Virus record (IMG/VR): IMGVR_UViG_3300028887_000066
Location: 115,550-179,549 of that record
Source: a virus
Taxonomy: Duplodnaviria > Heunggongvirae > Uroviricota > Caudoviricetes
Length of the DNA stretch: 64,000 nucleotides
Reading direction: 5' to 3' (one strand)
This document shows, in pieces, positions 1 through 64,000 of this stretch. Every line of letters starts with the position of its first letter. Positions within the stretch are counted from its first letter, which is position 1. Position numbers and translations under genes: made by a program. Below the pieces are notes generated by a model. It searched no databases and had not been told where the DNA came from. It was given only the letters and a program-made list of their open reading frames with translations.

Positions 1-1734
1 ATAGATAACAGGAGTCAACTGCATTGGAACATAAGGTGCATAGATGTAACCTGTGTCAAGGAGACTGTCACCCTTATGACCTACAAGTGCGCTTTCAGCA
101 GGTGAATATGGGTCAACATATACCTGATAACGTCCCTGAAGTGAACCAACCTTCTCAATACCCATTGAGTAAGTAGTAGCCTCAGCGTTAGCGTCAGTTA
201 CGTGGAAATACTCAAGGTCATTAAGCATTGCGTTAATCTCGGTAGAAACAACTACGAAGTTTGCGCCACCACGAAGTGTTGCCTTGTGGATTTGAGCGGA
301 AATCTGATTAACCTTAGTCATAAAGGTCTGATTCCAGTCCTTCTGAGTGTAGTTAGTGCTGAAACCACTCTGCCTACGCCATCCGTTGTAGTCCCAATTG
401 AGCTGCCAAGGAGAACCCTTACGGAGGTCACGGAGAATCTCACGGTCAACCTCTGCTGCAATCTGCTCAGAAAGAATAGCTGTCAACTCAGCCTCTGCGT
501 CGATGTTGTGGAATGCAGCAACGTCTTGCGCCATTTCAGGACTCCAAGTTGCACGAAGTTTGCGCTCCTCAACAGAAACGGTAACATCAGAAAGCTCGAA
601 GCTAACCTCACCGATTTCAGTCTCAAGCTCAAGGCTGTCATACTGTGCCCAAGCCACCTGGAACTTATCAGCAACATTTGCTACAGTAATTGCTGAAGGA
701 TTAACACCTACCCAACCGTCGATAGTTGCACCGATTGCCTTAGTTGGTTTTGCAAGGTCAAGCTCAAGATAGATCTTACCTTTTGCATCGCAAGGATTAC
801 CGTATTCAACGATACCTGCACCGTAACGCTGTGTAACAACACGGAAAGGAACATTCTCGTACTGATCAAAAGCTGTAGTAGTAAGACCGCTCATATCAGT
901 AGCAGGAATAGCAGCCTTTGTGATAACCTTCAAAGAAGCAAGGAATGCCTCAGTATCCATCTCATTGCCATCAGGGCCAGTGAGCTTAGAAGCACGGAAG
1001 CTTGAGAAACCACCTACTGCAACGATAACGTTACGGAGTGTGTCGTCAAGACCGCAAGTTTTATAGGTATTTGGCTTGCTATATTCACCATTGCTAAGAA
1101 TCTCAGCAGCCTCAATAGTACCTACCTTAATAGTGATCTTACCCTTAGAATTGTCATAAAGGAAGTCATTGTAGAAGAGGTCATAAAGAGATTTCTTCAT
1201 GTACTGAGTCACCTGAGGAGTATTGCCGCTTGCGTCAACATTGATTACCTCATCAGGAAGATAGTAACGGTTAACTGTCTCGCCACTTGCGCTGTTACGC
1301 TGTGTGCGCTCGTAGCCCATAAGGCCGTAGTGTGAACCTGTGTCGCCATCAGTGATCTGACCGTCATTCTGAACCTCCCATTTACGCTCTGATGTAACAG
1401 GCTTGATGAAGAACAGTTTACCGATAGGCATATTCATAGCCTGAACAGAAACGATGTCGTTTGCAAGCAGGCGAGAGAACACACGGCGAACCAATGGGAA
1501 CACCACTGTCTCGAATGAACCGCTGTTAGAAGCGTCAGTAGCCTCGTTAAGAGTCTTCAAAGTCTGGTTAGCCTGATTCTCGAAAAGAACGGCCATATTT
1601 TCTTTAAGGTATCCCTTCAAGCCCTTTGTGAAGCCAAGGTTTTCCCAACGCTCATTGATTTGCTTACGTACTTGGGTCTGTGCATCGGTAGCAATACGAC
1701 CGACTTTACCCTCTGTCAAAAAATTAGAAATCAT
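1..1734 (-). CDS. Major capsid protein, T4 gp23-like (3' end outside window; absent from ORF track)
   Basis: Manual translation from ATG at 1734: MISNFLTEGKVGRIATDAQTQVRKQINERWENLGF...MAVLFENQA...FPLVRRVFSRLLANDIVSVQAMNMP...YQVYVDPY...GYIYAPYVPMQ. These are gp23 family motifs; the gene follows scaffold and protease genes. Confidence 0.93.
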   Translation of the reverse strand, partial: MISNFLTEGKVGRIATDAQTQVRKQINERWENLGFTKGLKGYLKENMAVLFENQANQTLKTLNEATDASNSGSFETVVFPLVRRVFSRLLANDIVSVQAMNMPIGKLFFIKPVTSERKWEVQNDGQITDGDTGSHYGLMGYERTQRNSASGETVNRYYLPDEVINVDASGNTPQVTQYMKKSLYDLFYNDFLYDNSKGKITIKVGTIEAAEILSNGEYSKPNTYKTCGLDDTLRNVIVAVGGFSSFRASKLTGPDGNEMDTEAFLASLKVITKAAIPATDMSGLTTTAFDQYENVPFRVVTQRYGAGIVEYGNPCDAKGKIYLELDLAKPTKAIGATIDGWVGVNPSAITVANVADKFQVAWAQYDSLELETEIGEVSFELSDVTVSVEERKLRATWSPEMAQDVAAFHNIDAEAELTAILSEQIAAEVDREILRDLRKGSPWQLNWDYNGWRRQSGFSTNYTQKDWNQTFMTKVNQISAQIHKATLRGGANFVVVSTEINAMLNDLEYFHVTDANAEATTYSMGIEKVGSLQGRYQVYVDPYSPAESALVGHKGDSLLDTGYIYAPYVPMQLTPVIY

Positions 1735-1789
1735 TGTATAGAACGATTTTTATTTCAGTTATTTTTATTTCTTATTTTGTAATTTGTTT

Positions 1790-3238
1790 TTACTTAAACA
1801 AGTTGTCCATTCTGTCCATCAAGTCAAGTGCTGGGTTGCTCTTTCTGTTCTGATAGATAGTGGTCTCGTTAAGCATGTCGGAAGATTTTGCTGAAATCTG
1901 CTTTTCAAGAACGACTGCTGATTTCTTGTTCTCATTGAGTTCCATTTTTATTGTCTCATAGAGAGCTTTTCCTTCCTTAATGGTCTTTACATTGTTGAAA
2001 CGCTCAAGAATTGTTTTCTTCTCTTTTGCGGTTGTTGTCTCGTTTACAAGAAGCTTGATCACCTGTCCCATATTGACGTTAAGTGTAGCTGCCTCATAAA
2101 CGGCTTTCTTGAGTTTATCAATGCAAGCCTCGTATTTTTTGTTTTCAGCTTGGATTTCCTTTGCCTTGTTGAAGATTTTAGCTGCTGATTCCCTAAGAGC
2201 CTTTACTGTGGCATCATTAGGATCAGATACGACGTGTTGGTTCTGTGCATCCTTATTGAGCCTGTTGGTTGACTTCTTCATAGCGTGCTTAGTGTTCAAG
2301 CCTTGTCCGTCTTCCTCAAGTGTAGCTTCTTCGCCTGTCACAGGTGCTGATCCACACTCGTTTACATTCTCATTGACCTTTTCATTAAATGGATCATCAT
2401 CACCTTTTTTACCATAAGGTCTCTTATTACCCTCAGGCGCACCGTCGTCCATAGAATAGGTGGTTTTCTTGTCTGCTGGCTCATTCATATTAAGTCCAGG
2501 CATCACATCTTTCTGGTAGTCATTAACCATCATGTTCTTCTCTTCTTTAAGTTCTTCTTCTGCATTATCAGCATCCTCATCCTCGCCGTCAAGCTGTATG
2601 TCGATGAAATCATCACCAGCTTCGTCAGTTTCATCACCGCCAAGATCGATTGTAAGCTCTTCACCATCGTCTTCGCCGTCGGTTTCAGGTGCTGCATCCT
2701 CAGGAGTCTCTTCAGGAGTTTCCTCTGCTGCGTCGGCATCTAGTTTGATCACGTATTCTGCGCCAGTCTCTTCATCCTTGACTTCATAATCACCATTTTC
2801 ATCTTTTTTGACAAAAATCTGATCATCATCACCAAGTTTATTATAGACCTTGAGGAGCATTTCTCCATCCTCATCATCCACGCCCGTGAAATCATAATCA
2901 TTGTCGCCAACCTTGTAGTCCTCCATATCCGACCATTCGTCATCGGCATCCTCGGCGGGAGTTTCATCCTCGGCCTCGGCATTCTCGCCCTCCTCATTTT
3001 CAGGAGTTTCGTCAGAATCTGCTACGTCGGTATTGACATCCTCTACTTCACAACTATCTTCCGAGCCGTCAACGCATGGCTCAGTTTTTGGTTCCTCGTC
3101 CTCATCATCATCGTTGATGAGATTCTCAAGAGCCTCATTCATGAGTTCCTTCATTGACTTTTCGGTACTCTCCTTCAATGCCTTTGCGATTTCTTCAGCA
3201 TTGCGGATAGTTTTTTCTGCCGTATTATTTTTTTTCAT
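1790..3238 (-). CDS. Prohead core/scaffolding protein (gp22-like position)
   Basis: Very acidic middle, coiled-coil C-terminus, many L/V-x-E sites, located between prohead protease and capsid genes. Confidence 0.65.
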   Translation of the reverse strand: MKKNNTAEKTIRNAEEIAKALKESTEKSMKELMNEALENLINDDDEDEEPKTEPCVDGSEDSCEVEDVNTDVADSDETPENEEGENAEAEDETPAEDADDEWSDMEDYKVGDNDYDFTGVDDEDGEMLLKVYNKLGDDDQIFVKKDENGDYEVKDEETGAEYVIKLDADAAEETPEETPEDAAPETDGEDDGEELTIDLGGDETDEAGDDFIDIQLDGEDEDADNAEEELKEEKNMMVNDYQKDVMPGLNMNEPADKKTTYSMDDGAPEGNKRPYGKKGDDDPFNEKVNENVNECGSAPVTGEEATLEEDGQGLNTKHAMKKSTNRLNKDAQNQHVVSDPNDATVKALRESAAKIFNKAKEIQAENKKYEACIDKLKKAVYEAATLNVNMGQVIKLLVNETTTAKEKKTILERFNNVKTIKEGKALYETIKMELNENKKSAVVLEKQISAKSSDMLNETTIYQNRKSNPALDLMDRMDNLFK

Positions 3239-3424
3239 AAAATAAGCTTTTTCTAATTAGAATTTGTTATATATTTTACTGATAAATATGAGCTAAAAGC
3301 AAAAAATCACATAGTACAAAGAAAAAAGTTGCATATTATGTGATATATTTCTATTTTTAGCACACATTTTAATTATAAATACTTCTTAACTCGTAAAATT
3401 TACACTTTGCCATTGTTTTTCCAT

Positions 3425-4669
3425 TTATCCGTTTAACCATGAGTCAAACTTGGAAAATTTGTCTTCTTTAATCAATGGCTTATCCTTATTTGATTCATCC
3501 GATTCAATATAAGGCTGTAAATCTTGCGGATTCATTTCAATAAACGCCGAATTTGTCGATGGCTGTGACACACAATCCCAACAAACCAATTCAAGGTCAT
3601 CACCAACTACAAGCTTATCCATTACTTGTGTAACAGAACCTAAAGCCCTTGATGAAACACCTATCCTTAATCCTGAAAGTATCCAATGTGCAACTTGGTC
3701 GGCACAATTTGAAATTATTCCGTAGTTCCTAAAACCGTCACTGATTGGTAATTCCATCTTTCCGACAAGAGTATGTCCTTCCCAATGAAGCTCTATTATA
3801 TTCATTGCTATTCTTGAAAGGTCTATCGTAGATGTCTCAGGATGATTGCAATTCTTTGTCCAATGCGCCTTATCTCCTTGCTTTACATACCACGTATGAT
3901 TAGGTGTTTCAACACACAATACCCTTCCTTTATACGGCACTTTTTCTATCTTCATGTGCCTTTCATTAAGATAGACCCTTTTATCTGTCGAATATTTGTC
4001 AAGAGACATGTCCTTTTCACATGGTATAAAATAGAAATCATCTGTATCAGAACCACCCATGCCAAAATTTCTTTCTATGTCCGTAGCCGTCTTAAAGCCA
4101 TAGAAGGATGCCTTCCTATCATTTGAACTACCTCCAAGGCTATTTTTTATGATATAAACAGGATACCCATGTTCAGGTGTGACAAAATCATCTATATAGC
4201 TTCCGTACATATGATAGAGCATACCGTCAAACAATTTGTCGGTTATAAATGTTACCTTCTGAAGTTCTACCTCATTCGTCCTTGTATTAAGTGTAATAAC
4301 AGAATCACCGACCTCAATTTCACCAAGCGGTTTCCATCCCTCTTCTGTCAAACATTCAGCATCTGGCGTATAGCATTCTCCATATGCGCTTCTCGCTTTT
4401 ATTTTTTGCTGGTATTTTTCTACTTCTCTTTTTAATATAGATTCGGGATATATGCGCCCATTCGCATTTTCTATACCGAATTTTTGGAACACGGCTGACA
4501 CAATGAATGGATTGGGAAGATTCCTTGCCCTTGACTCGCCATCTCCCAATGATTCATTGAGCTTTTCGTTTCCCTTCACATCAAGAGACACGAAACCATC
4601 ATTCTCAATAAGCAAGCCTTTTCCCTGCTCACCTTTTTTTATTTCGACTAATGTATTTTCCTTATACAT
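3425..4669 (-). CDS. Prohead protease (T4 gp21-like, peptidase S77) containing an intein
   Basis: Motifs NANGRIYP, GE..[intein]..CNHP, IGVSSRALGS and WDCVSQPS. Confidence 0.9.
   Translation of the reverse strand: MYKENTLVEIKKGEQGKGLLIENDGFVSLDVKGNEKLNESLGDGESRARNLPNPFIVSAVFQKFGIENANGRIYPESILKREVEKYQQKIKARSAYGECYTPDAECLTEEGWKPLGEIEVGDSVITLNTRTNEVELQKVTFITDKLFDGMLYHMYGSYIDDFVTPEHGYPVYIIKNSLGGSSNDRKASFYGFKTATDIERNFGMGGSDTDDFYFIPCEKDMSLDKYSTDKRVYLNERHMKIEKVPYKGRVLCVETPNHTWYVKQGDKAHWTKNCNHPETSTIDLSRIAMNIIELHWEGHTLVGKMELPISDGFRNYGIISNCADQVAHWILSGLRIGVSSRALGSVTQVMDKLVVGDDLELVCWDCVSQPSTNSAFIEMNPQDLQPYIESDESNKDKPLIKEDKFSKFDSWLNG
3851..4375 (-). mobile_element. Mini-intein (175 aa, no homing endonuclease)
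   Basis: Block A CYTPDAECLTEEGWK, block B VTPEH, block F YKGRVLCVETPNHTWYV, terminal KN followed by extein Cys. Confidence 0.88.
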
Positions 4670-4770
4670 TTTTATATTATCACCATTTATTATTATAAAT
4701 ACCTTGAATCTGTGAAAAACTATATTTATTGTATATTTGTGAAAAATAACCTTTCAATTAGAAAAAACAA

Positions 4771-4992
4771 ATGTCGAAAAACAATTGCATTAAAGTGGAC
4801 GGAACAATATTGGAAGCATTATCCAATTCCAACTTCAAAGTAGAACTTGACAATGGGGCGGTTATTATATGCTTTTTGTCGGGTAAAATGAGAATGAACT
4901 ATATTAAAGTAATACCTGGGGATAGGGTTGGAGTGGAAATGAGTCCGTATGATCTAACAAAGGGGAGGATTTCTGTCAGATATAAGGCATAA
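4771..4992 (+). CDS. infA: Translation initiation factor IF-1
   Basis: Motifs [17 protein letters not shown] and [13 protein letters not shown]. Confidence 0.97.
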
Positions 4993-5053
4993 TTTGATCA
5001 GTAATTATAGAACTATATAGTGTGTGCGCACACACATTCCTTGACCTTAATCA

Positions 5054-5103
5054 AAAAATGGGGCTGAAACTATGTTTTACGGCATAGTTTTGACCCCATT
5101 TTA
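5054..5103 (+). terminator. Hairpin/terminator after infA
   Basis: AAAATGGGGCTGAAACTATG...CATAGTTTTGACCCCATTTT inverted repeat. Confidence 0.6.
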
Positions 5104-5175
5104 CTTTTTAAGAATATATATTTGTGACGCAAATTCAAAGTAATAATAACATTTTAAGAAAAATTAGAAAAAATT

Positions 5176-5568
5176 ATGAGAAAGTTTTTAATTACAATGG
5201 TTAGTATTTTTATGTTTGCAATGAGTGCAAGCGCAAATGACGTTAAAGTGATCAACGACACAATTCATTCACATTTTAACAAAATTACTGTAAACGTTCC
5301 TGCAAAGATCAGGGTGTTGGAATCAAACACAATGATGATACGTATTATCGCACCTGACGGAACAACGGCTAATTCAGTAAAATGGGATGTTCAGGACGGA
5401 AAACTTAGAATCTTCCCTGTACGTAGTGAAGACTTTTTTGAAAAAGAAGTGAATATCATAATCACAAGTCCATTGATCAAAAATGCTGACACAATGAAAT
5501 TTCCTGAGATTGAAGCAGGCAGAGACTGCGTTATTATCGAAAATAAGCAAATCAAAATGGAAAGTTAA
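5176..5568 (+). CDS. Secreted protein, GIN-domain (DUF2807)-like
   Basis: Signal peptide; FNKITVN...VQDGKLRI pattern resembles Bacteroidetes GIN domains. Confidence 0.5.
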   Translation: MRKFLITMVSIFMFAMSASANDVKVINDTIHSHFNKITVNVPAKIRVLESNTMMIRIIAPDGTTANSVKWDVQDGKLRIFPVRSEDFFEKEVNIIITSPLIKNADTMKFPEIEAGRDCVIIENKQIKMES

Positions 5569-5653
5569 TGCTATGGACACTAACGGTACAAACATTACAA
5601 AGAAGAAATCGGGACGCTCAAACTTAGATGCTTGAATGTCCCGATTTTATTTT

Positions 5654-7240
5654 TTACCATAACGGATTTCTATGAGAAATTCTTACTGTCCGACTCAATG
5701 GTTTCTGATTATTTACTACAGTTGTTCCATTACGTCCCACTATTATTCTCACTTTCCTATTTTCATTATTTAATGGGTTCTGTTTAATTTCCTTTAAGAC
5801 TGTTCTTTCATTTACTATTATTTGTGGCATTATCGTCTCCGTATTGAGTCGATTGGGTATTTTCTTATGTCCAGGATTCCATTTAAAATATTCAGACTTA
5901 TGAATATTTTTATCCAAATATGAGACAATATCTGTTTGAAGCTTCCATACGGCATAGTTGAATGACAATTGGTCTCTATGGGATTTATTTTTTAATTCCT
6001 CCCACCATTTCTCCATTAATTTTATACATTCATAATCATTATGTTTCCTGATTATGATATTCGATTGTACTAACCCATAATCAGATGGAAAACCTTCTTC
6101 CCTATACCCGTTTAACTGTTTATTAACATTTTCTTTTGTATCCTTTTTTAGTCTTATTACTGCCGACCCTTCAGCATATATGCAATTTCTTTCAGGATGC
6201 TGTGGTATAAACACACTTTTTTCGCTATCTATGTTTTCATTAAATAATTTTGAAACTGTACTTAAAATTTCAATATTTCCATCTATCCATAATGACATTT
6301 TGTATTCTGATAAATATTTGTGAGGATTTATCTTTATACAACGCTGTTTCTTAACATTCGATAAATTCATATCCGATACTTCATATGGAATTTGTCTAAT
6401 TTCCCATACATTAGATTTAATATCTGTATTATCGGTAAAGCAAATATAATCCACATCAGGATCAACAACTCTTGGCTCAAGAAGGGTATCGTAACCACCA
6501 ATTATACAAGTATATACAACTTTATCAGGTCTCGGATAATTCCATAAATGTTTATTTTCCTCAAGCCAAACTTCTGGATCTATTCTTTTGTAATGATGCT
6601 TGTTTCTCGCAGACTCTAACCAACTTCCAGCCCTATAATGTTCTATATAACAGTTGTTATCTATCCTTTTCATATTATTTTGTACATCATCATAAAATGA
6701 GCCTCCAGTATCGTAAAACCTGCTTTGCGGGGTTATATTAAAACCAAGCATTCTATTTTCGTCAAAAAAATGAATGCCATTTTCTTTACATTTAATAACA
6801 TTAATATAACATATAAATGGAGTTATTCGTTTTCTTGGCCCAAATCTTTCAATATCGGCAACAGCATAGTAGTCGTCATTACAAATTTCAGAAATATCTC
6901 TTTTTATTAAAACATCAGAATCCAATAAAATAAAATTATCCCCTATTAGATCCATACATTTTTCTATTGAATAACAATGTTTTGCACTTCCAAAATCATT
7001 TACGGCAGCACCAATTCCTCTGTCTCTTTTAGGATAATGTGTAAGCCATTCCTCAAAATTTATTATTTGCCCCTTCGTGTTATCAAACACGGTCATATTA
7101 TCATAATGCTTGACCCACGGATTAACGTCACTATTGTCGAATATGTATATATAAGAATCAGGGGTATTACGTTTAATACTCCTTACAAGTGCATCCGTTA
7201 AATTCGGCGTATTATAATGTACTATACATATTTTTACCAT
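5654..7240 (-). CDS. Two-domain glycosyltransferase (GT-A/GT2-like plus DUF616-like)
   Basis: N-terminal IVHYNT...FDNSD...LLDSD (DxD); C-terminal VYTCIIGGYD...ICFTD...WIDGN...RDQLSFNY. Start placed at the second ATG. Confidence 0.8.
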   Translation of the reverse strand: MVKICIVHYNTPNLTDALVRSIKRNTPDSYIYIFDNSDVNPWVKHYDNMTVFDNTKGQIINFEEWLTHYPKRDRGIGAAVNDFGSAKHCYSIEKCMDLIGDNFILLDSDVLIKRDISEICNDDYYAVADIERFGPRKRITPFICYINVIKCKENGIHFFDENRMLGFNITPQSRFYDTGGSFYDDVQNNMKRIDNNCYIEHYRAGSWLESARNKHHYKRIDPEVWLEENKHLWNYPRPDKVVYTCIIGGYDTLLEPRVVDPDVDYICFTDNTDIKSNVWEIRQIPYEVSDMNLSNVKKQRCIKINPHKYLSEYKMSLWIDGNIEILSTVSKLFNENIDSEKSVFIPQHPERNCIYAEGSAVIRLKKDTKENVNKQLNGYREEGFPSDYGLVQSNIIIRKHNDYECIKLMEKWWEELKNKSHRDQLSFNYAVWKLQTDIVSYLDKNIHKSEYFKWNPGHKKIPNRLNTETIMPQIIVNERTVLKEIKQNPLNNENRKVRIIVGRNGTTVVNNQKPLSRTVRISHRNPLW

Positions 7241-7244
7241 AGTA

Positions 7245-8069
7245 TTACTTTTGTAAATCAAGCAAATCTCCTATCCTGATATTATCTGAAGGGTCTTTGT
7301 ATTTGAATGTCATAGCTCCAGGCGTGAATGTCATCTCACCAAGGTAAACAGTTTCGTCAATCTCATAAAAATCAACTCTAACAAATTTGAATGGTTCGGA
7401 AAGCTTCTTTGAATATTCCACCATTTCATTGAAACCTGATGGTTTTTTGTATTTGTTGTTTGGTTTTACCTTATAAAGATTCACCTCATTATCGTTCATA
7501 TCATAATACATTATATCACCATGTCCGAAGCCATCATTTACCGTCCATAATTTAGGATTCCCATTAAAGCACCAAAACTTATAATCAAACAAAGAATCAC
7601 CATTCCCGTCACGCATTCTTTTTTCCGCAAATATTCTATGTGGTATATCATGATAATGTATTTCAACACCATTTCTGAAAGCAAAATCATCTTTCATCCA
7701 TTTGTCAAGATTGCGTATTGCCGCAGTTTTGTCTAATTTTGCCTTATCATTGACAATAATATTCATACCACTCCCATGATTGCATTTCATTACAAACTCA
7801 TTCGGCAGCTCATCCCAATTTATTTCAGATATATCATTATACATCTTAATAATAGGGATACAAATATCCTTTCCAAGCTTTTCTTTGCAATATTCGTGTA
7901 ATAATATTTTATCTGCACACTTAACTTTCAATGGGTTTGTATCATAAAAATTAAGCCAAGCCAATTTCTCCTGTATTGTTCTTGGGTTATCCATATTGAA
8001 AGACAAACCTATTCTTCTGAATATTGCTCTCTCTCTGTCAATATATTTAAGCGGATCAATACTATACAT
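7245..8069 (-). CDS. TupA-like ATP-grasp protein
   Basis: Motifs CADK, FVMKCNHGSG, DYKFWCFNG, FVRVDFY and GEMTFTP. Confidence 0.9.
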   Translation of the reverse strand: MYSIDPLKYIDRERAIFRRIGLSFNMDNPRTIQEKLAWLNFYDTNPLKVKCADKILLHEYCKEKLGKDICIPIIKMYNDISEINWDELPNEFVMKCNHGSGMNIIVNDKAKLDKTAAIRNLDKWMKDDFAFRNGVEIHYHDIPHRIFAEKRMRDGNGDSLFDYKFWCFNGNPKLWTVNDGFGHGDIMYYDMNDNEVNLYKVKPNNKYKKPSGFNEMVEYSKKLSEPFKFVRVDFYEIDETVYLGEMTFTPGAMTFKYKDPSDNIRIGDLLDLQK

Positions 8070-9219
8070 TTAATTCCTCCTCCGTAAAATAGCCGTCAGA
8101 TATTAGGTCTTTCTCAGACTGTTTAACAAGAATATCTTTTTCAAAATCATTGTATTTTGAATTGTATTCGCAATCATCCAACAATTCGCCTATTGCCTGT
8201 TTGCCTATTTTCGTATTATTGGCCAACTCCTTAAAGAGGCTTATAAAGTCTTTTGCATCAATATCTATAAGCTTACCGAAGAAGTCGGGTATTATCTTAG
8301 GTTCAATGTCACGGTTAAGTGTAACCATATTCCATAGCCCTACACCGAAACGCATATCCCAAGGCTCCTCTTCCAATATATCGGCCTTGTTCAGTACATT
8401 TTTTGCTACGTTAAAATCGTCAGGAAGCCCATTCGATGATATAAGTTCCATTATCCCTTTTATGGACTCTATAAGCAGTATAGGAAATGTTAATGCCTTC
8501 ACATCAATGTTTGACATTTTTTCCTCATTTCCAAGAACGACCTTTACAAAACCACCCTGATGATGATTATCATCTTTTACTTCATCGTCCACATTAAAAA
8601 GAAGATACTCATTTATCTTTATCAATTTGCTATACAAATGCGGCAACTCTTCATCAATGTCAAAAAGTTCATTAATGTACATCTTCTTTGCCTTTTCAAA
8701 TAAACTCATGGAAACACCGTATACCAATGAATCTATCAACCTTCTCTTTTGAACTTCGATACCTTCCCCGTCTATTTCATCAAGACTATTATATTCATAG
8801 TCTTCATTCGTATCGGGCGAAATATGAAACTCCAAACCACTATCAATGAAATCAACTAACTCACATTTGAATATTATCTCATCTTCGGGTATATTGAAAA
8901 GCTGTACTAATGTATTGTAGCACAATTTTTCCAATTGCGGTCTGATATTCTTCTCCTTTTCCTGACAAAGCCTCATAAGCTTGTTAAAATGATTCGACAC
9001 CTTTTCTAATGGTATCTGTGAAATATCATCCGTAAAATCCTTTTTGATTTCATCAAACCTTTTTGTAAGTATTTTTTTTGAAAACTCTTTATCATCTAAC
9101 GGAATATTTGACTCTTTATTCTCAAGGGCATTGAAAATTTTGGAAGGAATACCACATTCCTTCCTATTTTCATTATGTATATATTGAATCTGTTTTTCCG
9201 TTAAAAATACGTTTTTCAT
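8062..9219 (-). CDS. Hypothetical, probable virion/head protein
   Basis: 385 aa; N-terminal VFLTEKQI motif; in head gene cluster. Confidence 0.6.
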   Translation of the reverse strand: MKNVFLTEKQIQYIHNENRKECGIPSKIFNALENKESNIPLDDKEFSKKILTKRFDEIKKDFTDDISQIPLEKVSNHFNKLMRLCQEKEKNIRPQLEKLCYNTLVQLFNIPEDEIIFKCELVDFIDSGLEFHISPDTNEDYEYNSLDEIDGEGIEVQKRRLIDSLVYGVSMSLFEKAKKMYINELFDIDEELPHLYSKLIKINEYLLFNVDDEVKDDNHHQGGFVKVVLGNEEKMSNIDVKALTFPILLIESIKGIMELISSNGLPDDFNVAKNVLNKADILEEEPWDMRFGVGLWNMVTLNRDIEPKIIPDFFGKLIDIDAKDFISLFKELANNTKIGKQAIGELLDDCEYNSKYNDFEKDILVKQSEKDLISDGYFTEEELNV

Positions 9220-9527
9220 TTCAAATCACTCTTTTTATATTTCTTGGATTCATTCATCAATTTTGCTAGACGAGCTTCTTTAAGTTCTTTTTTTGTATAC
9301 ATGCTGTACTTCGATTCATCAAGGGTGTCCTGATCAACGACTATCTGAGCCTTGTTAAGTCCTTGTGCATCGAGTTCATGATTCTGCTGCATAAGACTTG
9401 TTTGGGTAACTTTCCCGTTATTATCGGTCTTTGCGGAAACTTTTATCCCAGCACCCTGATTCAATGTCTCGAACAGTTTGCTAAACTGTGACTCTGTAAT
9501 GTGTATATTACGCATAATATTTATCAT
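9216..9527 (-). CDS. Hypothetical, probable head-internal protein
   Basis: IHITESQF motif; upstream TATTTAT late-promoter motif. Confidence 0.6.
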   Translation of the reverse strand: MINIMRNIHITESQFSKLFETLNQGAGIKVSAKTDNNGKVTQTSLMQQNHELDAQGLNKAQIVVDQDTLDESKYSMYTKKELKEARLAKLMNESKKYKKSDLK

Positions 9528-9588
9528 CTTTTACCTTTATAAATATATTATAGAAGCAAAAATGGCGGGTTATATTCCCGCCATCGTT

Positions 9589-10185
9589 TTATTTCTTAAT
9601 AAAATCCTTTGCCTTAAACGGTGATTTCTTAGTTTTCTTCTGTTTCTCAACAGATTTAATACTTTCCTCATCCCCCGTATTAGTCAATTCCTGATTCAGA
9701 CTTTCCATCAAGCCATTAATTTCTTGTTTTCTAAAAACACATTCATTTAACCCCATATTATCATCCACAGGAAGTTCTTCATCATTCATACCAACCTCAT
9801 CACCAGTATTTTGTGGTGTTTCGTCCTCAGGACTTTCAGTAGTATTAATGGATTTAATAAGGTCTTTTTTCCCATTTTCATCCATACCCTTTGCCGCAGC
9901 TTTCACTATCATCTTACCAACATATTTTGACAATTCACCATCGTCTCCATTTTCGTTATTATATTTGTTCAATGATTGTGATAACTTGCCCGTAAGTTGT
10001 TGTATGAATTTCTTTGGGTCAGTGTCTTCATCAGCTTCTACGCCCGCATCAAAACCTGTATCAAATTCACTTTCTCCTGAATTGTTTTGCATATCAGTTT
10101 CTTCTCCGCCAAAAGGGTCTTGAGGCATACCATTTCCTCCCATTTGATTCATTTGAGAATCTGGCATTTGTTCTATTGGTGGCAT
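9589..10185 (-). CDS. Hypothetical acidic protein, probably the -1 frameshift extension of 10242-11813
   Basis: The frame stays open upstream through the slippery site at 10245-10257. Confidence 0.65.
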   Translation of the reverse strand: MPPIEQMPDSQMNQMGGNGMPQDPFGGEETDMQNNSGESEFDTGFDAGVEADEDTDPKKFIQQLTGKLSQSLNKYNNENGDDGELSKYVGKMIVKAAAKGMDENGKKDLIKSINTTESPEDETPQNTGDEVGMNDEELPVDDNMGLNECVFRKQEINGLMESLNQELTNTGDEESIKSVEKQKKTKKSPFKAKDFIKK

Positions 10186-10241
10186 TTGCGGTTGCTGAGG
10201 CTCTTGATTGTTACCTGTTTTCAGAAATGTCTTATTTTCGT

Positions 10242-11813
10242 TTACTTTTTTTTTAAACCCAATGATTCTTTTAAGACATTCATCACACTATCGGTGAGCA
10301 TATCCACAACCTCATCAAATGGTGCTGAACTACCAATCTTCTGACCGTATTTTTCACTGCCCTTTGCTGAATCATCATTGAAATCCCTGTCTGCCGTACC
10401 CTTCATAACTTCCTTATTGTCGGGAGTCGTCATAGGTTCTTTGCCATATTTAGGGTGCTTACCCCAAGCATCCAATTTCGTTACTTCCTCTTTAACGATT
10501 TTGTCTATGCTTTCCTGAAGCTTTGATTCCTTGATGGCTGTTTTTTTGCTATCCTCGAATATTTTACTGCATACGTTTTCTACAATGGTGTCAATGGCCT
10601 TCTTTTGGGATTCATTCATTTTATCCCAAGTAAGAACCTCTCCGTTTCCATGAGGCCCGTCCAATGCTTCCACGTCTTCGGCTTCAGGTTTTGTATTTTC
10701 GGAATTTTCATCCATTTTGTCACAAGTTTGTACATCAAGTGAACCATCAGGGCCTGTAAGCACTTCATTATCACCTGAAATAAGACTTTCGAACTCTTCC
10801 ATAAGAGAATCTAAGTCAGAATCGTTTCCAGTACCAACAATGTCATCACCTACTTCTGACGCAGATTCAGGCTCAACATCATCTATCTGTGCATTACCGA
10901 ATTCTTCTACTGCATCAGGTTCGGGATATGTTTCCTCTTCACCCTGATCATAGAAATTTTCTTCGGCTGGCATACCTGCACCACCTATTGCATCATCATC
11001 AGGATATTCAATATCGAAATCATCATCACCAAATGACTCATTAACCATTACGGCTTTAGCCCCCTTTGGATTTTTATCAGCTACGCCATCACCGTCAAGA
11101 TCATCATGAGTAAGTTCATAATCTTTATTCGGATCGCCGCTATCAGTAGCTTTCTTAGGAGCTTTGTCTGATGTTAACTGTTGCTCAACACCTTTGTCGG
11201 CATCAGTATAGTCACTGTTAGCCTTTTTGGGGTCTGTTTCGCTTGCAACGCTGTCCTTATCCAATGTAGCTTTTGCTTTCTCGTCAAATGGCTCATTGTT
11301 TTTCTCTGTGTCAGCGCCAGTTGATTTTCCCTTACTTTCAGCATCGCCATGATTACCAATATTGTCCTTGATTCCCATACCACCTGAATTCTCCATAATC
11401 TGATGGAGACGGTCAAGTTCCTTTCTTGCGTCCTCTGTCAATGTAGCATATGTCTTCTGACTTCTGTCGAAATCAACAGTTGATACATCCTTGTGAACAC
11501 CATAAGCCTCATTAAGAGCCATCATCTTGAGTTCAAGGTGTTTTGTGGCCTCATTGTAGCTTTTGTATTCTGTTTCCTTACGGTTATTAAAACCGTTGAT
11601 ATAGTCATATGATTCAGAGATATTCTCTTTACCTTTCTCGGTTGTCTTGATATAGTATTTTGTACCTTCCTTGAGAATACCGTAAATCTTTCCATCAGCA
11701 CCTTCAGTGTGATATTCCAAGTGTCCGCTATTACTGTTTTTACCTTCATTAACAGGCATACGATAACCCATCAGATACTCCATACGAGACAGTTGTTCAT
11801 CAAACTTTCCCAT
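10242..11813 (-). CDS. Hypothetical acidic head-associated protein
   Basis: 523 aa, D/E-rich, several xNE/xxE sites; ends LKKK-stop on a slippery sequence. Confidence 0.7.
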   Translation of the reverse strand: MGKFDEQLSRMEYLMGYRMPVNEGKNSNSGHLEYHTEGADGKIYGILKEGTKYYIKTTEKGKENISESYDYINGFNNRKETEYKSYNEATKHLELKMMALNEAYGVHKDVSTVDFDRSQKTYATLTEDARKELDRLHQIMENSGGMGIKDNIGNHGDAESKGKSTGADTEKNNEPFDEKAKATLDKDSVASETDPKKANSDYTDADKGVEQQLTSDKAPKKATDSGDPNKDYELTHDDLDGDGVADKNPKGAKAVMVNESFGDDDFDIEYPDDDAIGGAGMPAEENFYDQGEEETYPEPDAVEEFGNAQIDDVEPESASEVGDDIVGTGNDSDLDSLMEEFESLISGDNEVLTGPDGSLDVQTCDKMDENSENTKPEAEDVEALDGPHGNGEVLTWDKMNESQKKAIDTIVENVCSKIFEDSKKTAIKESKLQESIDKIVKEEVTKLDAWGKHPKYGKEPMTTPDNKEVMKGTADRDFNDDSAKGSEKYGQKIGSSAPFDEVVDMLTDSVMNVLKESLGLKKK

Positions 11814-11876
11814 TATATTATTTTGATTTTTATAATCATGATTATTTTATTATAAATACGCACTAACAATAAAAAA

Positions 11877-12788
11877 TTAGCCTATGGATTTCAATTTATC
11901 ATATGTCTTAGCTTTTAAATCCAACAAAATATCCAAATAGCCAAGTCTGCGTAAAAATTTATATATTACATTATACGGATGCATTTCGCCTCGCGCTTTT
12001 AATCCCTCTTTTCTTAATCCCTTTAAAATATCAAATGTTCCTTTAACCTTTTTTGAAAGTAATCTCAGTTCAGCATCATCATCTGTTTCATCAACCTGTT
12101 TTTTTAAAGAAGTAATAATCTTAATGTATTTCATCGTTTTTTCTTTAATGAAATACTTGTCCAACTTTATAGCCTTGATATTATCCTTTACAGGTTCAAC
12201 CACCCATTCGTTTCTATTAAGAGAATAAACCCCTGATGCCGTATGTTCTTCATTCGTATCCTGCACATACACCTCTACAGGAAAGCCATATATCTTCAGA
12301 TTTTCATGAACATTATTCCATTCATTTTTCTTAGTATTGAAGTATTCTCTTACAAAATCTGTTCTCTCATCGACCTTGCTAAAATCTATTAAGATATGAA
12401 GGTCAAAATCCGAAAAACGTGACCAATTATAGTTAGCCAATGACCCAGTAAGAATAATATCAGAAACATTAACCCACCCAACATTTAATGACTCGATGAA
12501 ATCATCGGCAATATCTAATAGCCTTAAACGCACTTTTGAGTTTATCTTTCCTCCTATCCATATCTTAGGATTAAGCTCGTTTTGCGGTCTGAATGAAGAT
12601 AGGCTGAGTTGCTTCAACAAATCACCCTTTGTAATTGAAAATATCCCATTATCGGTTAAATCATCCTCCTTTAACCCTCCGAGATAATTTCCCAATTCTT
12701 CATCAATTATATGGGCATCCTTGTCAAAGTCATTAAAACGGCTTAACTTGAATTTATACCTATTGTTAAAATCGAAATTCCCAGCCAT
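11877..12788 (-). CDS. Pol-beta-superfamily nucleotidyltransferase
   Basis: LTGSLANYNWSRFSDFDLH (hG[GS]x9-13DhDh) plus VEVYVQD. Confidence 0.8.
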   Translation of the reverse strand: MAGNFDFNNRYKFKLSRFNDFDKDAHIIDEELGNYLGGLKEDDLTDNGIFSITKGDLLKQLSLSSFRPQNELNPKIWIGGKINSKVRLRLLDIADDFIESLNVGWVNVSDIILTGSLANYNWSRFSDFDLHILIDFSKVDERTDFVREYFNTKKNEWNNVHENLKIYGFPVEVYVQDTNEEHTASGVYSLNRNEWVVEPVKDNIKAIKLDKYFIKEKTMKYIKIITSLKKQVDETDDDAELRLLSKKVKGTFDILKGLRKEGLKARGEMHPYNVIYKFLRRLGYLDILLDLKAKTYDKLKSIG

Positions 12789-12800
12789 ATTTCTTATTGT

Positions 12801-13187
12801 TTAATGTACAAACGTTCTAAGATAATTCCATGTATTGATGTCCGTCATAAAATCATCAAGTACATTTTGTATACCATTGTGTTCAGAAACGTCACCGACT
12901 TTTTCCTTAAATGAAAGCACATCTTCTTTCATTTCCTTCAGCATGTCAGCCAATGATGTGGCATTTGGAAGCAATGTCTTCAAATCACCGACACCAAATC
13001 TTGTATCAAGGCAACCCATTACGGTTTCAGCCACCTTATCTTCATAACTTAACACTTGCTGATTAATATTGTCAATCAATACGTGTTCAGAATTAGTCGC
13101 AGCCGCCCAATGAAGTTCATGCCCTCTCTGTATATATCCTTCAAGCATTGAGAGGAATTCTTTTGTATTGTTTTTTAAATTAGCCAT
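12801..13187 (-). CDS. Ferritin/Dps-like four-helix protein (DUF5856-like)
   Basis: HELHW...EHVLID...EDKVAE spacing typical of phage ferritin-like proteins. Confidence 0.6.
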   Translation of the reverse strand: MANLKNNTKEFLSMLEGYIQRGHELHWAAATNSEHVLIDNINQQVLSYEDKVAETVMGCLDTRFGVGDLKTLLPNATSLADMLKEMKEDVLSFKEKVGDVSEHNGIQNVLDDFMTDINTWNYLRTFVH

Positions 13188-13260
13188 TTTCAATAGTATT
13201 TACTAATATAAATATCACATAAAACAACAAAACCTCAATATTTAATATAAAATAGGCACA

Positions 13261-13647
13261 ATGCAAATGGCAAACAAAAATATATTCCTTACTGAAAAGC
13301 AAATAAAACAAATAAAGGAAAGCAGGAAAATGCCCAAATGGAATGTCGAGCCACAAAAAGTCTTAGTAATAAAAAAATATCTTGACAACGGTTTTAAACG
13401 AGGCACAATAAGCGGGCTTGGGGAAGATGGCTATCCAAAAGACATTAAAATAGTGGCTATGCTTTCAAGTAATGGCACACCGTTAAAAAATATGACGGCC
13501 ATTCAGTTATTCTACCTTCTTCAGGACAGATTCTCAAAAATTTATCCCGATAAAAAACAAAGAGATGAATTCCTTTGGGAAGTAATGAATGATTGGTATG
13601 ATGAAAAAATAAGTAAAAACGGACTTTTATCAAAAAACAAATACTAA
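13261..13647 (+). CDS. Hypothetical protein with IFLTEKQI motif
   Basis: 128-aa ORF with A-rich start context. Confidence 0.6.
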   Translation: MQMANKNIFLTEKQIKQIKESRKMPKWNVEPQKVLVIKKYLDNGFKRGTISGLGEDGYPKDIKIVAMLSSNGTPLKNMTAIQLFYLLQDRFSKIYPDKKQRDEFLWEVMNDWYDEKISKNGLLSKNKY

Positions 13648-13677
13648 AAAATGAGAGGGTTAAAATTCCCTCTCATT

Positions 13678-16230
13678 TTATTTTATATTAATTTCATCAT
13701 TTTCCACAAATAATCGGATTACTCTATTTTCTTCATTTTCCAATATGTAATCGGCTAATTTATTCTCTATCTTAGTTTGTATAGTTCTTATAATTGGCCT
13801 CGCGCCATATTCTTTTTCGCTATCCACAAATTTAAATATGAATTCCGTTACATCTTCTCCATATTTTACGGTATAGCCAATTTCCGAAACCCTTTTTACG
13901 AGTTTACCCATCTCCAAATCAATGATTTTCTTTATACTGTCAGAACCAAGATCATTATAATAAATTATATCATCCAGACGATTTATGAATTCAGGAGGAA
14001 ACTTATTCTTCAATTCCTTTTTGATAATATCCTTCTTGTTAATTGATTCATTAACGACAAATCCCATCGTTGAATGATTTGATGCTTTTTTTGCTCCGAC
14101 ATTTGATGTCAGGAGTATTATCGTGTTCTTGAAATCTACTCTGTTTCCCATATTGTCAGTGAGAAAACCATCATCAAATACTTGGAGAAAAATATTGTAT
14201 ACCTCGTCATCGGCTTTTTCTATTTCATCAATAAGCAAAACGGCATGTTTTTTATTTTTTATCGCTTCTGTAAGTAATCCGCCGTTTTCATAACCGACAT
14301 ATCCAGCATTTGAACCTATGAGCTTATTTACTGATGTTTTATCTGCATATTCAGACATGTCAAACCTTACAAGATATTTTTCATCACCGAATATCTCCTT
14401 TGCCAACATTTTAGCTGTCAGTGTTTTACCAACGCCTGAGTTTCCCAATAATAATGCCGTATATGTCGGTCTATTAGTCGGGAACAATCCTATCTTACTT
14501 CTTTTAATAGCATTGGTTATTGATATTATTGCTTCATCCTGTCCGATTATGTTAGCTCTTAGAACTTTATCTATATTTGCTACTGACTTCTTTTCGGAGA
14601 TATTTATCTTTTCCACTGGAATATTTGTATGGGAGGCTACTGTTTCGTAAAGGTCGAGCATTGTAACAGTCCGCTCTTCATTTGTGGGGTTTTCTGATTT
14701 TGCAATACCATTGACTATTTCACTATTAAGTTCAATAATTCTTGCTTCTAATTCTTTGGCCTCATTTATCTGATCGGTTCTAATGCAAATATCCTTCTTA
14801 CTCTTCAGTAAAGCGACCTCACGCATTTTAGTATTGATGCCAGTACTATTTTTTAATTTTAATTTCCTGAACGCTCCTGTTTCATCCAAAATGTCAATAG
14901 CTGATGAAGGCAATGATATTTCGGGTATATATCTCTTTGACAACTTCACGCATGCAGATAAGACATCATCTGAATATGTTACTTTATGATATTGCTCATA
15001 ATATGATTTTATATTGGTCAAAATCTGTAATGTTTCATCCTCATTAGTCCCTTCTATGGCTACTTTTTGAAATTTACGCATTATATTCTGTCCTGATTGC
15101 AAAATTGTCTTATAGCCCTTTTCATTAGTCGCCAATATCAATTTTACACTATTGTCTGAAATATTCTCCTCGATAAGTTCAATAAAACTATAATCATCGT
15201 TTTTTCTGTCATTTATCAATGAATGAGCATCATCTATAAATAAAACAGAATTCTTAATGTTTTTAAGTTCGTTGAATACCTTTCCGACCCTCTCTTCAAA
15301 CATTCCCCTTAAATTTGTGCCTGAAATTAATTCATTGACATTAAGGCAAAAGAATTTATAATCTATGAGAGAAACAGGGGCTGTCCTTTCCTGTACCATT
15401 TTTGCAAGCCCTTCGACAAGAGCAGTTTTTCCTACACCCGATTTTCCGACAAGTATTACATTATTGCACTTTCTTCTTGCAAATACCTTTTCTATATTAG
15501 CAATCTCCTTTTTACGCCCTATAATAGGGTCTATTTTTCCATTTTCCGCTAATTTATTAAGATTTTTACAATATTGTATCTGAGTCTTTACGCTTTTCTT
15601 TTGCTCCTTGTTTATCTCATTCAATAAAGAAGGAACTGCCCCCTGAAGAACATCTTTTATTTCGTTAGTATCTCCACCTTCTGATATTATCGTAATGCCA
15701 GCTATTGTCATTGGCTTCTCCGTATTAGAAGGCTCGTTTATGTTTTCTGTTATTTCATGCAGTTTCTTCACTTTTTCGAATAACGTATCATAAGTAAGAC
15801 CGTTTTCCGTAAATGCTTTCTTTACTTTCGTATCTTGTTGGTCAGCCAATATTGATAAAAGTACATGGTCGGACGTTATCAGCTTTGAGCCTATTTTCTC
15901 TTTTTCATCGTATGATTTTGAAAGATACTTTGTAAATTCGGCTGAATAATCAATTGTGCGCCCTGGACGAATTGCGGACAATAAGGAATCCTGTACACTA
16001 AGATAAAACACATCGTGTATATTTCCTATTACAAATGTATTCAAAAAACTATTAACGGCCTTATAAAGCATACAATCACTTGTCTCCAATGCATACATAA
16101 GGAAAAAGTCCGTAGTTATCTCACTTACAGGGTTTTCAGATTGCATCGAAGACATCATATCACTGAGCAAACTATTAAGCTCATTTGAAAAATATTTCTT
16201 ATAATCTATAGATTTACGTATTGGCTGCAT
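13678..16230 (-). CDS. clpC: ClpA/ClpC-family AAA+ unfoldase
   Basis: Clp N-domain, NBD1 GKSGVGKT, NBD2 GNSGVGKT/IDEIEKA, GYVG pore loop, MGF ClpP-docking loop, YGARP. Confidence 0.88.
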   Translation of the reverse strand: MQPIRKSIDYKKYFSNELNSLLSDMMSSMQSENPVSEITTDFFLMYALETSDCMLYKAVNSFLNTFVIGNIHDVFYLSVQDSLLSAIRPGRTIDYSAEFTKYLSKSYDEKEKIGSKLITSDHVLLSILADQQDTKVKKAFTENGLTYDTLFEKVKKLHEITENINEPSNTEKPMTIAGITIISEGGDTNEIKDVLQGAVPSLLNEINKEQKKSVKTQIQYCKNLNKLAENGKIDPIIGRKKEIANIEKVFARRKCNNVILVGKSGVGKTALVEGLAKMVQERTAPVSLIDYKFFCLNVNELISGTNLRGMFEERVGKVFNELKNIKNSVLFIDDAHSLINDRKNDDYSFIELIEENISDNSVKLILATNEKGYKTILQSGQNIMRKFQKVAIEGTNEDETLQILTNIKSYYEQYHKVTYSDDVLSACVKLSKRYIPEISLPSSAIDILDETGAFRKLKLKNSTGINTKMREVALLKSKKDICIRTDQINEAKELEARIIELNSEIVNGIAKSENPTNEERTVTMLDLYETVASHTNIPVEKINISEKKSVANIDKVLRANIIGQDEAIISITNAIKRSKIGLFPTNRPTYTALLLGNSGVGKTLTAKMLAKEIFGDEKYLVRFDMSEYADKTSVNKLIGSNAGYVGYENGGLLTEAIKNKKHAVLLIDEIEKADDEVYNIFLQVFDDGFLTDNMGNRVDFKNTIILLTSNVGAKKASNHSTMGFVVNESINKKDIIKKELKNKFPPEFINRLDDIIYYNDLGSDSIKKIIDLEMGKLVKRVSEIGYTVKYGEDVTEFIFKFVDSEKEYGARPIIRTIQTKIENKLADYILENEENRVIRLFVENDEINIK

Positions 16231-16290
16231 TCAATCATTTACTTTCTTTAAAAATACGTTATTTTTCTCTAAAATAAATACTTTTGGACT

Positions 16291-16638
16291 ATGATTATTT
16301 GCAGGGATTATAATGAAGAAAAACGCCTTGACAAGGCTTGGTACAATTCATCCAATATACTTTATTCCGAATGTGACGACAATTTAAACGAATTAAAAAC
16401 TCTAAGGGTAACATTCAAAAACGGAGCCACTTACCAATATTCGGAAGTTGATGTTAACGATTATCTTATGTTTATGCATGGCGGTTTGGACGGATCAAAC
16501 GGAAAGGCATTAAATAAATATATAAAGCCAAAATGTAAATACGAAAGACTGTCAGATAAAAATGTTAATGAAATAAACGAGGAAATGGAAAAACTGTTAA
16601 AAGAACAGGCAGAAAAAAAGAAAAATACCATTTCATAA
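16291..16638 (+). CDS. KTSC-domain protein
   Basis: SSNI...LRVTFKNGATYQY...SNGKALNKYIK. Confidence 0.75.
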   Translation: MIICRDYNEEKRLDKAWYNSSNILYSECDDNLNELKTLRVTFKNGATYQYSEVDVNDYLMFMHGGLDGSNGKALNKYIKPKCKYERLSDKNVNEINEEMEKLLKEQAEKKKNTIS

Positions 16639-16697
16639 TTTATTTTTATAACAATTCATGTATTTATAGGTGAATAGAGGAAAGTATCCTCACAGAA

Positions 16698-16994
16698 ATG
16701 ATGAAAGAGCAATTATTAACCATGTGGCAAATGCTGATACACACATGTGTATTCCAACCATTCAGTATCGTATCAGGTTCGATGCTTACGTTTGCGACTA
16801 TTGCGTGGATGTCTATGTATCATTCTGTTCTTACGACAATGTGGTTATGCCCACTACTAGTTTTAGGTATCTATTTTTCAATAGCATTGATAAATTGTAA
16901 AATACTGCATTTGGTAAAAAGGTATGACTTGAAATGCTATACTATGGGATTTGTATTGGGATGCGCTTGGATTGTGTTATTAATGTCACTTTAG
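16698..16994 (+). CDS. Small membrane protein
   Basis: Three hydrophobic segments; TATTTAT motif upstream. Confidence 0.5.
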   Translation: MMKEQLLTMWQMLIHTCVFQPFSIVSGSMLTFATIAWMSMYHSVLTTMWLCPLLVLGIYFSIALINCKILHLVKRYDLKCYTMGFVLGCAWIVLLMSL

Positions 16995-17026
16995 AAAAGA
17001 AATAAAAAAACCGCTTCTGATTTACA

Positions 17027-17983
17027 TCAGATAGCGGTATTATTTTGCCCCTTCATTTCATGAAATAGCTTTTCAGCCTCGTCGATATTGTATGTATCAC
17101 TTTGTTTCATCAACTCGACACTAAAATCGAGAGTTTGTTTTCCTTCCCTTGGAGCCTTGTTTTTGAATTTTTCGTCAGCTTTTTCATCGTATATTTCATC
17201 AAGCAGGTCTTTACCATCATAAACAATATCGGCAGTAAACTTTAACACATAGTCTCCATCAAACTTTACAATATTGTCGAATTCAATGTTATTATATTCA
17301 TACAATTTCAAATCATCAGTACCAAAAGCTCTGAATGATATAAATTTAACCCCATTGAAATCAACGATTTCAGACTTTACATCACCCTGATAAACCCTGT
17401 CTAATTCATTAAGGAATACCCTATGTATCTTATCAAATTGTTTTTGATATATAGGAGTGTAGAAATCAAGCATTACCGCCGTTTCATTTATTCTTTTTAC
17501 GACAAGTTTTGTTGTATACTCCTCAATTCTTAACTTTGGAATGTAGTCACGAATGACATCTAATGTATATTCTTTCTTTTCCTTCAAACGATAGTCATCT
17601 TCGTTTATATTGTCTGTCAGAGTACCAGCGTCCTCAATATTTGGCTGAAGAAGTTGTATTTCAAATCCGTCTGAATTTTCGATTTTCCCATTATATGTAA
17701 AAAAATCATTTTTAATTCTTGCAACGCCATTTCCAATGTATTCATATTTATGGGAGGCACGTTCAGAATAGTACATTTCATGCCTTAGTTCCTTAACTTC
17801 CTGTGTCACTTCACCCCTTAACAGATCCTTATAGACACTATCTTGTTCATCATGACGCTCTATAGGCAACCACCCACTATCCAACTCATTCTTATTACCA
17901 AATGCGACCTTATCAGCAGAGCGGAGACCCCAAAATAGATATATTGCAATGGTTCTGAAGAAATTCTTGAATTTTTCTATCAT
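17027..17983 (-). CDS. Hypothetical protein
   Basis: 318-aa ORF in a tight operon with clpX. Confidence 0.7.
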   Translation of the reverse strand: MIEKFKNFFRTIAIYLFWGLRSADKVAFGNKNELDSGWLPIERHDEQDSVYKDLLRGEVTQEVKELRHEMYYSERASHKYEYIGNGVARIKNDFFTYNGKIENSDGFEIQLLQPNIEDAGTLTDNINEDDYRLKEKKEYTLDVIRDYIPKLRIEEYTTKLVVKRINETAVMLDFYTPIYQKQFDKIHRVFLNELDRVYQGDVKSEIVDFNGVKFISFRAFGTDDLKLYEYNNIEFDNIVKFDGDYVLKFTADIVYDGKDLLDEIYDEKADEKFKNKAPREGKQTLDFSVELMKQSDTYNIDEAEKLFHEMKGQNNTAI

Positions 17984-17984
17984 T

Positions 17985-18218
17985 TCACATAAGGCTATTT
18001 AATCTATTCTCTATTTCCATGAGAATAGTTTTTTTATAATTGTCGTATTTTTTTAGTTTTTCTTTTGCGTCATTATACTCAATTGTATATGTATGCTCAT
18101 TAGCTCTTGCTAAATTATCATATTCAGAAACTAATAAACAAGCCATTTTATATAAAGTGTATAGACTTTCTAAAGAAAACTCAACAAATTTCGTGCCATT
18201 CTTGCCTTTTGCAGCCAT
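17985..18218 (-). CDS. Hypothetical protein
   Basis: 77-aa ORF packed between neighbours. Confidence 0.65.
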   Translation of the reverse strand: MAAKGKNGTKFVEFSLESLYTLYKMACLLVSEYDNLARANEHTYTIEYNDAKEKLKKYDNYKKTILMEIENRLNSLM

Positions 18219-18221
18219 AAT

Positions 18222-19340
18222 TTATGCAGTTTTTCTCAATTTCTTATATCTTTCAGGATATTTGTCCTGTACCATTTCCTTTGTAATTCTCACATCAACG
18301 GACTTTCCGTTATTTGCTGCCACGTTTTTAGGTGTATTGTACATGACATCATCCATCACTTTTTCGACAACGGAACGTAAACCTCTTGCACCTGTTTCCA
18401 TATCGTATGCAATGTCGGCAATTTCCATAAGGGCATCTTCATCAAATTTAAGATTCGCACCATCCATTGCAAGAAGTTCAGTATACTGTTTTACAAGTGA
18501 GTTTTTAGGTTCTTTTAGAATCCGAACCAATTCCTCCCGTCCAAGCTTTCCGACATGCGCAATCACAGGAAAACGTCCGACGAATTCGGGAATAAAACCA
18601 TAACTTTTCAAGTCTTGTGGAGTTACTTTACTCAACAAATCATCAGTAGTGTTTATCTCCATTTTTTCTACGTTAAAACCTATTCTCTGCGCACCAATAC
18701 GCTTTTTTATTACATCTTCAAGCCCAACGAATGCGCCGATTCCAATAAAAAGGATATTTGTCGTATCAAGATATATAAGTTGCTGTTCAGGGTGTTTTCT
18801 CCCTCCTGCTGGTGGAACTCCAACCAAGTCACCCTCAACCATCTTCAAAAAACATTGTTGCACACATTCACCAGATACGTCACGGGTGATTGACGGGCCC
18901 GCCTCTTTCTTTGCAATCTTGTCAATTTCATCTAATACGACAATTCCAAGCTGTGCCTTTTGAATATCGTAGTTACATGAACGCAATAATCCAACAAGAC
19001 ATTCTTCTACATCAGCTCCGACATATCCTGCTGCTGTATAACTGCTTGCATTACCTATTGTAAAACCAACACCAAGAAGTTCTGCAATCTTCTTTATCAT
19101 ATAAGTTTTACCGCCTCCACTCTGTCCTAATATAATAGTGTTTGATTTGTCCAACTCGACACCTGTACGCTGTGTCTGACTATTATAAATTATCTTTTTG
19201 TAGTGATTATAAACAGCCACTGACAATGTTCTTTTAGCCTCTTCCTGTCCGACAATATACTGATCAAGATAAGCTTTAATCTCATCAGGACGCATCAAAT
19301 TTACTTTTTCCGTACTTTCAGTCTCTTTTTTCTTTCCCAT
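18222..19340 (-). CDS. clpX: ClpX ATPase lacking the N-terminal zinc-binding domain
   Basis: LSVAVYNHYK, AGYVG, LDEIDKI, ITRDVSGE, GGRKHP, IGF loop, TGARGLR. Confidence 0.95.
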   Translation of the reverse strand: MGKKKETESTEKVNLMRPDEIKAYLDQYIVGQEEAKRTLSVAVYNHYKKIIYNSQTQRTGVELDKSNTIILGQSGGGKTYMIKKIAELLGVGFTIGNASSYTAAGYVGADVEECLVGLLRSCNYDIQKAQLGIVVLDEIDKIAKKEAGPSITRDVSGECVQQCFLKMVEGDLVGVPPAGGRKHPEQQLIYLDTTNILFIGIGAFVGLEDVIKKRIGAQRIGFNVEKMEINTTDDLLSKVTPQDLKSYGFIPEFVGRFPVIAHVGKLGREELVRILKEPKNSLVKQYTELLAMDGANLKFDEDALMEIADIAYDMETGARGLRSVVEKVMDDVMYNTPKNVAANNGKSVDVRITKEMVQDKYPERYKKLRKTA

Positions 19341-19374
19341 TATAAATTATTTCAAATTGTGTAACAAATATACA

Positions 19375-21141
19375 TTATTTTAGCATAACAGCAAATTTGC
19401 TTGCTGCTTTTTTTTTGTTTCTCTTAGTAACTGTATTTTTTTCCTCATTATCGTCTTGCCCAAGAACTTTTGGCTGTGCCAACGTAATATTAGCCACCGT
19501 TTCATCGTGATTTAGCTTTTTCCGCATATATTCCACCTGTGCTTTCATATTAGAAGGTTCAAACAATGAACTGCTATAGCCAAATGTTTTTTTCTCCTCT
19601 TCTATAAAATTCAAAGTCTTCTTAGCTCTAGTATATGCAACATACATTAGGTTTTTCTCAGTTTTAACTTCCCAATCCTTTTTTGCGTATTTGCTCGGCA
19701 TCAATGATGGATACAAAATAAATACATTATCCGCTTCAAGACCTTTTGCCTTATGCACCGTCGAAAGCTGAATAGCGTCTTTTTCAGTACCGCTGAATAT
19801 CACATTTATTTTGTCTACAAGTTCATCTACAGTAGTTAGTCCTTCTGATACAACACGGATACCCTCTATGGTGTCAAACATTGAATAAACACTTGTGTGC
19901 ATTATAGCATCGTCATCATCCAAACCGAAATCACGTTTTACAATATCTATTTGTTCCAAAAGTCCCTCATACATTTTCGGAAACAAACCGTTTTTAGTTG
20001 TGCAGCTCTTATCTATTATCTTTGCTAATGTTGAATTGATCAATTGGATGTATTTTTCTTTGATATTATCAAACCCCATTACATATGACTTCTTGTTGAC
20101 CCTAATATATTGAAGATGTAAATCTACCAACGGAGCCGTATTCCTGCATAATACCATATCATTTGAAGTGGGTGAATATTTTGATACACCATATTTTATC
20201 TCACCATCAATGGCGTTGTCGGCCGCAACTATATTATCAGAAAAGTTTTTTGCCAAATCGACCACTTTTTTCGGGCATCTGTATGTAATTGGAAGAGTGA
20301 ATAAATTAGTGTTAGGGTATTTTCCAAAATTGTTAATAGCTTCTTCGGAACTGCCACACCATACATTAATTTGCTGAAATTGATCACATACTACAATGAA
20401 TCTTGCCCCTCTCTTAAAACACTTGTCTATTATATTTTGCTCGGCTATTGAGGTATCCTGTGCCTCATCGATAAGTATCCAGTCAAAAAGATATTTTTTT
20501 GTTAGAAGATTAAGTACATTTGGTAGCCATATCATATCCGTATAATCGATTTGGGAAATATTTTCCTTTCCCCACTTTAATACTTCTCTGCATACGTCCA
20601 CCTCATCCCTTAATAGTACCAAACCATATTTATCACTGATTCTTTTTATCTCTTTTTCAGTAAAAGCTAAATAATATCTGGAATATTCTACTAAATCAAT
20701 AATATTGTTTATGTATAATATCCTATTTTTAGATAAACTTTTAGTTTCTTTATAACATGTAATATTATCTATATTATTTTTAATATAATTCCTGTATTTG
20801 AATTCATTTATAAAATTATCTTCATGTTCATGATTATCATGTAAATTTTCTTTTAATATAGAATAGCCAAGGGAATGAAACGTTGAAATTTTTGTGTTTT
20901 TTCTCTCACCAACTCTCTTCCTAATACTTTCAACAATATCTTTGTTAAATGCTATAAACAATATCTTTTTATTTTCATCAATAAGATTGATGCAATTTAT
21001 GATTGTTGTACTTTTTGCCGCTCCCGCCGCAGCACTTATGATCATATTGCCAACACCATGTTCGACATTATCAAATATCCTGCATTGATATTCTGAGGCC
21101 CTAAATTCCTTCTCACCGTACTTTATGGTATATTCTTTCAT
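19375..21141 (-). CDS. UvrD/Rep-family SF1 helicase
   Basis: AFNK, STFHSLG, LIDEAQD, TYRCP, STVHKAKGLE, YVAYTRAK. Confidence 0.9.
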   Translation of the reverse strand: MKEYTIKYGEKEFRASEYQCRIFDNVEHGVGNMIISAAAGAAKSTTIINCINLIDENKKILFIAFNKDIVESIRKRVGERKNTKISTFHSLGYSILKENLHDNHEHEDNFINEFKYRNYIKNNIDNITCYKETKSLSKNRILYINNIIDLVEYSRYYLAFTEKEIKRISDKYGLVLLRDEVDVCREVLKWGKENISQIDYTDMIWLPNVLNLLTKKYLFDWILIDEAQDTSIAEQNIIDKCFKRGARFIVVCDQFQQINVWCGSSEEAINNFGKYPNTNLFTLPITYRCPKKVVDLAKNFSDNIVAADNAIDGEIKYGVSKYSPTSNDMVLCRNTAPLVDLHLQYIRVNKKSYVMGFDNIKEKYIQLINSTLAKIIDKSCTTKNGLFPKMYEGLLEQIDIVKRDFGLDDDDAIMHTSVYSMFDTIEGIRVVSEGLTTVDELVDKINVIFSGTEKDAIQLSTVHKAKGLEADNVFILYPSLMPSKYAKKDWEVKTEKNLMYVAYTRAKKTLNFIEEEKKTFGYSSSLFEPSNMKAQVEYMRKKLNHDETVANITLAQPKVLGQDDNEEKNTVTKRNKKKAASKFAVMLK

Positions 21142-21217
21142 CGATTAAAATTTACTGATATTAGTAAATATACAAAAAAATATGGAGTATCCTATTAATA
21201 AGAACACTCCATAAACT

Positions 21218-21361
21218 TTATCTTGCTGGACGTTTTATCGTTCTCCTTCTACTTGCAGTTTTCCCATTCTGCACCTTTACCGTATTCGGATTGTAAATAT
21301 ATCTCTTAGTAACCTGTTTATTGGTTCTATTATCAGGCTTTGAACCGCATCCGCATCCCAT
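21218..21361 (-). CDS. Small basic MGCGC-motif protein (47 aa)
   Basis: Manual translation MGCGCGSKPDNRTNKQVTKRYIYNPNTVKVQNGKTASRRRTIKRPAR; fills the gap and is followed by a terminator hairpin. Confidence 0.6.
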   Translation of the reverse strand: MGCGCGSKPDNRTNKQVTKRYIYNPNTVKVQNGKTASRRRTIKRPAR

Positions 21362-21384
21362 AATATATTAATTTATAAACTTAG

Positions 21385-22116
21385 TTATGTTTTGTCAAAT
21401 AATTTCTTTAAATTAGTGATAAGAGGCTGATAAAAATTATATACAAGAACCGACAATATTTTTTTCTTCTCACCATCAAATACATAGCAATATAATTTTC
21501 CATCATCGGTTATATCGACTCTTGCCGTCTTATTGCCTGTTTTCTTTGCAAACATTTTTTCAGTATAAAATGCAAAACCTATTGAGTTATTCGGCTCTAT
21601 GCAATACCTCACCTCTTCCACGTTTTTAGGCTCACCCTTACGTTTAATATAGTCTTGTGCCGTACCTTTACTCATTGTATATGAAAGATACTCCCATTTA
21701 TCAATAGGCAAACCCCAAACAGTAGATTTATCCTCATTTAAACCGCTTTTAAGATTTTCATTTGACACCTTCTCATATTTTTTAAGTTTCTTTTCACGTT
21801 CTTCCAAAGAATTAATAATTTTCTTCTTGTCATCCCAACTATTAATCCACGATTCGTCTTTTTTTAAATCCTCAAGAAGCTCTCGATATTTATCAGTAAG
21901 TTTTTTTCTCACATCTGTCTTTCCATATTTAATGTTTATCAGACTATCCAATACGAACTCTAACAATGCTAATTTAGACCATTTGTCCGCACTGCCTTCA
22001 GTGTATTTTTTCAGGGTTTTTGAAACCTCATCGATAAAATCACCTCTCAAGTCCAATTGAGCGTCTCCGTCATATGGGCCATATCCCCACGAACCTTCGT
22101 TTAACATACTGTTCAC
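21385..22116 (-). CDS. Hypothetical protein with DUF4259-like N-terminus
   Basis: GSWGYGPYDGDAQLD resembles the GxWGxGxFxxD motif. Confidence 0.5.
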   Translation of the reverse strand: MNSMLNEGSWGYGPYDGDAQLDLRGDFIDEVSKTLKKYTEGSADKWSKLALLEFVLDSLINIKYGKTDVRKKLTDKYRELLEDLKKDESWINSWDDKKKIINSLEEREKKLKKYEKVSNENLKSGLNEDKSTVWGLPIDKWEYLSYTMSKGTAQDYIKRKGEPKNVEEVRYCIEPNNSIGFAFYTEKMFAKKTGNKTARVDITDDGKLYCYVFDGEKKKILSVLVYNFYQPLITNLKKLFDKT

Positions 22117-22140
22117 CTTTTATAGAATAAATACCAAAAA

Positions 22141-24009
22141 TCACTTAAAAAGCCACATACTTGCTTTATACGAAGAGGGAACGCCGCCTTTTTCGTAACT
22201 ATTCGATTTATAAACTGGCATCGCATATTTACCGTTGCTACTCATGCCGTTATTCTGATTTGAAACGCGATACGGGTCAAATACTATACGGTTATTCACG
22301 TTAATCATAGCCTGCATCATTGCGACATCTTTCTTTTTTGCCTCTATTTGACGATTAATGGAAAATTCCATCACGAATAACGTCATCGCTAAACAAGTAA
22401 TTGTGTCATCATGACAACCTTCCTTATGATCCATTTTTCCGTTTTTGAAAATCCATGTATCCAATTCATTAGCTACCCTGAGACTTCTTATCTTGAACTG
22501 ATTAGTCTTAACCATATTTGCAAAATTTGCAAGCATTTGAAATCTCACCGAACTGCTATGAAAACCTGGAAGCCCATCTTTTGTAACTTTCAATGAGCTG
22601 GCATCATTTTGTGCCGTATAGGTTTTCAAAGACGGATCATCATAATAAAGATTCGGATAATTAAGTCTCATCAGAGTAAGCAATGTTGCATCTCCATAAC
22701 CGCCGATACTTTCAACTATAATAAAAGCATCGTTATATAAATGCCCATAACTGTTTGCCACTTCGCCTATTGCATCTCCTAACAGTTTACCATTATATTC
22801 AAGGACTTGTTCTATGCATGGCTTACCATCTTCATCGACACCATCAAGGTCGATAATTTCCAATGCCGTGGCATCTTCAGAATCACCCCTTGAATTATCT
22901 ACACCCATCAAATATCTATGCCCCTCGTAAGGAGGTTTCCACACCCATGTATCTTCTAATATAGGGTCTTTATATTCAGGATTCGGGTCTCTTACATTAA
23001 GAGTCTTTTGCATTTCGATAAATTCGGGATCAACAACATTAGAATCAGAACCAAGAAAAGAAACATCCAACTCCTGTGCAATTTTTTGCGGGTTGTTATT
23101 AAAACCCTTGCACATACGGACATACCAAGGAGAAGTAGGTTTGTAACCCCTTCTCACCATGTTCTCCCAATGTTTTTCATTATATTCTATATTTCCCTTA
23201 TCATCAATGGTGTCTTCTTTGACTATTTCTATCTCTCCAGACTCTTCATTCCTCTTTCTCCATTCAAGGAATTTGTTGTACCTTGGGTCTTGATACCATT
23301 TAAGCTCAACACATTTGAAACTGTTTTTCCCGATAAGTGCCTGTCTGTATGTCTCATAGTACAGTTGGTCTTTACCGTTAGGGGTTGAAATCATTATAAC
23401 ATGACCACCTGTAGATACTGTAGCCAATGCAGAAGCATATACATCTTTACCTTTCTCAATGAACGCAGCTTCATCAAAAATAAGATATGTAACACCACCG
23501 ACACCACGAGATGCATCAGGGCCAGATGAACGTGCAACAACACGGCATCCGTTTTTTAAGACTAACTCCTTTTGATTACAGATTTCAAACACCTTTTCCT
23601 TGTTTTTTGGATCATCAGGATTAATATCAAAATATTCTTCACCCCAAAACCAACGTGGTAACTGAAATAGAAAATTTTTAATCTTTGTAACCATTTGTTG
23701 TGCAAGATCAAGTGTATTACCAATAACCAAAATAGTTAATGGAGATTCGGGGCTTGCTAATGCAATTTCACACGCGATGAATGCACCACATGTCGTGGTA
23801 ATTCCTGCTTGTCTCGGTTTAGTCGTTATAACGTCTTGAGAATCTGCAAGATAAGCGCACAAGTCACGTTGTCTTGGAAACAAATCAAATGGCACTTCCT
23901 TTCTTTGAGTCGCATCATAGGTTTTTAAATAATGAGTTATCATATATATTCTCGACCTATCAGCTACGCATTTAACATATTCTTGTGATATAAGATTTAT
24001 ATCAATCAT
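22141..24009 (-). CDS. terL: Terminase large subunit (T4 gp17-like)
   Basis: KPRQAGITT Walker A, LIFDEAAF Walker B, ISTPNG, nuclease MGVD...HDD. Confidence 0.93.
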   Translation of the reverse strand: MIDINLISQEYVKCVADRSRIYMITHYLKTYDATQRKEVPFDLFPRQRDLCAYLADSQDVITTKPRQAGITTTCGAFIACEIALASPESPLTILVIGNTLDLAQQMVTKIKNFLFQLPRWFWGEEYFDINPDDPKNKEKVFEICNQKELVLKNGCRVVARSSGPDASRGVGGVTYLIFDEAAFIEKGKDVYASALATVSTGGHVIMISTPNGKDQLYYETYRQALIGKNSFKCVELKWYQDPRYNKFLEWRKRNEESGEIEIVKEDTIDDKGNIEYNEKHWENMVRRGYKPTSPWYVRMCKGFNNNPQKIAQELDVSFLGSDSNVVDPEFIEMQKTLNVRDPNPEYKDPILEDTWVWKPPYEGHRYLMGVDNSRGDSEDATALEIIDLDGVDEDGKPCIEQVLEYNGKLLGDAIGEVANSYGHLYNDAFIIVESIGGYGDATLLTLMRLNYPNLYYDDPSLKTYTAQNDASSLKVTKDGLPGFHSSSVRFQMLANFANMVKTNQFKIRSLRVANELDTWIFKNGKMDHKEGCHDDTITCLAMTLFVMEFSINRQIEAKKKDVAMMQAMINVNNRIVFDPYRVSNQNNGMSSNGKYAMPVYKSNSYEKGGVPSSYKASMWLFK

Positions 24010-24101
24010 TTCTTTAACTTTTTATTGATAAATAGCTTTAAAAATAAAAATGGTATCCGTTCCCGAATACCATTTCTTATGTATCATTTTTTAATAATTG
24101 C

Positions 24102-24515
24102 TTAAAAATGACCGTATGGACGACCATTTGAATATCTGTCGCTATATCTGTAAGTACCATCGTCAATACCGTCATCTACATCATCATTGTCGTCATAGTA
24201 ACCTTTGCTTCTCTCGATAACCTTCATTATGGTGTCATCATCTGTCGGTTTTCCCTGACGCGCAAGAATTTGTTTAATGATATTGTATTGCATGGCACGT
24301 TTCTTGTCTGCCTTGTTTCCATTTTCAGGCTCCCTTTCCATCTGTTCAATGTCTGCATCGGTAGGCTCCCCAAGATCACTATCGTCATCATCCTCATCCG
24401 TATACCAATTGTCATCATCGTCTTCAATGTCACTACCATCAAACATTGATTCTTTCAGCATACCTGCAATAGTGTTCCTGACCATCTCACGAAGTTTATT
24501 CTCGGTAATTTTCAT
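24102..24515 (-). CDS. Hypothetical acidic, probable head-internal protein
   Basis: N-terminal KITENKLREMV motif. Confidence 0.6.
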   Translation of the reverse strand: MKITENKLREMVRNTIAGMLKESMFDGSDIEDDDDNWYTDEDDDDSDLGEPTDADIEQMEREPENGNKADKKRAMQYNIIKQILARQGKPTDDDTIMKVIERSKGYYDDNDDVDDGIDDGTYRYSDRYSNGRPYGHF

Positions 24516-24524
24516 AGTTTCGTT

Positions 24525-24884
24525 TTAATAATCATCTTCCTCGTCATCATACGAGTAATTATCCATATTCATTATAAGGTTATCCATTTCAAAATCGCCA
24601 TATGCATCGTTTCTGAGTCCAATACGCCCATTTTGAAGGAGTCTTGGATGACCGCTGCATATAGCATCAAAAATCTCACCCTTTTCGTGTAAGGCACTAC
24701 AGTTATATGTACGCCCGTTGCTAAAATACACAAGGAAATCATCATCTACCACACGATGAAGCAATTTTTCCAGCTCGTCGTATTCAAGATACCTCTCCTC
24801 GTATTTAGCCATTGTATCTTCACGAAGCCCCATTCTAAGAAAATCCTTGAACTGGGATTCTGTTAATGTTATCCTTTTTCCCAT
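24525..24884 (-). CDS. Hypothetical, probable head-internal protein
   Basis: N-terminal ITLTESQF motif. Confidence 0.6.
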   Translation of the reverse strand: MGKRITLTESQFKDFLRMGLREDTMAKYEERYLEYDELEKLLHRVVDDDFLVYFSNGRTYNCSALHEKGEIFDAICSGHPRLLQNGRIGLRNDAYGDFEMDNLIMNMDNYSYDDEEDDY

Positions 24885-24943
24885 TTTTTACAACACTTTG
24901 AGTATTTATTATTATAAATATGGTGTAATACCGAAAAATACTA

Positions 24944-25729
24944 ATGATAAAGGACGAATTAGAAAAGCAAAGAAAACTGACCAATACCAACCCCACGGAA
25001 AAACAGAAAAAGGCAGAAAACTATAAAATGGGGCATATACGAATTAACGGTTTTCAAATAAGCATAGAGAATCCAAAAGGAAGCTATAGAAGAGGAAAGG
25101 ATTCAAACGGCAAAGAATGGAAAACCCTGATGCATCATGATTATGGCTATTTTACAAAAACAGTCGGAAAGGACGGTGATGCTATTGATGTGTTCATTGG
25201 GCCGCATTATGATTCCACAAAGATTTTTGCCGTTGATCAAAAATTCGGTAATAAATTTGATGAAACGAAAGTAATGTTCTGTTTCAATAACATCGATGAG
25301 GCGAAGAAAGGATACCTCTCAAACTATGAAAAAGATTGGAAGGGATTTTGGAAAATAACAGAAACAGATATTGATACATTTAAAAAATGGCTATATGATG
25401 GACACAGGCAGTATAAGCCATTTTTCCAATATAAAGAAATAAAAAAGCAGAAACCAAATATGAAAGAGATTAAATTAACTGAAAGCAAACTTCAGGAACT
25501 CATAAGAGAATCTATTGCAGAAGTCGTAAACCGTAACGACTACGATAACGACAAAGCATACCAATATGACAGAGTTATGGATGTTCAAAATGCTAAGTCT
25601 GAGGTTGCAGATGCAATAAAAGCAGTTATAGAAAAATACCAATTGAAAAATGCTGAAATCTACAGGGTATTAGAAACAATGATAAAATATTTCTGTCCAG
25701 CACGGACAAATGGTATGATACAACAGTAA
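24944..25729 (+). CDS. InPase-domain (polyvalent-protein inorganic pyrophosphatase-like) protein
   Basis: NYKMGH...IENPKGS.R.G.D..G..W...YGY...GKDGDAIDVF...FDE.KVM; C-terminal IKLTESKL motif. Confidence 0.75.
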   Translation: MIKDELEKQRKLTNTNPTEKQKKAENYKMGHIRINGFQISIENPKGSYRRGKDSNGKEWKTLMHHDYGYFTKTVGKDGDAIDVFIGPHYDSTKIFAVDQKFGNKFDETKVMFCFNNIDEAKKGYLSNYEKDWKGFWKITETDIDTFKKWLYDGHRQYKPFFQYKEIKKQKPNMKEIKLTESKLQELIRESIAEVVNRNDYDNDKAYQYDRVMDVQNAKSEVADAIKAVIEKYQLKNAEIYRVLETMIKYFCPARTNGMIQQ

Positions 25730-26211
25730 ATTGTGGTTTATAAATAATTATTCCCGATAAGCTAGCATTATGCTTATCGGGATTTTTCTTTGTAGTAATA
25801 TAGAAGAAAAGAGTAAAAATCGGGAAGAAGGCTCCACCATTCCTTCTTCCCTTTTGCAGTCCATTTTTACATCGGTAGCGAAATTCCAATTCTATGTAAA
25901 CGGTGCAAATATCGTGATGTAATACATCTTCTCTTTTCGCTATACATAAATACTTGGGTTATATATTTTCTATAAAAAATTATAGATATTTTTGGCTATT
26001 CAAATATAAAACCTTATCTTTGCAAAGAAAATAAAAAAAAAAATAGTGAATTTTTGATCACTTTTCAAATTAATGGTATATTTATTGAGTAAAAACCACA
26101 TTTTTTAAAAAATGTTTGAAGTTTTGAAAATATTCATATATTTATAATAGAAATGTGATTTGAAAATAAACCAATAAGGAAATAATAAAGAGAAATACTA
26201 TTAGAAATAAA

Positions 26212-26337
26212 ATGGCAAACATTATGTATTCACATATTAGTCTCAGTTCAGCGTATTCTCCATCATTTGTCGATGGAGGCTATATTGACGCGCCGTTTTT
26301 TAATAGTAGTGGAGGGAAGACAGAAAATATAGAATAG
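26212..26337 (+). CDS. Short ORF (41 aa), possible leader peptide of the tRNA operon
   Basis: A-rich start context; MANIMYSHISLSSAYSPSFVDGGYIDAPFFNSSGGKTENIE; a terminator follows. Confidence 0.4.
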   Translation: MANIMYSHISLSSAYSPSFVDGGYIDAPFFNSSGGKTENIE

Positions 26338-26410
26338 AAAAATTGATCAAACAAAAAGCGTGGAAAAGAATCCACAACCTTTTCAAAAGGTACTATATAT
26401 ATTTCTCCTG

Positions 26411-26450
26411 ACCTCCAAAGATAACAAATCCTTGGGGGTTTTTCTTTTTC
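26411..26450 (+). terminator. Intrinsic terminator immediately before the first tRNA
   Basis: ACCTCCAAAG...CTTGGGGGT followed by a T tract. Confidence 0.55.
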
Positions 26451-26453
26451 TAT

Positions 26454-26526
26454 GGGGGAGAAGCTAACTAAGTAGAAGCGCTGGACTGAAAATCCAGAGG
26501 AGTTGGAGCGTTACCAACCTCCCCCA
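26454..26526 (+). tRNA. tRNA-Phe(GAA)
   Basis: Acceptor GGGGGAG/CTCCCCC; anticodon arm CTGGA-CTGAAAA-TCCAG; atypical T-loop. Confidence 0.85.
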
Positions 26527-26541
26527 CTAAAACTAATTAAA

Positions 26542-26781
26542 ATGGAACTGAAGAATATTGTTAAAGGAAGTGCAAAACTTCTTTTTATTAAGTCAGGCGG
26601 CATTGCTGTGTATCAACTGAATTCTGTTGACGGTAAGAAATATCAACTTGAAATTGATCTTTCAGACAAGCATGATGTTGGAGAAACTGCTACATTTGAA
26701 ACAGAATATGAAAAGTCGTTAATCCTTATGCGTTGGATACGGAGATCAATAGAAAATGAAACATTGTTTGAGATACTTTAG
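26542..26781 (+). CDS. Hypothetical protein
   Basis: ATG at 26542, MELKNIVKG... 79 aa. Confidence 0.7.
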   Translation: MELKNIVKGSAKLLFIKSGGIAVYQLNSVDGKKYQLEIDLSDKHDVGETATFETEYEKSLILMRWIRRSIENETLFEIL

Positions 26782-26860
26782 AAAAAAATTAATCCCGTTT
26801 TTGGCCAATTCAAAAAATAGACGTATATTTGCATTGTAATTCAAAAACAGTCAAAAGAAC

Positions 26861-27064
26861 GACGGGATAGCTCAAACGGTAGAGCGCAATCGACGTTATT
26901 CTCCGTGACGATGGAATAAAGAATGACCGAAACATGATTGGGGCTGAGAAAGCAGCGATCTTATTACGTATAGATACGAAACTGTCGTGTATTCTAGAGC
27001 GCACAGCAGATGTAGTTGAAAGAAAATTTGAAAGTTATGGGAGGTTCGAATCCTTGCCCCGTTG
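26861..27064 (+). ncRNA. tRNA-like RNA with ~150-nt insertion replacing the anticodon arm
   Basis: 5' GACGGGA-TA-GCTCAAACGGTAGAGC (acceptor plus D arm); 3' GGAGGTTCGAATCCTT...CCCCGTT (T arm plus acceptor); own promoter upstream. Confidence 0.65.
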
Positions 27065-27102
27065 ACAATTTAACAAAATTTAGAATAGAAAGGGAAAATT
27101 TT

Positions 27103-27228
27103 ATGATTATCAAATGCCCAAAGTGCCAACAGGATGTTAAAATTGACATCGCACACGCAGTAGATGAGAATGGTGAGGTGTTTATGTGTCCTCATTGTGG
27201 TTATCATTTCAGATATACAGAACGATGA
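27103..27228 (+). CDS. Small zinc-ribbon protein
   Basis: CPKC...CPHC. Confidence 0.65.
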   Translation: MIIKCPKCQQDVKIDIAHAVDENGEVFMCPHCGYHFRYTER

Positions 27229-27788
27229 AAGGCAGTTCTAACACAAAACAGTTCAAGAAATTCCAAATAAGATGGGCTGAAAAGTTAGGATATGAAAATG
27301 ACCCATATCTTATTAGATGGACATTTATATTCTTTGGCTATTCATTAAGAATCCACCATTGGATTAAATCAGATGATAACAGGTTTTTCCACGATCACAG
27401 TGCCGATTTACTAAGTATTGTGTTAAAGGGTCGGTATTACAATGTGAAGCCTATTTATCCTGACAAAAATCCTACCGATATTGTTGAAAAAACGTATTTT
27501 GAGGATGGCGACGGCTTTTCATTCGGAGGAGAAGGAAAAAATGAAAAATGGTGTTATGTAGAGGGTATTTTCAATTCATTGCACAATTTCCTTCATATGA
27601 ATCGCTCTATATGGTTTTCTAAAGCCGAGGACAGACATTATCTAAGTATACCGAAAGAAGGTGCGTGGACATTGATGTTCGAAGGAAAACCAAGACATAA
27701 GTGGGGATTTTATGTGAATGGGCATAAGTGGAGACCGTTAAGATATTTCCATAAATACGGAATAAAACAGGACAAAAATTATCAATAA
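27225..27788 (+). CDS. Cupin-like phage protein
   Basis: LRIHHW..SD...FHDH...SIVLKG.Y...RH.L motif; start at ATG 27225. Confidence 0.6.
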   Translation: MKGSSNTKQFKKFQIRWAEKLGYENDPYLIRWTFIFFGYSLRIHHWIKSDDNRFFHDHSADLLSIVLKGRYYNVKPIYPDKNPTDIVEKTYFEDGDGFSFGGEGKNEKWCYVEGIFNSLHNFLHMNRSIWFSKAEDRHYLSIPKEGAWTLMFEGKPRHKWGFYVNGHKWRPLRYFHKYGIKQDKNYQ

Positions 27789-27916
27789 AACAGCGAAAAA
27801 GGGTTTGTATTAGCAAGTCAAAACCTGAAACCCTGAACCTCCCTAAGTCGCCAAGCGTCTTATAGGTGACAGACCACGGGGTAATTCCCAAGGAGTGCAG
27901 TTAGTGGCTTATTTTC

Positions 27917-27994
27917 GCGGGATTGGTGTAGCTGAAGGCGCACGTCAGACTTCCAATCTGAAGGCATGCACGGGTTTGATCCCCGTATTCCGCT
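27917..27994 (+). tRNA. tRNA-Gly(TCC)
   Basis: GCGGGAT/ATTCCGC; TCAGA-CTTCCAA-TCTGA. Confidence 0.9.
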
Positions 27995-28097
27995 CAAAGT
28001 TTATAATGTGGCATTCTCAAGTACAAGGAACACACCATTCTTTATATGGTTATCCGTTTCCCTAGGCGGATTGTAAAATAGCACAGTAGGGGTGAAT

Positions 28098-28171
28098 GCG
28101 GGTGTAGCTCAGTTGGTTAGAGCATTACCTTGCCAAGGTAAGGGTCGTGAGTTCGAACCTCATCACCCGCT
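28098..28171 (+). tRNA. tRNA-Gly(GCC)
   Basis: GCGGGTG/CACCCGC; loop TTGCCAA. Confidence 0.95.
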
Positions 28172-28194
28172 CAAAATTAATTGATAATAACAAA

Positions 28195-28268
28195 GGCGGA
28201 ATAGCTCAGTTTGGTAGAGCGGAGGAGTCATAACCCTCAGGTCACAAGTTCGAGCCTTGTTTCCGCTA
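28195..28268 (+). tRNA. tRNA-Met(CAT), elongator type
   Basis: GGCGGAA/TTCCGCT; anticodon CAT. Confidence 0.88.
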
Positions 28269-28400
28269 CATAAAAAATAATTCTTGATAAGAGGTAAACG
28301 GAGGTAACAAGGTCACTACTGAACCGTATTTCAGGGTGTGTGACAAAGGTCTATGAGGTGTTACGGGAAACTGCATAGGAGTATTATTGAGAATTTTTAT

Positions 28401-28474
28401 GGGCCGATAGCTCAGTTGACTAGAGCATCTGATTTGCACTCAGAAGGTCGCGGGTTTGAGTCCCGCTCGGTCCA
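28401..28474 (+). tRNA. tRNA-Ala(TGC)
   Basis: G3:U70 pair; loop TTTGCAC. Confidence 0.95.
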
Positions 28475-28534
28475 CTACGTTGATAATCAATAAATTATAA
28501 AGTTTTGTTAAAATAAAAGTTTAACTAATAAAAT

Positions 28535-28762
28535 ATGGGAAAAAGCAGAAAAGGTGGGCTTCTGTCTCGTAGAAAGAGTGCATTAGCCAGATTGGAGGCA
28601 CAATACAAGGAATTCAAGAGTGCCAATGAAGATAAGAAGCCTTGGACAACTACCCGCAACGGAAAGCCTTATGAGCATGCAGGTAGGAAATACAATGCTG
28701 AGTGTGAACGTCTCTCAAAGGAGATTTCAATTCTTAAAGAGAAAATTACACGAGGTAAATAA
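28535..28762 (+). CDS. Hypothetical basic protein
   Basis: 75-aa ORF with A-rich start. Confidence 0.7.
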   Translation: MGKSRKGGLLSRRKSALARLEAQYKEFKSANEDKKPWTTTRNGKPYEHAGRKYNAECERLSKEISILKEKITRGK

Positions 28763-28877
28763 GGAAAAAATCAATACCAAGAGTTTTTAGACATGACGGT
28801 ATCAGATATTGATATGTAGGATAAAACTTATTTCGTCAAAATACATCCAAGAATTTTAGATTGGTATTTGATTAAAT

Positions 28878-28961
28878 GGGAGTGCGCCGAAGTTGGAGAG
28901 TCGGGGCAGACTGTAAATCTGTTGCCCTTGGGCTGAGTAGGTTCGAATCCTACCACTCCCA
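28878..28961 (+). tRNA. tRNA-Tyr(GTA)
   Basis: GCAGA-CTGTAAA-TCTGT; long variable arm. Confidence 0.95.
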
Positions 28962-28973
28962 CAAATAAATAAT

Positions 28974-29045
28974 GGTCTATTCGTATAACGGTTATTATAC
29001 TGGACTGTCTATCCTGGGACGAGGGTTCGACTCCCTCATAGACCG
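28974..29045 (+). tRNA. tRNA-Asp(GTC)
   Basis: GGTCTAT/ATAGACC; loop CTGTCTA. Confidence 0.9.
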
Positions 29046-29349
29046 CGTAACTAATTGAATGTCAATAAATTACAAAAGTCCCAAACTTTCTCCAAGAGGG
29101 ATTAATAAATAATTGGAGTGGATATAGACGAAACTATCCAATGTAGTTAAGTATTTCGGTGTCTGGAGCAAGTGGTGACTGCAAACAGAACAACAACGAT
29201 TGTAAAACTTAGTGAATGGCACAAAAGTTAGACGGGGAGCTGAAGATTGTTATTCAGGAAATGCCAAGATTGAAAGCCTAACCGAGGTGGAAGTTTTTAT
29301 TCAACAGCTCAGAACAAATGAATGGAAAACTTGACGATATTGGCAATAT

Positions 29350-29422
29350 ATAGGTGTAGTTCAGTTGGTAGAATGCGGCATTTGGGATGCTGTGGTCGCA
29401 GGTTCGAGTCCTGTCACCTATA
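29350..29422 (+). tRNA. tRNA-Pro(TGG)
   Basis: CGGCA-TTTGGGA-TGCTG. Confidence 0.92.
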
Positions 29423-29447
29423 CACAAAAACCAAAATACAGGAGTAA

Positions 29448-29520
29448 GCCCTGTTAGTTCAACCGAATAGAACGTGTGACTACGGATCATAAGATACGGG
29501 TTTGAATCCTGTACGGGGTA
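29448..29520 (+). tRNA. tRNA-Arg(ACG)
   Basis: Loop CTACGGA; GCCCTGT/ACGGGGT. Confidence 0.9.
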
Positions 29521-29666
29521 CAATTTTAAGGAATATAGCAACTTACATTGGCTTATGTCGAAGGGTATTAATACGGCTATGGAGCAGGCTGTAACATTTA
29601 GTTTATTCGTGGGCATATACAATGACGAGGCTTCATAAGTATCTAAGTTGTTCATATCCTTATTTT

Positions 29667-29754
29667 GGAGGCGTGGCAGAGTGGTTTAATGCAACGGTCT
29701 TGAAAACCGTCGGTCGTTAATAGCGGCCCGTAGGTTCGAATCCTACCGCCTCCG
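29667..29754 (+). tRNA. tRNA-Ser(TGA)
   Basis: ACGGT-CTTGAAA-ACCGT; long variable arm. Confidence 0.95.
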
Positions 29755-29800
29755 CGAGAAATAATAATGTTGTTTGTCAGCAATAAAAAAACTAATAAAA

Positions 29801-30334
29801 ATGAAAAATCAGGAATTTAAAATTGATGCCGAAGCAGGTATCGTCGTATTTTGCCAAAAATCGCATGGTAATGTCTTTATTTCTAAGACAAAAGTAAGTG
29901 AAAAGGACAAGTTCAACATCGGTATCGGTCAATTGATTACAATGAAGCGTAATGAAATTGAAATCAGGAAAGCCGATATTAAATCAATGCTAACTGTAGC
30001 AGACGAATGTAAAGATTTGGCATATATCCACAATGGTAGCACGGCACGAAAATTGTACAGCAATTTTGCGCAAATCGCCGCTGAGAAGGTAAGTATGTCT
30101 CGTAATCACATCCGTGAGTTGAAACAGGATCTTGAAACCTTGTATAATGGCACTTATGAGGTTAAGCCATATGCAGAAATCCTCGAAAGTCATAAAGTTA
30201 TTCGTAATGGAAGTGAGGAAGACAAGGCAGAGTTGTTCAAGAAACCATATGCCGTACCAAAGGAAATCGTTGATGGTACACATATGTTTGAAATTGTAGG
30301 TGGCACTGTTAAGCTTAAGCCTATTGAAAAGTAA
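29801..30334 (+). CDS. Hypothetical protein
   Basis: ATG at 29801 with A-rich context. Confidence 0.75.
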   Translation: MKNQEFKIDAEAGIVVFCQKSHGNVFISKTKVSEKDKFNIGIGQLITMKRNEIEIRKADIKSMLTVADECKDLAYIHNGSTARKLYSNFAQIAAEKVSMSRNHIRELKQDLETLYNGTYEVKPYAEILESHKVIRNGSEEDKAELFKKPYAVPKEIVDGTHMFEIVGGTVKLKPIEK

Positions 30335-30362
30335 ATGGGTAGATTTTTCTACCCACAAAAAC

Positions 30363-30450
30363 GGAGAGTTGGGGGAGTGGCTTAACCCACCGTCCTGCTA
30401 AGACGGCGTACACCAAAAGTGTGCCGATGGTTCGAATCCATCACTCTCCG
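30363..30450 (+). tRNA. tRNA-Ser(GCT)
   Basis: CCGTC-CTGCTAA-GACGG. Confidence 0.95.
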
Positions 30451-30466
30451 CGAAAAATTATTATAT

Positions 30467-30539
30467 GGGACTGTTGGCCGAGAGATCAGGCGCAAGTTTG
30501 TGGCACTTGTTTACGTTGGTTTGAGTCCAACACAGCCCC
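30467..30539 (+). tRNA. tRNA-His(GTG)
   Basis: Loop TTGTGGC; encoded G-1:C73. Confidence 0.88.
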
Positions 30540-30549
30540 CAAATCTAAC

Positions 30550-30624
30550 ACTCTCATAACTCAGTTGGTTCAGAGTGCCACTCTTACAAAGTGGAAGTCA
30601 TAGGTTCAAGTCCTATTGAGAGTA
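30550..30624 (+). tRNA. tRNA-Val(TAC)
   Basis: CCACT-CTTACAA-AGTGG. Confidence 0.92.
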
Positions 30625-30635
30625 CGAAATTATAT

Positions 30636-30709
30636 TGGGCTGTAGCTCAGTTGGTCAGAGTATCACACTGATAATGTGAGGGTCGTGGATTCAAGTTCCA
30701 CCAGCCCAA
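30636..30709 (+). tRNA. tRNA-Ile(GAT)
   Basis: TCACA-CTGATAA-TGTGA. Confidence 0.92.
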
Positions 30710-30719
30710 CAATATTGAT

Positions 30720-30801
30720 GGACGTATGGGGGAATTGGTAGACCCGCCTGATTCAAAATCAGGTTTCGCAAGAAGTGCAGGTTCGAGTCCTGCTACGTCT
30801 A
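30720..30801 (+). tRNA. tRNA-Leu(CAA)
   Basis: CCTGA-TTCAAAA-TCAGG; variable arm. Confidence 0.93.
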
Positions 30802-30809
30802 CTTTTACT

Positions 30810-30891
30810 ACCCCTGTGCTGGAATTGGTAGACAGGTCAGATTAAGGATCTGATGCCGAAAGGCGTGCGGGTTCGAGTCCCGCCAGGGGTA
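30810..30891 (+). tRNA. tRNA-Leu(AAG)
   Basis: TCAGA-TTAAGGA-TCTGA; Leu-type D loop and variable arm. Confidence 0.9.
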
Positions 30892-30903
30892 CTTATATTA
30901 CTT

Positions 30904-31304
30904 GGGTCTGTTTTGGAATTGATACCAAGAATCGGGCGGTATATAAGCATGCAGGGTGAGTGGTCATTGCCCTTAAAATCATTGATCAGACAAATTAAAT
31001 GGTAACTATGAGTATGCTCTCGCTGCTTAATCGAAGTACAGTAGATTAATCGCTTAATCCTTACACAAGGTGTTCGGACGAGACATCACCCCAAGGTAAA
31101 TTCACGAAGCCGAGGAAATGGTGGTGCAGTAAATTCGGGAATAGTCACTCAAAAGCCCTATTTTGGTGATGAAACTTTAAGGGATAAGGGACGAATATGT
31201 TGTTCAGGTCGTATTTGTCCACGAATAAATCATTCTGAACTAAGCATGTAGAAAGTATATGGTTCACTTGAGTAGACGACGGTTCAACCCCGTCCAGATC
31301 CACA
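30904..31304 (+). ncRNA. ssrA: tmRNA, tag (A)GNYEYALAA at 31001-31030
   Basis: 5' GGGTCTG..TGGAATTGA; 3' GACGGTTCAACCCCGTC-CAGATCCA with G3:U; tag frame ends YALAA-TAA. Confidence 0.93.
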
Positions 31305-31307
31305 AAC

Positions 31308-31379
31308 AGGGGATTAGTTTAGTGGTTAGAATGCATGACTCCAAATCTTGAGACAACTGTTCGATTCGGTTATCCCCTG
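31308..31379 (+). tRNA. tRNA-Trp(CCA)
   Basis: AGGGGAT/ATCCCCT; loop CTCCAAA. Confidence 0.88.
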
Positions 31380-31478
31380 CAATTACTCCACCAAATTTTA
31401 AACTGATACTTGGACTCCACCTCCTTGTATCAGTATTTTTTTGTATTTTTATCATATATTAAATATGAATTATAACAT

Positions 31479-31772
31479 ATGAAGAAGAAAGTAAATTTAG
31501 TGTTAATAGCTGGAGTCATTCTTTTTGTTATTTGTGTCTTATTTTCATTGATCAGCTGTACCGATAATCAAATATCAAGGAAATTTGGCGGTACAACAGA
31601 AATCAGGTTAGAAAAGGGTCAGAAACTTCTTGAAGCAACATGGAAGGATAATAATCTTTGGTATCTTACTGAACCAATGGATGATGACTATACACCAAAG
31701 ACAAAGGTTTTCAGGGAAGACTCAAACTTTGGTGTATTGGAAGGAAAGGTACTATTTATTGAATCTAAGTAG
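31479..31772 (+). CDS. Phage lipoprotein/membrane protein
   Basis: Hydrophobic N-terminus with LISC lipobox; FGG...TWK...LWYLT pattern. Confidence 0.7.
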   Translation: MKKKVNLVLIAGVILFVICVLFSLISCTDNQISRKFGGTTEIRLEKGQKLLEATWKDNNLWYLTEPMDDDYTPKTKVFREDSNFGVLEGKVLFIESK

Positions 31773-31774
31773 CT

Positions 31775-31957
31775 ATGGTAAAAATCCTATCATTACGGAA
31801 AAAACCGACGGTAAAATGGACTAAACAGGTGGAATGCCCGATGTGTGGGGCATTGCTTGAATATACTAATCTTGACGTTCAACAAAGGATGTGCCAATAC
31901 AATGAAATAGATGATGTCATCACGTGTCCAAATTGCAATAAATGGTTTTGTATATAA
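31775..31957 (+). CDS. Small zinc-ribbon protein
   Basis: CPMC...CPNC. Confidence 0.65.
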   Translation: MVKILSLRKKPTVKWTKQVECPMCGALLEYTNLDVQQRMCQYNEIDDVITCPNCNKWFCI

Positions 31958-31959
31958 AA

Positions 31960-32109
31960 ATGGAGTTTAAGAATATTGAATTTTATAAAGCCATCATTGA
32001 TTGCTTGGCAAAGGTGGATGAACACCCCAAAGATATAATATGTAAATTACCAAGAACACGAATAGATGAAAAATTCTCTTTCTTAAAAAGAGAAGCCGAT
32101 AAAAAATAA
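31960..32109 (+). CDS. Hypothetical (49 aa)
   Basis: Manual ORF MEFKNIEFYKAIID... fills the gap in the operon. Confidence 0.5.
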   Translation: MEFKNIEFYKAIIDCLAKVDEHPKDIICKLPRTRIDEKFSFLKREADKK

Positions 32110-32118
32110 TTAAAAGAA

Positions 32119-32448
32119 ATGAACCCAAATAAGAAAAAGGAAATAGTCGAAAGAGTGATATTTAAATACCAGCTCTATAAATCGGCAATGCTTGAGTACA
32201 TTAAGAAGCAAAATACAGAAAAAGAAGCTGTAACATTGTCAGGCACTATGAGTGAATCGTCTGAAGATTATTACAACACAGCGTCTGAAATGCCTATGAT
32301 AAAACCAAACATCTATTATTTTATGGATGCCAATGAAAGGAAGGTACTCAAAAAAATAATGGAAAGAAAAGCGGGATATGAAAACGTAAACCTGAATAAA
32401 TTACCAAACAAATACAAAGGAAAGAATAATGGTACTGAAGTTAGTTAG
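32119..32448 (+). CDS. Hypothetical protein
   Basis: ORF in operon. Confidence 0.6.
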   Translation: MNPNKKKEIVERVIFKYQLYKSAMLEYIKKQNTEKEAVTLSGTMSESSEDYYNTASEMPMIKPNIYYFMDANERKVLKKIMERKAGYENVNLNKLPNKYKGKNNGTEVS

Positions 32449-32686
32449 GGGCTGCATATGTGACAGTATGACGGTGGATGATATTGAGGAGATAGACCTT
32501 ACGGATGAGCAGAGGGAAAAGGTAATAGAAACCATAATGAAAAACCTGAAGCCCGAAGATTTGAATTATCTCCTTCAAAAAACAATTCCGCTATTTGCGC
32601 AGGAGGAACATTTCGACGATGAACCATGCGAATGCTGTGGCGACTATGTAGAAGAATACATATGGACTATTGATGATGTAAATTGA
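32429..32686 (+). CDS. Hypothetical protein (CxC...CECC)
   Basis: ORF in operon. Confidence 0.65.
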   Translation: MVLKLVRGCICDSMTVDDIEEIDLTDEQREKVIETIMKNLKPEDLNYLLQKTIPLFAQEEHFDDEPCECCGDYVEEYIWTIDDVN

Positions 32687-32934
32687 GATTAAGAACAATG
32701 GAATTCAGGGTAAAATATAAGAAGGACTATTATGGCAACTATGCCAACATAGTACAGGCGAGGACATGGTGGTTTCCCATATTCCGTGACATATATTATG
32801 AAATTGAGGAATGTGACGGCAATGAATATTATCAAACTGCGTTTGCAAGTAGGGAACGGGCAGAGAAATGGATAGAAGAGAATCAATATGCAACGGATAT
32901 AAAGTTCTCCTTGTGGCTTGGGTGGTATTTCTAA
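32683..32934 (+). CDS. Hypothetical protein
   Basis: ORF in operon; start uncertain. Confidence 0.55.
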   Translation: MRLRTMEFRVKYKKDYYGNYANIVQARTWWFPIFRDIYYEIEECDGNEYYQTAFASRERAEKWIEENQYATDIKFSLWLGWYF

Positions 32935-32981
32935 AGATAATGTAAGCTGTATTTATAATTAGCATTAAAACAATTACGGAT

Positions 32982-33422
32982 ATGGCGACATTTGCTACGG
33001 CTAAAGAACTTTCAGCATACCTAAGAAAGGTCACAGTATCACAATACGAACCTCTTCCCTCATCGATACACACGGTATTGCAGCGTCATGGGATCAAACC
33101 TATTACGAAAGACTATAACGGACGTTTGGTAAAGGTCTATGATGTTAAAAACGCTAAGAGGATAATTTCTCAGTATATGTATGAATTAAAAAAAGAGGAT
33201 GCACTTACGAACAATGTAAAGGATATTATGAAACATAATTCGGATAATGTATCCAATACATCTATGCCAAAACCTCAGTATATACCAAGAAAGCATGGAG
33301 AGACCAATGCAATGCGTGAATTAGACAGAGAAACACTATACGAGGGAAAAAGAATATACATCACAGAGGAACAATTCAAGAAACTTGTTAAAAGAGGGTT
33401 TGTTAATGAAATGGCCTTATAA
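32982..33422 (+). CDS. Hypothetical protein with C-terminal IYITEEQF motif
   Basis: TATTTAT motif upstream. Confidence 0.65.
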   Translation: MATFATAKELSAYLRKVTVSQYEPLPSSIHTVLQRHGIKPITKDYNGRLVKVYDVKNAKRIISQYMYELKKEDALTNNVKDIMKHNSDNVSNTSMPKPQYIPRKHGETNAMRELDRETLYEGKRIYITEEQFKKLVKRGFVNEMAL

Positions 33423-33431
33423 ATAAATTTT

Positions 33432-33953
33432 ATGAAATATAAAATAAACTCATCGCATGGAGGACATTTGGGCATATACCCAAAATTCAACACAGATGAT
33501 ATAAACTATTTAATTGGAAAACGTATTATCAATAATCCTGAAGAACTGTCCATTAAGGATTGGAATCTTATTGATGGGTATGAATACATATGTAAACTCC
33601 ATAACGGGGATTATACGGTAATTGTAATATATTCTGATGGCGGAAATGAGCCGCATTTTCATATTGTCGATACCGAAACAATGGGGGATAAATTTGATTC
33701 TGCTATAAAGATTTTATCACCTGATTATTATACGCATTCAGATAATGACGCGCAAGATAAACTCACTTTGGAAATTGCAAATGAATTGAATGAAACACTT
33801 CATGATCCATGGGCCGATGGATTTTATCTTACAAAATGGCAAACGTGCCTGAAACTTTTCACCAAAGAATTTCATCCAGATGAAAAATATAAAAAATTTA
33901 ATATTACATTAAATACGAAACAACCTGATTATACAAAATTGATAGCTAAATAA
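33432..33953 (+). CDS. Hypothetical, DUF4160-like PHFH motif
   Basis: IVIYSD...EPHFHI. Confidence 0.5.
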   Translation: MKYKINSSHGGHLGIYPKFNTDDINYLIGKRIINNPEELSIKDWNLIDGYEYICKLHNGDYTVIVIYSDGGNEPHFHIVDTETMGDKFDSAIKILSPDYYTHSDNDAQDKLTLEIANELNETLHDPWADGFYLTKWQTCLKLFTKEFHPDEKYKKFNITLNTKQPDYTKLIAK

Positions 33954-34086
33954 AGATGGGTAGATTTGTTATCTACCCATTATGAATTTATTGTGATAGC
34001 AACATCATTTTCTGTGATACCCGAAAAATATCTTTAGTAACTTCCTTATTTAATATTGAAGTGAGACAAAAAATTCATAAAATTAA

Positions 34087-34572
34087 TCAAATATTTTTAT
34101 CAAGCCATTTCTTTACAAGCCAATCAACCGAGCTAACCCTGAGATTATCTATATCACACATGTTTAATTCACATAGTTCTTCCTCATCATACAGTCTTAT
34201 ACAATATGGATAAATCCTATCTTTCCCCTTCCTTATACTAAGAAGAACCATAAAATATTCATTACTATCTATTTTGACGGCTCCCCCCGTCAAACCGCTT
34301 CTAACACTTTTAGAAAGACCGTCTGAAGACACTCCACACCTCCAAGGTGATATTATCTCGCCGCCTGTGAAAACGGCTCCTATGGCTAATATGGCACTTT
34401 TATAAATATCATATAAGCTCCCTCCTGCCCTGATATGATAATACACATCCTTCACACTTCTCTCAGATAATCCCGTTATTTCCATAATACGTTGAATGAG
34501 TTTCTTTCCCTCTAAATAGGAAAGTTCCTTCCCGCTTAATTCAATAAGCGGCAAATGTGAAAAAATCTCCAT
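34087..34572 (-). CDS. Hypothetical protein
   Basis: 161-aa ORF. Confidence 0.5.
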   Translation of the reverse strand: MEIFSHLPLIELSGKELSYLEGKKLIQRIMEITGLSERSVKDVYYHIRAGGSLYDIYKSAILAIGAVFTGGEIISPWRCGVSSDGLSKSVRSGLTGGAVKIDSNEYFMVLLSIRKGKDRIYPYCIRLYDEEELCELNMCDIDNLRVSSVDWLVKKWLDKNI

Positions 34573-34665
34573 ATATATTTCCTTTTTCTCCTTATATAAA
34601 TACTGATAAACAGCCTTAAACAGGTATTTATTATTAATAATAAATACGAAAAAATATTAAGAACA

Positions 34666-36693
34666 ATGAAAACATATTTAAGAAATTTATTTCTCGCATT
34701 TACATGCTGTTTCGTTTTCGTATCTTGCGTAGAGGATAGTCTTTTTGATAGTAATGCTACCGACAAAACTACCTCCAATGCCATCAAATTCTATACATAT
34801 GAAAAGGGAATGACAAGGGCTGCAACGCAGATGGAAAACGCAAACCATGACAATTTCGGGGTATTTGGCTTTTATGAGCAAATAAAGACATGTAACTTGG
34901 CCGATTACTATATAATGGACAATTACCTTGTAAAATACTCGACCACACCAAACGGCTCCACATGGGGTGATGGAACGGGCAATATTACAGATAACCTTTC
35001 CTATTGGTTTTACGATGGTCTCAAGGAAGCGGACGGTGCTAAACAGGAACAATACCTCAAGTATTGGAACGGTTCAACCAATAATTCAATGTGGACTTAT
35101 TTCCTTTCTTATGCCCCTTATAATAAGGCAGTCGAATATTATCATCCTGAAGTCGGAAAAGATACATTGGTGCTTGGTTCCGTGTCTTCATTCTATATTA
35201 ATCCTGTAGAACAGGTTGATGGCATTACCCAAACAAACACAAGCGACATCATAAACGAAAATGAAATTCTTTTCGGTGGTAAATCGGTGTTTCAGACATC
35301 GTATGGTAATGATGTACAACTTCTTTTCTCACATGCCAATCCGCGTATAAAGATAGGCTTTTGGGAGGATATTCCAGGCTATGATGTAGAGCTTATAGAT
35401 TTCAGGCCCGTAAACACTGTTGTCGGAGGCCCTCAGTTTGTAGGTTATGATGAGGCACAGTATCTCAATAATGTTACGCCGCAAGTAAGGGATGCCAATA
35501 CAGGAGGTGGCTCTGTATATTTTAAAGGTGATGGTACTGTGGGTACGGGAAAAGGGTCGATTCATGAGTTTCCTGTAACATCATATTTCAAGAAATCAGA
35601 CTATCCTGATGGTATTACGGCTAACGACATTAAGGCATATATAGCCGATAAGCCAGAAGCAATTTGCGCAATCGCGTACAACCGATTTACGGCAAGTGAT
35701 GGAAATGATACATATTGGTATATTACTTGGTTCGGCTACGGTGATGACATAGATTCGGATTCTTGGATAATTGCAACACAGGAAGATGGTACTATCAAAT
35801 TCACAATGACAGTTGGCGGATACTCTTACGGAAGCCTCGTCGCCGTTCCTGATGAGGTGGTATTTGCCGACGGTTATGAGCCATCCTCTTCAAACACCGC
35901 GATATTTGATTATACAAATAGCCCACTTGAATTGTATTCTGATTTCCTTTTGGTTCCATCTCATCCTGATCAGGCAGCTTGGCCAACATCTGAGCAACTT
36001 AAAAATCAGGAAAACAGACAATATACTCAGGAATATGGAACTACAACAAAATATAATCCAGGAACGGAATTCTATGGTCAGCCACAATGGACAAATCTCT
36101 TAAAGGGCAATCAGGGTTTGGCATATTATACAAATAAGGCAAATGGAATGAAGATAGCAAACCTTGGCGACAGTATAATGTACTATGACGGAAAGGTAAT
36201 TGGTAAACCGTCACCTGTAACGCTTCATTTCAATGACACTACTCAGGTGTTGACAAATCTTAGATTCAAGAAGCCTACAGGCAAGATTTCCGAAATAAAC
36301 ACGGCTCCAAGTTACTCTCCTACATTATACTACCCTCTTGCGCATAACTATACAGAAGATAATGTTGGTTTCACACTCAAGGTTTCTTATAAGCTGATAC
36401 CGAAAGACGGTACTGCCTCTATCTTTGTGTACGATGCCCGCGTATATATCACACCAAACTATTGTAATTGGCAGAATGGAAAACAATACACATATATTAT
36501 CAAACTTACAAAGGATAGTAATGGAACGACAAATCCTGGAAAAGTTGATCCTTGTGACCCATCAACACCATATGTCGATCCAGATGACCCTCGCGTAATA
36601 ACTGATAAAGCCTTAAAGCCTATCGTATTCGAGGCAATAGTTGAAAACTATGACGATGGTAATATAGAATCGGAACACATTATTTCTGAATAA
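34666..36693 (+). CDS. Fimbrillin-like (type V pilin) lipoprotein
   Basis: Lipobox FVSC, MTRA maturation site, FGVFGF, QYLKYW, FLSYAPY, LLFSHA, WQNGKQYTYII, C-terminal PIVFEAIVENY. Confidence 0.8.
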   Translation: MKTYLRNLFLAFTCCFVFVSCVEDSLFDSNATDKTTSNAIKFYTYEKGMTRAATQMENANHDNFGVFGFYEQIKTCNLADYYIMDNYLVKYSTTPNGSTWGDGTGNITDNLSYWFYDGLKEADGAKQEQYLKYWNGSTNNSMWTYFLSYAPYNKAVEYYHPEVGKDTLVLGSVSSFYINPVEQVDGITQTNTSDIINENEILFGGKSVFQTSYGNDVQLLFSHANPRIKIGFWEDIPGYDVELIDFRPVNTVVGGPQFVGYDEAQYLNNVTPQVRDANTGGGSVYFKGDGTVGTGKGSIHEFPVTSYFKKSDYPDGITANDIKAYIADKPEAICAIAYNRFTASDGNDTYWYITWFGYGDDIDSDSWIIATQEDGTIKFTMTVGGYSYGSLVAVPDEVVFADGYEPSSSNTAIFDYTNSPLELYSDFLLVPSHPDQAAWPTSEQLKNQENRQYTQEYGTTTKYNPGTEFYGQPQWTNLLKGNQGLAYYTNKANGMKIANLGDSIMYYDGKVIGKPSPVTLHFNDTTQVLTNLRFKKPTGKISEINTAPSYSPTLYYPLAHNYTEDNVGFTLKVSYKLIPKDGTASIFVYDARVYITPNYCNWQNGKQYTYIIKLTKDSNGTTNPGKVDPCDPSTPYVDPDDPRVITDKALKPIVFEAIVENYDDGNIESEHIISE

Positions 36694-36753
36694 GACATAT
36701 ATTTATTAGGGTACTCAAAAAGAGTACCCTATTTTTTTTTATATATTTGTTAT

Positions 36754-38016
36754 ATGAGACATTGTGTATATTTCTTGCTATTGCTGTTTTCCGTAACTTG
36801 TTTTGGGCAAGATACCATAAAATATTCAGACACGATAAGATATACCTGTAAAGGTGACGTAAATTTCCAAGTCAATAAATGGGAATTGAGGAATGATTCG
36901 TTGCAAAAAAGACTGATTAATGACATCAGGCCCATACTTGCAAATGGCTTCGTTTTCGATTCTCTTTTTATAAGTGGAGCGGCATCTCCAGAAGGAAGCT
37001 ATCAAAATAACGCCTTCCTTGCAAGAAATAGATACAGGACAACTATTGATACAATACAAAACTATATAGGAACGCCTGTATACAAAAATGTGTCACTTTA
37101 TCCTGAAGACTATGAGCGTCTATTAGGACTTATGAGCAACGAAAATGATATGTATTTAGAATATGTAAGAAATGCAGTATCACTCGGCAACCCGTTTCTC
37201 ATAAAGTCGGCTCTTCAAAAAGACCGATATATATGGAATTATCTTTTAATGAAATATTTCCCGACATTACGTTCAGCGCAATATAGAATGTCGTTTCACA
37301 AAACAATAGAAAAGGAAATAAGAACCATACACGATACCATATACATCCATAGGATAGACACTATCTATATACCAATGCAAGGAACCGTAAAAAAAGAGAA
37401 GAGGCTTCCAAAGCTTTCAATAAGGACTAATCTTCTGTATGATTTCTTCTATATGCCAAATTTCGGCTTCGCCCCGTCATGGGACTTTCACGCTGAATAC
37501 TATCCATACAAGGGCCGATATACATATAATATAGGTATTACTTTTCCATATTGGAAAAAGTGGAACCAATACAAATTCTTCCAAATAGAGGACATCAATG
37601 CCGAGTTAAGGGTATATTACAAACATAAAGACTATACATACTATAATGGATGGTATAGCGGGATTTCCATTGATGCCTTGCGCTATGGGATAGGTTTTGA
37701 CAAGGAACGAGGATGGGAAGGAGAGGCACTTGCTTTTTCACTGACATCGGGATACGTATGGCAAATATCAGACAAGTGGAAAGTGCATTTCAGTGCAGCA
37801 TTCGGATGCCTCTATACCAAATATGACCCATACGTCTATGGAAACCCCTTCACAAGGGACGAAAGCAAAGACTTATATTATTATAAATACTATGGTTTGA
37901 AAGAGGATTTTGTAAAGAGAAACCATTCAAAATTATTGTTCATACCGACCAATATAGGAATATCACTTTCATACGATATACTTTTTTATAAAAGGTACAA
38001 ACTGTTAAGAAAATGA
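36754..38016 (+). CDS. OmpA-like plus DUF3575 outer-membrane protein
   Basis: ASPEGS...N..LA..R; C-terminal IRTNLLYD...PT..GIS. Confidence 0.8.
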   Translation: MRHCVYFLLLLFSVTCFGQDTIKYSDTIRYTCKGDVNFQVNKWELRNDSLQKRLINDIRPILANGFVFDSLFISGAASPEGSYQNNAFLARNRYRTTIDTIQNYIGTPVYKNVSLYPEDYERLLGLMSNENDMYLEYVRNAVSLGNPFLIKSALQKDRYIWNYLLMKYFPTLRSAQYRMSFHKTIEKEIRTIHDTIYIHRIDTIYIPMQGTVKKEKRLPKLSIRTNLLYDFFYMPNFGFAPSWDFHAEYYPYKGRYTYNIGITFPYWKKWNQYKFFQIEDINAELRVYYKHKDYTYYNGWYSGISIDALRYGIGFDKERGWEGEALAFSLTSGYVWQISDKWKVHFSAAFGCLYTKYDPYVYGNPFTRDESKDLYYYKYYGLKEDFVKRNHSKLLFIPTNIGISLSYDILFYKRYKLLRK

Positions 38017-39158
38017 AAAAATGCTTATCAAATATACTATTATTCGTCATACTGCTGCTTGTATCGTGTCAAATTGATCCTCCGCTTTATCTTCCAGACA
38101 AGGATAATGAGCCTGTAGATGTCACAATACCGATAGTGATAACGGATATTTCAGTCCTGTGGAACGTCAATTTTGAAGAATATATCGATACTGCATGGTA
38201 CTATGGATGGGATGAAAAGGATGAGAGGCTTTTTGGGGGTATGAACCCGTATACAATACCGAACACCTTCAACATAATTGACTATTATCATAATGGAACA
38301 GACGGGTCATATAACAATACGGATCATTTCATCGTAAACGGATACACGTTCAGAAGGCAGTACCGATACGGTAATCACGACATGGAGCTATGGAGCGAAC
38401 CATCCACACAGGACAATTCCACACAATACATAATAATCGATGAAACCGACAGATATGACATAAAGGCATACACAAACCATTCAACACACCTGAATAGTGC
38501 ATATAATCAGCCTGAAGTCATATATAGCGGAAACATCTATAACATCCATATAACACCCAATATAGAAGACTATGATTATTATGACCCTATAGAAAAGGTC
38601 TATGTGAAGACATTAAACACAATGCTTTATCCACTTGTATATACATATCTTATACAGGTTATACTGCTTAACAACAATGACAAGGTGATAAACGTAAGCC
38701 CTTCACCATATATAAGCGGTTTTTCAAACATAACAAACGTCATAGACGGAAATAATGGACATCGCAATGCTAACATATTATACACATCAAGATTCAAAAA
38801 GGAAGTAGACTATAACGGGGAGAAGGCAAGCGCATGCGGAAGCAAACTGCTCACATTCGGTAAAAGCGGGCTTATCGACGGTTACGGAAGACAGAATAAG
38901 TTCACAAGGGCCAATATTGAACGCACATATGACGATGTGGACAATATCATTACAATGGGTTTTAAGTTCTATAATGATTGCGATTCCGTATACAGATTCA
39001 ATGTGACAAAGCAAGTGAATGAACATCTTAATGGAGGCATCATTACGCTTGTAATTGATTGTGACACGCTGAAAACACCATACAGTAAGAATAACGGAGG
39101 AATATTCGAGCCATACGTAAAGGACTATGATGAAATAGTATATGACATAACAATGTAG
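38013..39158 (+). CDS. DUF5119/Mfa2-like pilus anchor lipoprotein
   Basis: Lipobox LVSC; LYPLVYTYLIQV, LLTFG, FNVTKQV, GGII, C-terminal PYVKDYD. Confidence 0.75.
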   Translation: MKKCLSNILLFVILLLVSCQIDPPLYLPDKDNEPVDVTIPIVITDISVLWNVNFEEYIDTAWYYGWDEKDERLFGGMNPYTIPNTFNIIDYYHNGTDGSYNNTDHFIVNGYTFRRQYRYGNHDMELWSEPSTQDNSTQYIIIDETDRYDIKAYTNHSTHLNSAYNQPEVIYSGNIYNIHITPNIEDYDYYDPIEKVYVKTLNTMLYPLVYTYLIQVILLNNNDKVINVSPSPYISGFSNITNVIDGNNGHRNANILYTSRFKKEVDYNGEKASACGSKLLTFGKSGLIDGYGRQNKFTRANIERTYDDVDNIITMGFKFYNDCDSVYRFNVTKQVNEHLNGGIITLVIDCDTLKTPYSKNNGGIFEPYVKDYDEIVYDITM

Positions 39159-39321
39159 CTAAGACGTTTTTTACGGGAAAAAATTTTCTTAGGGTAGGGT
39201 AGTACGCGGAAAAAGACACCCTACCCTATTTTTTTACTTTGAATTTTCATATGCTACCTTATTTTCAAAAACATGGAAAATTTTTCCAGAAAAAATTTTG
39301 GAGAAGTGGTTTTTGTCATAA

Positions 39322-39500
39322 AGGGGGTGGGGGTCAAAATGAAAAGGTCAAAAAATTCGGATAAATCTGAAACGCGAAACAGTCGCCCCCATATCGAATA
39401 CCCGTACCCAAGGGTGACGTAGAGGGGGGATACGTAGGAGGGGTATGAGGCAGGGGTACATAGGGAGGGGGTCACGAGGGGTGACAGAGGAGGGCCCCGT
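39322..39500 (+). other. G-tract-rich boundary element
   Basis: About ten GGG/GGGG tracts in AT-rich DNA, at the switch to the early-gene region. Confidence 0.6.
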
Positions 39501-40119
39501 ACCTTCGACATATCCATATTATCTTTAATATAACAATAAATCTTGAACCGCCAAACTTTTTCCAATGAATTTTGCAAAAAATGAAGAGAAAATGCAAAAT
39601 TCTCATCTTTTATAATTGACTGATAATCAATAACTTATGAGGCACTTTTGCGGAGGAGGGATGCCTTCATGTTCTCATCTCTATTGTATTTAATATAATA
39701 AAATCCTTGGAACGGCCAAATAATATGGGAAGAAAATAATATAAAAATACTGACCCGAAGATTTGGTGGTTTCAAATAAAATGTTATATTAAATACAATA
39801 GAAACACCCGCGCAGACACATCCGTGGACAGACTCATGTCATCACGGAATGTACTGATTTACAGTAAGTTATAACTGCCGTCAAATTCCTCAGAAAATTG
39901 AGAAAAAAGTCAGAATTTCCTTGGTTTTCTCAGAAAGTTTATTATATTAAAATCAATTTACTTGCGGCGTATCCCGCAGGCAAGGAGGCATCATCCCTGT
40001 CGGGTTCACGTGTTGTTTCCGTTAAGGTTTTTTAGGAAAAGAAAAATGCGCATTTGTTTGGTCACGTCACAGAAAAGCCTTATCTTTGCAGTAGGAAAAA
40101 CAAAAGCAAGACAAGCATT

Positions 40120-40347
40120 ATGAAAATAGTATCAAGGTTCAAGGACGATTCCGATGGCAGATTGCTCGTCATTTACGAGACACCGAGCGGCAACTTGGTG
40201 GGAGAAGTGTATGCTGACGGAGTATATAAGAGGGGCAAGTGGAGTAGCCGCGCAACATTCCGTTGGCAGGATAAGGACGCATCAGAATATAGGGTGCGTG
40301 AGTATTTCGGTTTCCTAAAGGATAGCGTAACACAAATCAACAAATAG
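40120..40347 (+). CDS. Early hypothetical protein
   Basis: ATG 40120 after promoter. Confidence 0.7.
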   Translation: MKIVSRFKDDSDGRLLVIYETPSGNLVGEVYADGVYKRGKWSSRATFRWQDKDASEYRVREYFGFLKDSVTQINK

Positions 40348-40356
40348 GCAAATACT

Positions 40357-40557
40357 ATGAGGTACATCAATGGTGACAAGGTTAAGGTTGTCATTCCGCA
40401 GTTCAAGGATTTGTACGGAGGGCATAACGTATGGGTGATAGACCATATCAAGGTGCAGAGCAAGGGTTATCCGAGCCTATACATCTGCTACAACGATTCG
40501 GACAAGAACAAGATGCTGTTTCATTTCTTGGAAGAGGACGTTGAGAAAATAGAATAA
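40357..40557 (+). CDS. Early hypothetical (SH3/KOW-like)
   Basis: GDKVKV motif. Confidence 0.6.
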   Translation: MRYINGDKVKVVIPQFKDLYGGHNVWVIDHIKVQSKGYPSLYICYNDSDKNKMLFHFLEEDVEKIE

Positions 40558-40967
40558 ATCAGTCTTAAATCTGTGTTCATAATTGGCGGCACTGACCCGA
40601 TGGGTTGGTGCTGTTTTCTTTTTGTATTTCTGTCTGAACGGAGAATCGGCGGAGGACACGTCGTCCTGAGCTTTACAGTAAGAACGAATTGAATTTAATA
40701 TAATAAAAGATTCGGAGTGTGCAAATAAATCCCCTATTATTTTTCAATTATTTTTGTGATTTTTCTGCCGTAATTATTTGGAGGTTTGAAAATAATTGTT
40801 ATATTAAATACAATTTAGACACAGGCATGAAGGCGTGCTTCAGCCAGGTGATGTCGATGTTCGGGCTTGGTTTTCCGTTAACATTATTTAACTGAAAGTT
40901 TTCTGTGAAAAGCTTTGCAGTTTGGGAAAATTGTTGTATCTTTGCACTATAGAAAAGAAATAAGAGT

Positions 40968-41300
40968 ATGAGTAAGAAAAAGGTTAAGCGGTATGACATT
41001 AACAAGTCGGCAGCAGTAGGTAATGAAATCATCTGCCCCGTATGCGGAAGTCACTTTGTAAAGAAGACCTATCAGCAGGCATTTTGTTCAACAGAGTGCA
41101 AGGATCGGTATTGGAATCAGAAACGCAGAGGCAACGGATATTTTAGGAAGTACAACGCAGAGCATCCCGAAAGGTTAGAGCGTATAGGCATTGACTTGGA
41201 GACTTGTGGTTACGACCCCGATGGTTGTCTTGGAGATCCTGAATGGGAAAGTCTTGCACAGATAACTTTAGACCCCGATTGTGAAGAAATTGCTTGGTAA
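40968..41300 (+). CDS. Early zinc-finger protein
   Basis: CPVC...FCSTEC. Confidence 0.75.
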   Translation: MSKKKVKRYDINKSAAVGNEIICPVCGSHFVKKTYQQAFCSTECKDRYWNQKRRGNGYFRKYNAEHPERLERIGIDLETCGYDPDGCLGDPEWESLAQITLDPDCEEIAW

Positions 41301-41404
41301 TTTTTTCCTTAAATAAGGTTAAAAAGTTTGGTCAGTTCAAGAAAAAGTCTTATCTTTGCAGTAGAAATAAGAACAATAGCAAACAACTAAAAGAAACAAG
41401 AATT

Positions 41405-41581
41405 ATGAACAGAGAACAGATTTTAGATGCAGTAAAGACTTTGGCGATGTCGCAGGGTTTCTATGGCAGGCTTTACGAAAGGCTGACCGATGGCACTTGT
41501 GAGAGTGATAGTTTCCTCGACCTTATGGAAGAGCAGAATTTTGGTGACACCGTGGATATGGTGCTTTGGCTTGAAAGTTAA
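41405..41581 (+). CDS. Early hypothetical protein
   Basis: ATG 41405; LAMSQGFYGRL. Confidence 0.7.
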   Translation: MNREQILDAVKTLAMSQGFYGRLYERLTDGTCESDSFLDLMEEQNFGDTVDMVLWLES

Positions 41582-41607
41582 GAATCAAATTTCAAATAGC
41601 AGGTAAC

Positions 41608-41799
41608 ATGGAAAAACTGATACAAGAATTTGCCGATGCTTGCAGGGAGAAGGGTTTGGCAGACAACAAGAAGATAGAGAAGTATATCTTTGATGTCGTG
41701 TATGCTGACTATAAAGGAAAGGCAAGCAAGGCTCACATTAAGAACGTGTGCGATGATATTGCAGAGAGTGTATGCTTGAAGTTAGGCATTGCGTGCTGA
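41608..41799 (+). CDS. Early hypothetical protein
   Basis: ORF followed by terminator. Confidence 0.65.
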   Translation: MEKLIQEFADACREKGLADNKKIEKYIFDVVYADYKGKASKAHIKNVCDDIAESVCLKLGIAC

Positions 41800-42084
41800 A
41801 AAGAAAAATAGTTTTGTGCCATATTGATTATAGTTTTAGGTTTTTAGTTATTGGGGTGTTGGTTGCTCGTGATGAGTAGCCAACATTTTTTTATGGTCGG
41901 ATTATGCCTCGGATGTCTGAAGGCGTTGAGTCACAGTTAGTTACAATTGATTTTAATATAATAATAATCTTGGAATAGCCAAATATTTTGGCATAATTTT
42001 TTTCTTAAATAATGTTAAGAAATTTGTATAATTCAGATATTATTCGTACCTTTGCGGTAGAAATAAAAAAACAGAATAAGTAAT

Positions 42085-42414
42085 ATGAAAGAAAAGGAAT
42101 TTACAGACGAGTTCGAGTATTCAGAAAGCGTTGACTTAGGCAAAGGTAAGCATAGGCAGGTCATTATCTACAAAAACAAGGAGGTCGGGTATCTTGTGTC
42201 AAAAGAGAAAAATTTGCTTGCACCGATAGAAGAGAGTTACGTTATCCCCGATGTCGAGGTTGGTTTGTCAGAGCCTACGGAATCCATGCTTGAAGGGAAA
42301 AAGGGTTGGATAGACTTCAAGGTATTCGTTGATGATTATGATGCAGCCTTTGCGTATGTGAAGCAGAACTTTGAGCAGGTTGCATACCTATTTGAGGTTG
42401 GTGACTATGATTGA
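42085..42414 (+). CDS. Early hypothetical protein
   Basis: Promoter plus ORF. Confidence 0.7.
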   Translation: MKEKEFTDEFEYSESVDLGKGKHRQVIIYKNKEVGYLVSKEKNLLAPIEESYVIPDVEVGLSEPTESMLEGKKGWIDFKVFVDDYDAAFAYVKQNFEQVAYLFEVGDYD

Positions 42415-42543
42415 TTAGTATTTACAAGGAAAGTTAGAAAAACTAATTATTTTCATAACTTTTTTCTTAAATAGTGTTAAATAATTTGATAGTATCAATT
42501 ATTTTTCGTAACTTTGCAGAGTAATAATAAAACAAGTAGTATT

Positions 42544-42828
42544 ATGGCAAAGCAGATTACAATAGAGCAAGCACTGAATGGCAAAAGAGATTTCTATAGA
42601 AAAACTTTTCAGAGCAACGGATATTATCCGATAGACAAGTATGTGTATCACGCTGATACTGACGAGTTCGAGCAGTTCGTTCAAAAGACAAGTGGTTGGA
42701 AGTCGTGGGGGATTTCCAAAGCCGCAGGTATAAGCAATAAAGATTGGCTTAGGTACATCTTTGAGCATACAAGTATAATTCTTACATGGGAGGAAATGAC
42801 AGATAATTATAGTCACGACGCTAATTAA
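42544..42828 (+). CDS. Early hypothetical protein
   Basis: ATG 42544 after promoter. Confidence 0.7.
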   Translation: MAKQITIEQALNGKRDFYRKTFQSNGYYPIDKYVYHADTDEFEQFVQKTSGWKSWGISKAAGISNKDWLRYIFEHTSIILTWEEMTDNYSHDAN

Positions 42829-43294
42829 AAATAACTAAAGAGAATTGCTCTTGTCGGTAACGGTTGCTTGTGAAAGCAGCCGCTATTTTTTTTTATATGT
42901 ATGTTTTGTTTTTTTCGTGTGAACCGTGATGAACCTGATGTTCGAGTGGGCCCTGAGCTTGGACAGTGGTTTCATATTACTTTTAATATAACAAAGTTAT
43001 TGAAAGGAGCAAGATTTCTGCAAGGAAAATTTGTTAATATGTGTTAAATGGATTTTAACATTATTTTCTTTGGTTTTTGTTTGGAGGTATGCAGATTTTT
43101 ATTATATTAAATTCAATTCGACAAGCCACGTGGCGTGCAGGCATGAGGCATCTTCTGTCGATGATGGCTGTATTTCCGTTTAATGTTTTTTAACTGAAAA
43201 TAAATGCCGCAAAGTTTGCATATATGGAAAAAAAGTCTTACCTTTGCAAAGGAATTAGGAATAAATAGTATTAACAAATAAACACTTGAAAGTT

Positions 43295-43669
43295 ATGTTA
43301 GACATTGCACAGATTATCAAGAAGAACCGAGAGGAAGCCTATGAACTCATTAAGAGTGTCGGAGGACGTATTGATTTCGTGGAGGGCATTATCAAAGGCA
43401 GCACGGACGATTCCGAGGACGATTGGAACGGAGACCCCAACGATGTTAGTCTGCCTTGGGTCATACTTGCGTTTGACGAGGAATTGGTAGATACGGCTGT
43501 ATTGGCTGTAAAGTGTGGAGAGAACGAGGGTGACATTGTTTTCCTTGGCTATGATGTTGCCGAATGGACTTGTTCGGGTTGGAGCAGTTATGCAGAGTGT
43601 TGCAGCAACACCGACAACGACATCTATCTCTTCGTGGATGAATGGCTGAAAGACCATAACAAGAAATAA
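43295..43669 (+). CDS. Early acidic hypothetical protein
   Basis: ATG 43295 after promoter. Confidence 0.7.
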   Translation: MLDIAQIIKKNREEAYELIKSVGGRIDFVEGIIKGSTDDSEDDWNGDPNDVSLPWVILAFDEELVDTAVLAVKCGENEGDIVFLGYDVAEWTCSGWSSYAECCSNTDNDIYLFVDEWLKDHNKK

Positions 43670-43702
43670 ATCCGATAGAGCCGCCACGCATTAGACATTG
43701 GA

Positions 43703-43739
43703 CTTGCGCTTACCCGATGGGTGGGCGCATTTCTTTTTA
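43703..43739 (+). terminator. Member of a repeated terminator family TGCGCTTGCCCG-TGA-GGGTGGGCGCA-T tract
   Basis: Related copies near 48414, 50196, 57693 and 62632. Confidence 0.8.
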
Positions 43740-44870
43740 TGCTGTCTGACCAGCAAGAAAGGAACCCTTAATCCCGTCCAGACAGGAGGTTTCACATTGT
43801 ATTTAATATAATATTTTATCTTGATTCACCAAATTTTTTTGAAACTTTTTTCAAAATTTTCTTGGTGGATTGAAGGAATTTATTATATTAAAATCAATTT
43901 TTATTTCCCGTATCCCGCGCAGGAAGGAGGCTACTTCACATTCAACATTATTATAAGTAATTGATAATGAATGAGTTACTATACAGAAGCCGAGAGATGG
44001 AAGGAACATCATCTGTCATGATTGGCTTACGAGTCAATTGATGTCGCATTGCGTTGATATGTATCTGATGCTTGTGTTTCGCTTGCCGATGCTGATGGGG
44101 GAATGGAACTATTGGTTCTGAGACTATGGCACGATTGTCATATTCAGATAAGAGGGTTATTTTTTAACATAAAAAGATGCGGAAACATTTGGCGATTTCA
44201 ATGAAATTGTTATATTAAACTCAATTATTATTAACTGTGCGACGCTCGTGTCCCCGCGCTACTTCACATCCAAATGGTTGTAATTAACTGATTATGAGCA
44301 AGTTAGACTGATGACATGATGAGATGGAACACACTGACGCAGACGTGTCTTCGAGTATGCTGATGGTCAAATGGGTTGGAGTGAATGGAACACAGATGTT
44401 CGGTATGACATGTCGATGGACAGCCCCTTCCAGGAAAGATCCAATTGCTTTTAATATAATAATAATCTTGGATTGCGCAAGAAAATTGGCAATTATTTTT
44501 TTATTTATTTTTCTTGGGTAAATCTTTGGTGGATTCGGATATTTTGTTATATTAAAACCAATAGGAATAGCCTTCTGAGTTCAGGAAGACGGCGTAAAAT
44601 CAGGGTTGTAATTAGTTGATTTACAAATAGTTACAAAAACAGTGAAATTTCGGTTTTTTCTTCATTTTTTTGCAAATTTGTGGTGTTTTTATTTGGCGGT
44701 ACGGATTATTTTATTATATTAAATACAATGAGTATGCCTGCCTTCCAGAGCTACAGCATCCTGTATGACGGCAGTGAATTTTTTTCTGAAAAAGTTGCCT
44801 TAAAATTTGGTGGTTTCAATTTTTATTCGTACCTTTGCAAAGGAAATAAGACAAAAGAGCATTAAAGACA

Positions 44871-45116
44871 ATGGAAACAAAGACAAGACCAATCGGCAAC
44901 GAGTTCCCCGTGACAAGACATAACGGAACGGCGGGCGGCACGCTTGTAATCCTAAAGGTGGTCGAGAATAACGACCTTCTGTGTACGAAGTGTTATTTTC
45001 ACCACAACGGCTGCTTTAGGAGGAATAGGGAGTATTTAGGTGCGTGTGCAGGTTCGGCACGCACGGACGGGAAAGGAGTTGTATTTGAGTTCCAACGTGT
45101 GAAATCATATATGTAG
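44871..45116 (+). CDS. Early Cys-rich hypothetical protein
   Basis: CTKCYF...C...GAC..SARTDGKGVVF. Confidence 0.7.
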   Translation: METKTRPIGNEFPVTRHNGTAGGTLVILKVVENNDLLCTKCYFHHNGCFRRNREYLGACAGSARTDGKGVVFEFQRVKSYM

Positions 45117-45126
45117 AAAAAAAAGT

Positions 45127-45402
45127 ATGCTATACTACGACATCAGCTATCATTTGAATGGAATCCTCTATCTTAGGCTTACGGATCCGAATGACTGTGC
45201 AGGAAAAGATTTGAAGCCGAGTTCGGTATATACGGAGATAAGCTTGAAGGACTCTCAAAGACCCACCAATGAAGTTGTCCTGCTTATGGATAATGTTAGT
45301 GATGAGATAAGACGGGAAGCCGAGGGTTTCATGAGCGAGTTCAATGAAAGGCATCAGACAAGATACAATTACAAGATGCGTGCAGGGATGCGGTTCTCTT
45401 AA
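45127..45402 (+). CDS. Early hypothetical protein
   Basis: ORF in operon. Confidence 0.6.
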   Translation: MLYYDISYHLNGILYLRLTDPNDCAGKDLKPSSVYTEISLKDSQRPTNEVVLLMDNVSDEIRREAEGFMSEFNERHQTRYNYKMRAGMRFS

Positions 45403-45937
45403 ATGGGAGCCGCTTCTTTATATGTATAATGGTACTCAATCGAGTACCTTTTTTTGTATCATACATGGCGGAACAGCTCTGACGACTGTCCAACAGGTAA
45501 GTTATAATTGAATTTAATATAATAAATAATCCGAGACGGCCAAATGTTTTCCAATGTTTTTCGTGCAAGTACACGTTTTTTATTGATGTGGAGTTACACG
45601 TTTTTTCTGTTATGCCGAGAAAAATAATTGCTTTTTTCCTTGGTGATTCCAATCTTTTTATTATATTAAATACAATATAGTAAAACAGCGGGACGCGGGT
45701 AAAAAACAATGAAAAAATTGTATAATTATCTGTATTTCAAATGATTATAGTTATTTTGTGGGATTTATGTCCCCGTGATGGAGGGTTCTGTGTATATATG
45801 CTGAATTGTTAAGAAAGGTTAAAGTTCAAAATTAGCTGAAAATAATTGTCTAAAAATTTGCAGGGTTCGGGAAAAATGACTACCTTTGCAACGTGATAGT
45901 TAAACAACGAGTTATTAACGCTTAAAATTTAGATGTT

Positions 45938-46675
45938 ATGTTACGCAAAATGACAATCGCCCCCACAATCACAAGAAGAAGTGATGAATTAACTGCTTAT
46001 CTGAATGATATAGCAAGGTATCAGCCGCTGACTGCTGACGAGGAAATAGAGTTGGCAGAGGCAATGCGCAATGGTGATGCAGCCGCAAAAGACCGCTTTG
46101 TAAAGGCTAATCTGCGCTTTGTGGTTTCAGTTGCCAAGCAATATCAAGGAATGGGTTTAGACCTTTTAGACCTTATCAACGAGGGTAATTTCGGTTTGCT
46201 CAATGCCGTTGAGAAGTTCGATGAAACAAGAGGTTTCAAGTTTATTTCGTTTGCCGTGTTTGAGATTCGTGCCGCCATTACAGCCGCCCTTTGCGACAAG
46301 AGCCGTTTGGTTCGTGTTCCTGCAAAGAAAGTAGGGGAAGTGGAAAACGTATCGGTTTCTATGGACGCGCCTATCGGTGGCAATGACGATGAAAACAAGA
46401 CCTATCTTGACACTTTCGCAAGTGACAATCGCACGGATTCGGGTTTTGATTTGGAAGATGCAAAGGTGATTCTTAACAGACTGCTTTCAAAGTTAGATGA
46501 TACAACGGCAAAGGGGTATGACCCCAAGGACAGAAAAATTATCTGCGCTATCTTCGGTATCGGGTGCAGGGAGTATTCCGAGTATGAAGTTTCCCTTATG
46601 TTCAACATAACAAAGGAGCGTGTGAGACAAAAGAAGTTTGAGATTATAGAGAAGCTGCGCAAGTATGTGGCTTGA
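45938..46675 (+). CDS. Sigma-70-family (RpoD/RpoH-like) factor, divergent region 2.3/2.4
   Basis: Region 1.2 AYLNDI; region 2 ANLRFVVSVAKQYQ, DLINEGNFGL, KFDETRGFKFISFA; region 4.2 TKERVRQ. Confidence 0.9.
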   Translation: MLRKMTIAPTITRRSDELTAYLNDIARYQPLTADEEIELAEAMRNGDAAAKDRFVKANLRFVVSVAKQYQGMGLDLLDLINEGNFGLLNAVEKFDETRGFKFISFAVFEIRAAITAALCDKSRLVRVPAKKVGEVENVSVSMDAPIGGNDDENKTYLDTFASDNRTDSGFDLEDAKVILNRLLSKLDDTTAKGYDPKDRKIICAIFGIGCREYSEYEVSLMFNITKERVRQKKFEIIEKLRKYVA

Positions 46676-47102
46676 TTAAGAGCCGCTAACTAACATAACC
46701 AAGTCGGTTGCCCCGTATGGAGTGACCGACATTTTTTATATCTGTGACAATCCTGACGGAACAGCGGGGCCCCTGACTCAGGATGGGGTTTATAAATTGA
46801 GTTTAATATAATAATTATCTTGTATCTGCCAAAGGATTTGCAAATTTTATTTGTTAAAATATGTTAATAAAAAAGTTTAAAAAAAGATGATGAAATGTTT
46901 GGTGGAATGAAGTTTTTTATTATATTAAAAACAATGGAATTGCCCCTGTTTACGGGCTTCTCCTCGACATCCAGCCGTGATCCATTGTTAAGACTTTTTA
47001 ACTAAAAATAATTGTGGTTTTGTTTGGTCAATTCAAGAAAAAGCCTTACCTTTGCAAAGGAAATAAGAAACATCAGTATTAACACTTAAACAAGTATCAG
47101 TT

Positions 47103-47627
47103 ATGAATCAGATTGAATTGCTTAACGGAATCAAGGCGATTAAGGGTTGTACTTTCGCCCACATTGAGTACATTACAGAGGAAAAGCTGCCGAAAAAGCT
47201 TGGTCTCGGTGTTGTGACGAAGTTCGTGTCGGGAGAGGTTCAGCTTAACTACGACTACGAAAATGCCGTGAATAACCGCTTGGAGAGGGCAGGTCTCGCT
47301 CGGACTTTCAGCGCACAGAGTTTGCCGTGGGGTGTGTGGGAAACACCTAACAAGGTCATTGAACACAAAGGAGAACTCTATCTCCGCTTCTACTGCGTGA
47401 AAAATGCAAAGATGCAGACAGAGTATTTCGTGGACGGTCGCCCTGCTTTGCAAAGTGAAATCGACATCATCAAGGCTTATAAGGAAAGCAAGTCAAAGGG
47501 TTCTGCCACACAGAGTGCAGAGGGGTTGGACGAGAATCAAGTTGAGCCGCGCAACGTGAAATTCTCCGCTATCACCGCCCTAAAGTGCGGCTCTATCTTC
47601 TACGATGCAGTACGCATTGCAGTATAA
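47103..47627 (+). CDS. Early hypothetical protein
   Basis: 174 aa; YENAVNNRL...LPWG. Confidence 0.8.
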   Translation: MNQIELLNGIKAIKGCTFAHIEYITEEKLPKKLGLGVVTKFVSGEVQLNYDYENAVNNRLERAGLARTFSAQSLPWGVWETPNKVIEHKGELYLRFYCVKNAKMQTEYFVDGRPALQSEIDIIKAYKESKSKGSATQSAEGLDENQVEPRNVKFSAITALKCGSIFYDAVRIAV

Positions 47628-48060
47628 GAGGTAACACTATCACATCAGAGAGTAACACAACATCAGACAAGTTCCCCACATCATTAACTTGGTGTGGGGT
47701 TCTTTCTTTTTATGTATCAACGAAGTTCAGAGGATACATCATCCTGCGGCGGGATACGGGAGGTTTTCTATTGTCTTTAATATAATGAAGTATTTGAATC
47801 TTGCAAGGATCTTGGCAATTATTTTTTATTTTTTTCTTTGTATTTTATTTGGTCATTCCGAATCTTTTGTTATATTAAATTCAATTTATAACTGCCGCCT
47901 TCCAGCTCGAAGAGTCGTCGTACCACGAGATATGGATGAAATGTTAAAAATTGTTTATACTTTAAAAATACATCATTTTTTGTTTGGCGGCTTGAAAATA
48001 AAGTCTTATCTTTGCGGCGTAGAAAGTTAAACAGATATTTAATAATAAAAGGCAGAACGT

Positions 48061-48378
48061 ATGAATAAGCAGGAAGTAATCACCGCATTAAGTGGTATGA
48101 AGTGCGAAATCGCAGAAGTCAGGGTTGACATCAGCTATGCAGGAAAAGTCAAGTTCCCAAACGAGAGCATCTTGGTTCGGTTGGTTGAAAATCCGAGCAA
48201 CGAAGATGAGATTGACAACGCAGAGCATTGGGATTTGTTCGACAATATCAAGGATTTTGAGAACGGCACGTACTACAAGCAGGGTGCTAACGAAACCTAC
48301 AGAACGCAGTACATCTCAAATTTCATCTCCGTCACCGAGTTCAAAGGCGACTATCAAAAGCTTCGGATAGCAGTATAA
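48061..48378 (+). CDS. Early hypothetical protein
   Basis: Promoter plus ORF. Confidence 0.7.
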   Translation: MNKQEVITALSGMKCEIAEVRVDISYAGKVKFPNESILVRLVENPSNEDEIDNAEHWDLFDNIKDFENGTYYKQGANETYRTQYISNFISVTEFKGDYQKLRIAV

Positions 48379-48870
48379 AAGAAAAAGTAACTTTTTATTA
48401 GCCGTGTTTAGAGTGCGCTTGCCCGTGAGGGTGGGCGCATCTTTTTTGTATATGCCCGCGTCAGACAAGAGACCACACTGAAGGCGGGAAGACGGCGGAT
48501 GATCCTATTGAATTTAATATAACATTTTTCCCGACCCGTGCAAGAAAATCAGCAACTTTTTTTGAAAAGTTTTCCATATTTTCCTTGGTGATTCCAATCT
48601 TTTTATTATATTAAAACCAATATATGAATTTTGCCTCCAGGAGGAGAAGAGAAATCGGTCATCACACAATATATTGATTTACAGATAGTTACAAAATATC
48701 TGGAAAAGATCTGGTAACATCCAGCAAACATGCAGATCACATGCAAATTTTCCAAATGTTAAATTTTGTGGATATGGTGAAAATAATTGCCTAAAAATTT
48801 GTCAGTATGAAAATAAAGCCGTACCTTTGCATCAGATTCAATAAGTTAAACAAATAAACAAACACCAGTT

Positions 48871-49089
48871 ATGAAAGAATTAAAGGAGTTCAAGGCATCA
48901 GTTTGGTGCGTATTTGCAATGTTCGCGTTACTTTTGGGTTGGTTGACATATTATGACAATCCTTATTTGAATGTAGTGGTCATACCGATAGCGGCAATGG
49001 CTGTGCTTCTTCTTGCGAGTTGGTTGCAGGAAACAGAGTTCAAGGTTCGTGGCAGATTCCTTACTCGGTTCTTCAACGGAAATAAATAG
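48871..49089 (+). CDS. Early two-TM membrane protein
   Basis: Two hydrophobic helices. Confidence 0.7.
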   Translation: MKELKEFKASVWCVFAMFALLLGWLTYYDNPYLNVVVIPIAAMAVLLLASWLQETEFKVRGRFLTRFFNGNK

Positions 49090-49514
49090 GGGATTCGTTT
49101 TTGGTTCATAGGTTAATAGTTTTAGGTTAGTTATTGTTCGGATAGGGTTGCTCGTGAGAGTAGCCCTATTTTCATATCAACACGTGGAGTTCCTCCTGAG
49201 CAGGATGAGAAAACGGGTAGTTTTTCATTGAATTTAATATAATAAAAATTTTGTAATAACCAAATGACTTTGTATGTAAATCAGCGGAAACGCCAAAATT
49301 TTTATGGATTCCGCAAGTTTACGCACATAATTTTTCTGAAAAATTTTTCAGAAAAAGCTTGGTGGATTCGGAGATTTTATTATATTAAAACCAATAGGAA
49401 TAAACTGTGCGTCGTCCAGGACTACAGGATGATGTTCCAGGATAATTTTATTGCAAAATAATCCCTAAAATCTTTGGTGGTGTCAGAAAAAAGCCTTATC
49501 TTTGCAATGTAAAA

Positions 49515-49793
49515 ATGAAACAAGGAATGGATAAGAGATTTATCATCGTAGGTTTTTCGGAGGGCATAGGCCATACGCTCCAATTAGGAAACACGCTTGC
49601 ATGGTGTTTCAGCAGACCCGTAAAGTCATATAAGAATTTAGCCCCCGCAGTAAAAGAGGCGTGGAGGGTAAATGCAAGGTGGAAGTGTGACAGGGTTGTT
49701 GTGTATGAGATTGAAATCGGCGACAGAATATCCTGCTCCTTCTTCAAGGATTGGGAGGATAGAATAAGATTCGAGATTAACAATAAGAAGTAA
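49515..49793 (+). CDS. Early hypothetical protein
   Basis: Promoter plus ORF. Confidence 0.6.
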   Translation: MKQGMDKRFIIVGFSEGIGHTLQLGNTLAWCFSRPVKSYKNLAPAVKEAWRVNARWKCDRVVVYEIEIGDRISCSFFKDWEDRIRFEINNKK

Positions 49794-49804
49794 AATGTAC
49801 AGAT

Positions 49805-50161
49805 ATGGCTAAGAAGGTTCAAAAAGAAACAGCTTATTTTGATGTAAGCTTTGACAAGCTGGAATGTTTTGAGCTTGTGATGAAACTTGGCGATGCAAAG
49901 GCTTGCTGTCATTCGGGAAACTGTGATGATGATTGTGAGATTGTTCGCAAGGAAAGATACATCAGAAAGCAGCTTAACAAGATAAGCAATGCACAATTGG
50001 AGGCTGCAATACGGGAATACGGAGTTGACTTTGAAGAATACCTTGGGAAGGAAATTCCTCGCAATGTCCTTGAAATATATATATTGTGTGGCTTGCGGCA
50101 GGTGATATTATGGATGATGTGTATGACAGAGAAAAAATGCTGCATAATGATTAGATTCTGA
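49805..50161 (+). CDS. Early hypothetical protein with probable frameshift at (AT)5 50075-50084
   Basis: An alternative frame gives IVWLAAGDIMDD...stop at 50154. Confidence 0.6.
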   Translation: MAKKVQKETAYFDVSFDKLECFELVMKLGDAKACCHSGNCDDDCEIVRKERYIRKQLNKISNAQLEAAIREYGVDFEEYLGKEIPRNVLEIYILCGLRQVILWMMCMTEKKCCIMIRF

Positions 50162-50422
50162 TTCTTGTTTCATATATATTATTTTATGTTCGGGTTGCGT
50201 CTGTCCGCAAGGATAGGCGCATCTTTCGTATATCTATGTACTCAATCGAGTACCTTTCAACAGTTCATCAGTGTCCACACGAGTCTGGACAGTTGGATAA
50301 TAATTGGTTTTAATATAGCAATAATCCTGAAACCACCAAATTTTATTCAATAAAAAACGAAAAATGTTTGGTCAGTCCGAAAAATAATCGTATCTTTGCA
50401 CCGAAAACAAACATAAGAAGAT

Positions 50423-51106
50423 ATGAATAAGAGAGAATTAGAACTTTACAACGTCTTATTGGAGGACGGCTACGACAAAGATTTTGCCGAACTATGTGTA
50501 GATAACATGGTAGATGAAGAAAGAATCATCGGCGAGATTATCGGGTATTTCGAGGAAATATACAATTCAAGGATGTCAGAAGTTGAGGAAGCAAGTGAAG
50601 GCATGAAGGATTTTGTCAGCTATTGTGTCAAGGAGCGTCTATCCACATTAAGCCCTTCATTCTGTGCAGACGAATACCTGACAACAGGCTTGAACTTGTT
50701 TATGGAGTCTGATTTAGAGAAAACTGCATTTGCCATTAACGGCGGCACACACTTTGTTATTTTCGACAATGAAGAGGATGCTCCCGAAGAAGACAGAACA
50801 TTTCACACATTAAGCGATTACCTTATCTTCCATCATGATGCACAGGAAAAAATCATAAAAGCCATCAATGCTTTTGAATGGAAAAAGGAAGATGATGCAA
50901 AAGAAACCGAGGCCGAGGCTTCTTCCGAATCTGTAAAGTCTATGGATGCCTACAATGTGGCTATAAGGTGGCTGAGAGAAAATAGGGAGGATGAAAATTA
51001 CAATAAAGTCTCCTTATTGGTAGGGCAATATCCTTATGGCTTCTGTGTTCACAGGGAGTTGGAGGATTGCCTTGAAAGTATCGGGGTCAAGTTTGAAAGA
51101 AAGTGA
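50423..51106 (+). CDS. Early acidic hypothetical protein
   Basis: 227 aa after promoter. Confidence 0.75.
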   Translation: MNKRELELYNVLLEDGYDKDFAELCVDNMVDEERIIGEIIGYFEEIYNSRMSEVEEASEGMKDFVSYCVKERLSTLSPSFCADEYLTTGLNLFMESDLEKTAFAINGGTHFVIFDNEEDAPEEDRTFHTLSDYLIFHHDAQEKIIKAINAFEWKKEDDAKETEAEASSESVKSMDAYNVAIRWLRENREDENYNKVSLLVGQYPYGFCVHRELEDCLESIGVKFERK

Positions 51107-51204
51107 TTAGCATTTTTTAAGAGAAAAAATACATCGTTTTATTTTGCTGTATCAAGGGAAAATCCTATCTTTGCAGCAGAATTAAAGCATACAAATTATC
51201 TATT

Positions 51205-51456
51205 ATGACAGACAGAAAAGAGCAAGACATTTTCAGAAAGCTTCTCGCAAGTATGGAAAGAAGAAGGAACAGGAATTTCTTTGTCCTTTTTCAAGTAGGC
51301 GGAGTTACCAAGGCTGAGTATGACATGAGCCAACCGTGGGAAAGAGACGCGAAGTCGCCACAAGATTGGCTTAACTCATGTTTCTTCTTCTATGATATAG
51401 GAGAATTTGGAGAGGGGAAAATGGGGTTGAAAGTCCAAATGAAAGATACGGAGTGA
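51205..51456 (+). CDS. Early hypothetical protein
   Basis: Promoter plus ORF. Confidence 0.65.
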   Translation: MTDRKEQDIFRKLLASMERRRNRNFFVLFQVGGVTKAEYDMSQPWERDAKSPQDWLNSCFFFYDIGEFGEGKMGLKVQMKDTE

Positions 51457-51718
51457 CAACGCATAGAATCCAATTAGCATTTACACGGGGCGAATCCTTA
51501 AATGGGTTCGCCTCATTCTTTATATCTATGAATCGGATCCAGACCGACGGAACAGTCCCTGAGCTTGGATCTAGTCATAAAAATTGATTTTAATATAACA
51601 AATTATTTCACCCCACCAAATCCATTAACATTTTTTAAAGAAAAATTTTTCCCGTTTTGCTTTGCCATATCAGAAAAAAGCCTTACCTTTGCGGTAGAAA
51701 AATCAAAAACATAAAGTT

Positions 51719-52090
51719 ATGGAAACAAGGACAGGTTATGACTACAAAGGAAAAATGCACACCTTTAAGACAGATGGTGAGTATTTTAAGCCTTATTGTG
51801 ATGCCAATCCCATTTTCAGCGATGAATTTCATACTGATGGTCGCAACTATGCAGCAGCGGTTCTTTATACTAAAGTCGTTGAGGATAAGGGTTGGAAAAT
51901 AGAAAGACGTTTCGGTACTGACCAAATTGTAAACTACAATAATGGCCTTGTCGGTTACCAGTGCATCAACTATTACTATTCATTGGAAGAGGCTAAAAAA
52001 CATTTTGAAGGGTACAGCCAATTATCCCCCAAAGTAGGGGTCGTAGCCTATGTGGATGCTTGGCTTGCAGAAAATCCTAAAAAGTGTTAA
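51719..52090 (+). CDS. Early hypothetical protein
   Basis: Promoter plus ORF. Confidence 0.7.
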   Translation: METRTGYDYKGKMHTFKTDGEYFKPYCDANPIFSDEFHTDGRNYAAAVLYTKVVEDKGWKIERRFGTDQIVNYNNGLVGYQCINYYYSLEEAKKHFEGYSQLSPKVGVVAYVDAWLAENPKKC

Positions 52091-52157
52091 ACCATTTGGC
52101 CAATCCAAAATAAAGCCTTATCTTTGCGATGTAAGACAAACAAAGACAACAAGCATT

Positions 52158-52376
52158 ATGAAAGTAGGAGATTACACATATTTCGGAGCCTATGGCGATT
52201 TTGACAACGCCACGCTATATAAAGTAAAGGACATCCGCAAGGGCCCGTTCTGCAAAGAGTACGTACTGACGGGGCCGAATGGCAACGAGTTCACCGCCTA
52301 TGAGGACGAGGTGTTCCCCTGTGCCAACAACGTGTCCGAAAGTAAGAGCCTAACCGAGCGGCAGGCGAAAATATAG
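52158..52376 (+). CDS. Early hypothetical (SH3-like MKVGD)
   Basis: ATG 52158. Confidence 0.7.
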   Translation: MKVGDYTYFGAYGDFDNATLYKVKDIRKGPFCKEYVLTGPNGNEFTAYEDEVFPCANNVSESKSLTERQAKI

Positions 52377-52817
52377 TCCGCTCACATCCCCAATCCATAT
52401 CGCTATGGCAAGAGACCGCCCCTAAACAACAATTTTAGTTTTTAATTATTTTATTTTAAGCCGTAAGTAAACCCTTAAATAGAGAGTAGTATGATACGAG
52501 ACAAGCCCACCATTTGACAATATACACATACTAATTATTTATAAAACAAGCGCATAGGAGATCGTCCCATAAGCATCCGCAACGTATCGGGTGGAACAAA
52601 GGTCGGTCTCCTGCTTTTTTTATGTAATTTTTTTGCTGAATCCCTTGGCGGATTCAATTTTTTTATTATATTAAACACAATAGAACGAATGGTATCCCGT
52701 ACAGTGTCCCGCGTGCATCAGGTCATCCCGTGTTTTTTTGAAAAATATTCCCGTTTTCATTTGGCCAATCCAAAAAATAATCCTATCTTTGCAATACAAA
52801 CAAACAGTATGTGAGTT

Positions 52818-53459
52818 ATGACATTAAACATTGAGTTCATAGAGAGCAACTTTGACAGGTTCAACAGACAGTATTTCAACAATGAGCTTGTCAAGCCCGC
52901 ATTTGAGATAATGCACACGAAAAGCCTATTGGGGCAGTGCAAGTGGAAGAATGTAAACGGGCAACGCAAGAACTACCGTATAAGGATAAGCGACTATTTC
53001 GCCTCCCCTGAAAAGCAGTATCAGAATACCATTCTCCATGAAATGATTCACCTCTACATAAGACAGAAGGGAATCAAGGACACAAACAGGCATCACGGAG
53101 CTGTGTTCTATTCACACGCAGACAGAATCAACAGGGACGGGTGGCATATATCCCGTACAGATTCCGTAGAAGGCTTGGATTTGACTTCTGACGAGGTTTT
53201 CACCTATCACCTGATAGCTTTTAGGGATGAGCTTGGAAAATACTTCCTGATGGCTTACAATCCCAAATACAAATATGATTTCCAAAGAAGGTTCAGCCGC
53301 TATCCGAACCATTACCAGGATGCAGTGTGGTTTACCTCAACGGACAATAGGAAATACGCAAGCCTCACACAATGCAGGAAATCCATACGCGGAAGATTCA
53401 TCACGAAAAATGTCTATGACAGCATAGCAGAGGAAAACAAGATGCGTATAGCAGGATAA
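52818..53459 (+). CDS. SprT-like zinc metalloprotease
   Basis: FNRQYF, TILHEMIH, HGAVF. Confidence 0.88.
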   Translation: MTLNIEFIESNFDRFNRQYFNNELVKPAFEIMHTKSLLGQCKWKNVNGQRKNYRIRISDYFASPEKQYQNTILHEMIHLYIRQKGIKDTNRHHGAVFYSHADRINRDGWHISRTDSVEGLDLTSDEVFTYHLIAFRDELGKYFLMAYNPKYKYDFQRRFSRYPNHYQDAVWFTSTDNRKYASLTQCRKSIRGRFITKNVYDSIAEENKMRIAG

Positions 53460-53545
53460 AAATAAGAAAGTGTCAATGCCGATTCTTATGTATGGTACTC
53501 AACTGAGTACCGAAATTCAGACAAATACAATAAACCATAACAGCA

Positions 53546-53785
53546 ATGAATAAAAAAGACCAATTCATCATTTCGGGACTTAATCAGCTTGGATTAGGTG
53601 TCAATGCCGTAATCCCTGATGACCCTCAGATATTCGCTGGCAGAATAATGCAGTTCTTCAAAGGCTCGACAGTTACTGTATGGGCTGATCAGGAGAAGCA
53701 GACCATATTAAGGGTAAATGGCGATTTCCTCATACATTTCAAGAAAGAAGGGAAGCGCGTAGTTTCTGTAGAGATTCAAGGTTAA
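53546..53785 (+). CDS. Early hypothetical protein
   Basis: ORF with A-rich start. Confidence 0.65.
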   Translation: MNKKDQFIISGLNQLGLGVNAVIPDDPQIFAGRIMQFFKGSTVTVWADQEKQTILRVNGDFLIHFKKEGKRVVSVEIQG

Positions 53786-54033
53786 GCTCGTTTTTCGTTC
53801 ATAACTTTTTGTTTGTTTGTCGGAGACAGGTAATTTTAACATTACTTGCCTCCATTTTTTATGCCTATACATTTGGTCATGTCAGAAATTCTGTTATATT
53901 AAACACAATATATAACATCCGCCTTCAGTGGGTTCCGTCGTCATCACGGCTTTTAACATTTATTAAGGAAAAGTTTTCTTCGTTTTATTTGGTGGTTTGG
54001 AAATAAAGCCTTATCTTTGCGACAGAATTAAAA

Positions 54034-54384
54034 ATGACAGAATTTATGAACCGACAGGAATTTAACGCAAACAAAAAGTACCTTTTAGAGGATTGCAATA
54101 ACATCTTCTGGAATGGTCAGGCTTGGGATGAAGAGCCTTTCAGCGTTGAGCTTGAAAGCTACACGAAGGCGGGCGGTGATATGGTGTTCAATCTTGAAGT
54201 GTGCGACAAGAAGCATTTGCAGGAATACATAGACGATTTCAATATAAACTATGAGGTCGTTAGTTGGTGGCAGGACGGTAAGAAGGGAAACGGTGTTCCA
54301 TTCGACAATATCAAGGAGCATTATGATGATTGTGAGAATTGGTTGAAGTGGTTGCAGACCATTTGTGATAAAATGCCTTATTAA
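54034..54384 (+). CDS. Early hypothetical protein
   Basis: VELESYTKAGGDM motif. Confidence 0.7.
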   Translation: MTEFMNRQEFNANKKYLLEDCNNIFWNGQAWDEEPFSVELESYTKAGGDMVFNLEVCDKKHLQEYIDDFNINYEVVSWWQDGKKGNGVPFDNIKEHYDDCENWLKWLQTICDKMPY

Positions 54385-54397
54385 AAAAACTGTTATT

Positions 54398-54610
54398 ATG
54401 GCACGGACACTTTACGTTTCAAAGAAAAACGCTGACAGGGCAATGCTTGGTTTGGGAAACTTTCCCAATTTCCACGCAAGCGGCTCCATTAAGGGTATGA
54501 AAAAGCAATACTATGGTAAGGATGCACTTCTTATCAGAAGTGGCAGCTATATCTATAATGTTGATCCAGAGACCTACGAAAAGGCGAAAAATATCATTAA
54601 ATTTCGTTAA
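54398..54610 (+). CDS. Early hypothetical protein
   Basis: FPNFHASGSIKGMKKQYYG. Confidence 0.7.
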   Translation: MARTLYVSKKNADRAMLGLGNFPNFHASGSIKGMKKQYYGKDALLIRSGSYIYNVDPETYEKAKNIIKFR

Positions 54611-54675
54611 AACTTTTGGTCGTTCCATATAAAAGTCTTATCTTTGCATCAGAAAAAACAAACAAATATACAGTT

Positions 54676-54948
54676 ATGGCAAGAAAAGTATGTAATAACA
54701 AAGTAGAGTTTACAGCCTGTGGCAAGACTGTTATGTTCCGTCTTTCCGATAAGGAATTAAGGATGCTCCGCAGAAGTTCAATCTTTGAAAAGGGAGTGGA
54801 TTGGGAGAAACGGAATTACGGCTACCTGTATAACTTTTCCGTGTTTGCCTTTTTCGACTACGATGTCAAGGGCAGCAAGTGTGGAAGATTCCATAAGGAG
54901 TTTAAGTACCATGAATTTGACAAAATAATGTGGGATTTAACGGACTGA
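54676..54948 (+). CDS. Early hypothetical protein
   Basis: ATG 54676 after promoter. Confidence 0.65.
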   Translation: MARKVCNNKVEFTACGKTVMFRLSDKELRMLRRSSIFEKGVDWEKRNYGYLYNFSVFAFFDYDVKGSKCGRFHKEFKYHEFDKIMWDLTD

Positions 54949-54953
54949 AAACT

Positions 54954-55178
54954 ATGGTTACGAAAGAGCAGCTAAAGGCCATTACGTTGGAGATTATGCC
55001 CACAATGAAGCGCAGGGGCAAGGCAAACCCGCGCAAATATGAGAGGCAGCTTTTATACGGCGATGTGCTTGATTGGATTCGGGATAATCACCCCGAACTG
55101 CGAAACAATGACTATGACGATGATTTTGCGGCGCATTACATTATTGGTGCATACGTCATACAAAACGCGATTCTTTAA
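54954..55178 (+). CDS. Early hypothetical protein
   Basis: ATG 54954. Confidence 0.65.
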   Translation: MVTKEQLKAITLEIMPTMKRRGKANPRKYERQLLYGDVLDWIRDNHPELRNNDYDDDFAAHYIIGAYVIQNAIL

Positions 55179-55309
55179 CATCTTTTAACAGTTCAGATTT
55201 GGCCAATCCAAATAAAAGCCTTATCTTTGCAACGTAAATCTGAAGGACACGGAAATACCCCCGTCCATAATGGTGTGGGCGGGGAACTATCAAACAAACA
55301 AGAAAGACT

Positions 55310-55696
55310 ATGGAACTTAGCAGGGAAATTAAAATCACCCCAATTAAGGTGAACGGTAGCAGGACAGAGCTGAATGTCATTGAAATTGAGGTCAGCCACG
55401 ATAAGGGCGGCTACAATATGTTCACGGGCGAATCACGCAGAACAGGTATCATTTGTAGTATCAGACCTATGGGCCGTCATGATGGATGTTGCTCCACTAT
55501 TATTGACGGTAAGACCGAACACATGGGATTCTATACTTTCCTCGTACCTTGCGGAAGAAAATCACCGAAGAAGTTGGAAATGGTGGCTAACGAGATTCTT
55601 CCACTTTCCGAGAAAATAGCTGAAATGTTCCTTGAAGGGCAGTATCAGGCCATTGCTAACATGATGACATCGGCAGTACGGGCAATTAACCTATAG
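55310..55696 (+). CDS. Early hypothetical protein
   Basis: KGGYNMFTGE..R.G motif; hairpin in 5' leader. Confidence 0.7.
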   Translation: MELSREIKITPIKVNGSRTELNVIEIEVSHDKGGYNMFTGESRRTGIICSIRPMGRHDGCCSTIIDGKTEHMGFYTFLVPCGRKSPKKLEMVANEILPLSEKIAEMFLEGQYQAIANMMTSAVRAINL

Positions 55697-55703
55697 GAGT
55701 GCT

Positions 55704-55877
55704 ATGGATAACGTAATAGGGAAAAGAGTACGCATCAATCATCTTTATGATGAAAGCAATTGGTATGACGGTAAGGAAGGTGTTGTGGAGTACATTGACG
55801 ATATAGGCCAATGGCACGGAACTTGGGGCGGTATAGCTATCATTCCCGACACTGACGATTACGATATTTTGGATTAA
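55704..55877 (+). CDS. DUF4314-like small protein
   Basis: Manual translation GKRVRI...GKEGVVEYIDDIGQWHGTWGGIAIIP. Confidence 0.7.
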   Translation: MDNVIGKRVRINHLYDESNWYDGKEGVVEYIDDIGQWHGTWGGIAIIPDTDDYDILD

Positions 55878-55956
55878 CGATTCTTGTTTCATGGTGTTTG
55901 TTTGTCGGTGGCATCTATTTAGGTAGGTGCTGCCATTTTTTAATTATTTAGGATAT

Positions 55957-56892
55957 ATGCCAAAAAAGCTTACGTTAAATGAATTTATAGAACGCTCCCG
56001 TAAGATCCACGGTGACAGATACGATTATTCCCATATCAAGGAATATAAGAACAATCAGACAAAAGTACCTATCATTTGTCCTGAACACGGCGAATTTCTC
56101 CAAACCCCGAAAAATCATCTTAATGGTAGGGGTTGTCCAAAATGCGGAGGTACGGAAAAAATGACGACACAGGAGTTCATTGAGAAGGCTAAACATATAC
56201 ACGGGAGCCGCTATGATTACAGCCTTGTGGAATATGATACGACAAAGGACAAGGTAAAAATCATCTGTAATGATTGCGGCAGGATATTCCTGCAAAGGCC
56301 GCAAGACCATCTACGGGCGTATGGTTGCCCTTATTGTTGGGGGAAAAACAAGACTACGGAAGAGTTCATTGAAGAGGCGAGAAAAGTCCACGGTGATAAA
56401 TATGACTATTCCGAAGTGACATACTTTAGGGCAATTGACAAAATTAAGATAAAATGCAGGAAATGCGGACACGTTTTCTTGGTTACACCTCACGACCATA
56501 TCACACATAAGAATGGTTGCCCGTATTGCAACAGTTCAAAATTGGAAAAGAAAACGGCGAAGCTCTTGGATGATAGTGGAATCACATATACCCGTCAGCA
56601 GACGTTCCCTTGGTTGAAACTGAATAAATATACGCCAATGACGTTGGATTTCTTTATTCCTGAGTTGAATGTCGCTATCGAATGTCAGGGAGGACAGCAT
56701 TTCAAGCCTGTTGATTGTTTCGGAGGAGATGAGAACTACAATTCAATCCGAGAAAGAGACTTGCTAAAATATAACTTATGTGTCGCTCACGGGATAAAGG
56801 TAATATATTATACAGACGTGAATTTACCGAAATATCCGTATAAAGTGGTGAAAGACAAAAGCCTACTTATTCAATTATTGCTTGCAGCCTGA
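55957..56892 (+). CDS. Putative homing endonuclease (DUF723-like Zn repeats plus Vsr/DUF559-like nuclease)
   Basis: Three HGDxYDYS...C..C repeats; LDFFIP...IECQGGQH...D. Confidence 0.8.
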   Translation: MPKKLTLNEFIERSRKIHGDRYDYSHIKEYKNNQTKVPIICPEHGEFLQTPKNHLNGRGCPKCGGTEKMTTQEFIEKAKHIHGSRYDYSLVEYDTTKDKVKIICNDCGRIFLQRPQDHLRAYGCPYCWGKNKTTEEFIEEARKVHGDKYDYSEVTYFRAIDKIKIKCRKCGHVFLVTPHDHITHKNGCPYCNSSKLEKKTAKLLDDSGITYTRQQTFPWLKLNKYTPMTLDFFIPELNVAIECQGGQHFKPVDCFGGDENYNSIRERDLLKYNLCVAHGIKVIYYTDVNLPKYPYKVVKDKSLLIQLLLAA

Positions 56893-57099
56893 ATTTCGGG
56901 CTGCATTTTTTTATCCTGACCATGCTGAAGAGATGAGGAGGATCCACAATACTATTGGTTTTTAATATAACATTTTTCTTGAAATGGCCAAATCCCATTA
57001 ACATTATTTAAGGATTATTTTTGACCATTTATTTGGCTAATTGGGGAAAAAGCCTTATCTTTGCATCAGTTTTAAGAACAAACATTAAAATTACCGATT

Positions 57100-57423
57100 A
57101 TGAAACAGTATGTAGTAACAGTCAGGCGACACGAAGAGGATGAACTGAGCGATTACGTCCGTCCTATCCCCTGCAAAGATTTTGAGACGGCGGTCAAAGT
57201 CAAGGAAACGGTCAAGGAACGCTACTTGAAAGAGAACCCCACAATCAAGGACGGTGATGACAGCAGACACATTGCCGAGGACAGCGATACGCGCTTTACC
57301 TGCAACGATGACTATTGTGCAGATGATATTGATGTCTATATTCACGAACTTACTCTTATTGAGAGCGATGCAGACATTGAAGAGATTATGAACATCTTGG
57401 ATGAAGAGGGGGCATTTTGCTAA
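57100..57423 (+). CDS. Early acidic hypothetical protein
   Basis: Resembles 58253-58504 (PCKD.ETA). Confidence 0.7.
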   Translation: MKQYVVTVRRHEEDELSDYVRPIPCKDFETAVKVKETVKERYLKENPTIKDGDDSRHIAEDSDTRFTCNDDYCADDIDVYIHELTLIESDADIEEIMNILDEEGAFC

Positions 57424-57441
57424 CTGAAAAATAAGATAACG

Positions 57442-57663
57442 ATGAAGGAAATTACAATAAACGACCTTTGGAAAGCTTGTGTGGAGGAACGCAAGAAAGG
57501 AAACGGAAAAAAGAAAATCCTCGTTCCGTCCGATGAAGAAGGGAACAGCTACAATGCAATGTACTACCTTTTCTCGCCGACTGACGAATATGATCCAGAG
57601 TGGTCTAATTTCCCCCGTGACGTAACAGAGGAAAACAAAAAGGACTATATCATACTTGGTTGA
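57442..57663 (+). CDS. Early hypothetical protein
   Basis: SDEEGNSY motif. Confidence 0.7.
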   Translation: MKEITINDLWKACVEERKKGNGKKKILVPSDEEGNSYNAMYYLFSPTDEYDPEWSNFPRDVTEENKKDYIILG

Positions 57664-58252
57664 ATTTTTATTAACTTTATTTCATTTAATGATGCGCTTG
57701 CCTGTGAGGGTGGGCGCATTTTTTTCTATATACCCTGAACCCTGACGGCGGAGGACACGTCGTCCTGAGCTTGGACAGTATGTATATATTGTATTTAATA
57801 TAACAAAGTTTCTGACGTGACCAAATGCTTTAACACTTTTTAAGGAAAATCCTGCTTTTGAGAGGATGAAGAAATAACGGCTAATTTCAATAAGAGCCGT
57901 AGATTTTTCAATAGTGGCTGCTGCCTTGTCGAGCGGGAGTCATTATTGTTTCATGTATTTTATCCTGGACGACAGATCCGTCTTCATGGAAGGCGTGCAG
58001 GTTTCTATTGTATTTTAATATAACAATTATTTTCAGACTGCCAAACAAAAAAGTGATTATTTTCTTGGCGGATTCAAAAATTTTATTATATTAAATACAA
58101 TATATGAAACGGATCCAAGCTCAGGGCCCACGAGCTTATCAGGATCCGAACCCGTTAACAGTTTTTAAGGAAAATAGTTTCCGATATGTTTGGCCACATC
58201 AGAAAATAATCCTATCTTTGCAAAGTATTAAACAAATAAACAAACAGGCATT

Positions 58253-58504
58253 ATGGTTGTATTTTTAGTTCAGCAGGAAAGCAACGTGGACGGTGATGTC
58301 GTGTTCGACGTTACACCGTGCAAGGACAGGGAAACGGCTGAAAAGCTGTTCAATGAGAAAATCAAGTCCATCCGTTCCGAGGGTCATTTTGACCACGACG
58401 ACGAAGATTTCACCGTATCAGAGGCAGAAGGTCATTACTTCATTACGGATGAATGTGATGACTACTACGAGGACATAACCATTGAAAAAGCAAAAGTATT
58501 ATGA
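58253..58504 (+). CDS. Early acidic hypothetical protein
   Basis: Promoter plus ORF. Confidence 0.7.
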   Translation: MVVFLVQQESNVDGDVVFDVTPCKDRETAEKLFNEKIKSIRSEGHFDHDDEDFTVSEAEGHYFITDECDDYYEDITIEKAKVL

Positions 58505-58899
58505 GACTACATCAGAAATTCAAAAATGTTCATTCCTACGCTTGCGGGATTGAAAAATGGGTAAAGGACTTCTATAAAGAAGTTTCTGGACGCACATTAA
58601 CTATGACTTTCCCTATGGATTTTGCCATTGCGGATTGGTATGACAAGGCATCTGTCATCGACACATACAAGCGTGTAAAAGCCGCATATCTTAATGACTA
58701 TAAGGCATTTACCGAGGTTGTCGTGTCACTTATATACTTAGCCTATGCGAATGACCAACTGCGAAAGCAGGGTGTGGAAGACAGGGAAAGATTCATTGAA
58801 CTGTATGAGAAGCTTTTTTATGAGGCAAAGGAACTCTTCTATGAGCATTATAAGGATAACGAAGAAGCTCAGGATTATTTCTTTGAGTGGACTGACTAA
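58501..58899 (+). CDS. Early hypothetical protein
   Basis: TFPMDFAIAD...DTYKR motif. Confidence 0.75.
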   Translation: MRLHQKFKNVHSYACGIEKWVKDFYKEVSGRTLTMTFPMDFAIADWYDKASVIDTYKRVKAAYLNDYKAFTEVVVSLIYLAYANDQLRKQGVEDRERFIELYEKLFYEAKELFYEHYKDNEEAQDYFFEWTD

Positions 58900-58952
58900 A
58901 TAAAAACAACAGGTACTCAACTGAGTACCAAAAAATAGCATACATTAAAATT

Positions 58953-59234
58953 ATGGCAAAGGAAATTGAAATTCTGTGCTTCACGGAAACCGAGGACAAT
59001 ATAAAGGACTGTATTCTCGCAGTAGAAGACAAGAGCAAATTCAATACCGAGGAATTGACCGCCGCCATCAGGGAAGAGGTCGGATCCATCGTAAATATCG
59101 AGGAAGAGGATTGGGATGATGAATACTCCCCGTCAAAAGAGGAATGGGAAGAGGTTATCAATAAACTTTCTTGTGGGCTTCCTGCCGATTGGCTCGACTA
59201 TGAGTTCTACTATGAGACGATACAGCTCCATTAA
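58953..59234 (+). CDS. Early acidic hypothetical protein
   Basis: ORF with A-rich start. Confidence 0.7.
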   Translation: MAKEIEILCFTETEDNIKDCILAVEDKSKFNTEELTAAIREEVGSIVNIEEEDWDDEYSPSKEEWEEVINKLSCGLPADWLDYEFYYETIQLH

Positions 59235-59506
59235 AAGGAGTTAAGAAACTTACTATCTATCACTATGGGTGGGTATCTTTAACAGATATTCACCCTTGTT
59301 TTATTTGGCCAATTCAATTTTTTTATTATATTAAAACCAATAGAATCCATCCGCCTTCGCCTGCGGGGTTCAGGAGTACCACATCCAAAAGTCTTTAACA
59401 TTACTTAACTAAAAATAATTGTGGTTTCGTTTGGCCAAATGGGAAAAAGGTCTTATCTTTGCAGCGTAAAAAAACAAGTAATAACAAATAAACATCAATC
59501 AATCGT

Positions 59507-60382
59507 ATGGAAAAAATGACTTATAAGGAGTATCAGAAAGCTTTGAAAGAGGTTGGTGTATCTTACCTTGGCTCTTTCAATCAGTCTGCCAAAATGGTGC
59601 TGAACGGCAAAAACGGTGTGATTACCTATTCTCTCTATCTTGCGCCTTGGAAGCTTGCAAGCGGAAACGGACTTACTATCAATACCTGTCCGAGCGGTTC
59701 ACATTGTCAAGAGTTTTGCCTTAACGGAAGCGGACACAATAAGGCTGACATTCTTGTACATGGGATTAAGGAATCTCGAATCAATCAGGCCCGTATCAAG
59801 AAAACGCGCCTGTTCTATCAGAATAAGGCTCTCTTTATGCGTATGCTTGTGTTTGAGTTGGAGGCCGCTATGCGCTACGCAGAAAAGCGTGACATGGGAT
59901 TTTCCGTCCGTCTTAACTGCACATCTGACTTGTCGCCCCTTGCCTTTAGAGTTGAAGGGAAAAATATCTTGGACATGTACCCCGACGTGATTTTCTATGA
60001 CTATACAAAGGTTCCTGGACGCTATGCTATCTGTGAGAAATACCCGAACTATCACCTTACATTCAGCTATGACGGCTACAACTGGGACACTTGTGTTGAG
60101 TTCCTTAACCGTGGGATTAACATTGCCGTGGTGTTTGAAAGTGATGTTATGCCGATTTCTTGGCGTGGCTACCGTTGCATTGATATGACAAAATCCGATT
60201 TGCGCTACATGGATGCAAAAAGTAATGACGGTGTGGGATTCTGTGGTTTCCTGCATTTCCACCGCCCTGCAAGCCTTTATAAATCAGGCAAATATGAACG
60301 CCCAAACACTCCGTTTGTCGTAATGGAGGACGATGCAGAGGTCGTATATGCCTTTAGACTTGGAAAATCTACCGAGGAATAA
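59507..60382 (+). CDS. GP88-like phage protein
   Basis: LYLAP, CP...C...CL..SG, VRLNCTSD, FYDYTK, YHLTFS, SDLRY.D. Confidence 0.75.
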   Translation: MEKMTYKEYQKALKEVGVSYLGSFNQSAKMVLNGKNGVITYSLYLAPWKLASGNGLTINTCPSGSHCQEFCLNGSGHNKADILVHGIKESRINQARIKKTRLFYQNKALFMRMLVFELEAAMRYAEKRDMGFSVRLNCTSDLSPLAFRVEGKNILDMYPDVIFYDYTKVPGRYAICEKYPNYHLTFSYDGYNWDTCVEFLNRGINIAVVFESDVMPISWRGYRCIDMTKSDLRYMDAKSNDGVGFCGFLHFHRPASLYKSGKYERPNTPFVVMEDDAEVVYAFRLGKSTEE

Positions 60383-60489
60383 ATGGTAAAATTTGTTAAA
60401 AGATACGGAATTATTTGGCCAGTCCATTATTTTTCCGTATCTTTGCATCAGAAAAACAATAGAACAATAATAAATTAAATTTAACGATT

Positions 60490-61521
60490 ATGTGTTTATA
60501 CATTGGAAAAAAGCTACCATTGGTCGCAAAAAAGGACATTGTTGTCTATAAGTATCTTGACGAATCTGACGGTAATTACAAGACACCGTATCAGGACACG
60601 CCTGTGACATTGAATGAAACATTGGTTGCGAACCGTGTCAATTATCTGTGTAAAGAATTATACAACGGCAAACACTCTATCAGTGAAGGAGCTATTCATG
60701 CCTGTCTTTCTACCAAAAGGGAAAAAATGGGTGATGTGGCATTAAAAGCCATTATCAAAAAAGGCACTACCTTCTATGTGCAGGATGATTTTGCTGAAAT
60801 TGCGGCTACTGAACTGTTTATTACAGACGAGGAAATAAATTGCGATATAGACAGTCCAGACCTTATTGATGTAGCGAAACTCTACATTGAAGCCGCTCGT
60901 AAAGAAAAGGAAAACTCAAATGATAATGGCGTTTTCGTCGGTGATTTTTGTCTTTCTGACAAAACTTATGTAAGTCCCTTGTCCGACTTCAATAAAGAGG
61001 ACGCTATTGGTATTGTTGCATTTTTCGACAATGAGGGTAATCCTGTTGTCATATCCTTGGAAGAAGCGTTTTTGCCTTGGCTTACGGAATACTCAATGAA
61101 AAACGAAGTATGCTCCAACATTAAAGATAATATAGCCGATGACCTTAATGGTAAGAAGCACACTTATGACATTGCGGCATCAAAAGACTATGACCCCGAT
61201 AAATTCAAGGCTGTTGCTTATTGCACTAACTACCAAACTAAGGGAACGGAAAAGGGCGATTGGTATCTTGGGTCTATCGGGGAGTGCATAAAGGTGGCAG
61301 AAAATCTGGGAATCATCAATGCAAGCATTCTCTTCAAAGGTATTGGAGATATTATCGGTTTCTCTTGGATGTGGAGTTCATCTGAAAGAACGTGGGGTGG
61401 CTACTCTTCGGCTTGGTACTGTGGCTTGAGCAATGGCAATTGCAGCTACTGTTGCGATAGCAGGCTCGACGAAGACTGTGTGCGTCCGCTCTCTGCTTTC
61501 ATTAACGGAGCGAAAGCGTAG
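60490..61521 (+). CDS. Protein with C-terminal C-type-lectin-fold (DUF1566-like) domain; likely DGR target
   Basis: WYLGSIGE...WSSSE...AW...G...VRPLSAF. Confidence 0.75.
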   Translation: MCLYIGKKLPLVAKKDIVVYKYLDESDGNYKTPYQDTPVTLNETLVANRVNYLCKELYNGKHSISEGAIHACLSTKREKMGDVALKAIIKKGTTFYVQDDFAEIAATELFITDEEINCDIDSPDLIDVAKLYIEAARKEKENSNDNGVFVGDFCLSDKTYVSPLSDFNKEDAIGIVAFFDNEGNPVVISLEEAFLPWLTEYSMKNEVCSNIKDNIADDLNGKKHTYDIAASKDYDPDKFKAVAYCTNYQTKGTEKGDWYLGSIGECIKVAENLGIINASILFKGIGDIIGFSWMWSSSERTWGGYSSAWYCGLSNGNCSYCCDSRLDEDCVRPLSAFINGAKA

Positions 61522-61976
61522 CTTGATTTGGCGGATACGCCACTATTTGCGAAGCATATTTATTTAATTTATTGTAGGTCTATTGTTGCCCGTTCTGCTT
61601 TTCGGAGTGGAACGGGTTTTTCATGTATTCATTTCTGAAGCCCGTCATTTCCAGTGCTGGATGTTTGCTGTTGATCAAAAATTGAGTTTAATATAATAAA
61701 AGTCTTGAAATGGCCAAACGAAAATGAGCAAATTTTTCTCTTTTTTTCTTTCTTTATATATTTCTTTCTTTAATTCTCTTTATATATCTAATCTATATAA
61801 TAAAAACAACTATCTGTTTAATTATAAGATATTATACATGCATGTTAGCATGAGATCTAAGGGGGGGGGTTGAAAAATATTACAAAAAAAGAAGAAAAAA
61901 AAAAAAGTGGTTTTATTTGGCCAATTCAAAATAAAGCCGTATCTTTGCAGTGTGAAACGATAAAACAATAAAAGTT

Positions 61977-62585
61977 ATGACTTACGAAGAAGCAATTAAG
62001 AAGAATCGCCCTGTGAATCCGAAAAAGGCTGCTTTCTATGACAGTCTTATGGAGTTTTACAAGAGCGTTATGAGTGAGACTGAAAAGCAGGAGGAAATTG
62101 AGGGTTCTATTGAATCTTTCCTCTGTGGCGGAAAACGTCTGCCGCTCTATGACATCAGCAATGTCAAGGTTCTCAACAAGGAAATAGTGGAAAAGTACAA
62201 GCCGACCCACCGCAGAAAAATCAGACTCTATGCCGCCCTTGTAGCCTATATGGAGGCAAAGTTCGGGGAATACATTGAGACCGAGTATGAATCAGATTTC
62301 AACTCTGACTTCGACTTCAACGAGGATATAGTTGCCGTTGTACCTTCTTTTGTCGGTGTGGCCATCATCAGTCCGAAAACCTTAAAAGAGTATAAGGAGA
62401 AGAAGAAGGAAACCGAGAAGAACATGAAGCACTATTCAATCAACGTGCATCTTGACGTGGTTGTTCCTGTGGAGGTGGATGCCGTAGATGAAGCCACCGC
62501 TATCCAAATCGCAAAGGATATTGCAGATATGCAGAACTATGACGATGTGTTCGTCCGTGATGCGTGTGTCACAGATGTGAGATAA
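61977..62585 (+). CDS. Early hypothetical with C-terminal DpnD/PcfM-like segment
   Basis: YSINV...VEVDAVDEATAIQIA. Confidence 0.65.
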   Translation: MTYEEAIKKNRPVNPKKAAFYDSLMEFYKSVMSETEKQEEIEGSIESFLCGGKRLPLYDISNVKVLNKEIVEKYKPTHRRKIRLYAALVAYMEAKFGEYIETEYESDFNSDFDFNEDIVAVVPSFVGVAIISPKTLKEYKEKKKETEKNMKHYSINVHLDVVVPVEVDAVDEATAIQIAKDIADMQNYDDVFVRDACVTDVR

Positions 62586-62852
62586 TTCATAATAATATTA
62601 TATAGTTTTTAAGAAGTTAAACAATGGGAGTTGCGTCCGTCCGTGAGGATAGGCGCAATTTTTTTTTATGTTTTCGTTTGGCCATTCCAACTTTTTTATT
62701 ATATTAAAACCAATAATAGAAAACGATCGACGGCGTACTCCTGCGTGCATTTCTCTTTAACACTTTTTAAGGAAAAAACCCCTCATTTTGTTTGGCCACC
62801 CCAAATAAAAGCCTTATCTTTGCATCGGTTTTAAGAAACAAACAAGGAAGTT

Positions 62853-63173
62853 ATGCAGACAATCAAGCAACTTGACAGACAAATGGATGAATTTTTCAAG
62901 GACAATCCAAATGTTTCCGTAACTCATCCAAACGACGGTGCTGTTGCAATTATCCAAGTTGGAGATTGCAGGAGCGTGGTACAAAGTGTGAGAATATACT
63001 CCCAAACGCATTTTAAGGGGTCATACGGCGTTTGTTTTGGCTCATGTGACCAATTACCCATCTCGATAGTTGATCGTGTTTTAGAGAAGCATTTTGAGGG
63101 TATTGACGGAGCATACGACTACATTACCGAGACAGCAGAGGAAATCAACACGTTTTTCAATTCATTAGCATAG
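62853..63173 (+). CDS. Early hypothetical protein
   Basis: Promoter plus ORF. Confidence 0.7.
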   Translation: MQTIKQLDRQMDEFFKDNPNVSVTHPNDGAVAIIQVGDCRSVVQSVRIYSQTHFKGSYGVCFGSCDQLPISIVDRVLEKHFEGIDGAYDYITETAEEINTFFNSLA

Positions 63174-63182
63174 GTTACAAAT

Positions 63183-63350
63183 ATGAGCAGAGTTTACATT
63201 GACATTACGGTAAGAGTGGTATTAGATACCGACTTGACAAATCCCAATGACATTGTTGATAATCTCAACATTGAAGTTACGCCCGATTCGGAAAACGTAG
63301 AGGTGTATGATACCGAAGTAGAGAATTTCAATATCGTGGATTCAAAATAA
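63183..63350 (+). CDS. Early hypothetical (55 aa)
   Basis: Manual ORF MSRVYIDITVRVVLD...VDSK. Confidence 0.65.
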   Translation: MSRVYIDITVRVVLDTDLTNPNDIVDNLNIEVTPDSENVEVYDTEVENFNIVDSK

Positions 63351-63368
63351 CAAAAACAAACAAGAAGT

Positions 63369-63854
63369 ATGAAACACAAGAATTTTATGGATGCCTATTA
63401 CAGGCTTAACAGAAAGGCCCTCGATGACTTGAAGAAATGTATCGAAGCGCATGGTGGTAGTTATACATTTGATGAGGATGCCGATATGCGTGCCTGCATT
63501 ACAATCATTGACGAAGATTATGAAGGCAGCGGCTATGTTACGAAAGCCGAAGTTTCTAAAGACGGTGTAGTATTTGTTACGGTCGTGGATATAGAGACAG
63601 GGCATAATGAATATGAGCGTCTTGGTGGCGACCTCTCCATATCTGAAATGGATAGAATTTGCAACTGCCTCCCCGAACCTAAAGGTACTCAACCGAGTAC
63701 GATAAAAGTAAGCGGTATTGTTTGGGAAACTGACGGTGAAGATGTGGACTTGCCTGATGAAATGGAAATACCCTCTGACATTGAAGAGGATGAAATAGAG
63801 AATTATCTTTCAAATGAGACAGGTTTTCTCGTGCTTTCCTATTGCATAGATTAA
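63369..63854 (+). CDS. Early acidic hypothetical protein
   Basis: C-terminal IVWETDGE..DLP...YLSNETGF. Confidence 0.7.
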   Translation: MKHKNFMDAYYRLNRKALDDLKKCIEAHGGSYTFDEDADMRACITIIDEDYEGSGYVTKAEVSKDGVVFVTVVDIETGHNEYERLGGDLSISEMDRICNCLPEPKGTQPSTIKVSGIVWETDGEDVDLPDEMEIPSDIEEDEIENYLSNETGFLVLSYCID

Positions 63855-63977
63855 AAATTAAATGAGATAAGACGTTAAAAAGTGTTAAAGGATTTGGCCA
63901 CATCAAAAAATAGTCCTATCTTTGCATCGTAAAACAGTTAAAGACAAGTATTAACAAGCAAAAAACATTCAAGAGTT

Positions 63978-64000
63978 ATGAGTACAAGAAGTAGTATCAT
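63978..64000 (+). CDS. Start of early ORF (MSTRSSI...), truncated by window
   Basis: Promoter at ~63917 and ATG at 63978. Confidence 0.55.

Follow-up and report, generated by a model that had tools for sequence, protein, structure and literature searches.

Gene-less promoter-like units confined to the early block of a cattle-gut phage, and a phage sigma factor that may read them

The phage sigma factors SPO1 gp28 and T4 gp55 each have their own uniform promoter class, and phage-sigma promoters are otherwise known to head genes. Antisense RNAs from orphan promoters are represented by lambda oop and P22 sar, which are single, terminated and conserved in sequence. In phiEco32, gp36 acts with gp79 as a phage sigma that redirects the host core polymerase to a few near-identical promoters (PMC12276001), and T4-type phages contain PeSLs, conserved ~100-bp intergenic regulatory composites next to orphan genes, at which recombination takes place (PMC2839356, PMC4122927). 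We describe class A, a set of gene-less promoter-like units in a cattle-gut phage with a genome of 356,121 bp, from which a stretch of 64,000 nt was analysed (the window, whose coordinates are used throughout unless the genome is named). As in the phage-sigma systems of phiEco32, SPO1 and T4, sigma genes (three of the sigma-70 family) and distinct upstream motif classes (four) occur together in this genome; unlike in those systems, none of the 42 class A copies heads a gene, half of them face backwards and all are confined to the sigma's own early block. Class A recalls the T4 early promoters in comprising dozens of very uniform copies with an A/T-rich upstream element in the small-early-gene region of a T4-like myovirus (PMC2988021), and a T4-type prohead protease gene is present in the window; the T4 early promoters, however, follow the host consensus and stand before genes, whereas class A does not follow the host -7 box and always has a second promoter between itself and the gene. 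The PeSL pattern, a promoter and stem-loop directly upstream of an orphan gene and co-oriented with it, is found here in the terminator plus the host-type (class B) promoter and not in class A, which forms an extra layer in both orientations with no gene exchange seen. The resemblance to oop and sar is that the promoter faces the 3' end of a neighbouring gene, but here there are 21 antisense promoters, with no terminators and with neutrally drifting sequence.

A scan of the whole 356,121-bp genome with an 80-nt weight matrix returned 42 class A sites, every one of them intergenic and all within genome positions 155,081-191,870 (window 39,532-76,321), a single 37-kb block of small rightward operons. 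An earlier note on this DNA had counted 36 copies by hand, 18 per strand with 11 divergent pairs, all between genes and all in the early region; the matrix reproduced these numbers exactly in the window, found the sites in one block and not evenly spread, and placed six further copies, including two further pairs, just right of the window. The pairs in the window are 65-141 bp apart, a variable spacing that implies no fixed protein bridge. The core, TATATTAAANNCAAT, occurs in the window 33 times exactly and 37 times with at most one mismatch (0.8 expected by chance), and 44 of the 50 genome matches to the two-part pattern of TTTGG, a fixed 18-nt distance and the core fall inside the block. None of the bacterial genome stretches among the 120 matches listed holds more than one exact core copy, and in IMG/VR several copies were found only in a strain fragment of the same phage; by these searches, the class A motif is phage-specific. 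No DNA match to the source phage was found in a phage collection, and protein searches for IMG/VR relatives through a GP88-like protein or a 482-aa virion-region protein returned nothing useful.

Each unit runs from an A/T-rich upstream tract (A-rich at -40 to -55) through TTTGG at -33 and an 18-nt spacer to TATATTAAA and, ~6 nt on, a putative CA start. The combination of TTTGG, 18 nt and TATATT is present in essentially all 42 copies, a bipartite -35/-10 arrangement with the 16-19-nt spacing of sigma-70 promoters, and an invariant CA 5-6 nt past TATATT would provide the pyrimidine-purine start of this promoter type. The 19 nt from TTTG to TATATT also fall in the 19-21-nt range of the -33 element of Bacteroidota host sigma-A promoters; in place of the Bacteroidota -7 box, TAnnTTTG, every class A copy has TATATTAA. 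The same genome carries 43 gene-proximal class B promoters with TAtCTTTG, of which 47983-48016 on the plus strand is an example (TTTGG at -33, TATCTTTG at -7, ATG 48061 46 nt on); the upstream half, TTTGGnnnaTTCAA, is common to the two classes and the downstream box alone differs. The claim that these are orphan promoter-like units, with a -33 box and a spacing in common with the host-type promoters nearby, is borne out, and is strengthened by selection on the core across the phage lineage (see below). A third promoter class, GTATATTTG, is without a -33 box. Across the core and the initial 10 nt, GC content is ~0-25%; it reaches ~60% from +25 to +45 and is back down by +65, a profile that agrees with the ~10 AT-rich nt and ~40-50-nt GC-rich block (the cassette) described previously.

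The rightward copies, given here from TTTGG to the end of the cassette with the core in brackets, lie at 39762-39849 (39785), 39920-40007 (39943, with the host-type -7 box of gene 40121 138 nt downstream), 40777-40864 (40800), 43080-43167 (43103), 43861-43948 (43884, at the opening of a 1-kb gene-free gap), 44188-44275 (44211, convergent with the leftward core at 44458), 44525-44612 (44548), 44692-44779 (44715), 45639-45726 (45662, upstream of the host-type promoter of the sigma gene), 46898-46985 (46921), 47848-47935 (47871), 48584-48671 (48607), 49358-49445 (49381), 52644-52731 (52667), 53872-53959 (53895), 58064-58151 (58087), 59304-59391 (59327) and 62677-62764 (62700). A host-type promoter (TTTGG...TAtCTTTGCA) follows at a median of 136 nt with no terminator between, and the next ORF start lies at a median of 178 nt with class B in between. 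The observation that plus copies end at a TTAA-N6-TTAA box was confirmed, such a box and then a TAnnTTTG promoter being found downstream.

The leftward copies are always back-to-back with a rightward promoter, and the terminator of the previous operon lies a median of 58 nt away. They occupy 39468-39555 (core start 39532, slightly degenerate, the unit continuing into a C-rich repeat region), 39633-39720 (39697, back-to-back with 39785), 40638-40725 (40702, with a terminator at 40585-40625, 67 nt from the start), 41896-41983 (41960) and 50253-50340 (50317), both of which have only a host-type promoter as back-to-back partner, 42926-43013 (42990, with one mismatch that is absent from the perfect copy of strain L106), 43746-43833 (43810), 44394-44481 (44458), 45457-45544 (45521), 46746-46833 (46810), 47720-47807 (47784), 48457-48544 (48521), 49177-49264 (49241), 51533-51620 (51597), 56905-56992 (56969, degenerate), 57738-57825 (57802, sharing 27 identical cassette bases with 40702), 57958-58045 (58022, degenerate through a 1-nt insertion) and 61631-61718 (61695). 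In 16 of the 21 minus copies the start is preceded, at 22-72 nt (median 58), by a strong hairpin and T-run, and a simple scan found hairpin/T-run sites at 50196 and 51487 for two of the other five. The median distance from motif to ORF is 276 nt for class A, whereas in the three remaining promoter classes it is 31-39 nt. That no copy is followed by a start codon and ORF is correct in substance: 16 of the 42 copies have no ATG within the first 45 nt, while the remaining 26 do open short frames, with a median of ~17 aa and non-coding codon usage. Leaderless small ORFs at the start site were considered as a candidate and rejected, the frames being inconsistent and non-coding in codon usage, and the two checked (at 46921+ and 44715+) not being kept in the relative L190.

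Comparison of 95%-identical strains gave differences of 2.2% in the core, 5.3% in the cassette and 6.3% at third codon positions. Relative to L190, whose sigma is about 87-89% identical and which has 25 copies at no more than one mismatch, most of them position-matched to the reference, identity is 91% in the core, 83% in TTTGG, 66% in the cassette and 64% at third codon positions. All 21 of 21 sites are at orthologous places in strain L106, L195 (sigma 61%) has eight perfect core copies arranged in pairs, and L198 (sigma 58%) repeats the layout with a variant core, TATATTATAAnCATA. Judged from these rates, strong purifying selection acts on the class A core, which has been retained throughout the phage lineage. 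Alignment of orthologous loci, a check that had been proposed for cassettes varying behind fixed leaders, showed a strongly conserved core; the cassettes keep their orthology and diverge through point mutations as fast as silent sites do, with no exchange, and no CRISPR-like turnover of units between strains was seen. Changes of gene content by recombination were seen at class B repeats: in strain L016 two host-type promoter repeats have crossed over, with loss of gene 72387-72680, and a GIY-YIG-like gene has been gained behind another such repeat. Class A shows only one cassette patch conversion, at 51597- in L106, which partly carries the version of 42990-.

No multisubunit polymerase domains were found in the phage genome, and a T7-type polymerase family search, for which the search control was uninformative, gave no match. 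One of the sigma-70-family genes lies inside the block at 45938-46675 on the plus strand and encodes 245 aa with regions 1.2, 2 and 4 and no region 3; its own promoter is host-type and in the same block. The protein is ~41% identical to Bacteroidales RpoD. Sigma region 4.2 reads the -35 element and regions 2.3/2.4 read the -10 element; the block sigma keeps a host-like 4.2 recognition helix (TKERVRQ) and has changed -10-reading and melting residues (FAVFEIRAAI, host YAVWWIRQSI), a combination that parallels a promoter whose -33 is host-like and whose -10 is not. In the second early sigma the pattern is reversed, with host-like 2.3/2.4 and an altered 4.2, which fits the third class without a -33 box. 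At the region 2.3 position, E or D is found in relatives that carry class A, and Y plus Q in those that lack it. By this residue logic, and by co-occurrence in a few related, non-independent lineages, the block sigma is most likely the reader of class A. Sigma homologues of ~40% identity in aquatic phages, considered as a guide to class A, were of no help, since their own uniform promoters lie directly before ORFs in the ordinary layout.

The layout of the units had been taken by the earlier note for a dispersed array of guide or small RNAs, 60-90 nt long and targeting host or phage nucleic acid, or for cassettes serving as DNA decoys. A fixed leader with differing downstream blocks is what such an array would look like, and oriented words common to cassettes on both strands indicate that promoter and cassette form one oriented unit, yet we now regard this reading as very improbable. 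Within 39000-58999, no intrinsic terminator was found on the relevant strand within ~250 nt behind class A copies, including the 50-200 nt past the promoter at which an oop- or sar-type small RNA gene would end, and the strong terminators are plus-strand operon ends; RNAs of 60-90 nt with a defined 3' end are therefore unsupported. Cassettes that drift at the silent-site rate, orthologous in strains and relatives and with no shared fold or coding signal and no target in the phage genome, likewise argue against guides. Small hairpins occur throughout the 42 cassettes, but they have no common structure, the mean folding z-score is only -0.75, and folding is just as good on the reverse strand; Rfam gave only tRNAs and a tmRNA over the whole window at the gathering threshold, and only two chance-level hits over 39.1-49.5 kb at E up to 1. 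The only above-chance matches of cassettes in the phage genome are to other cassettes, to which their complementarity is likewise confined, together with a match of the box downstream of 62700+ to other boxes, and no effector-like gene was found among ~35 window and genome proteins scanned with Pfam, NCBIfam or PHROGs, most block proteins being without any family. As for decoys or a polylinker, six-base palindromes show no enrichment, with 23 present where 31.8 would be expected, an excess of GGATCC and GGGCCC comes from related cassette copies, and the cassette sequence is not conserved. Rho loading was rejected on a C over G excess of 520:428, which is too weak. A repeated pattern of leader plus variable block is, for annotators, not necessarily a guide array.

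Class A could instead consist of extra-strong immediate-early promoters for host sigma-A polymerase, unmodified or modified by a virion enzyme, with the leftward copies as by-products or polymerase-soaking competitors. The host-type promoters have the same -33 box, 19-nt spacing from TTTG and A/T-rich tract, and TATATT agrees with the TAnnTT part of their -7 box. In T4, too, the early promoters are more uniform than the host's, with UP, -35, TGn and -10 all present (PMC2988021). This reading appears unlikely, however, given that the class B promoters alongside are a perfect fit to the host consensus at normal ORF distance, that no bacterial stretch among the matches listed has more than one copy, and that in L198 the change in the core goes along with the divergence of the sigma. 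The TTTG half, moreover, is in published consensus work the best-conserved part of the Bacteroidota -7 box and is TTAA in every class A copy; some host sigma use of class A may nonetheless occur, since TATATT fits the first six positions of that box. It is also rather improbable that the core is the site of a non-sigma phage protein (a regulator, architectural or recombination protein), or that the units are homology patches for cassette shuffling in the manner of PeSLs, whose promoter/terminator composites of ~100 bp are conserved within hyperplastic regions (PMC2839356, PMC4122927). Most sigma sites are less uniform than the 15-nt core, and the block is plastic, as seen in the crossover and gene gain of L016 and in the patch-converted cassette, but the observed crossover is at class B and not class A, inverted copies would invert genes and not shuffle them, and an asymmetric core with one spacing and orientation to TTTGG points to sigma-style reading.

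On balance we lean toward class A being lineage-specific sigma-70-type promoters, most likely read by a phage sigma, with read-through and no short guide RNAs. The block sigma would first be made from the host-type promoter in the block and would then direct host core RNA polymerase to class A. Rightward copies would act as upstream tandem promoters, their RNA crossing the ~45-nt GC-rich leader and the host-type promoter into the operon; leftward copies would fire antisense through the terminator of the previous operon into that operon. The phage sigma, once present, would thus re-transcribe the early block from both sides, so that sense expression would no longer depend on the host sigma, and a further effect may be antisense or collision control, or local negative supercoiling fed to the partner promoter. 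The GC-rich cassette may serve as a spacer or as the initial transcribed stretch, with its composition and length under constraint and its sequence bearing no information. Against this model, a sigma regulon that heads no gene directly (median 276 nt as against 31-39) would be unusual, and the model offers no compelling reason for inward-facing copies at nearly every operon or for the GC-rich cassette. More speculatively, the sigma's whole regulon could be the ~42 gene-less promoters bracketing almost every early operon, a switch that overwrites the early transcriptome from both strands, whether by antisense masking or shut-off, by colliding polymerases or by supercoiling of its own making, with the cassettes as insulating run-up DNA; we entertain this tentatively. 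The transcription programmes of Bacteroidota phages, of huge gut phages especially, are almost unmapped, and this genome, with four motif classes, three sigmas and residue changes that mirror the changed promoter half, offers a clean, testable case. If a dedicated sigma reads a gene-less class, this would be an unusual sigma use, in which non-coding transcription is driven in both directions across the early genes of the phage itself. In practice, the sigma and both promoter classes could become orthogonal expression parts for Bacteroidales.

RNA evidence comes from four libraries as assembled contigs, from which starts and strand cannot be read. Coverage in the wastewater library is thin in every bin and may partly reflect DNA. 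Bin 41401-42067 has a very high summed depth in two runs, which may be a short chance match to abundant RNA. Among the pieces listed (32 of 165), those of the three rumen or sheep metatranscriptomes lie within operons, and none covers a cassette, which speaks neither for nor against class A transcription. Contigs of two studies start at 48037/48038, ~17 nt past the expected start of a host-type promoter.

The dispersed units of the window, here termed class A (TTTGG at -33, an 18-nt spacer, a conserved core, a CA start and a GC-rich cassette; each copy is named by core position and strand), are most readily explained as a promoter class specific to this phage lineage. The core, TATATTAAANNCAAT, has 33 exact copies in the window against a chance expectation of 0.8 with one mismatch allowed. 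A weight matrix spanning 80 nt and scanned over the whole genome returned 42 sites, 21 per strand, all confined to window coordinates 39,532-76,321. Within the window the matrix found 18 plus and 18 minus copies with 11 back-to-back pairs, reproducing the hand count of the earlier note, and the motif is not spread evenly, with 42/42 genome sites inside one block, a ~37-kb region of small rightward early operons; a relaxed two-part pattern gave 50 genome matches, 44 of them within this block. The consensus extends beyond the version first described to an A-rich tract at -55 to -40, the spacer after TTTGG often reads ..aTTCAa...ttTTAT, and the core is followed by ~10 A/T-rich bases and then a ~40-nt block at ~60% GC.

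Class A copies are all kept in near strains, as evidenced by comparison with three fragments at 93-98% identity (L106, L107 and L016), with 21/21 retained in L106 and 5/5 in L016. Among these strains the core diverged by 2.2% and the cassette by 5.3%, compared with 6.3% for third codon positions and 5.4% for non-coding DNA as a whole. The 51597- cassette of L106 contains a patch identical to the 42990- cassette, and we therefore conclude that class A copies exchange sequence. A more distant relative, L190, was reached via homologues of the block sigma, a phage sigma-70-family gene at window 45938-46675 (+); its sigma is ~87-89% identical and its DNA ~77% identical where alignable. L190 carries 25 class A copies at one mismatch or fewer in 11.3 kb, most of which positionally match reference copies, with identities of 91% in the core, 83% in TTTGG and 61% in the spacer, and the core differences fall nearly all at its two free positions. 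Cassette identity was 66%, compared with 64% at third codon positions and 52% between non-orthologous cassettes, and the strain and relative alignments reveal no spacer-like turnover of the kind implied by variable cassettes over fixed leaders. More distantly, L195 (sigma 61%) has eight perfect class A copies in back-to-back pairs, and L198 (sigma 58%) arranges pair, GC block, box and host-type promoter in the same way, but with TATATTATAAnCATA as its core; no class A was found in L193, L196 or L197 (sigma 46-53%), where host-type promoters are present, some with palindromic operators. None of the 120 bacterial genome stretches listed held more than one copy of the exact core, and in IMG/VR several core copies occurred only in a strain fragment of this phage. 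Judged from these alignments, the core is under strong selection across a phage lineage, and the promoter-like character proposed for the units in the earlier note is strongly supported by their anatomy together with this selection.

The source record, a virus genome of 356,121 bp rated complete (the window being bases 115,550-179,549), encodes a T4-type prohead protease, ClpB-like ATPases, 16 tRNA genes in an array plus a tmRNA (in the window) and three sigma-70-family genes; no multisubunit RNA polymerase domains were found in the phage genome. Near-identical DNA was detected in 13 runs at at least half of the sampled words; the labels of nearly all of these are bovine gut or bovine metagenome. 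The 20 entries with such DNA come from 16 studies. The promoters close to genes are of the Bacteroidota type, with TTTG at -33 and TAnnTTTG at -7. Gene content, the bovine-gut runs and the promoter form thus point to a jumbo myovirus infecting a rumen Bacteroidota, probably one of the Bacteroidales.

Four upstream motif classes occur in the genome. Class B, the host-type promoter with -33 and host -7 box, stands at a median of 39 nt ahead of ORFs and clusters in the block, with scattered copies over the rest of the genome; class C, a T-rich stretch followed by GTATATTTG, is a host-like -7 box without -33, also at a median of 39 nt; and class D, AGTATTTATA, lies a median of 31 nt before ORFs, with 6/8 gene-proximal copies at genome 69-151 kb, adjoining the left end of the window, which carries the prohead protease gene. 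Class A lies a median of 276 nt from any ORF, in agreement with the earlier observation that no ordinary ORF follows the units. Candidate holoenzymes likewise number four, formed by the host sigma and the three phage sigmas. Two of the phage sigmas, that of the block and a second one (genome 336,935-337,795), have class B promoters and are therefore early; the third sits in an operon led by class C. Sites recorded for sigma genes and the extra motif classes are window 26823, genome 336,935-337,795 and genome 350,449-351,165. The three sigma genes and the GTATATTTG and AGTATTTATA classes point to a putative cascade that starts with the host sigma, passes to the early sigmas and ends with the third.

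In sigma factors, the -35 element is recognized by region 4.2 and the -10 element by regions 2.3/2.4. In alignment with Bacteroidales RpoD, the recognition helix of region 4.2 is retained in the block sigma (TKERVRQ vs host TRERVRQ), which reads FAVFEIRAAI vs host YAVWWIRQSI at the -10-melting and -reading positions of region 2.3/2.4, and lacks region 3. The second sigma is its mirror image: region 2.3/2.4 is host-like (HAVWYIRRS) and region 4.2 is changed. Given the established roles of these regions, class A, which pairs a host -33 with a new -10, suits the block sigma, and class C, which has a host -7 and no -33, suits the second sigma. Among the relatives' sigmas, those from relatives with class A have an acidic residue in the second aromatic position, and those from relatives without it have tyrosine plus glutamine. 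Assigning class A to a phage sigma is plausible, and the block's own sigma is probably the one that reads it, a suggestive case built on residue logic and on co-occurrence in a few related lineages. Phage-sigma promoter classes are a known kind, and class A would then be an unusual one: gene-less, dense and bidirectional.

Genes from window 34.6 kb to ~78 kb are all rightward and form some 20 short operons encoding mostly orphan proteins. The gaps share a plan in which a stop codon is followed by a strong hairpin and T-run terminator, a GC block, a leftward class A copy and an A/T-rich spacer, and then by a rightward class A copy, a second GC block, a TTAA-N6-TTAA-like box, a class B promoter (TTTGGcca.ttcaa...TAtCTTTGCA), 30-45 nt and the ATG; certain gaps hold a single class A orientation, leftward or rightward alone. 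Leftward copies start a median of 58 nt (22-72) from the preceding terminator T-run, and a rightward promoter of class A or class B stands back-to-back with each of them; from rightward copies the median distance is 136 nt to the class B -7 box and 178 nt to the ORF. Across 39000-58999 we found no terminator-like site between a rightward copy and its operon, and no minus-strand terminator-like site within ~250 nt behind leftward copies. RNAs from class A, if these are promoters, would therefore not be the 60-90-nt species per unit that had been proposed; rightward RNAs would extend into the operon, and leftward RNAs would run antisense via the terminator's back into the previous operon.

The cassettes gave little to either a guide or small-RNA array or a set of DNA decoy sites, the two functions suggested previously. 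No coding signal was detected in the 42 cassettes, 16 of which lack an ATG in the first 45 nt, the rest opening frames with a median length of 17 aa whose codon usage is non-coding; in the two small frames checked, 46921+ and 44715+, the frame is lost in a relative. No common fold was found (mean z-score -0.75, with the opposite strand equally stable) and no cassette matched an RNA family; the guide-array reading, which also lacks spacer-like turnover, is not supported. Palindromic sites are not enriched in the cassettes, which counts against decoys, and both the small-RNA and the decoy functions are disfavored. Above chance, cassettes match only other cassettes, always in identical orientation relative to the core, and promoter and cassette thus constitute a single oriented repeat family. 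In the strain and relative comparisons the cassette retains length and GC richness only, and the simplest view of the GC block is as run-up or insulating DNA, which would separate an extremely A/T-rich promoter from either the T-run of the terminator or the A/T-rich box that comes next and add no stray signals.

For class A as a promoter class, rightward copies would sustain early-operon transcription once the host sigma is displaced; phiEco32 displaces the host sigma and installs its own (PMC12276001). Leftward copies would drive polymerase back through each terminator, and the consequence may be antisense RNA and collision leading to early shut-off or transcript masking, a block to read-through, or a supply of negative supercoiling to the partner promoter.

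Several further elements lie among the gaps. A 1-kb gap without a credible gene (43670-44679) contains five class A copies, two of which (44211+ and 44458-) converge and would make complementary RNAs. A conserved TGATTTACAnnTAGTTA-like element occurs 68-78 nt past the core of class A copies that do not directly precede a box and class B promoter (39613-39637, 39855, 43962, 44289, 44617 and 48675), with 12 matches against 3.5 expected, and is present in L190 too. The 18-bp palindrome GGTACTC-N4-GAGTACC, a small second hairpin near operon ends, is repeated at 45431-45448, 50240-50257, 53500-53517 and 58912-58929. Behind class A copy 39532, ~250 nt of C-rich imperfect repeats on the word ACCCCTC (39254-39520, minus strand) open an 87-codon frame with non-coding codon usage, and the distant relative L193 has a similar C-rich stretch after a TATATTAAAcacTAT site (10772+), right behind its sigma gene.

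RNA data consisted of assembled contigs from four RNA libraries. Summed contig depth at window 41401-42067 reached ~3600 and ~530 in two bovine rumen metatranscriptomes, with neighboring bins near 0-5; either a chance match of a short piece to an abundant RNA or strong expression of an element close to the 41960- cassette could account for it.

Strain comparison also located gene-cassette differences in L016, right of the window at 72387-72680 and ~70082-70137 (genome 187,929-188,623 and 185,631-185,686). In L016 the small gene at 72387-72680 has been lost through a crossover between two repeats of the class B promoter, and an insert of 800 bp, carrying a GIY-YIG-like reading frame, has been gained directly behind a different class B promoter. 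The PeSL composites of T4-type phages behave like these changes (PMC2839356, PMC4122927), although the likeness holds for class B plus terminator and not demonstrably for class A.

In L196, a palindromic operator, AATTGGGTTAA ... TTAACCCAATT, flanks host-type early promoters around the -33 box (422-470, 741-790 and 8028-8077); such operators in distant relatives without class A suggest a different, repressor-based control of the early block. Aquatic phage contigs from freshwater and marine metagenomes, L097 and L094 among them, encode a sigma ~40% identical and small early gene arrays, in which each early gene stands behind one highly uniform promoter, GATTAGG...TTATATTTAAG or TGCTTATCTTTA, ~25-45 nt before the ATG.
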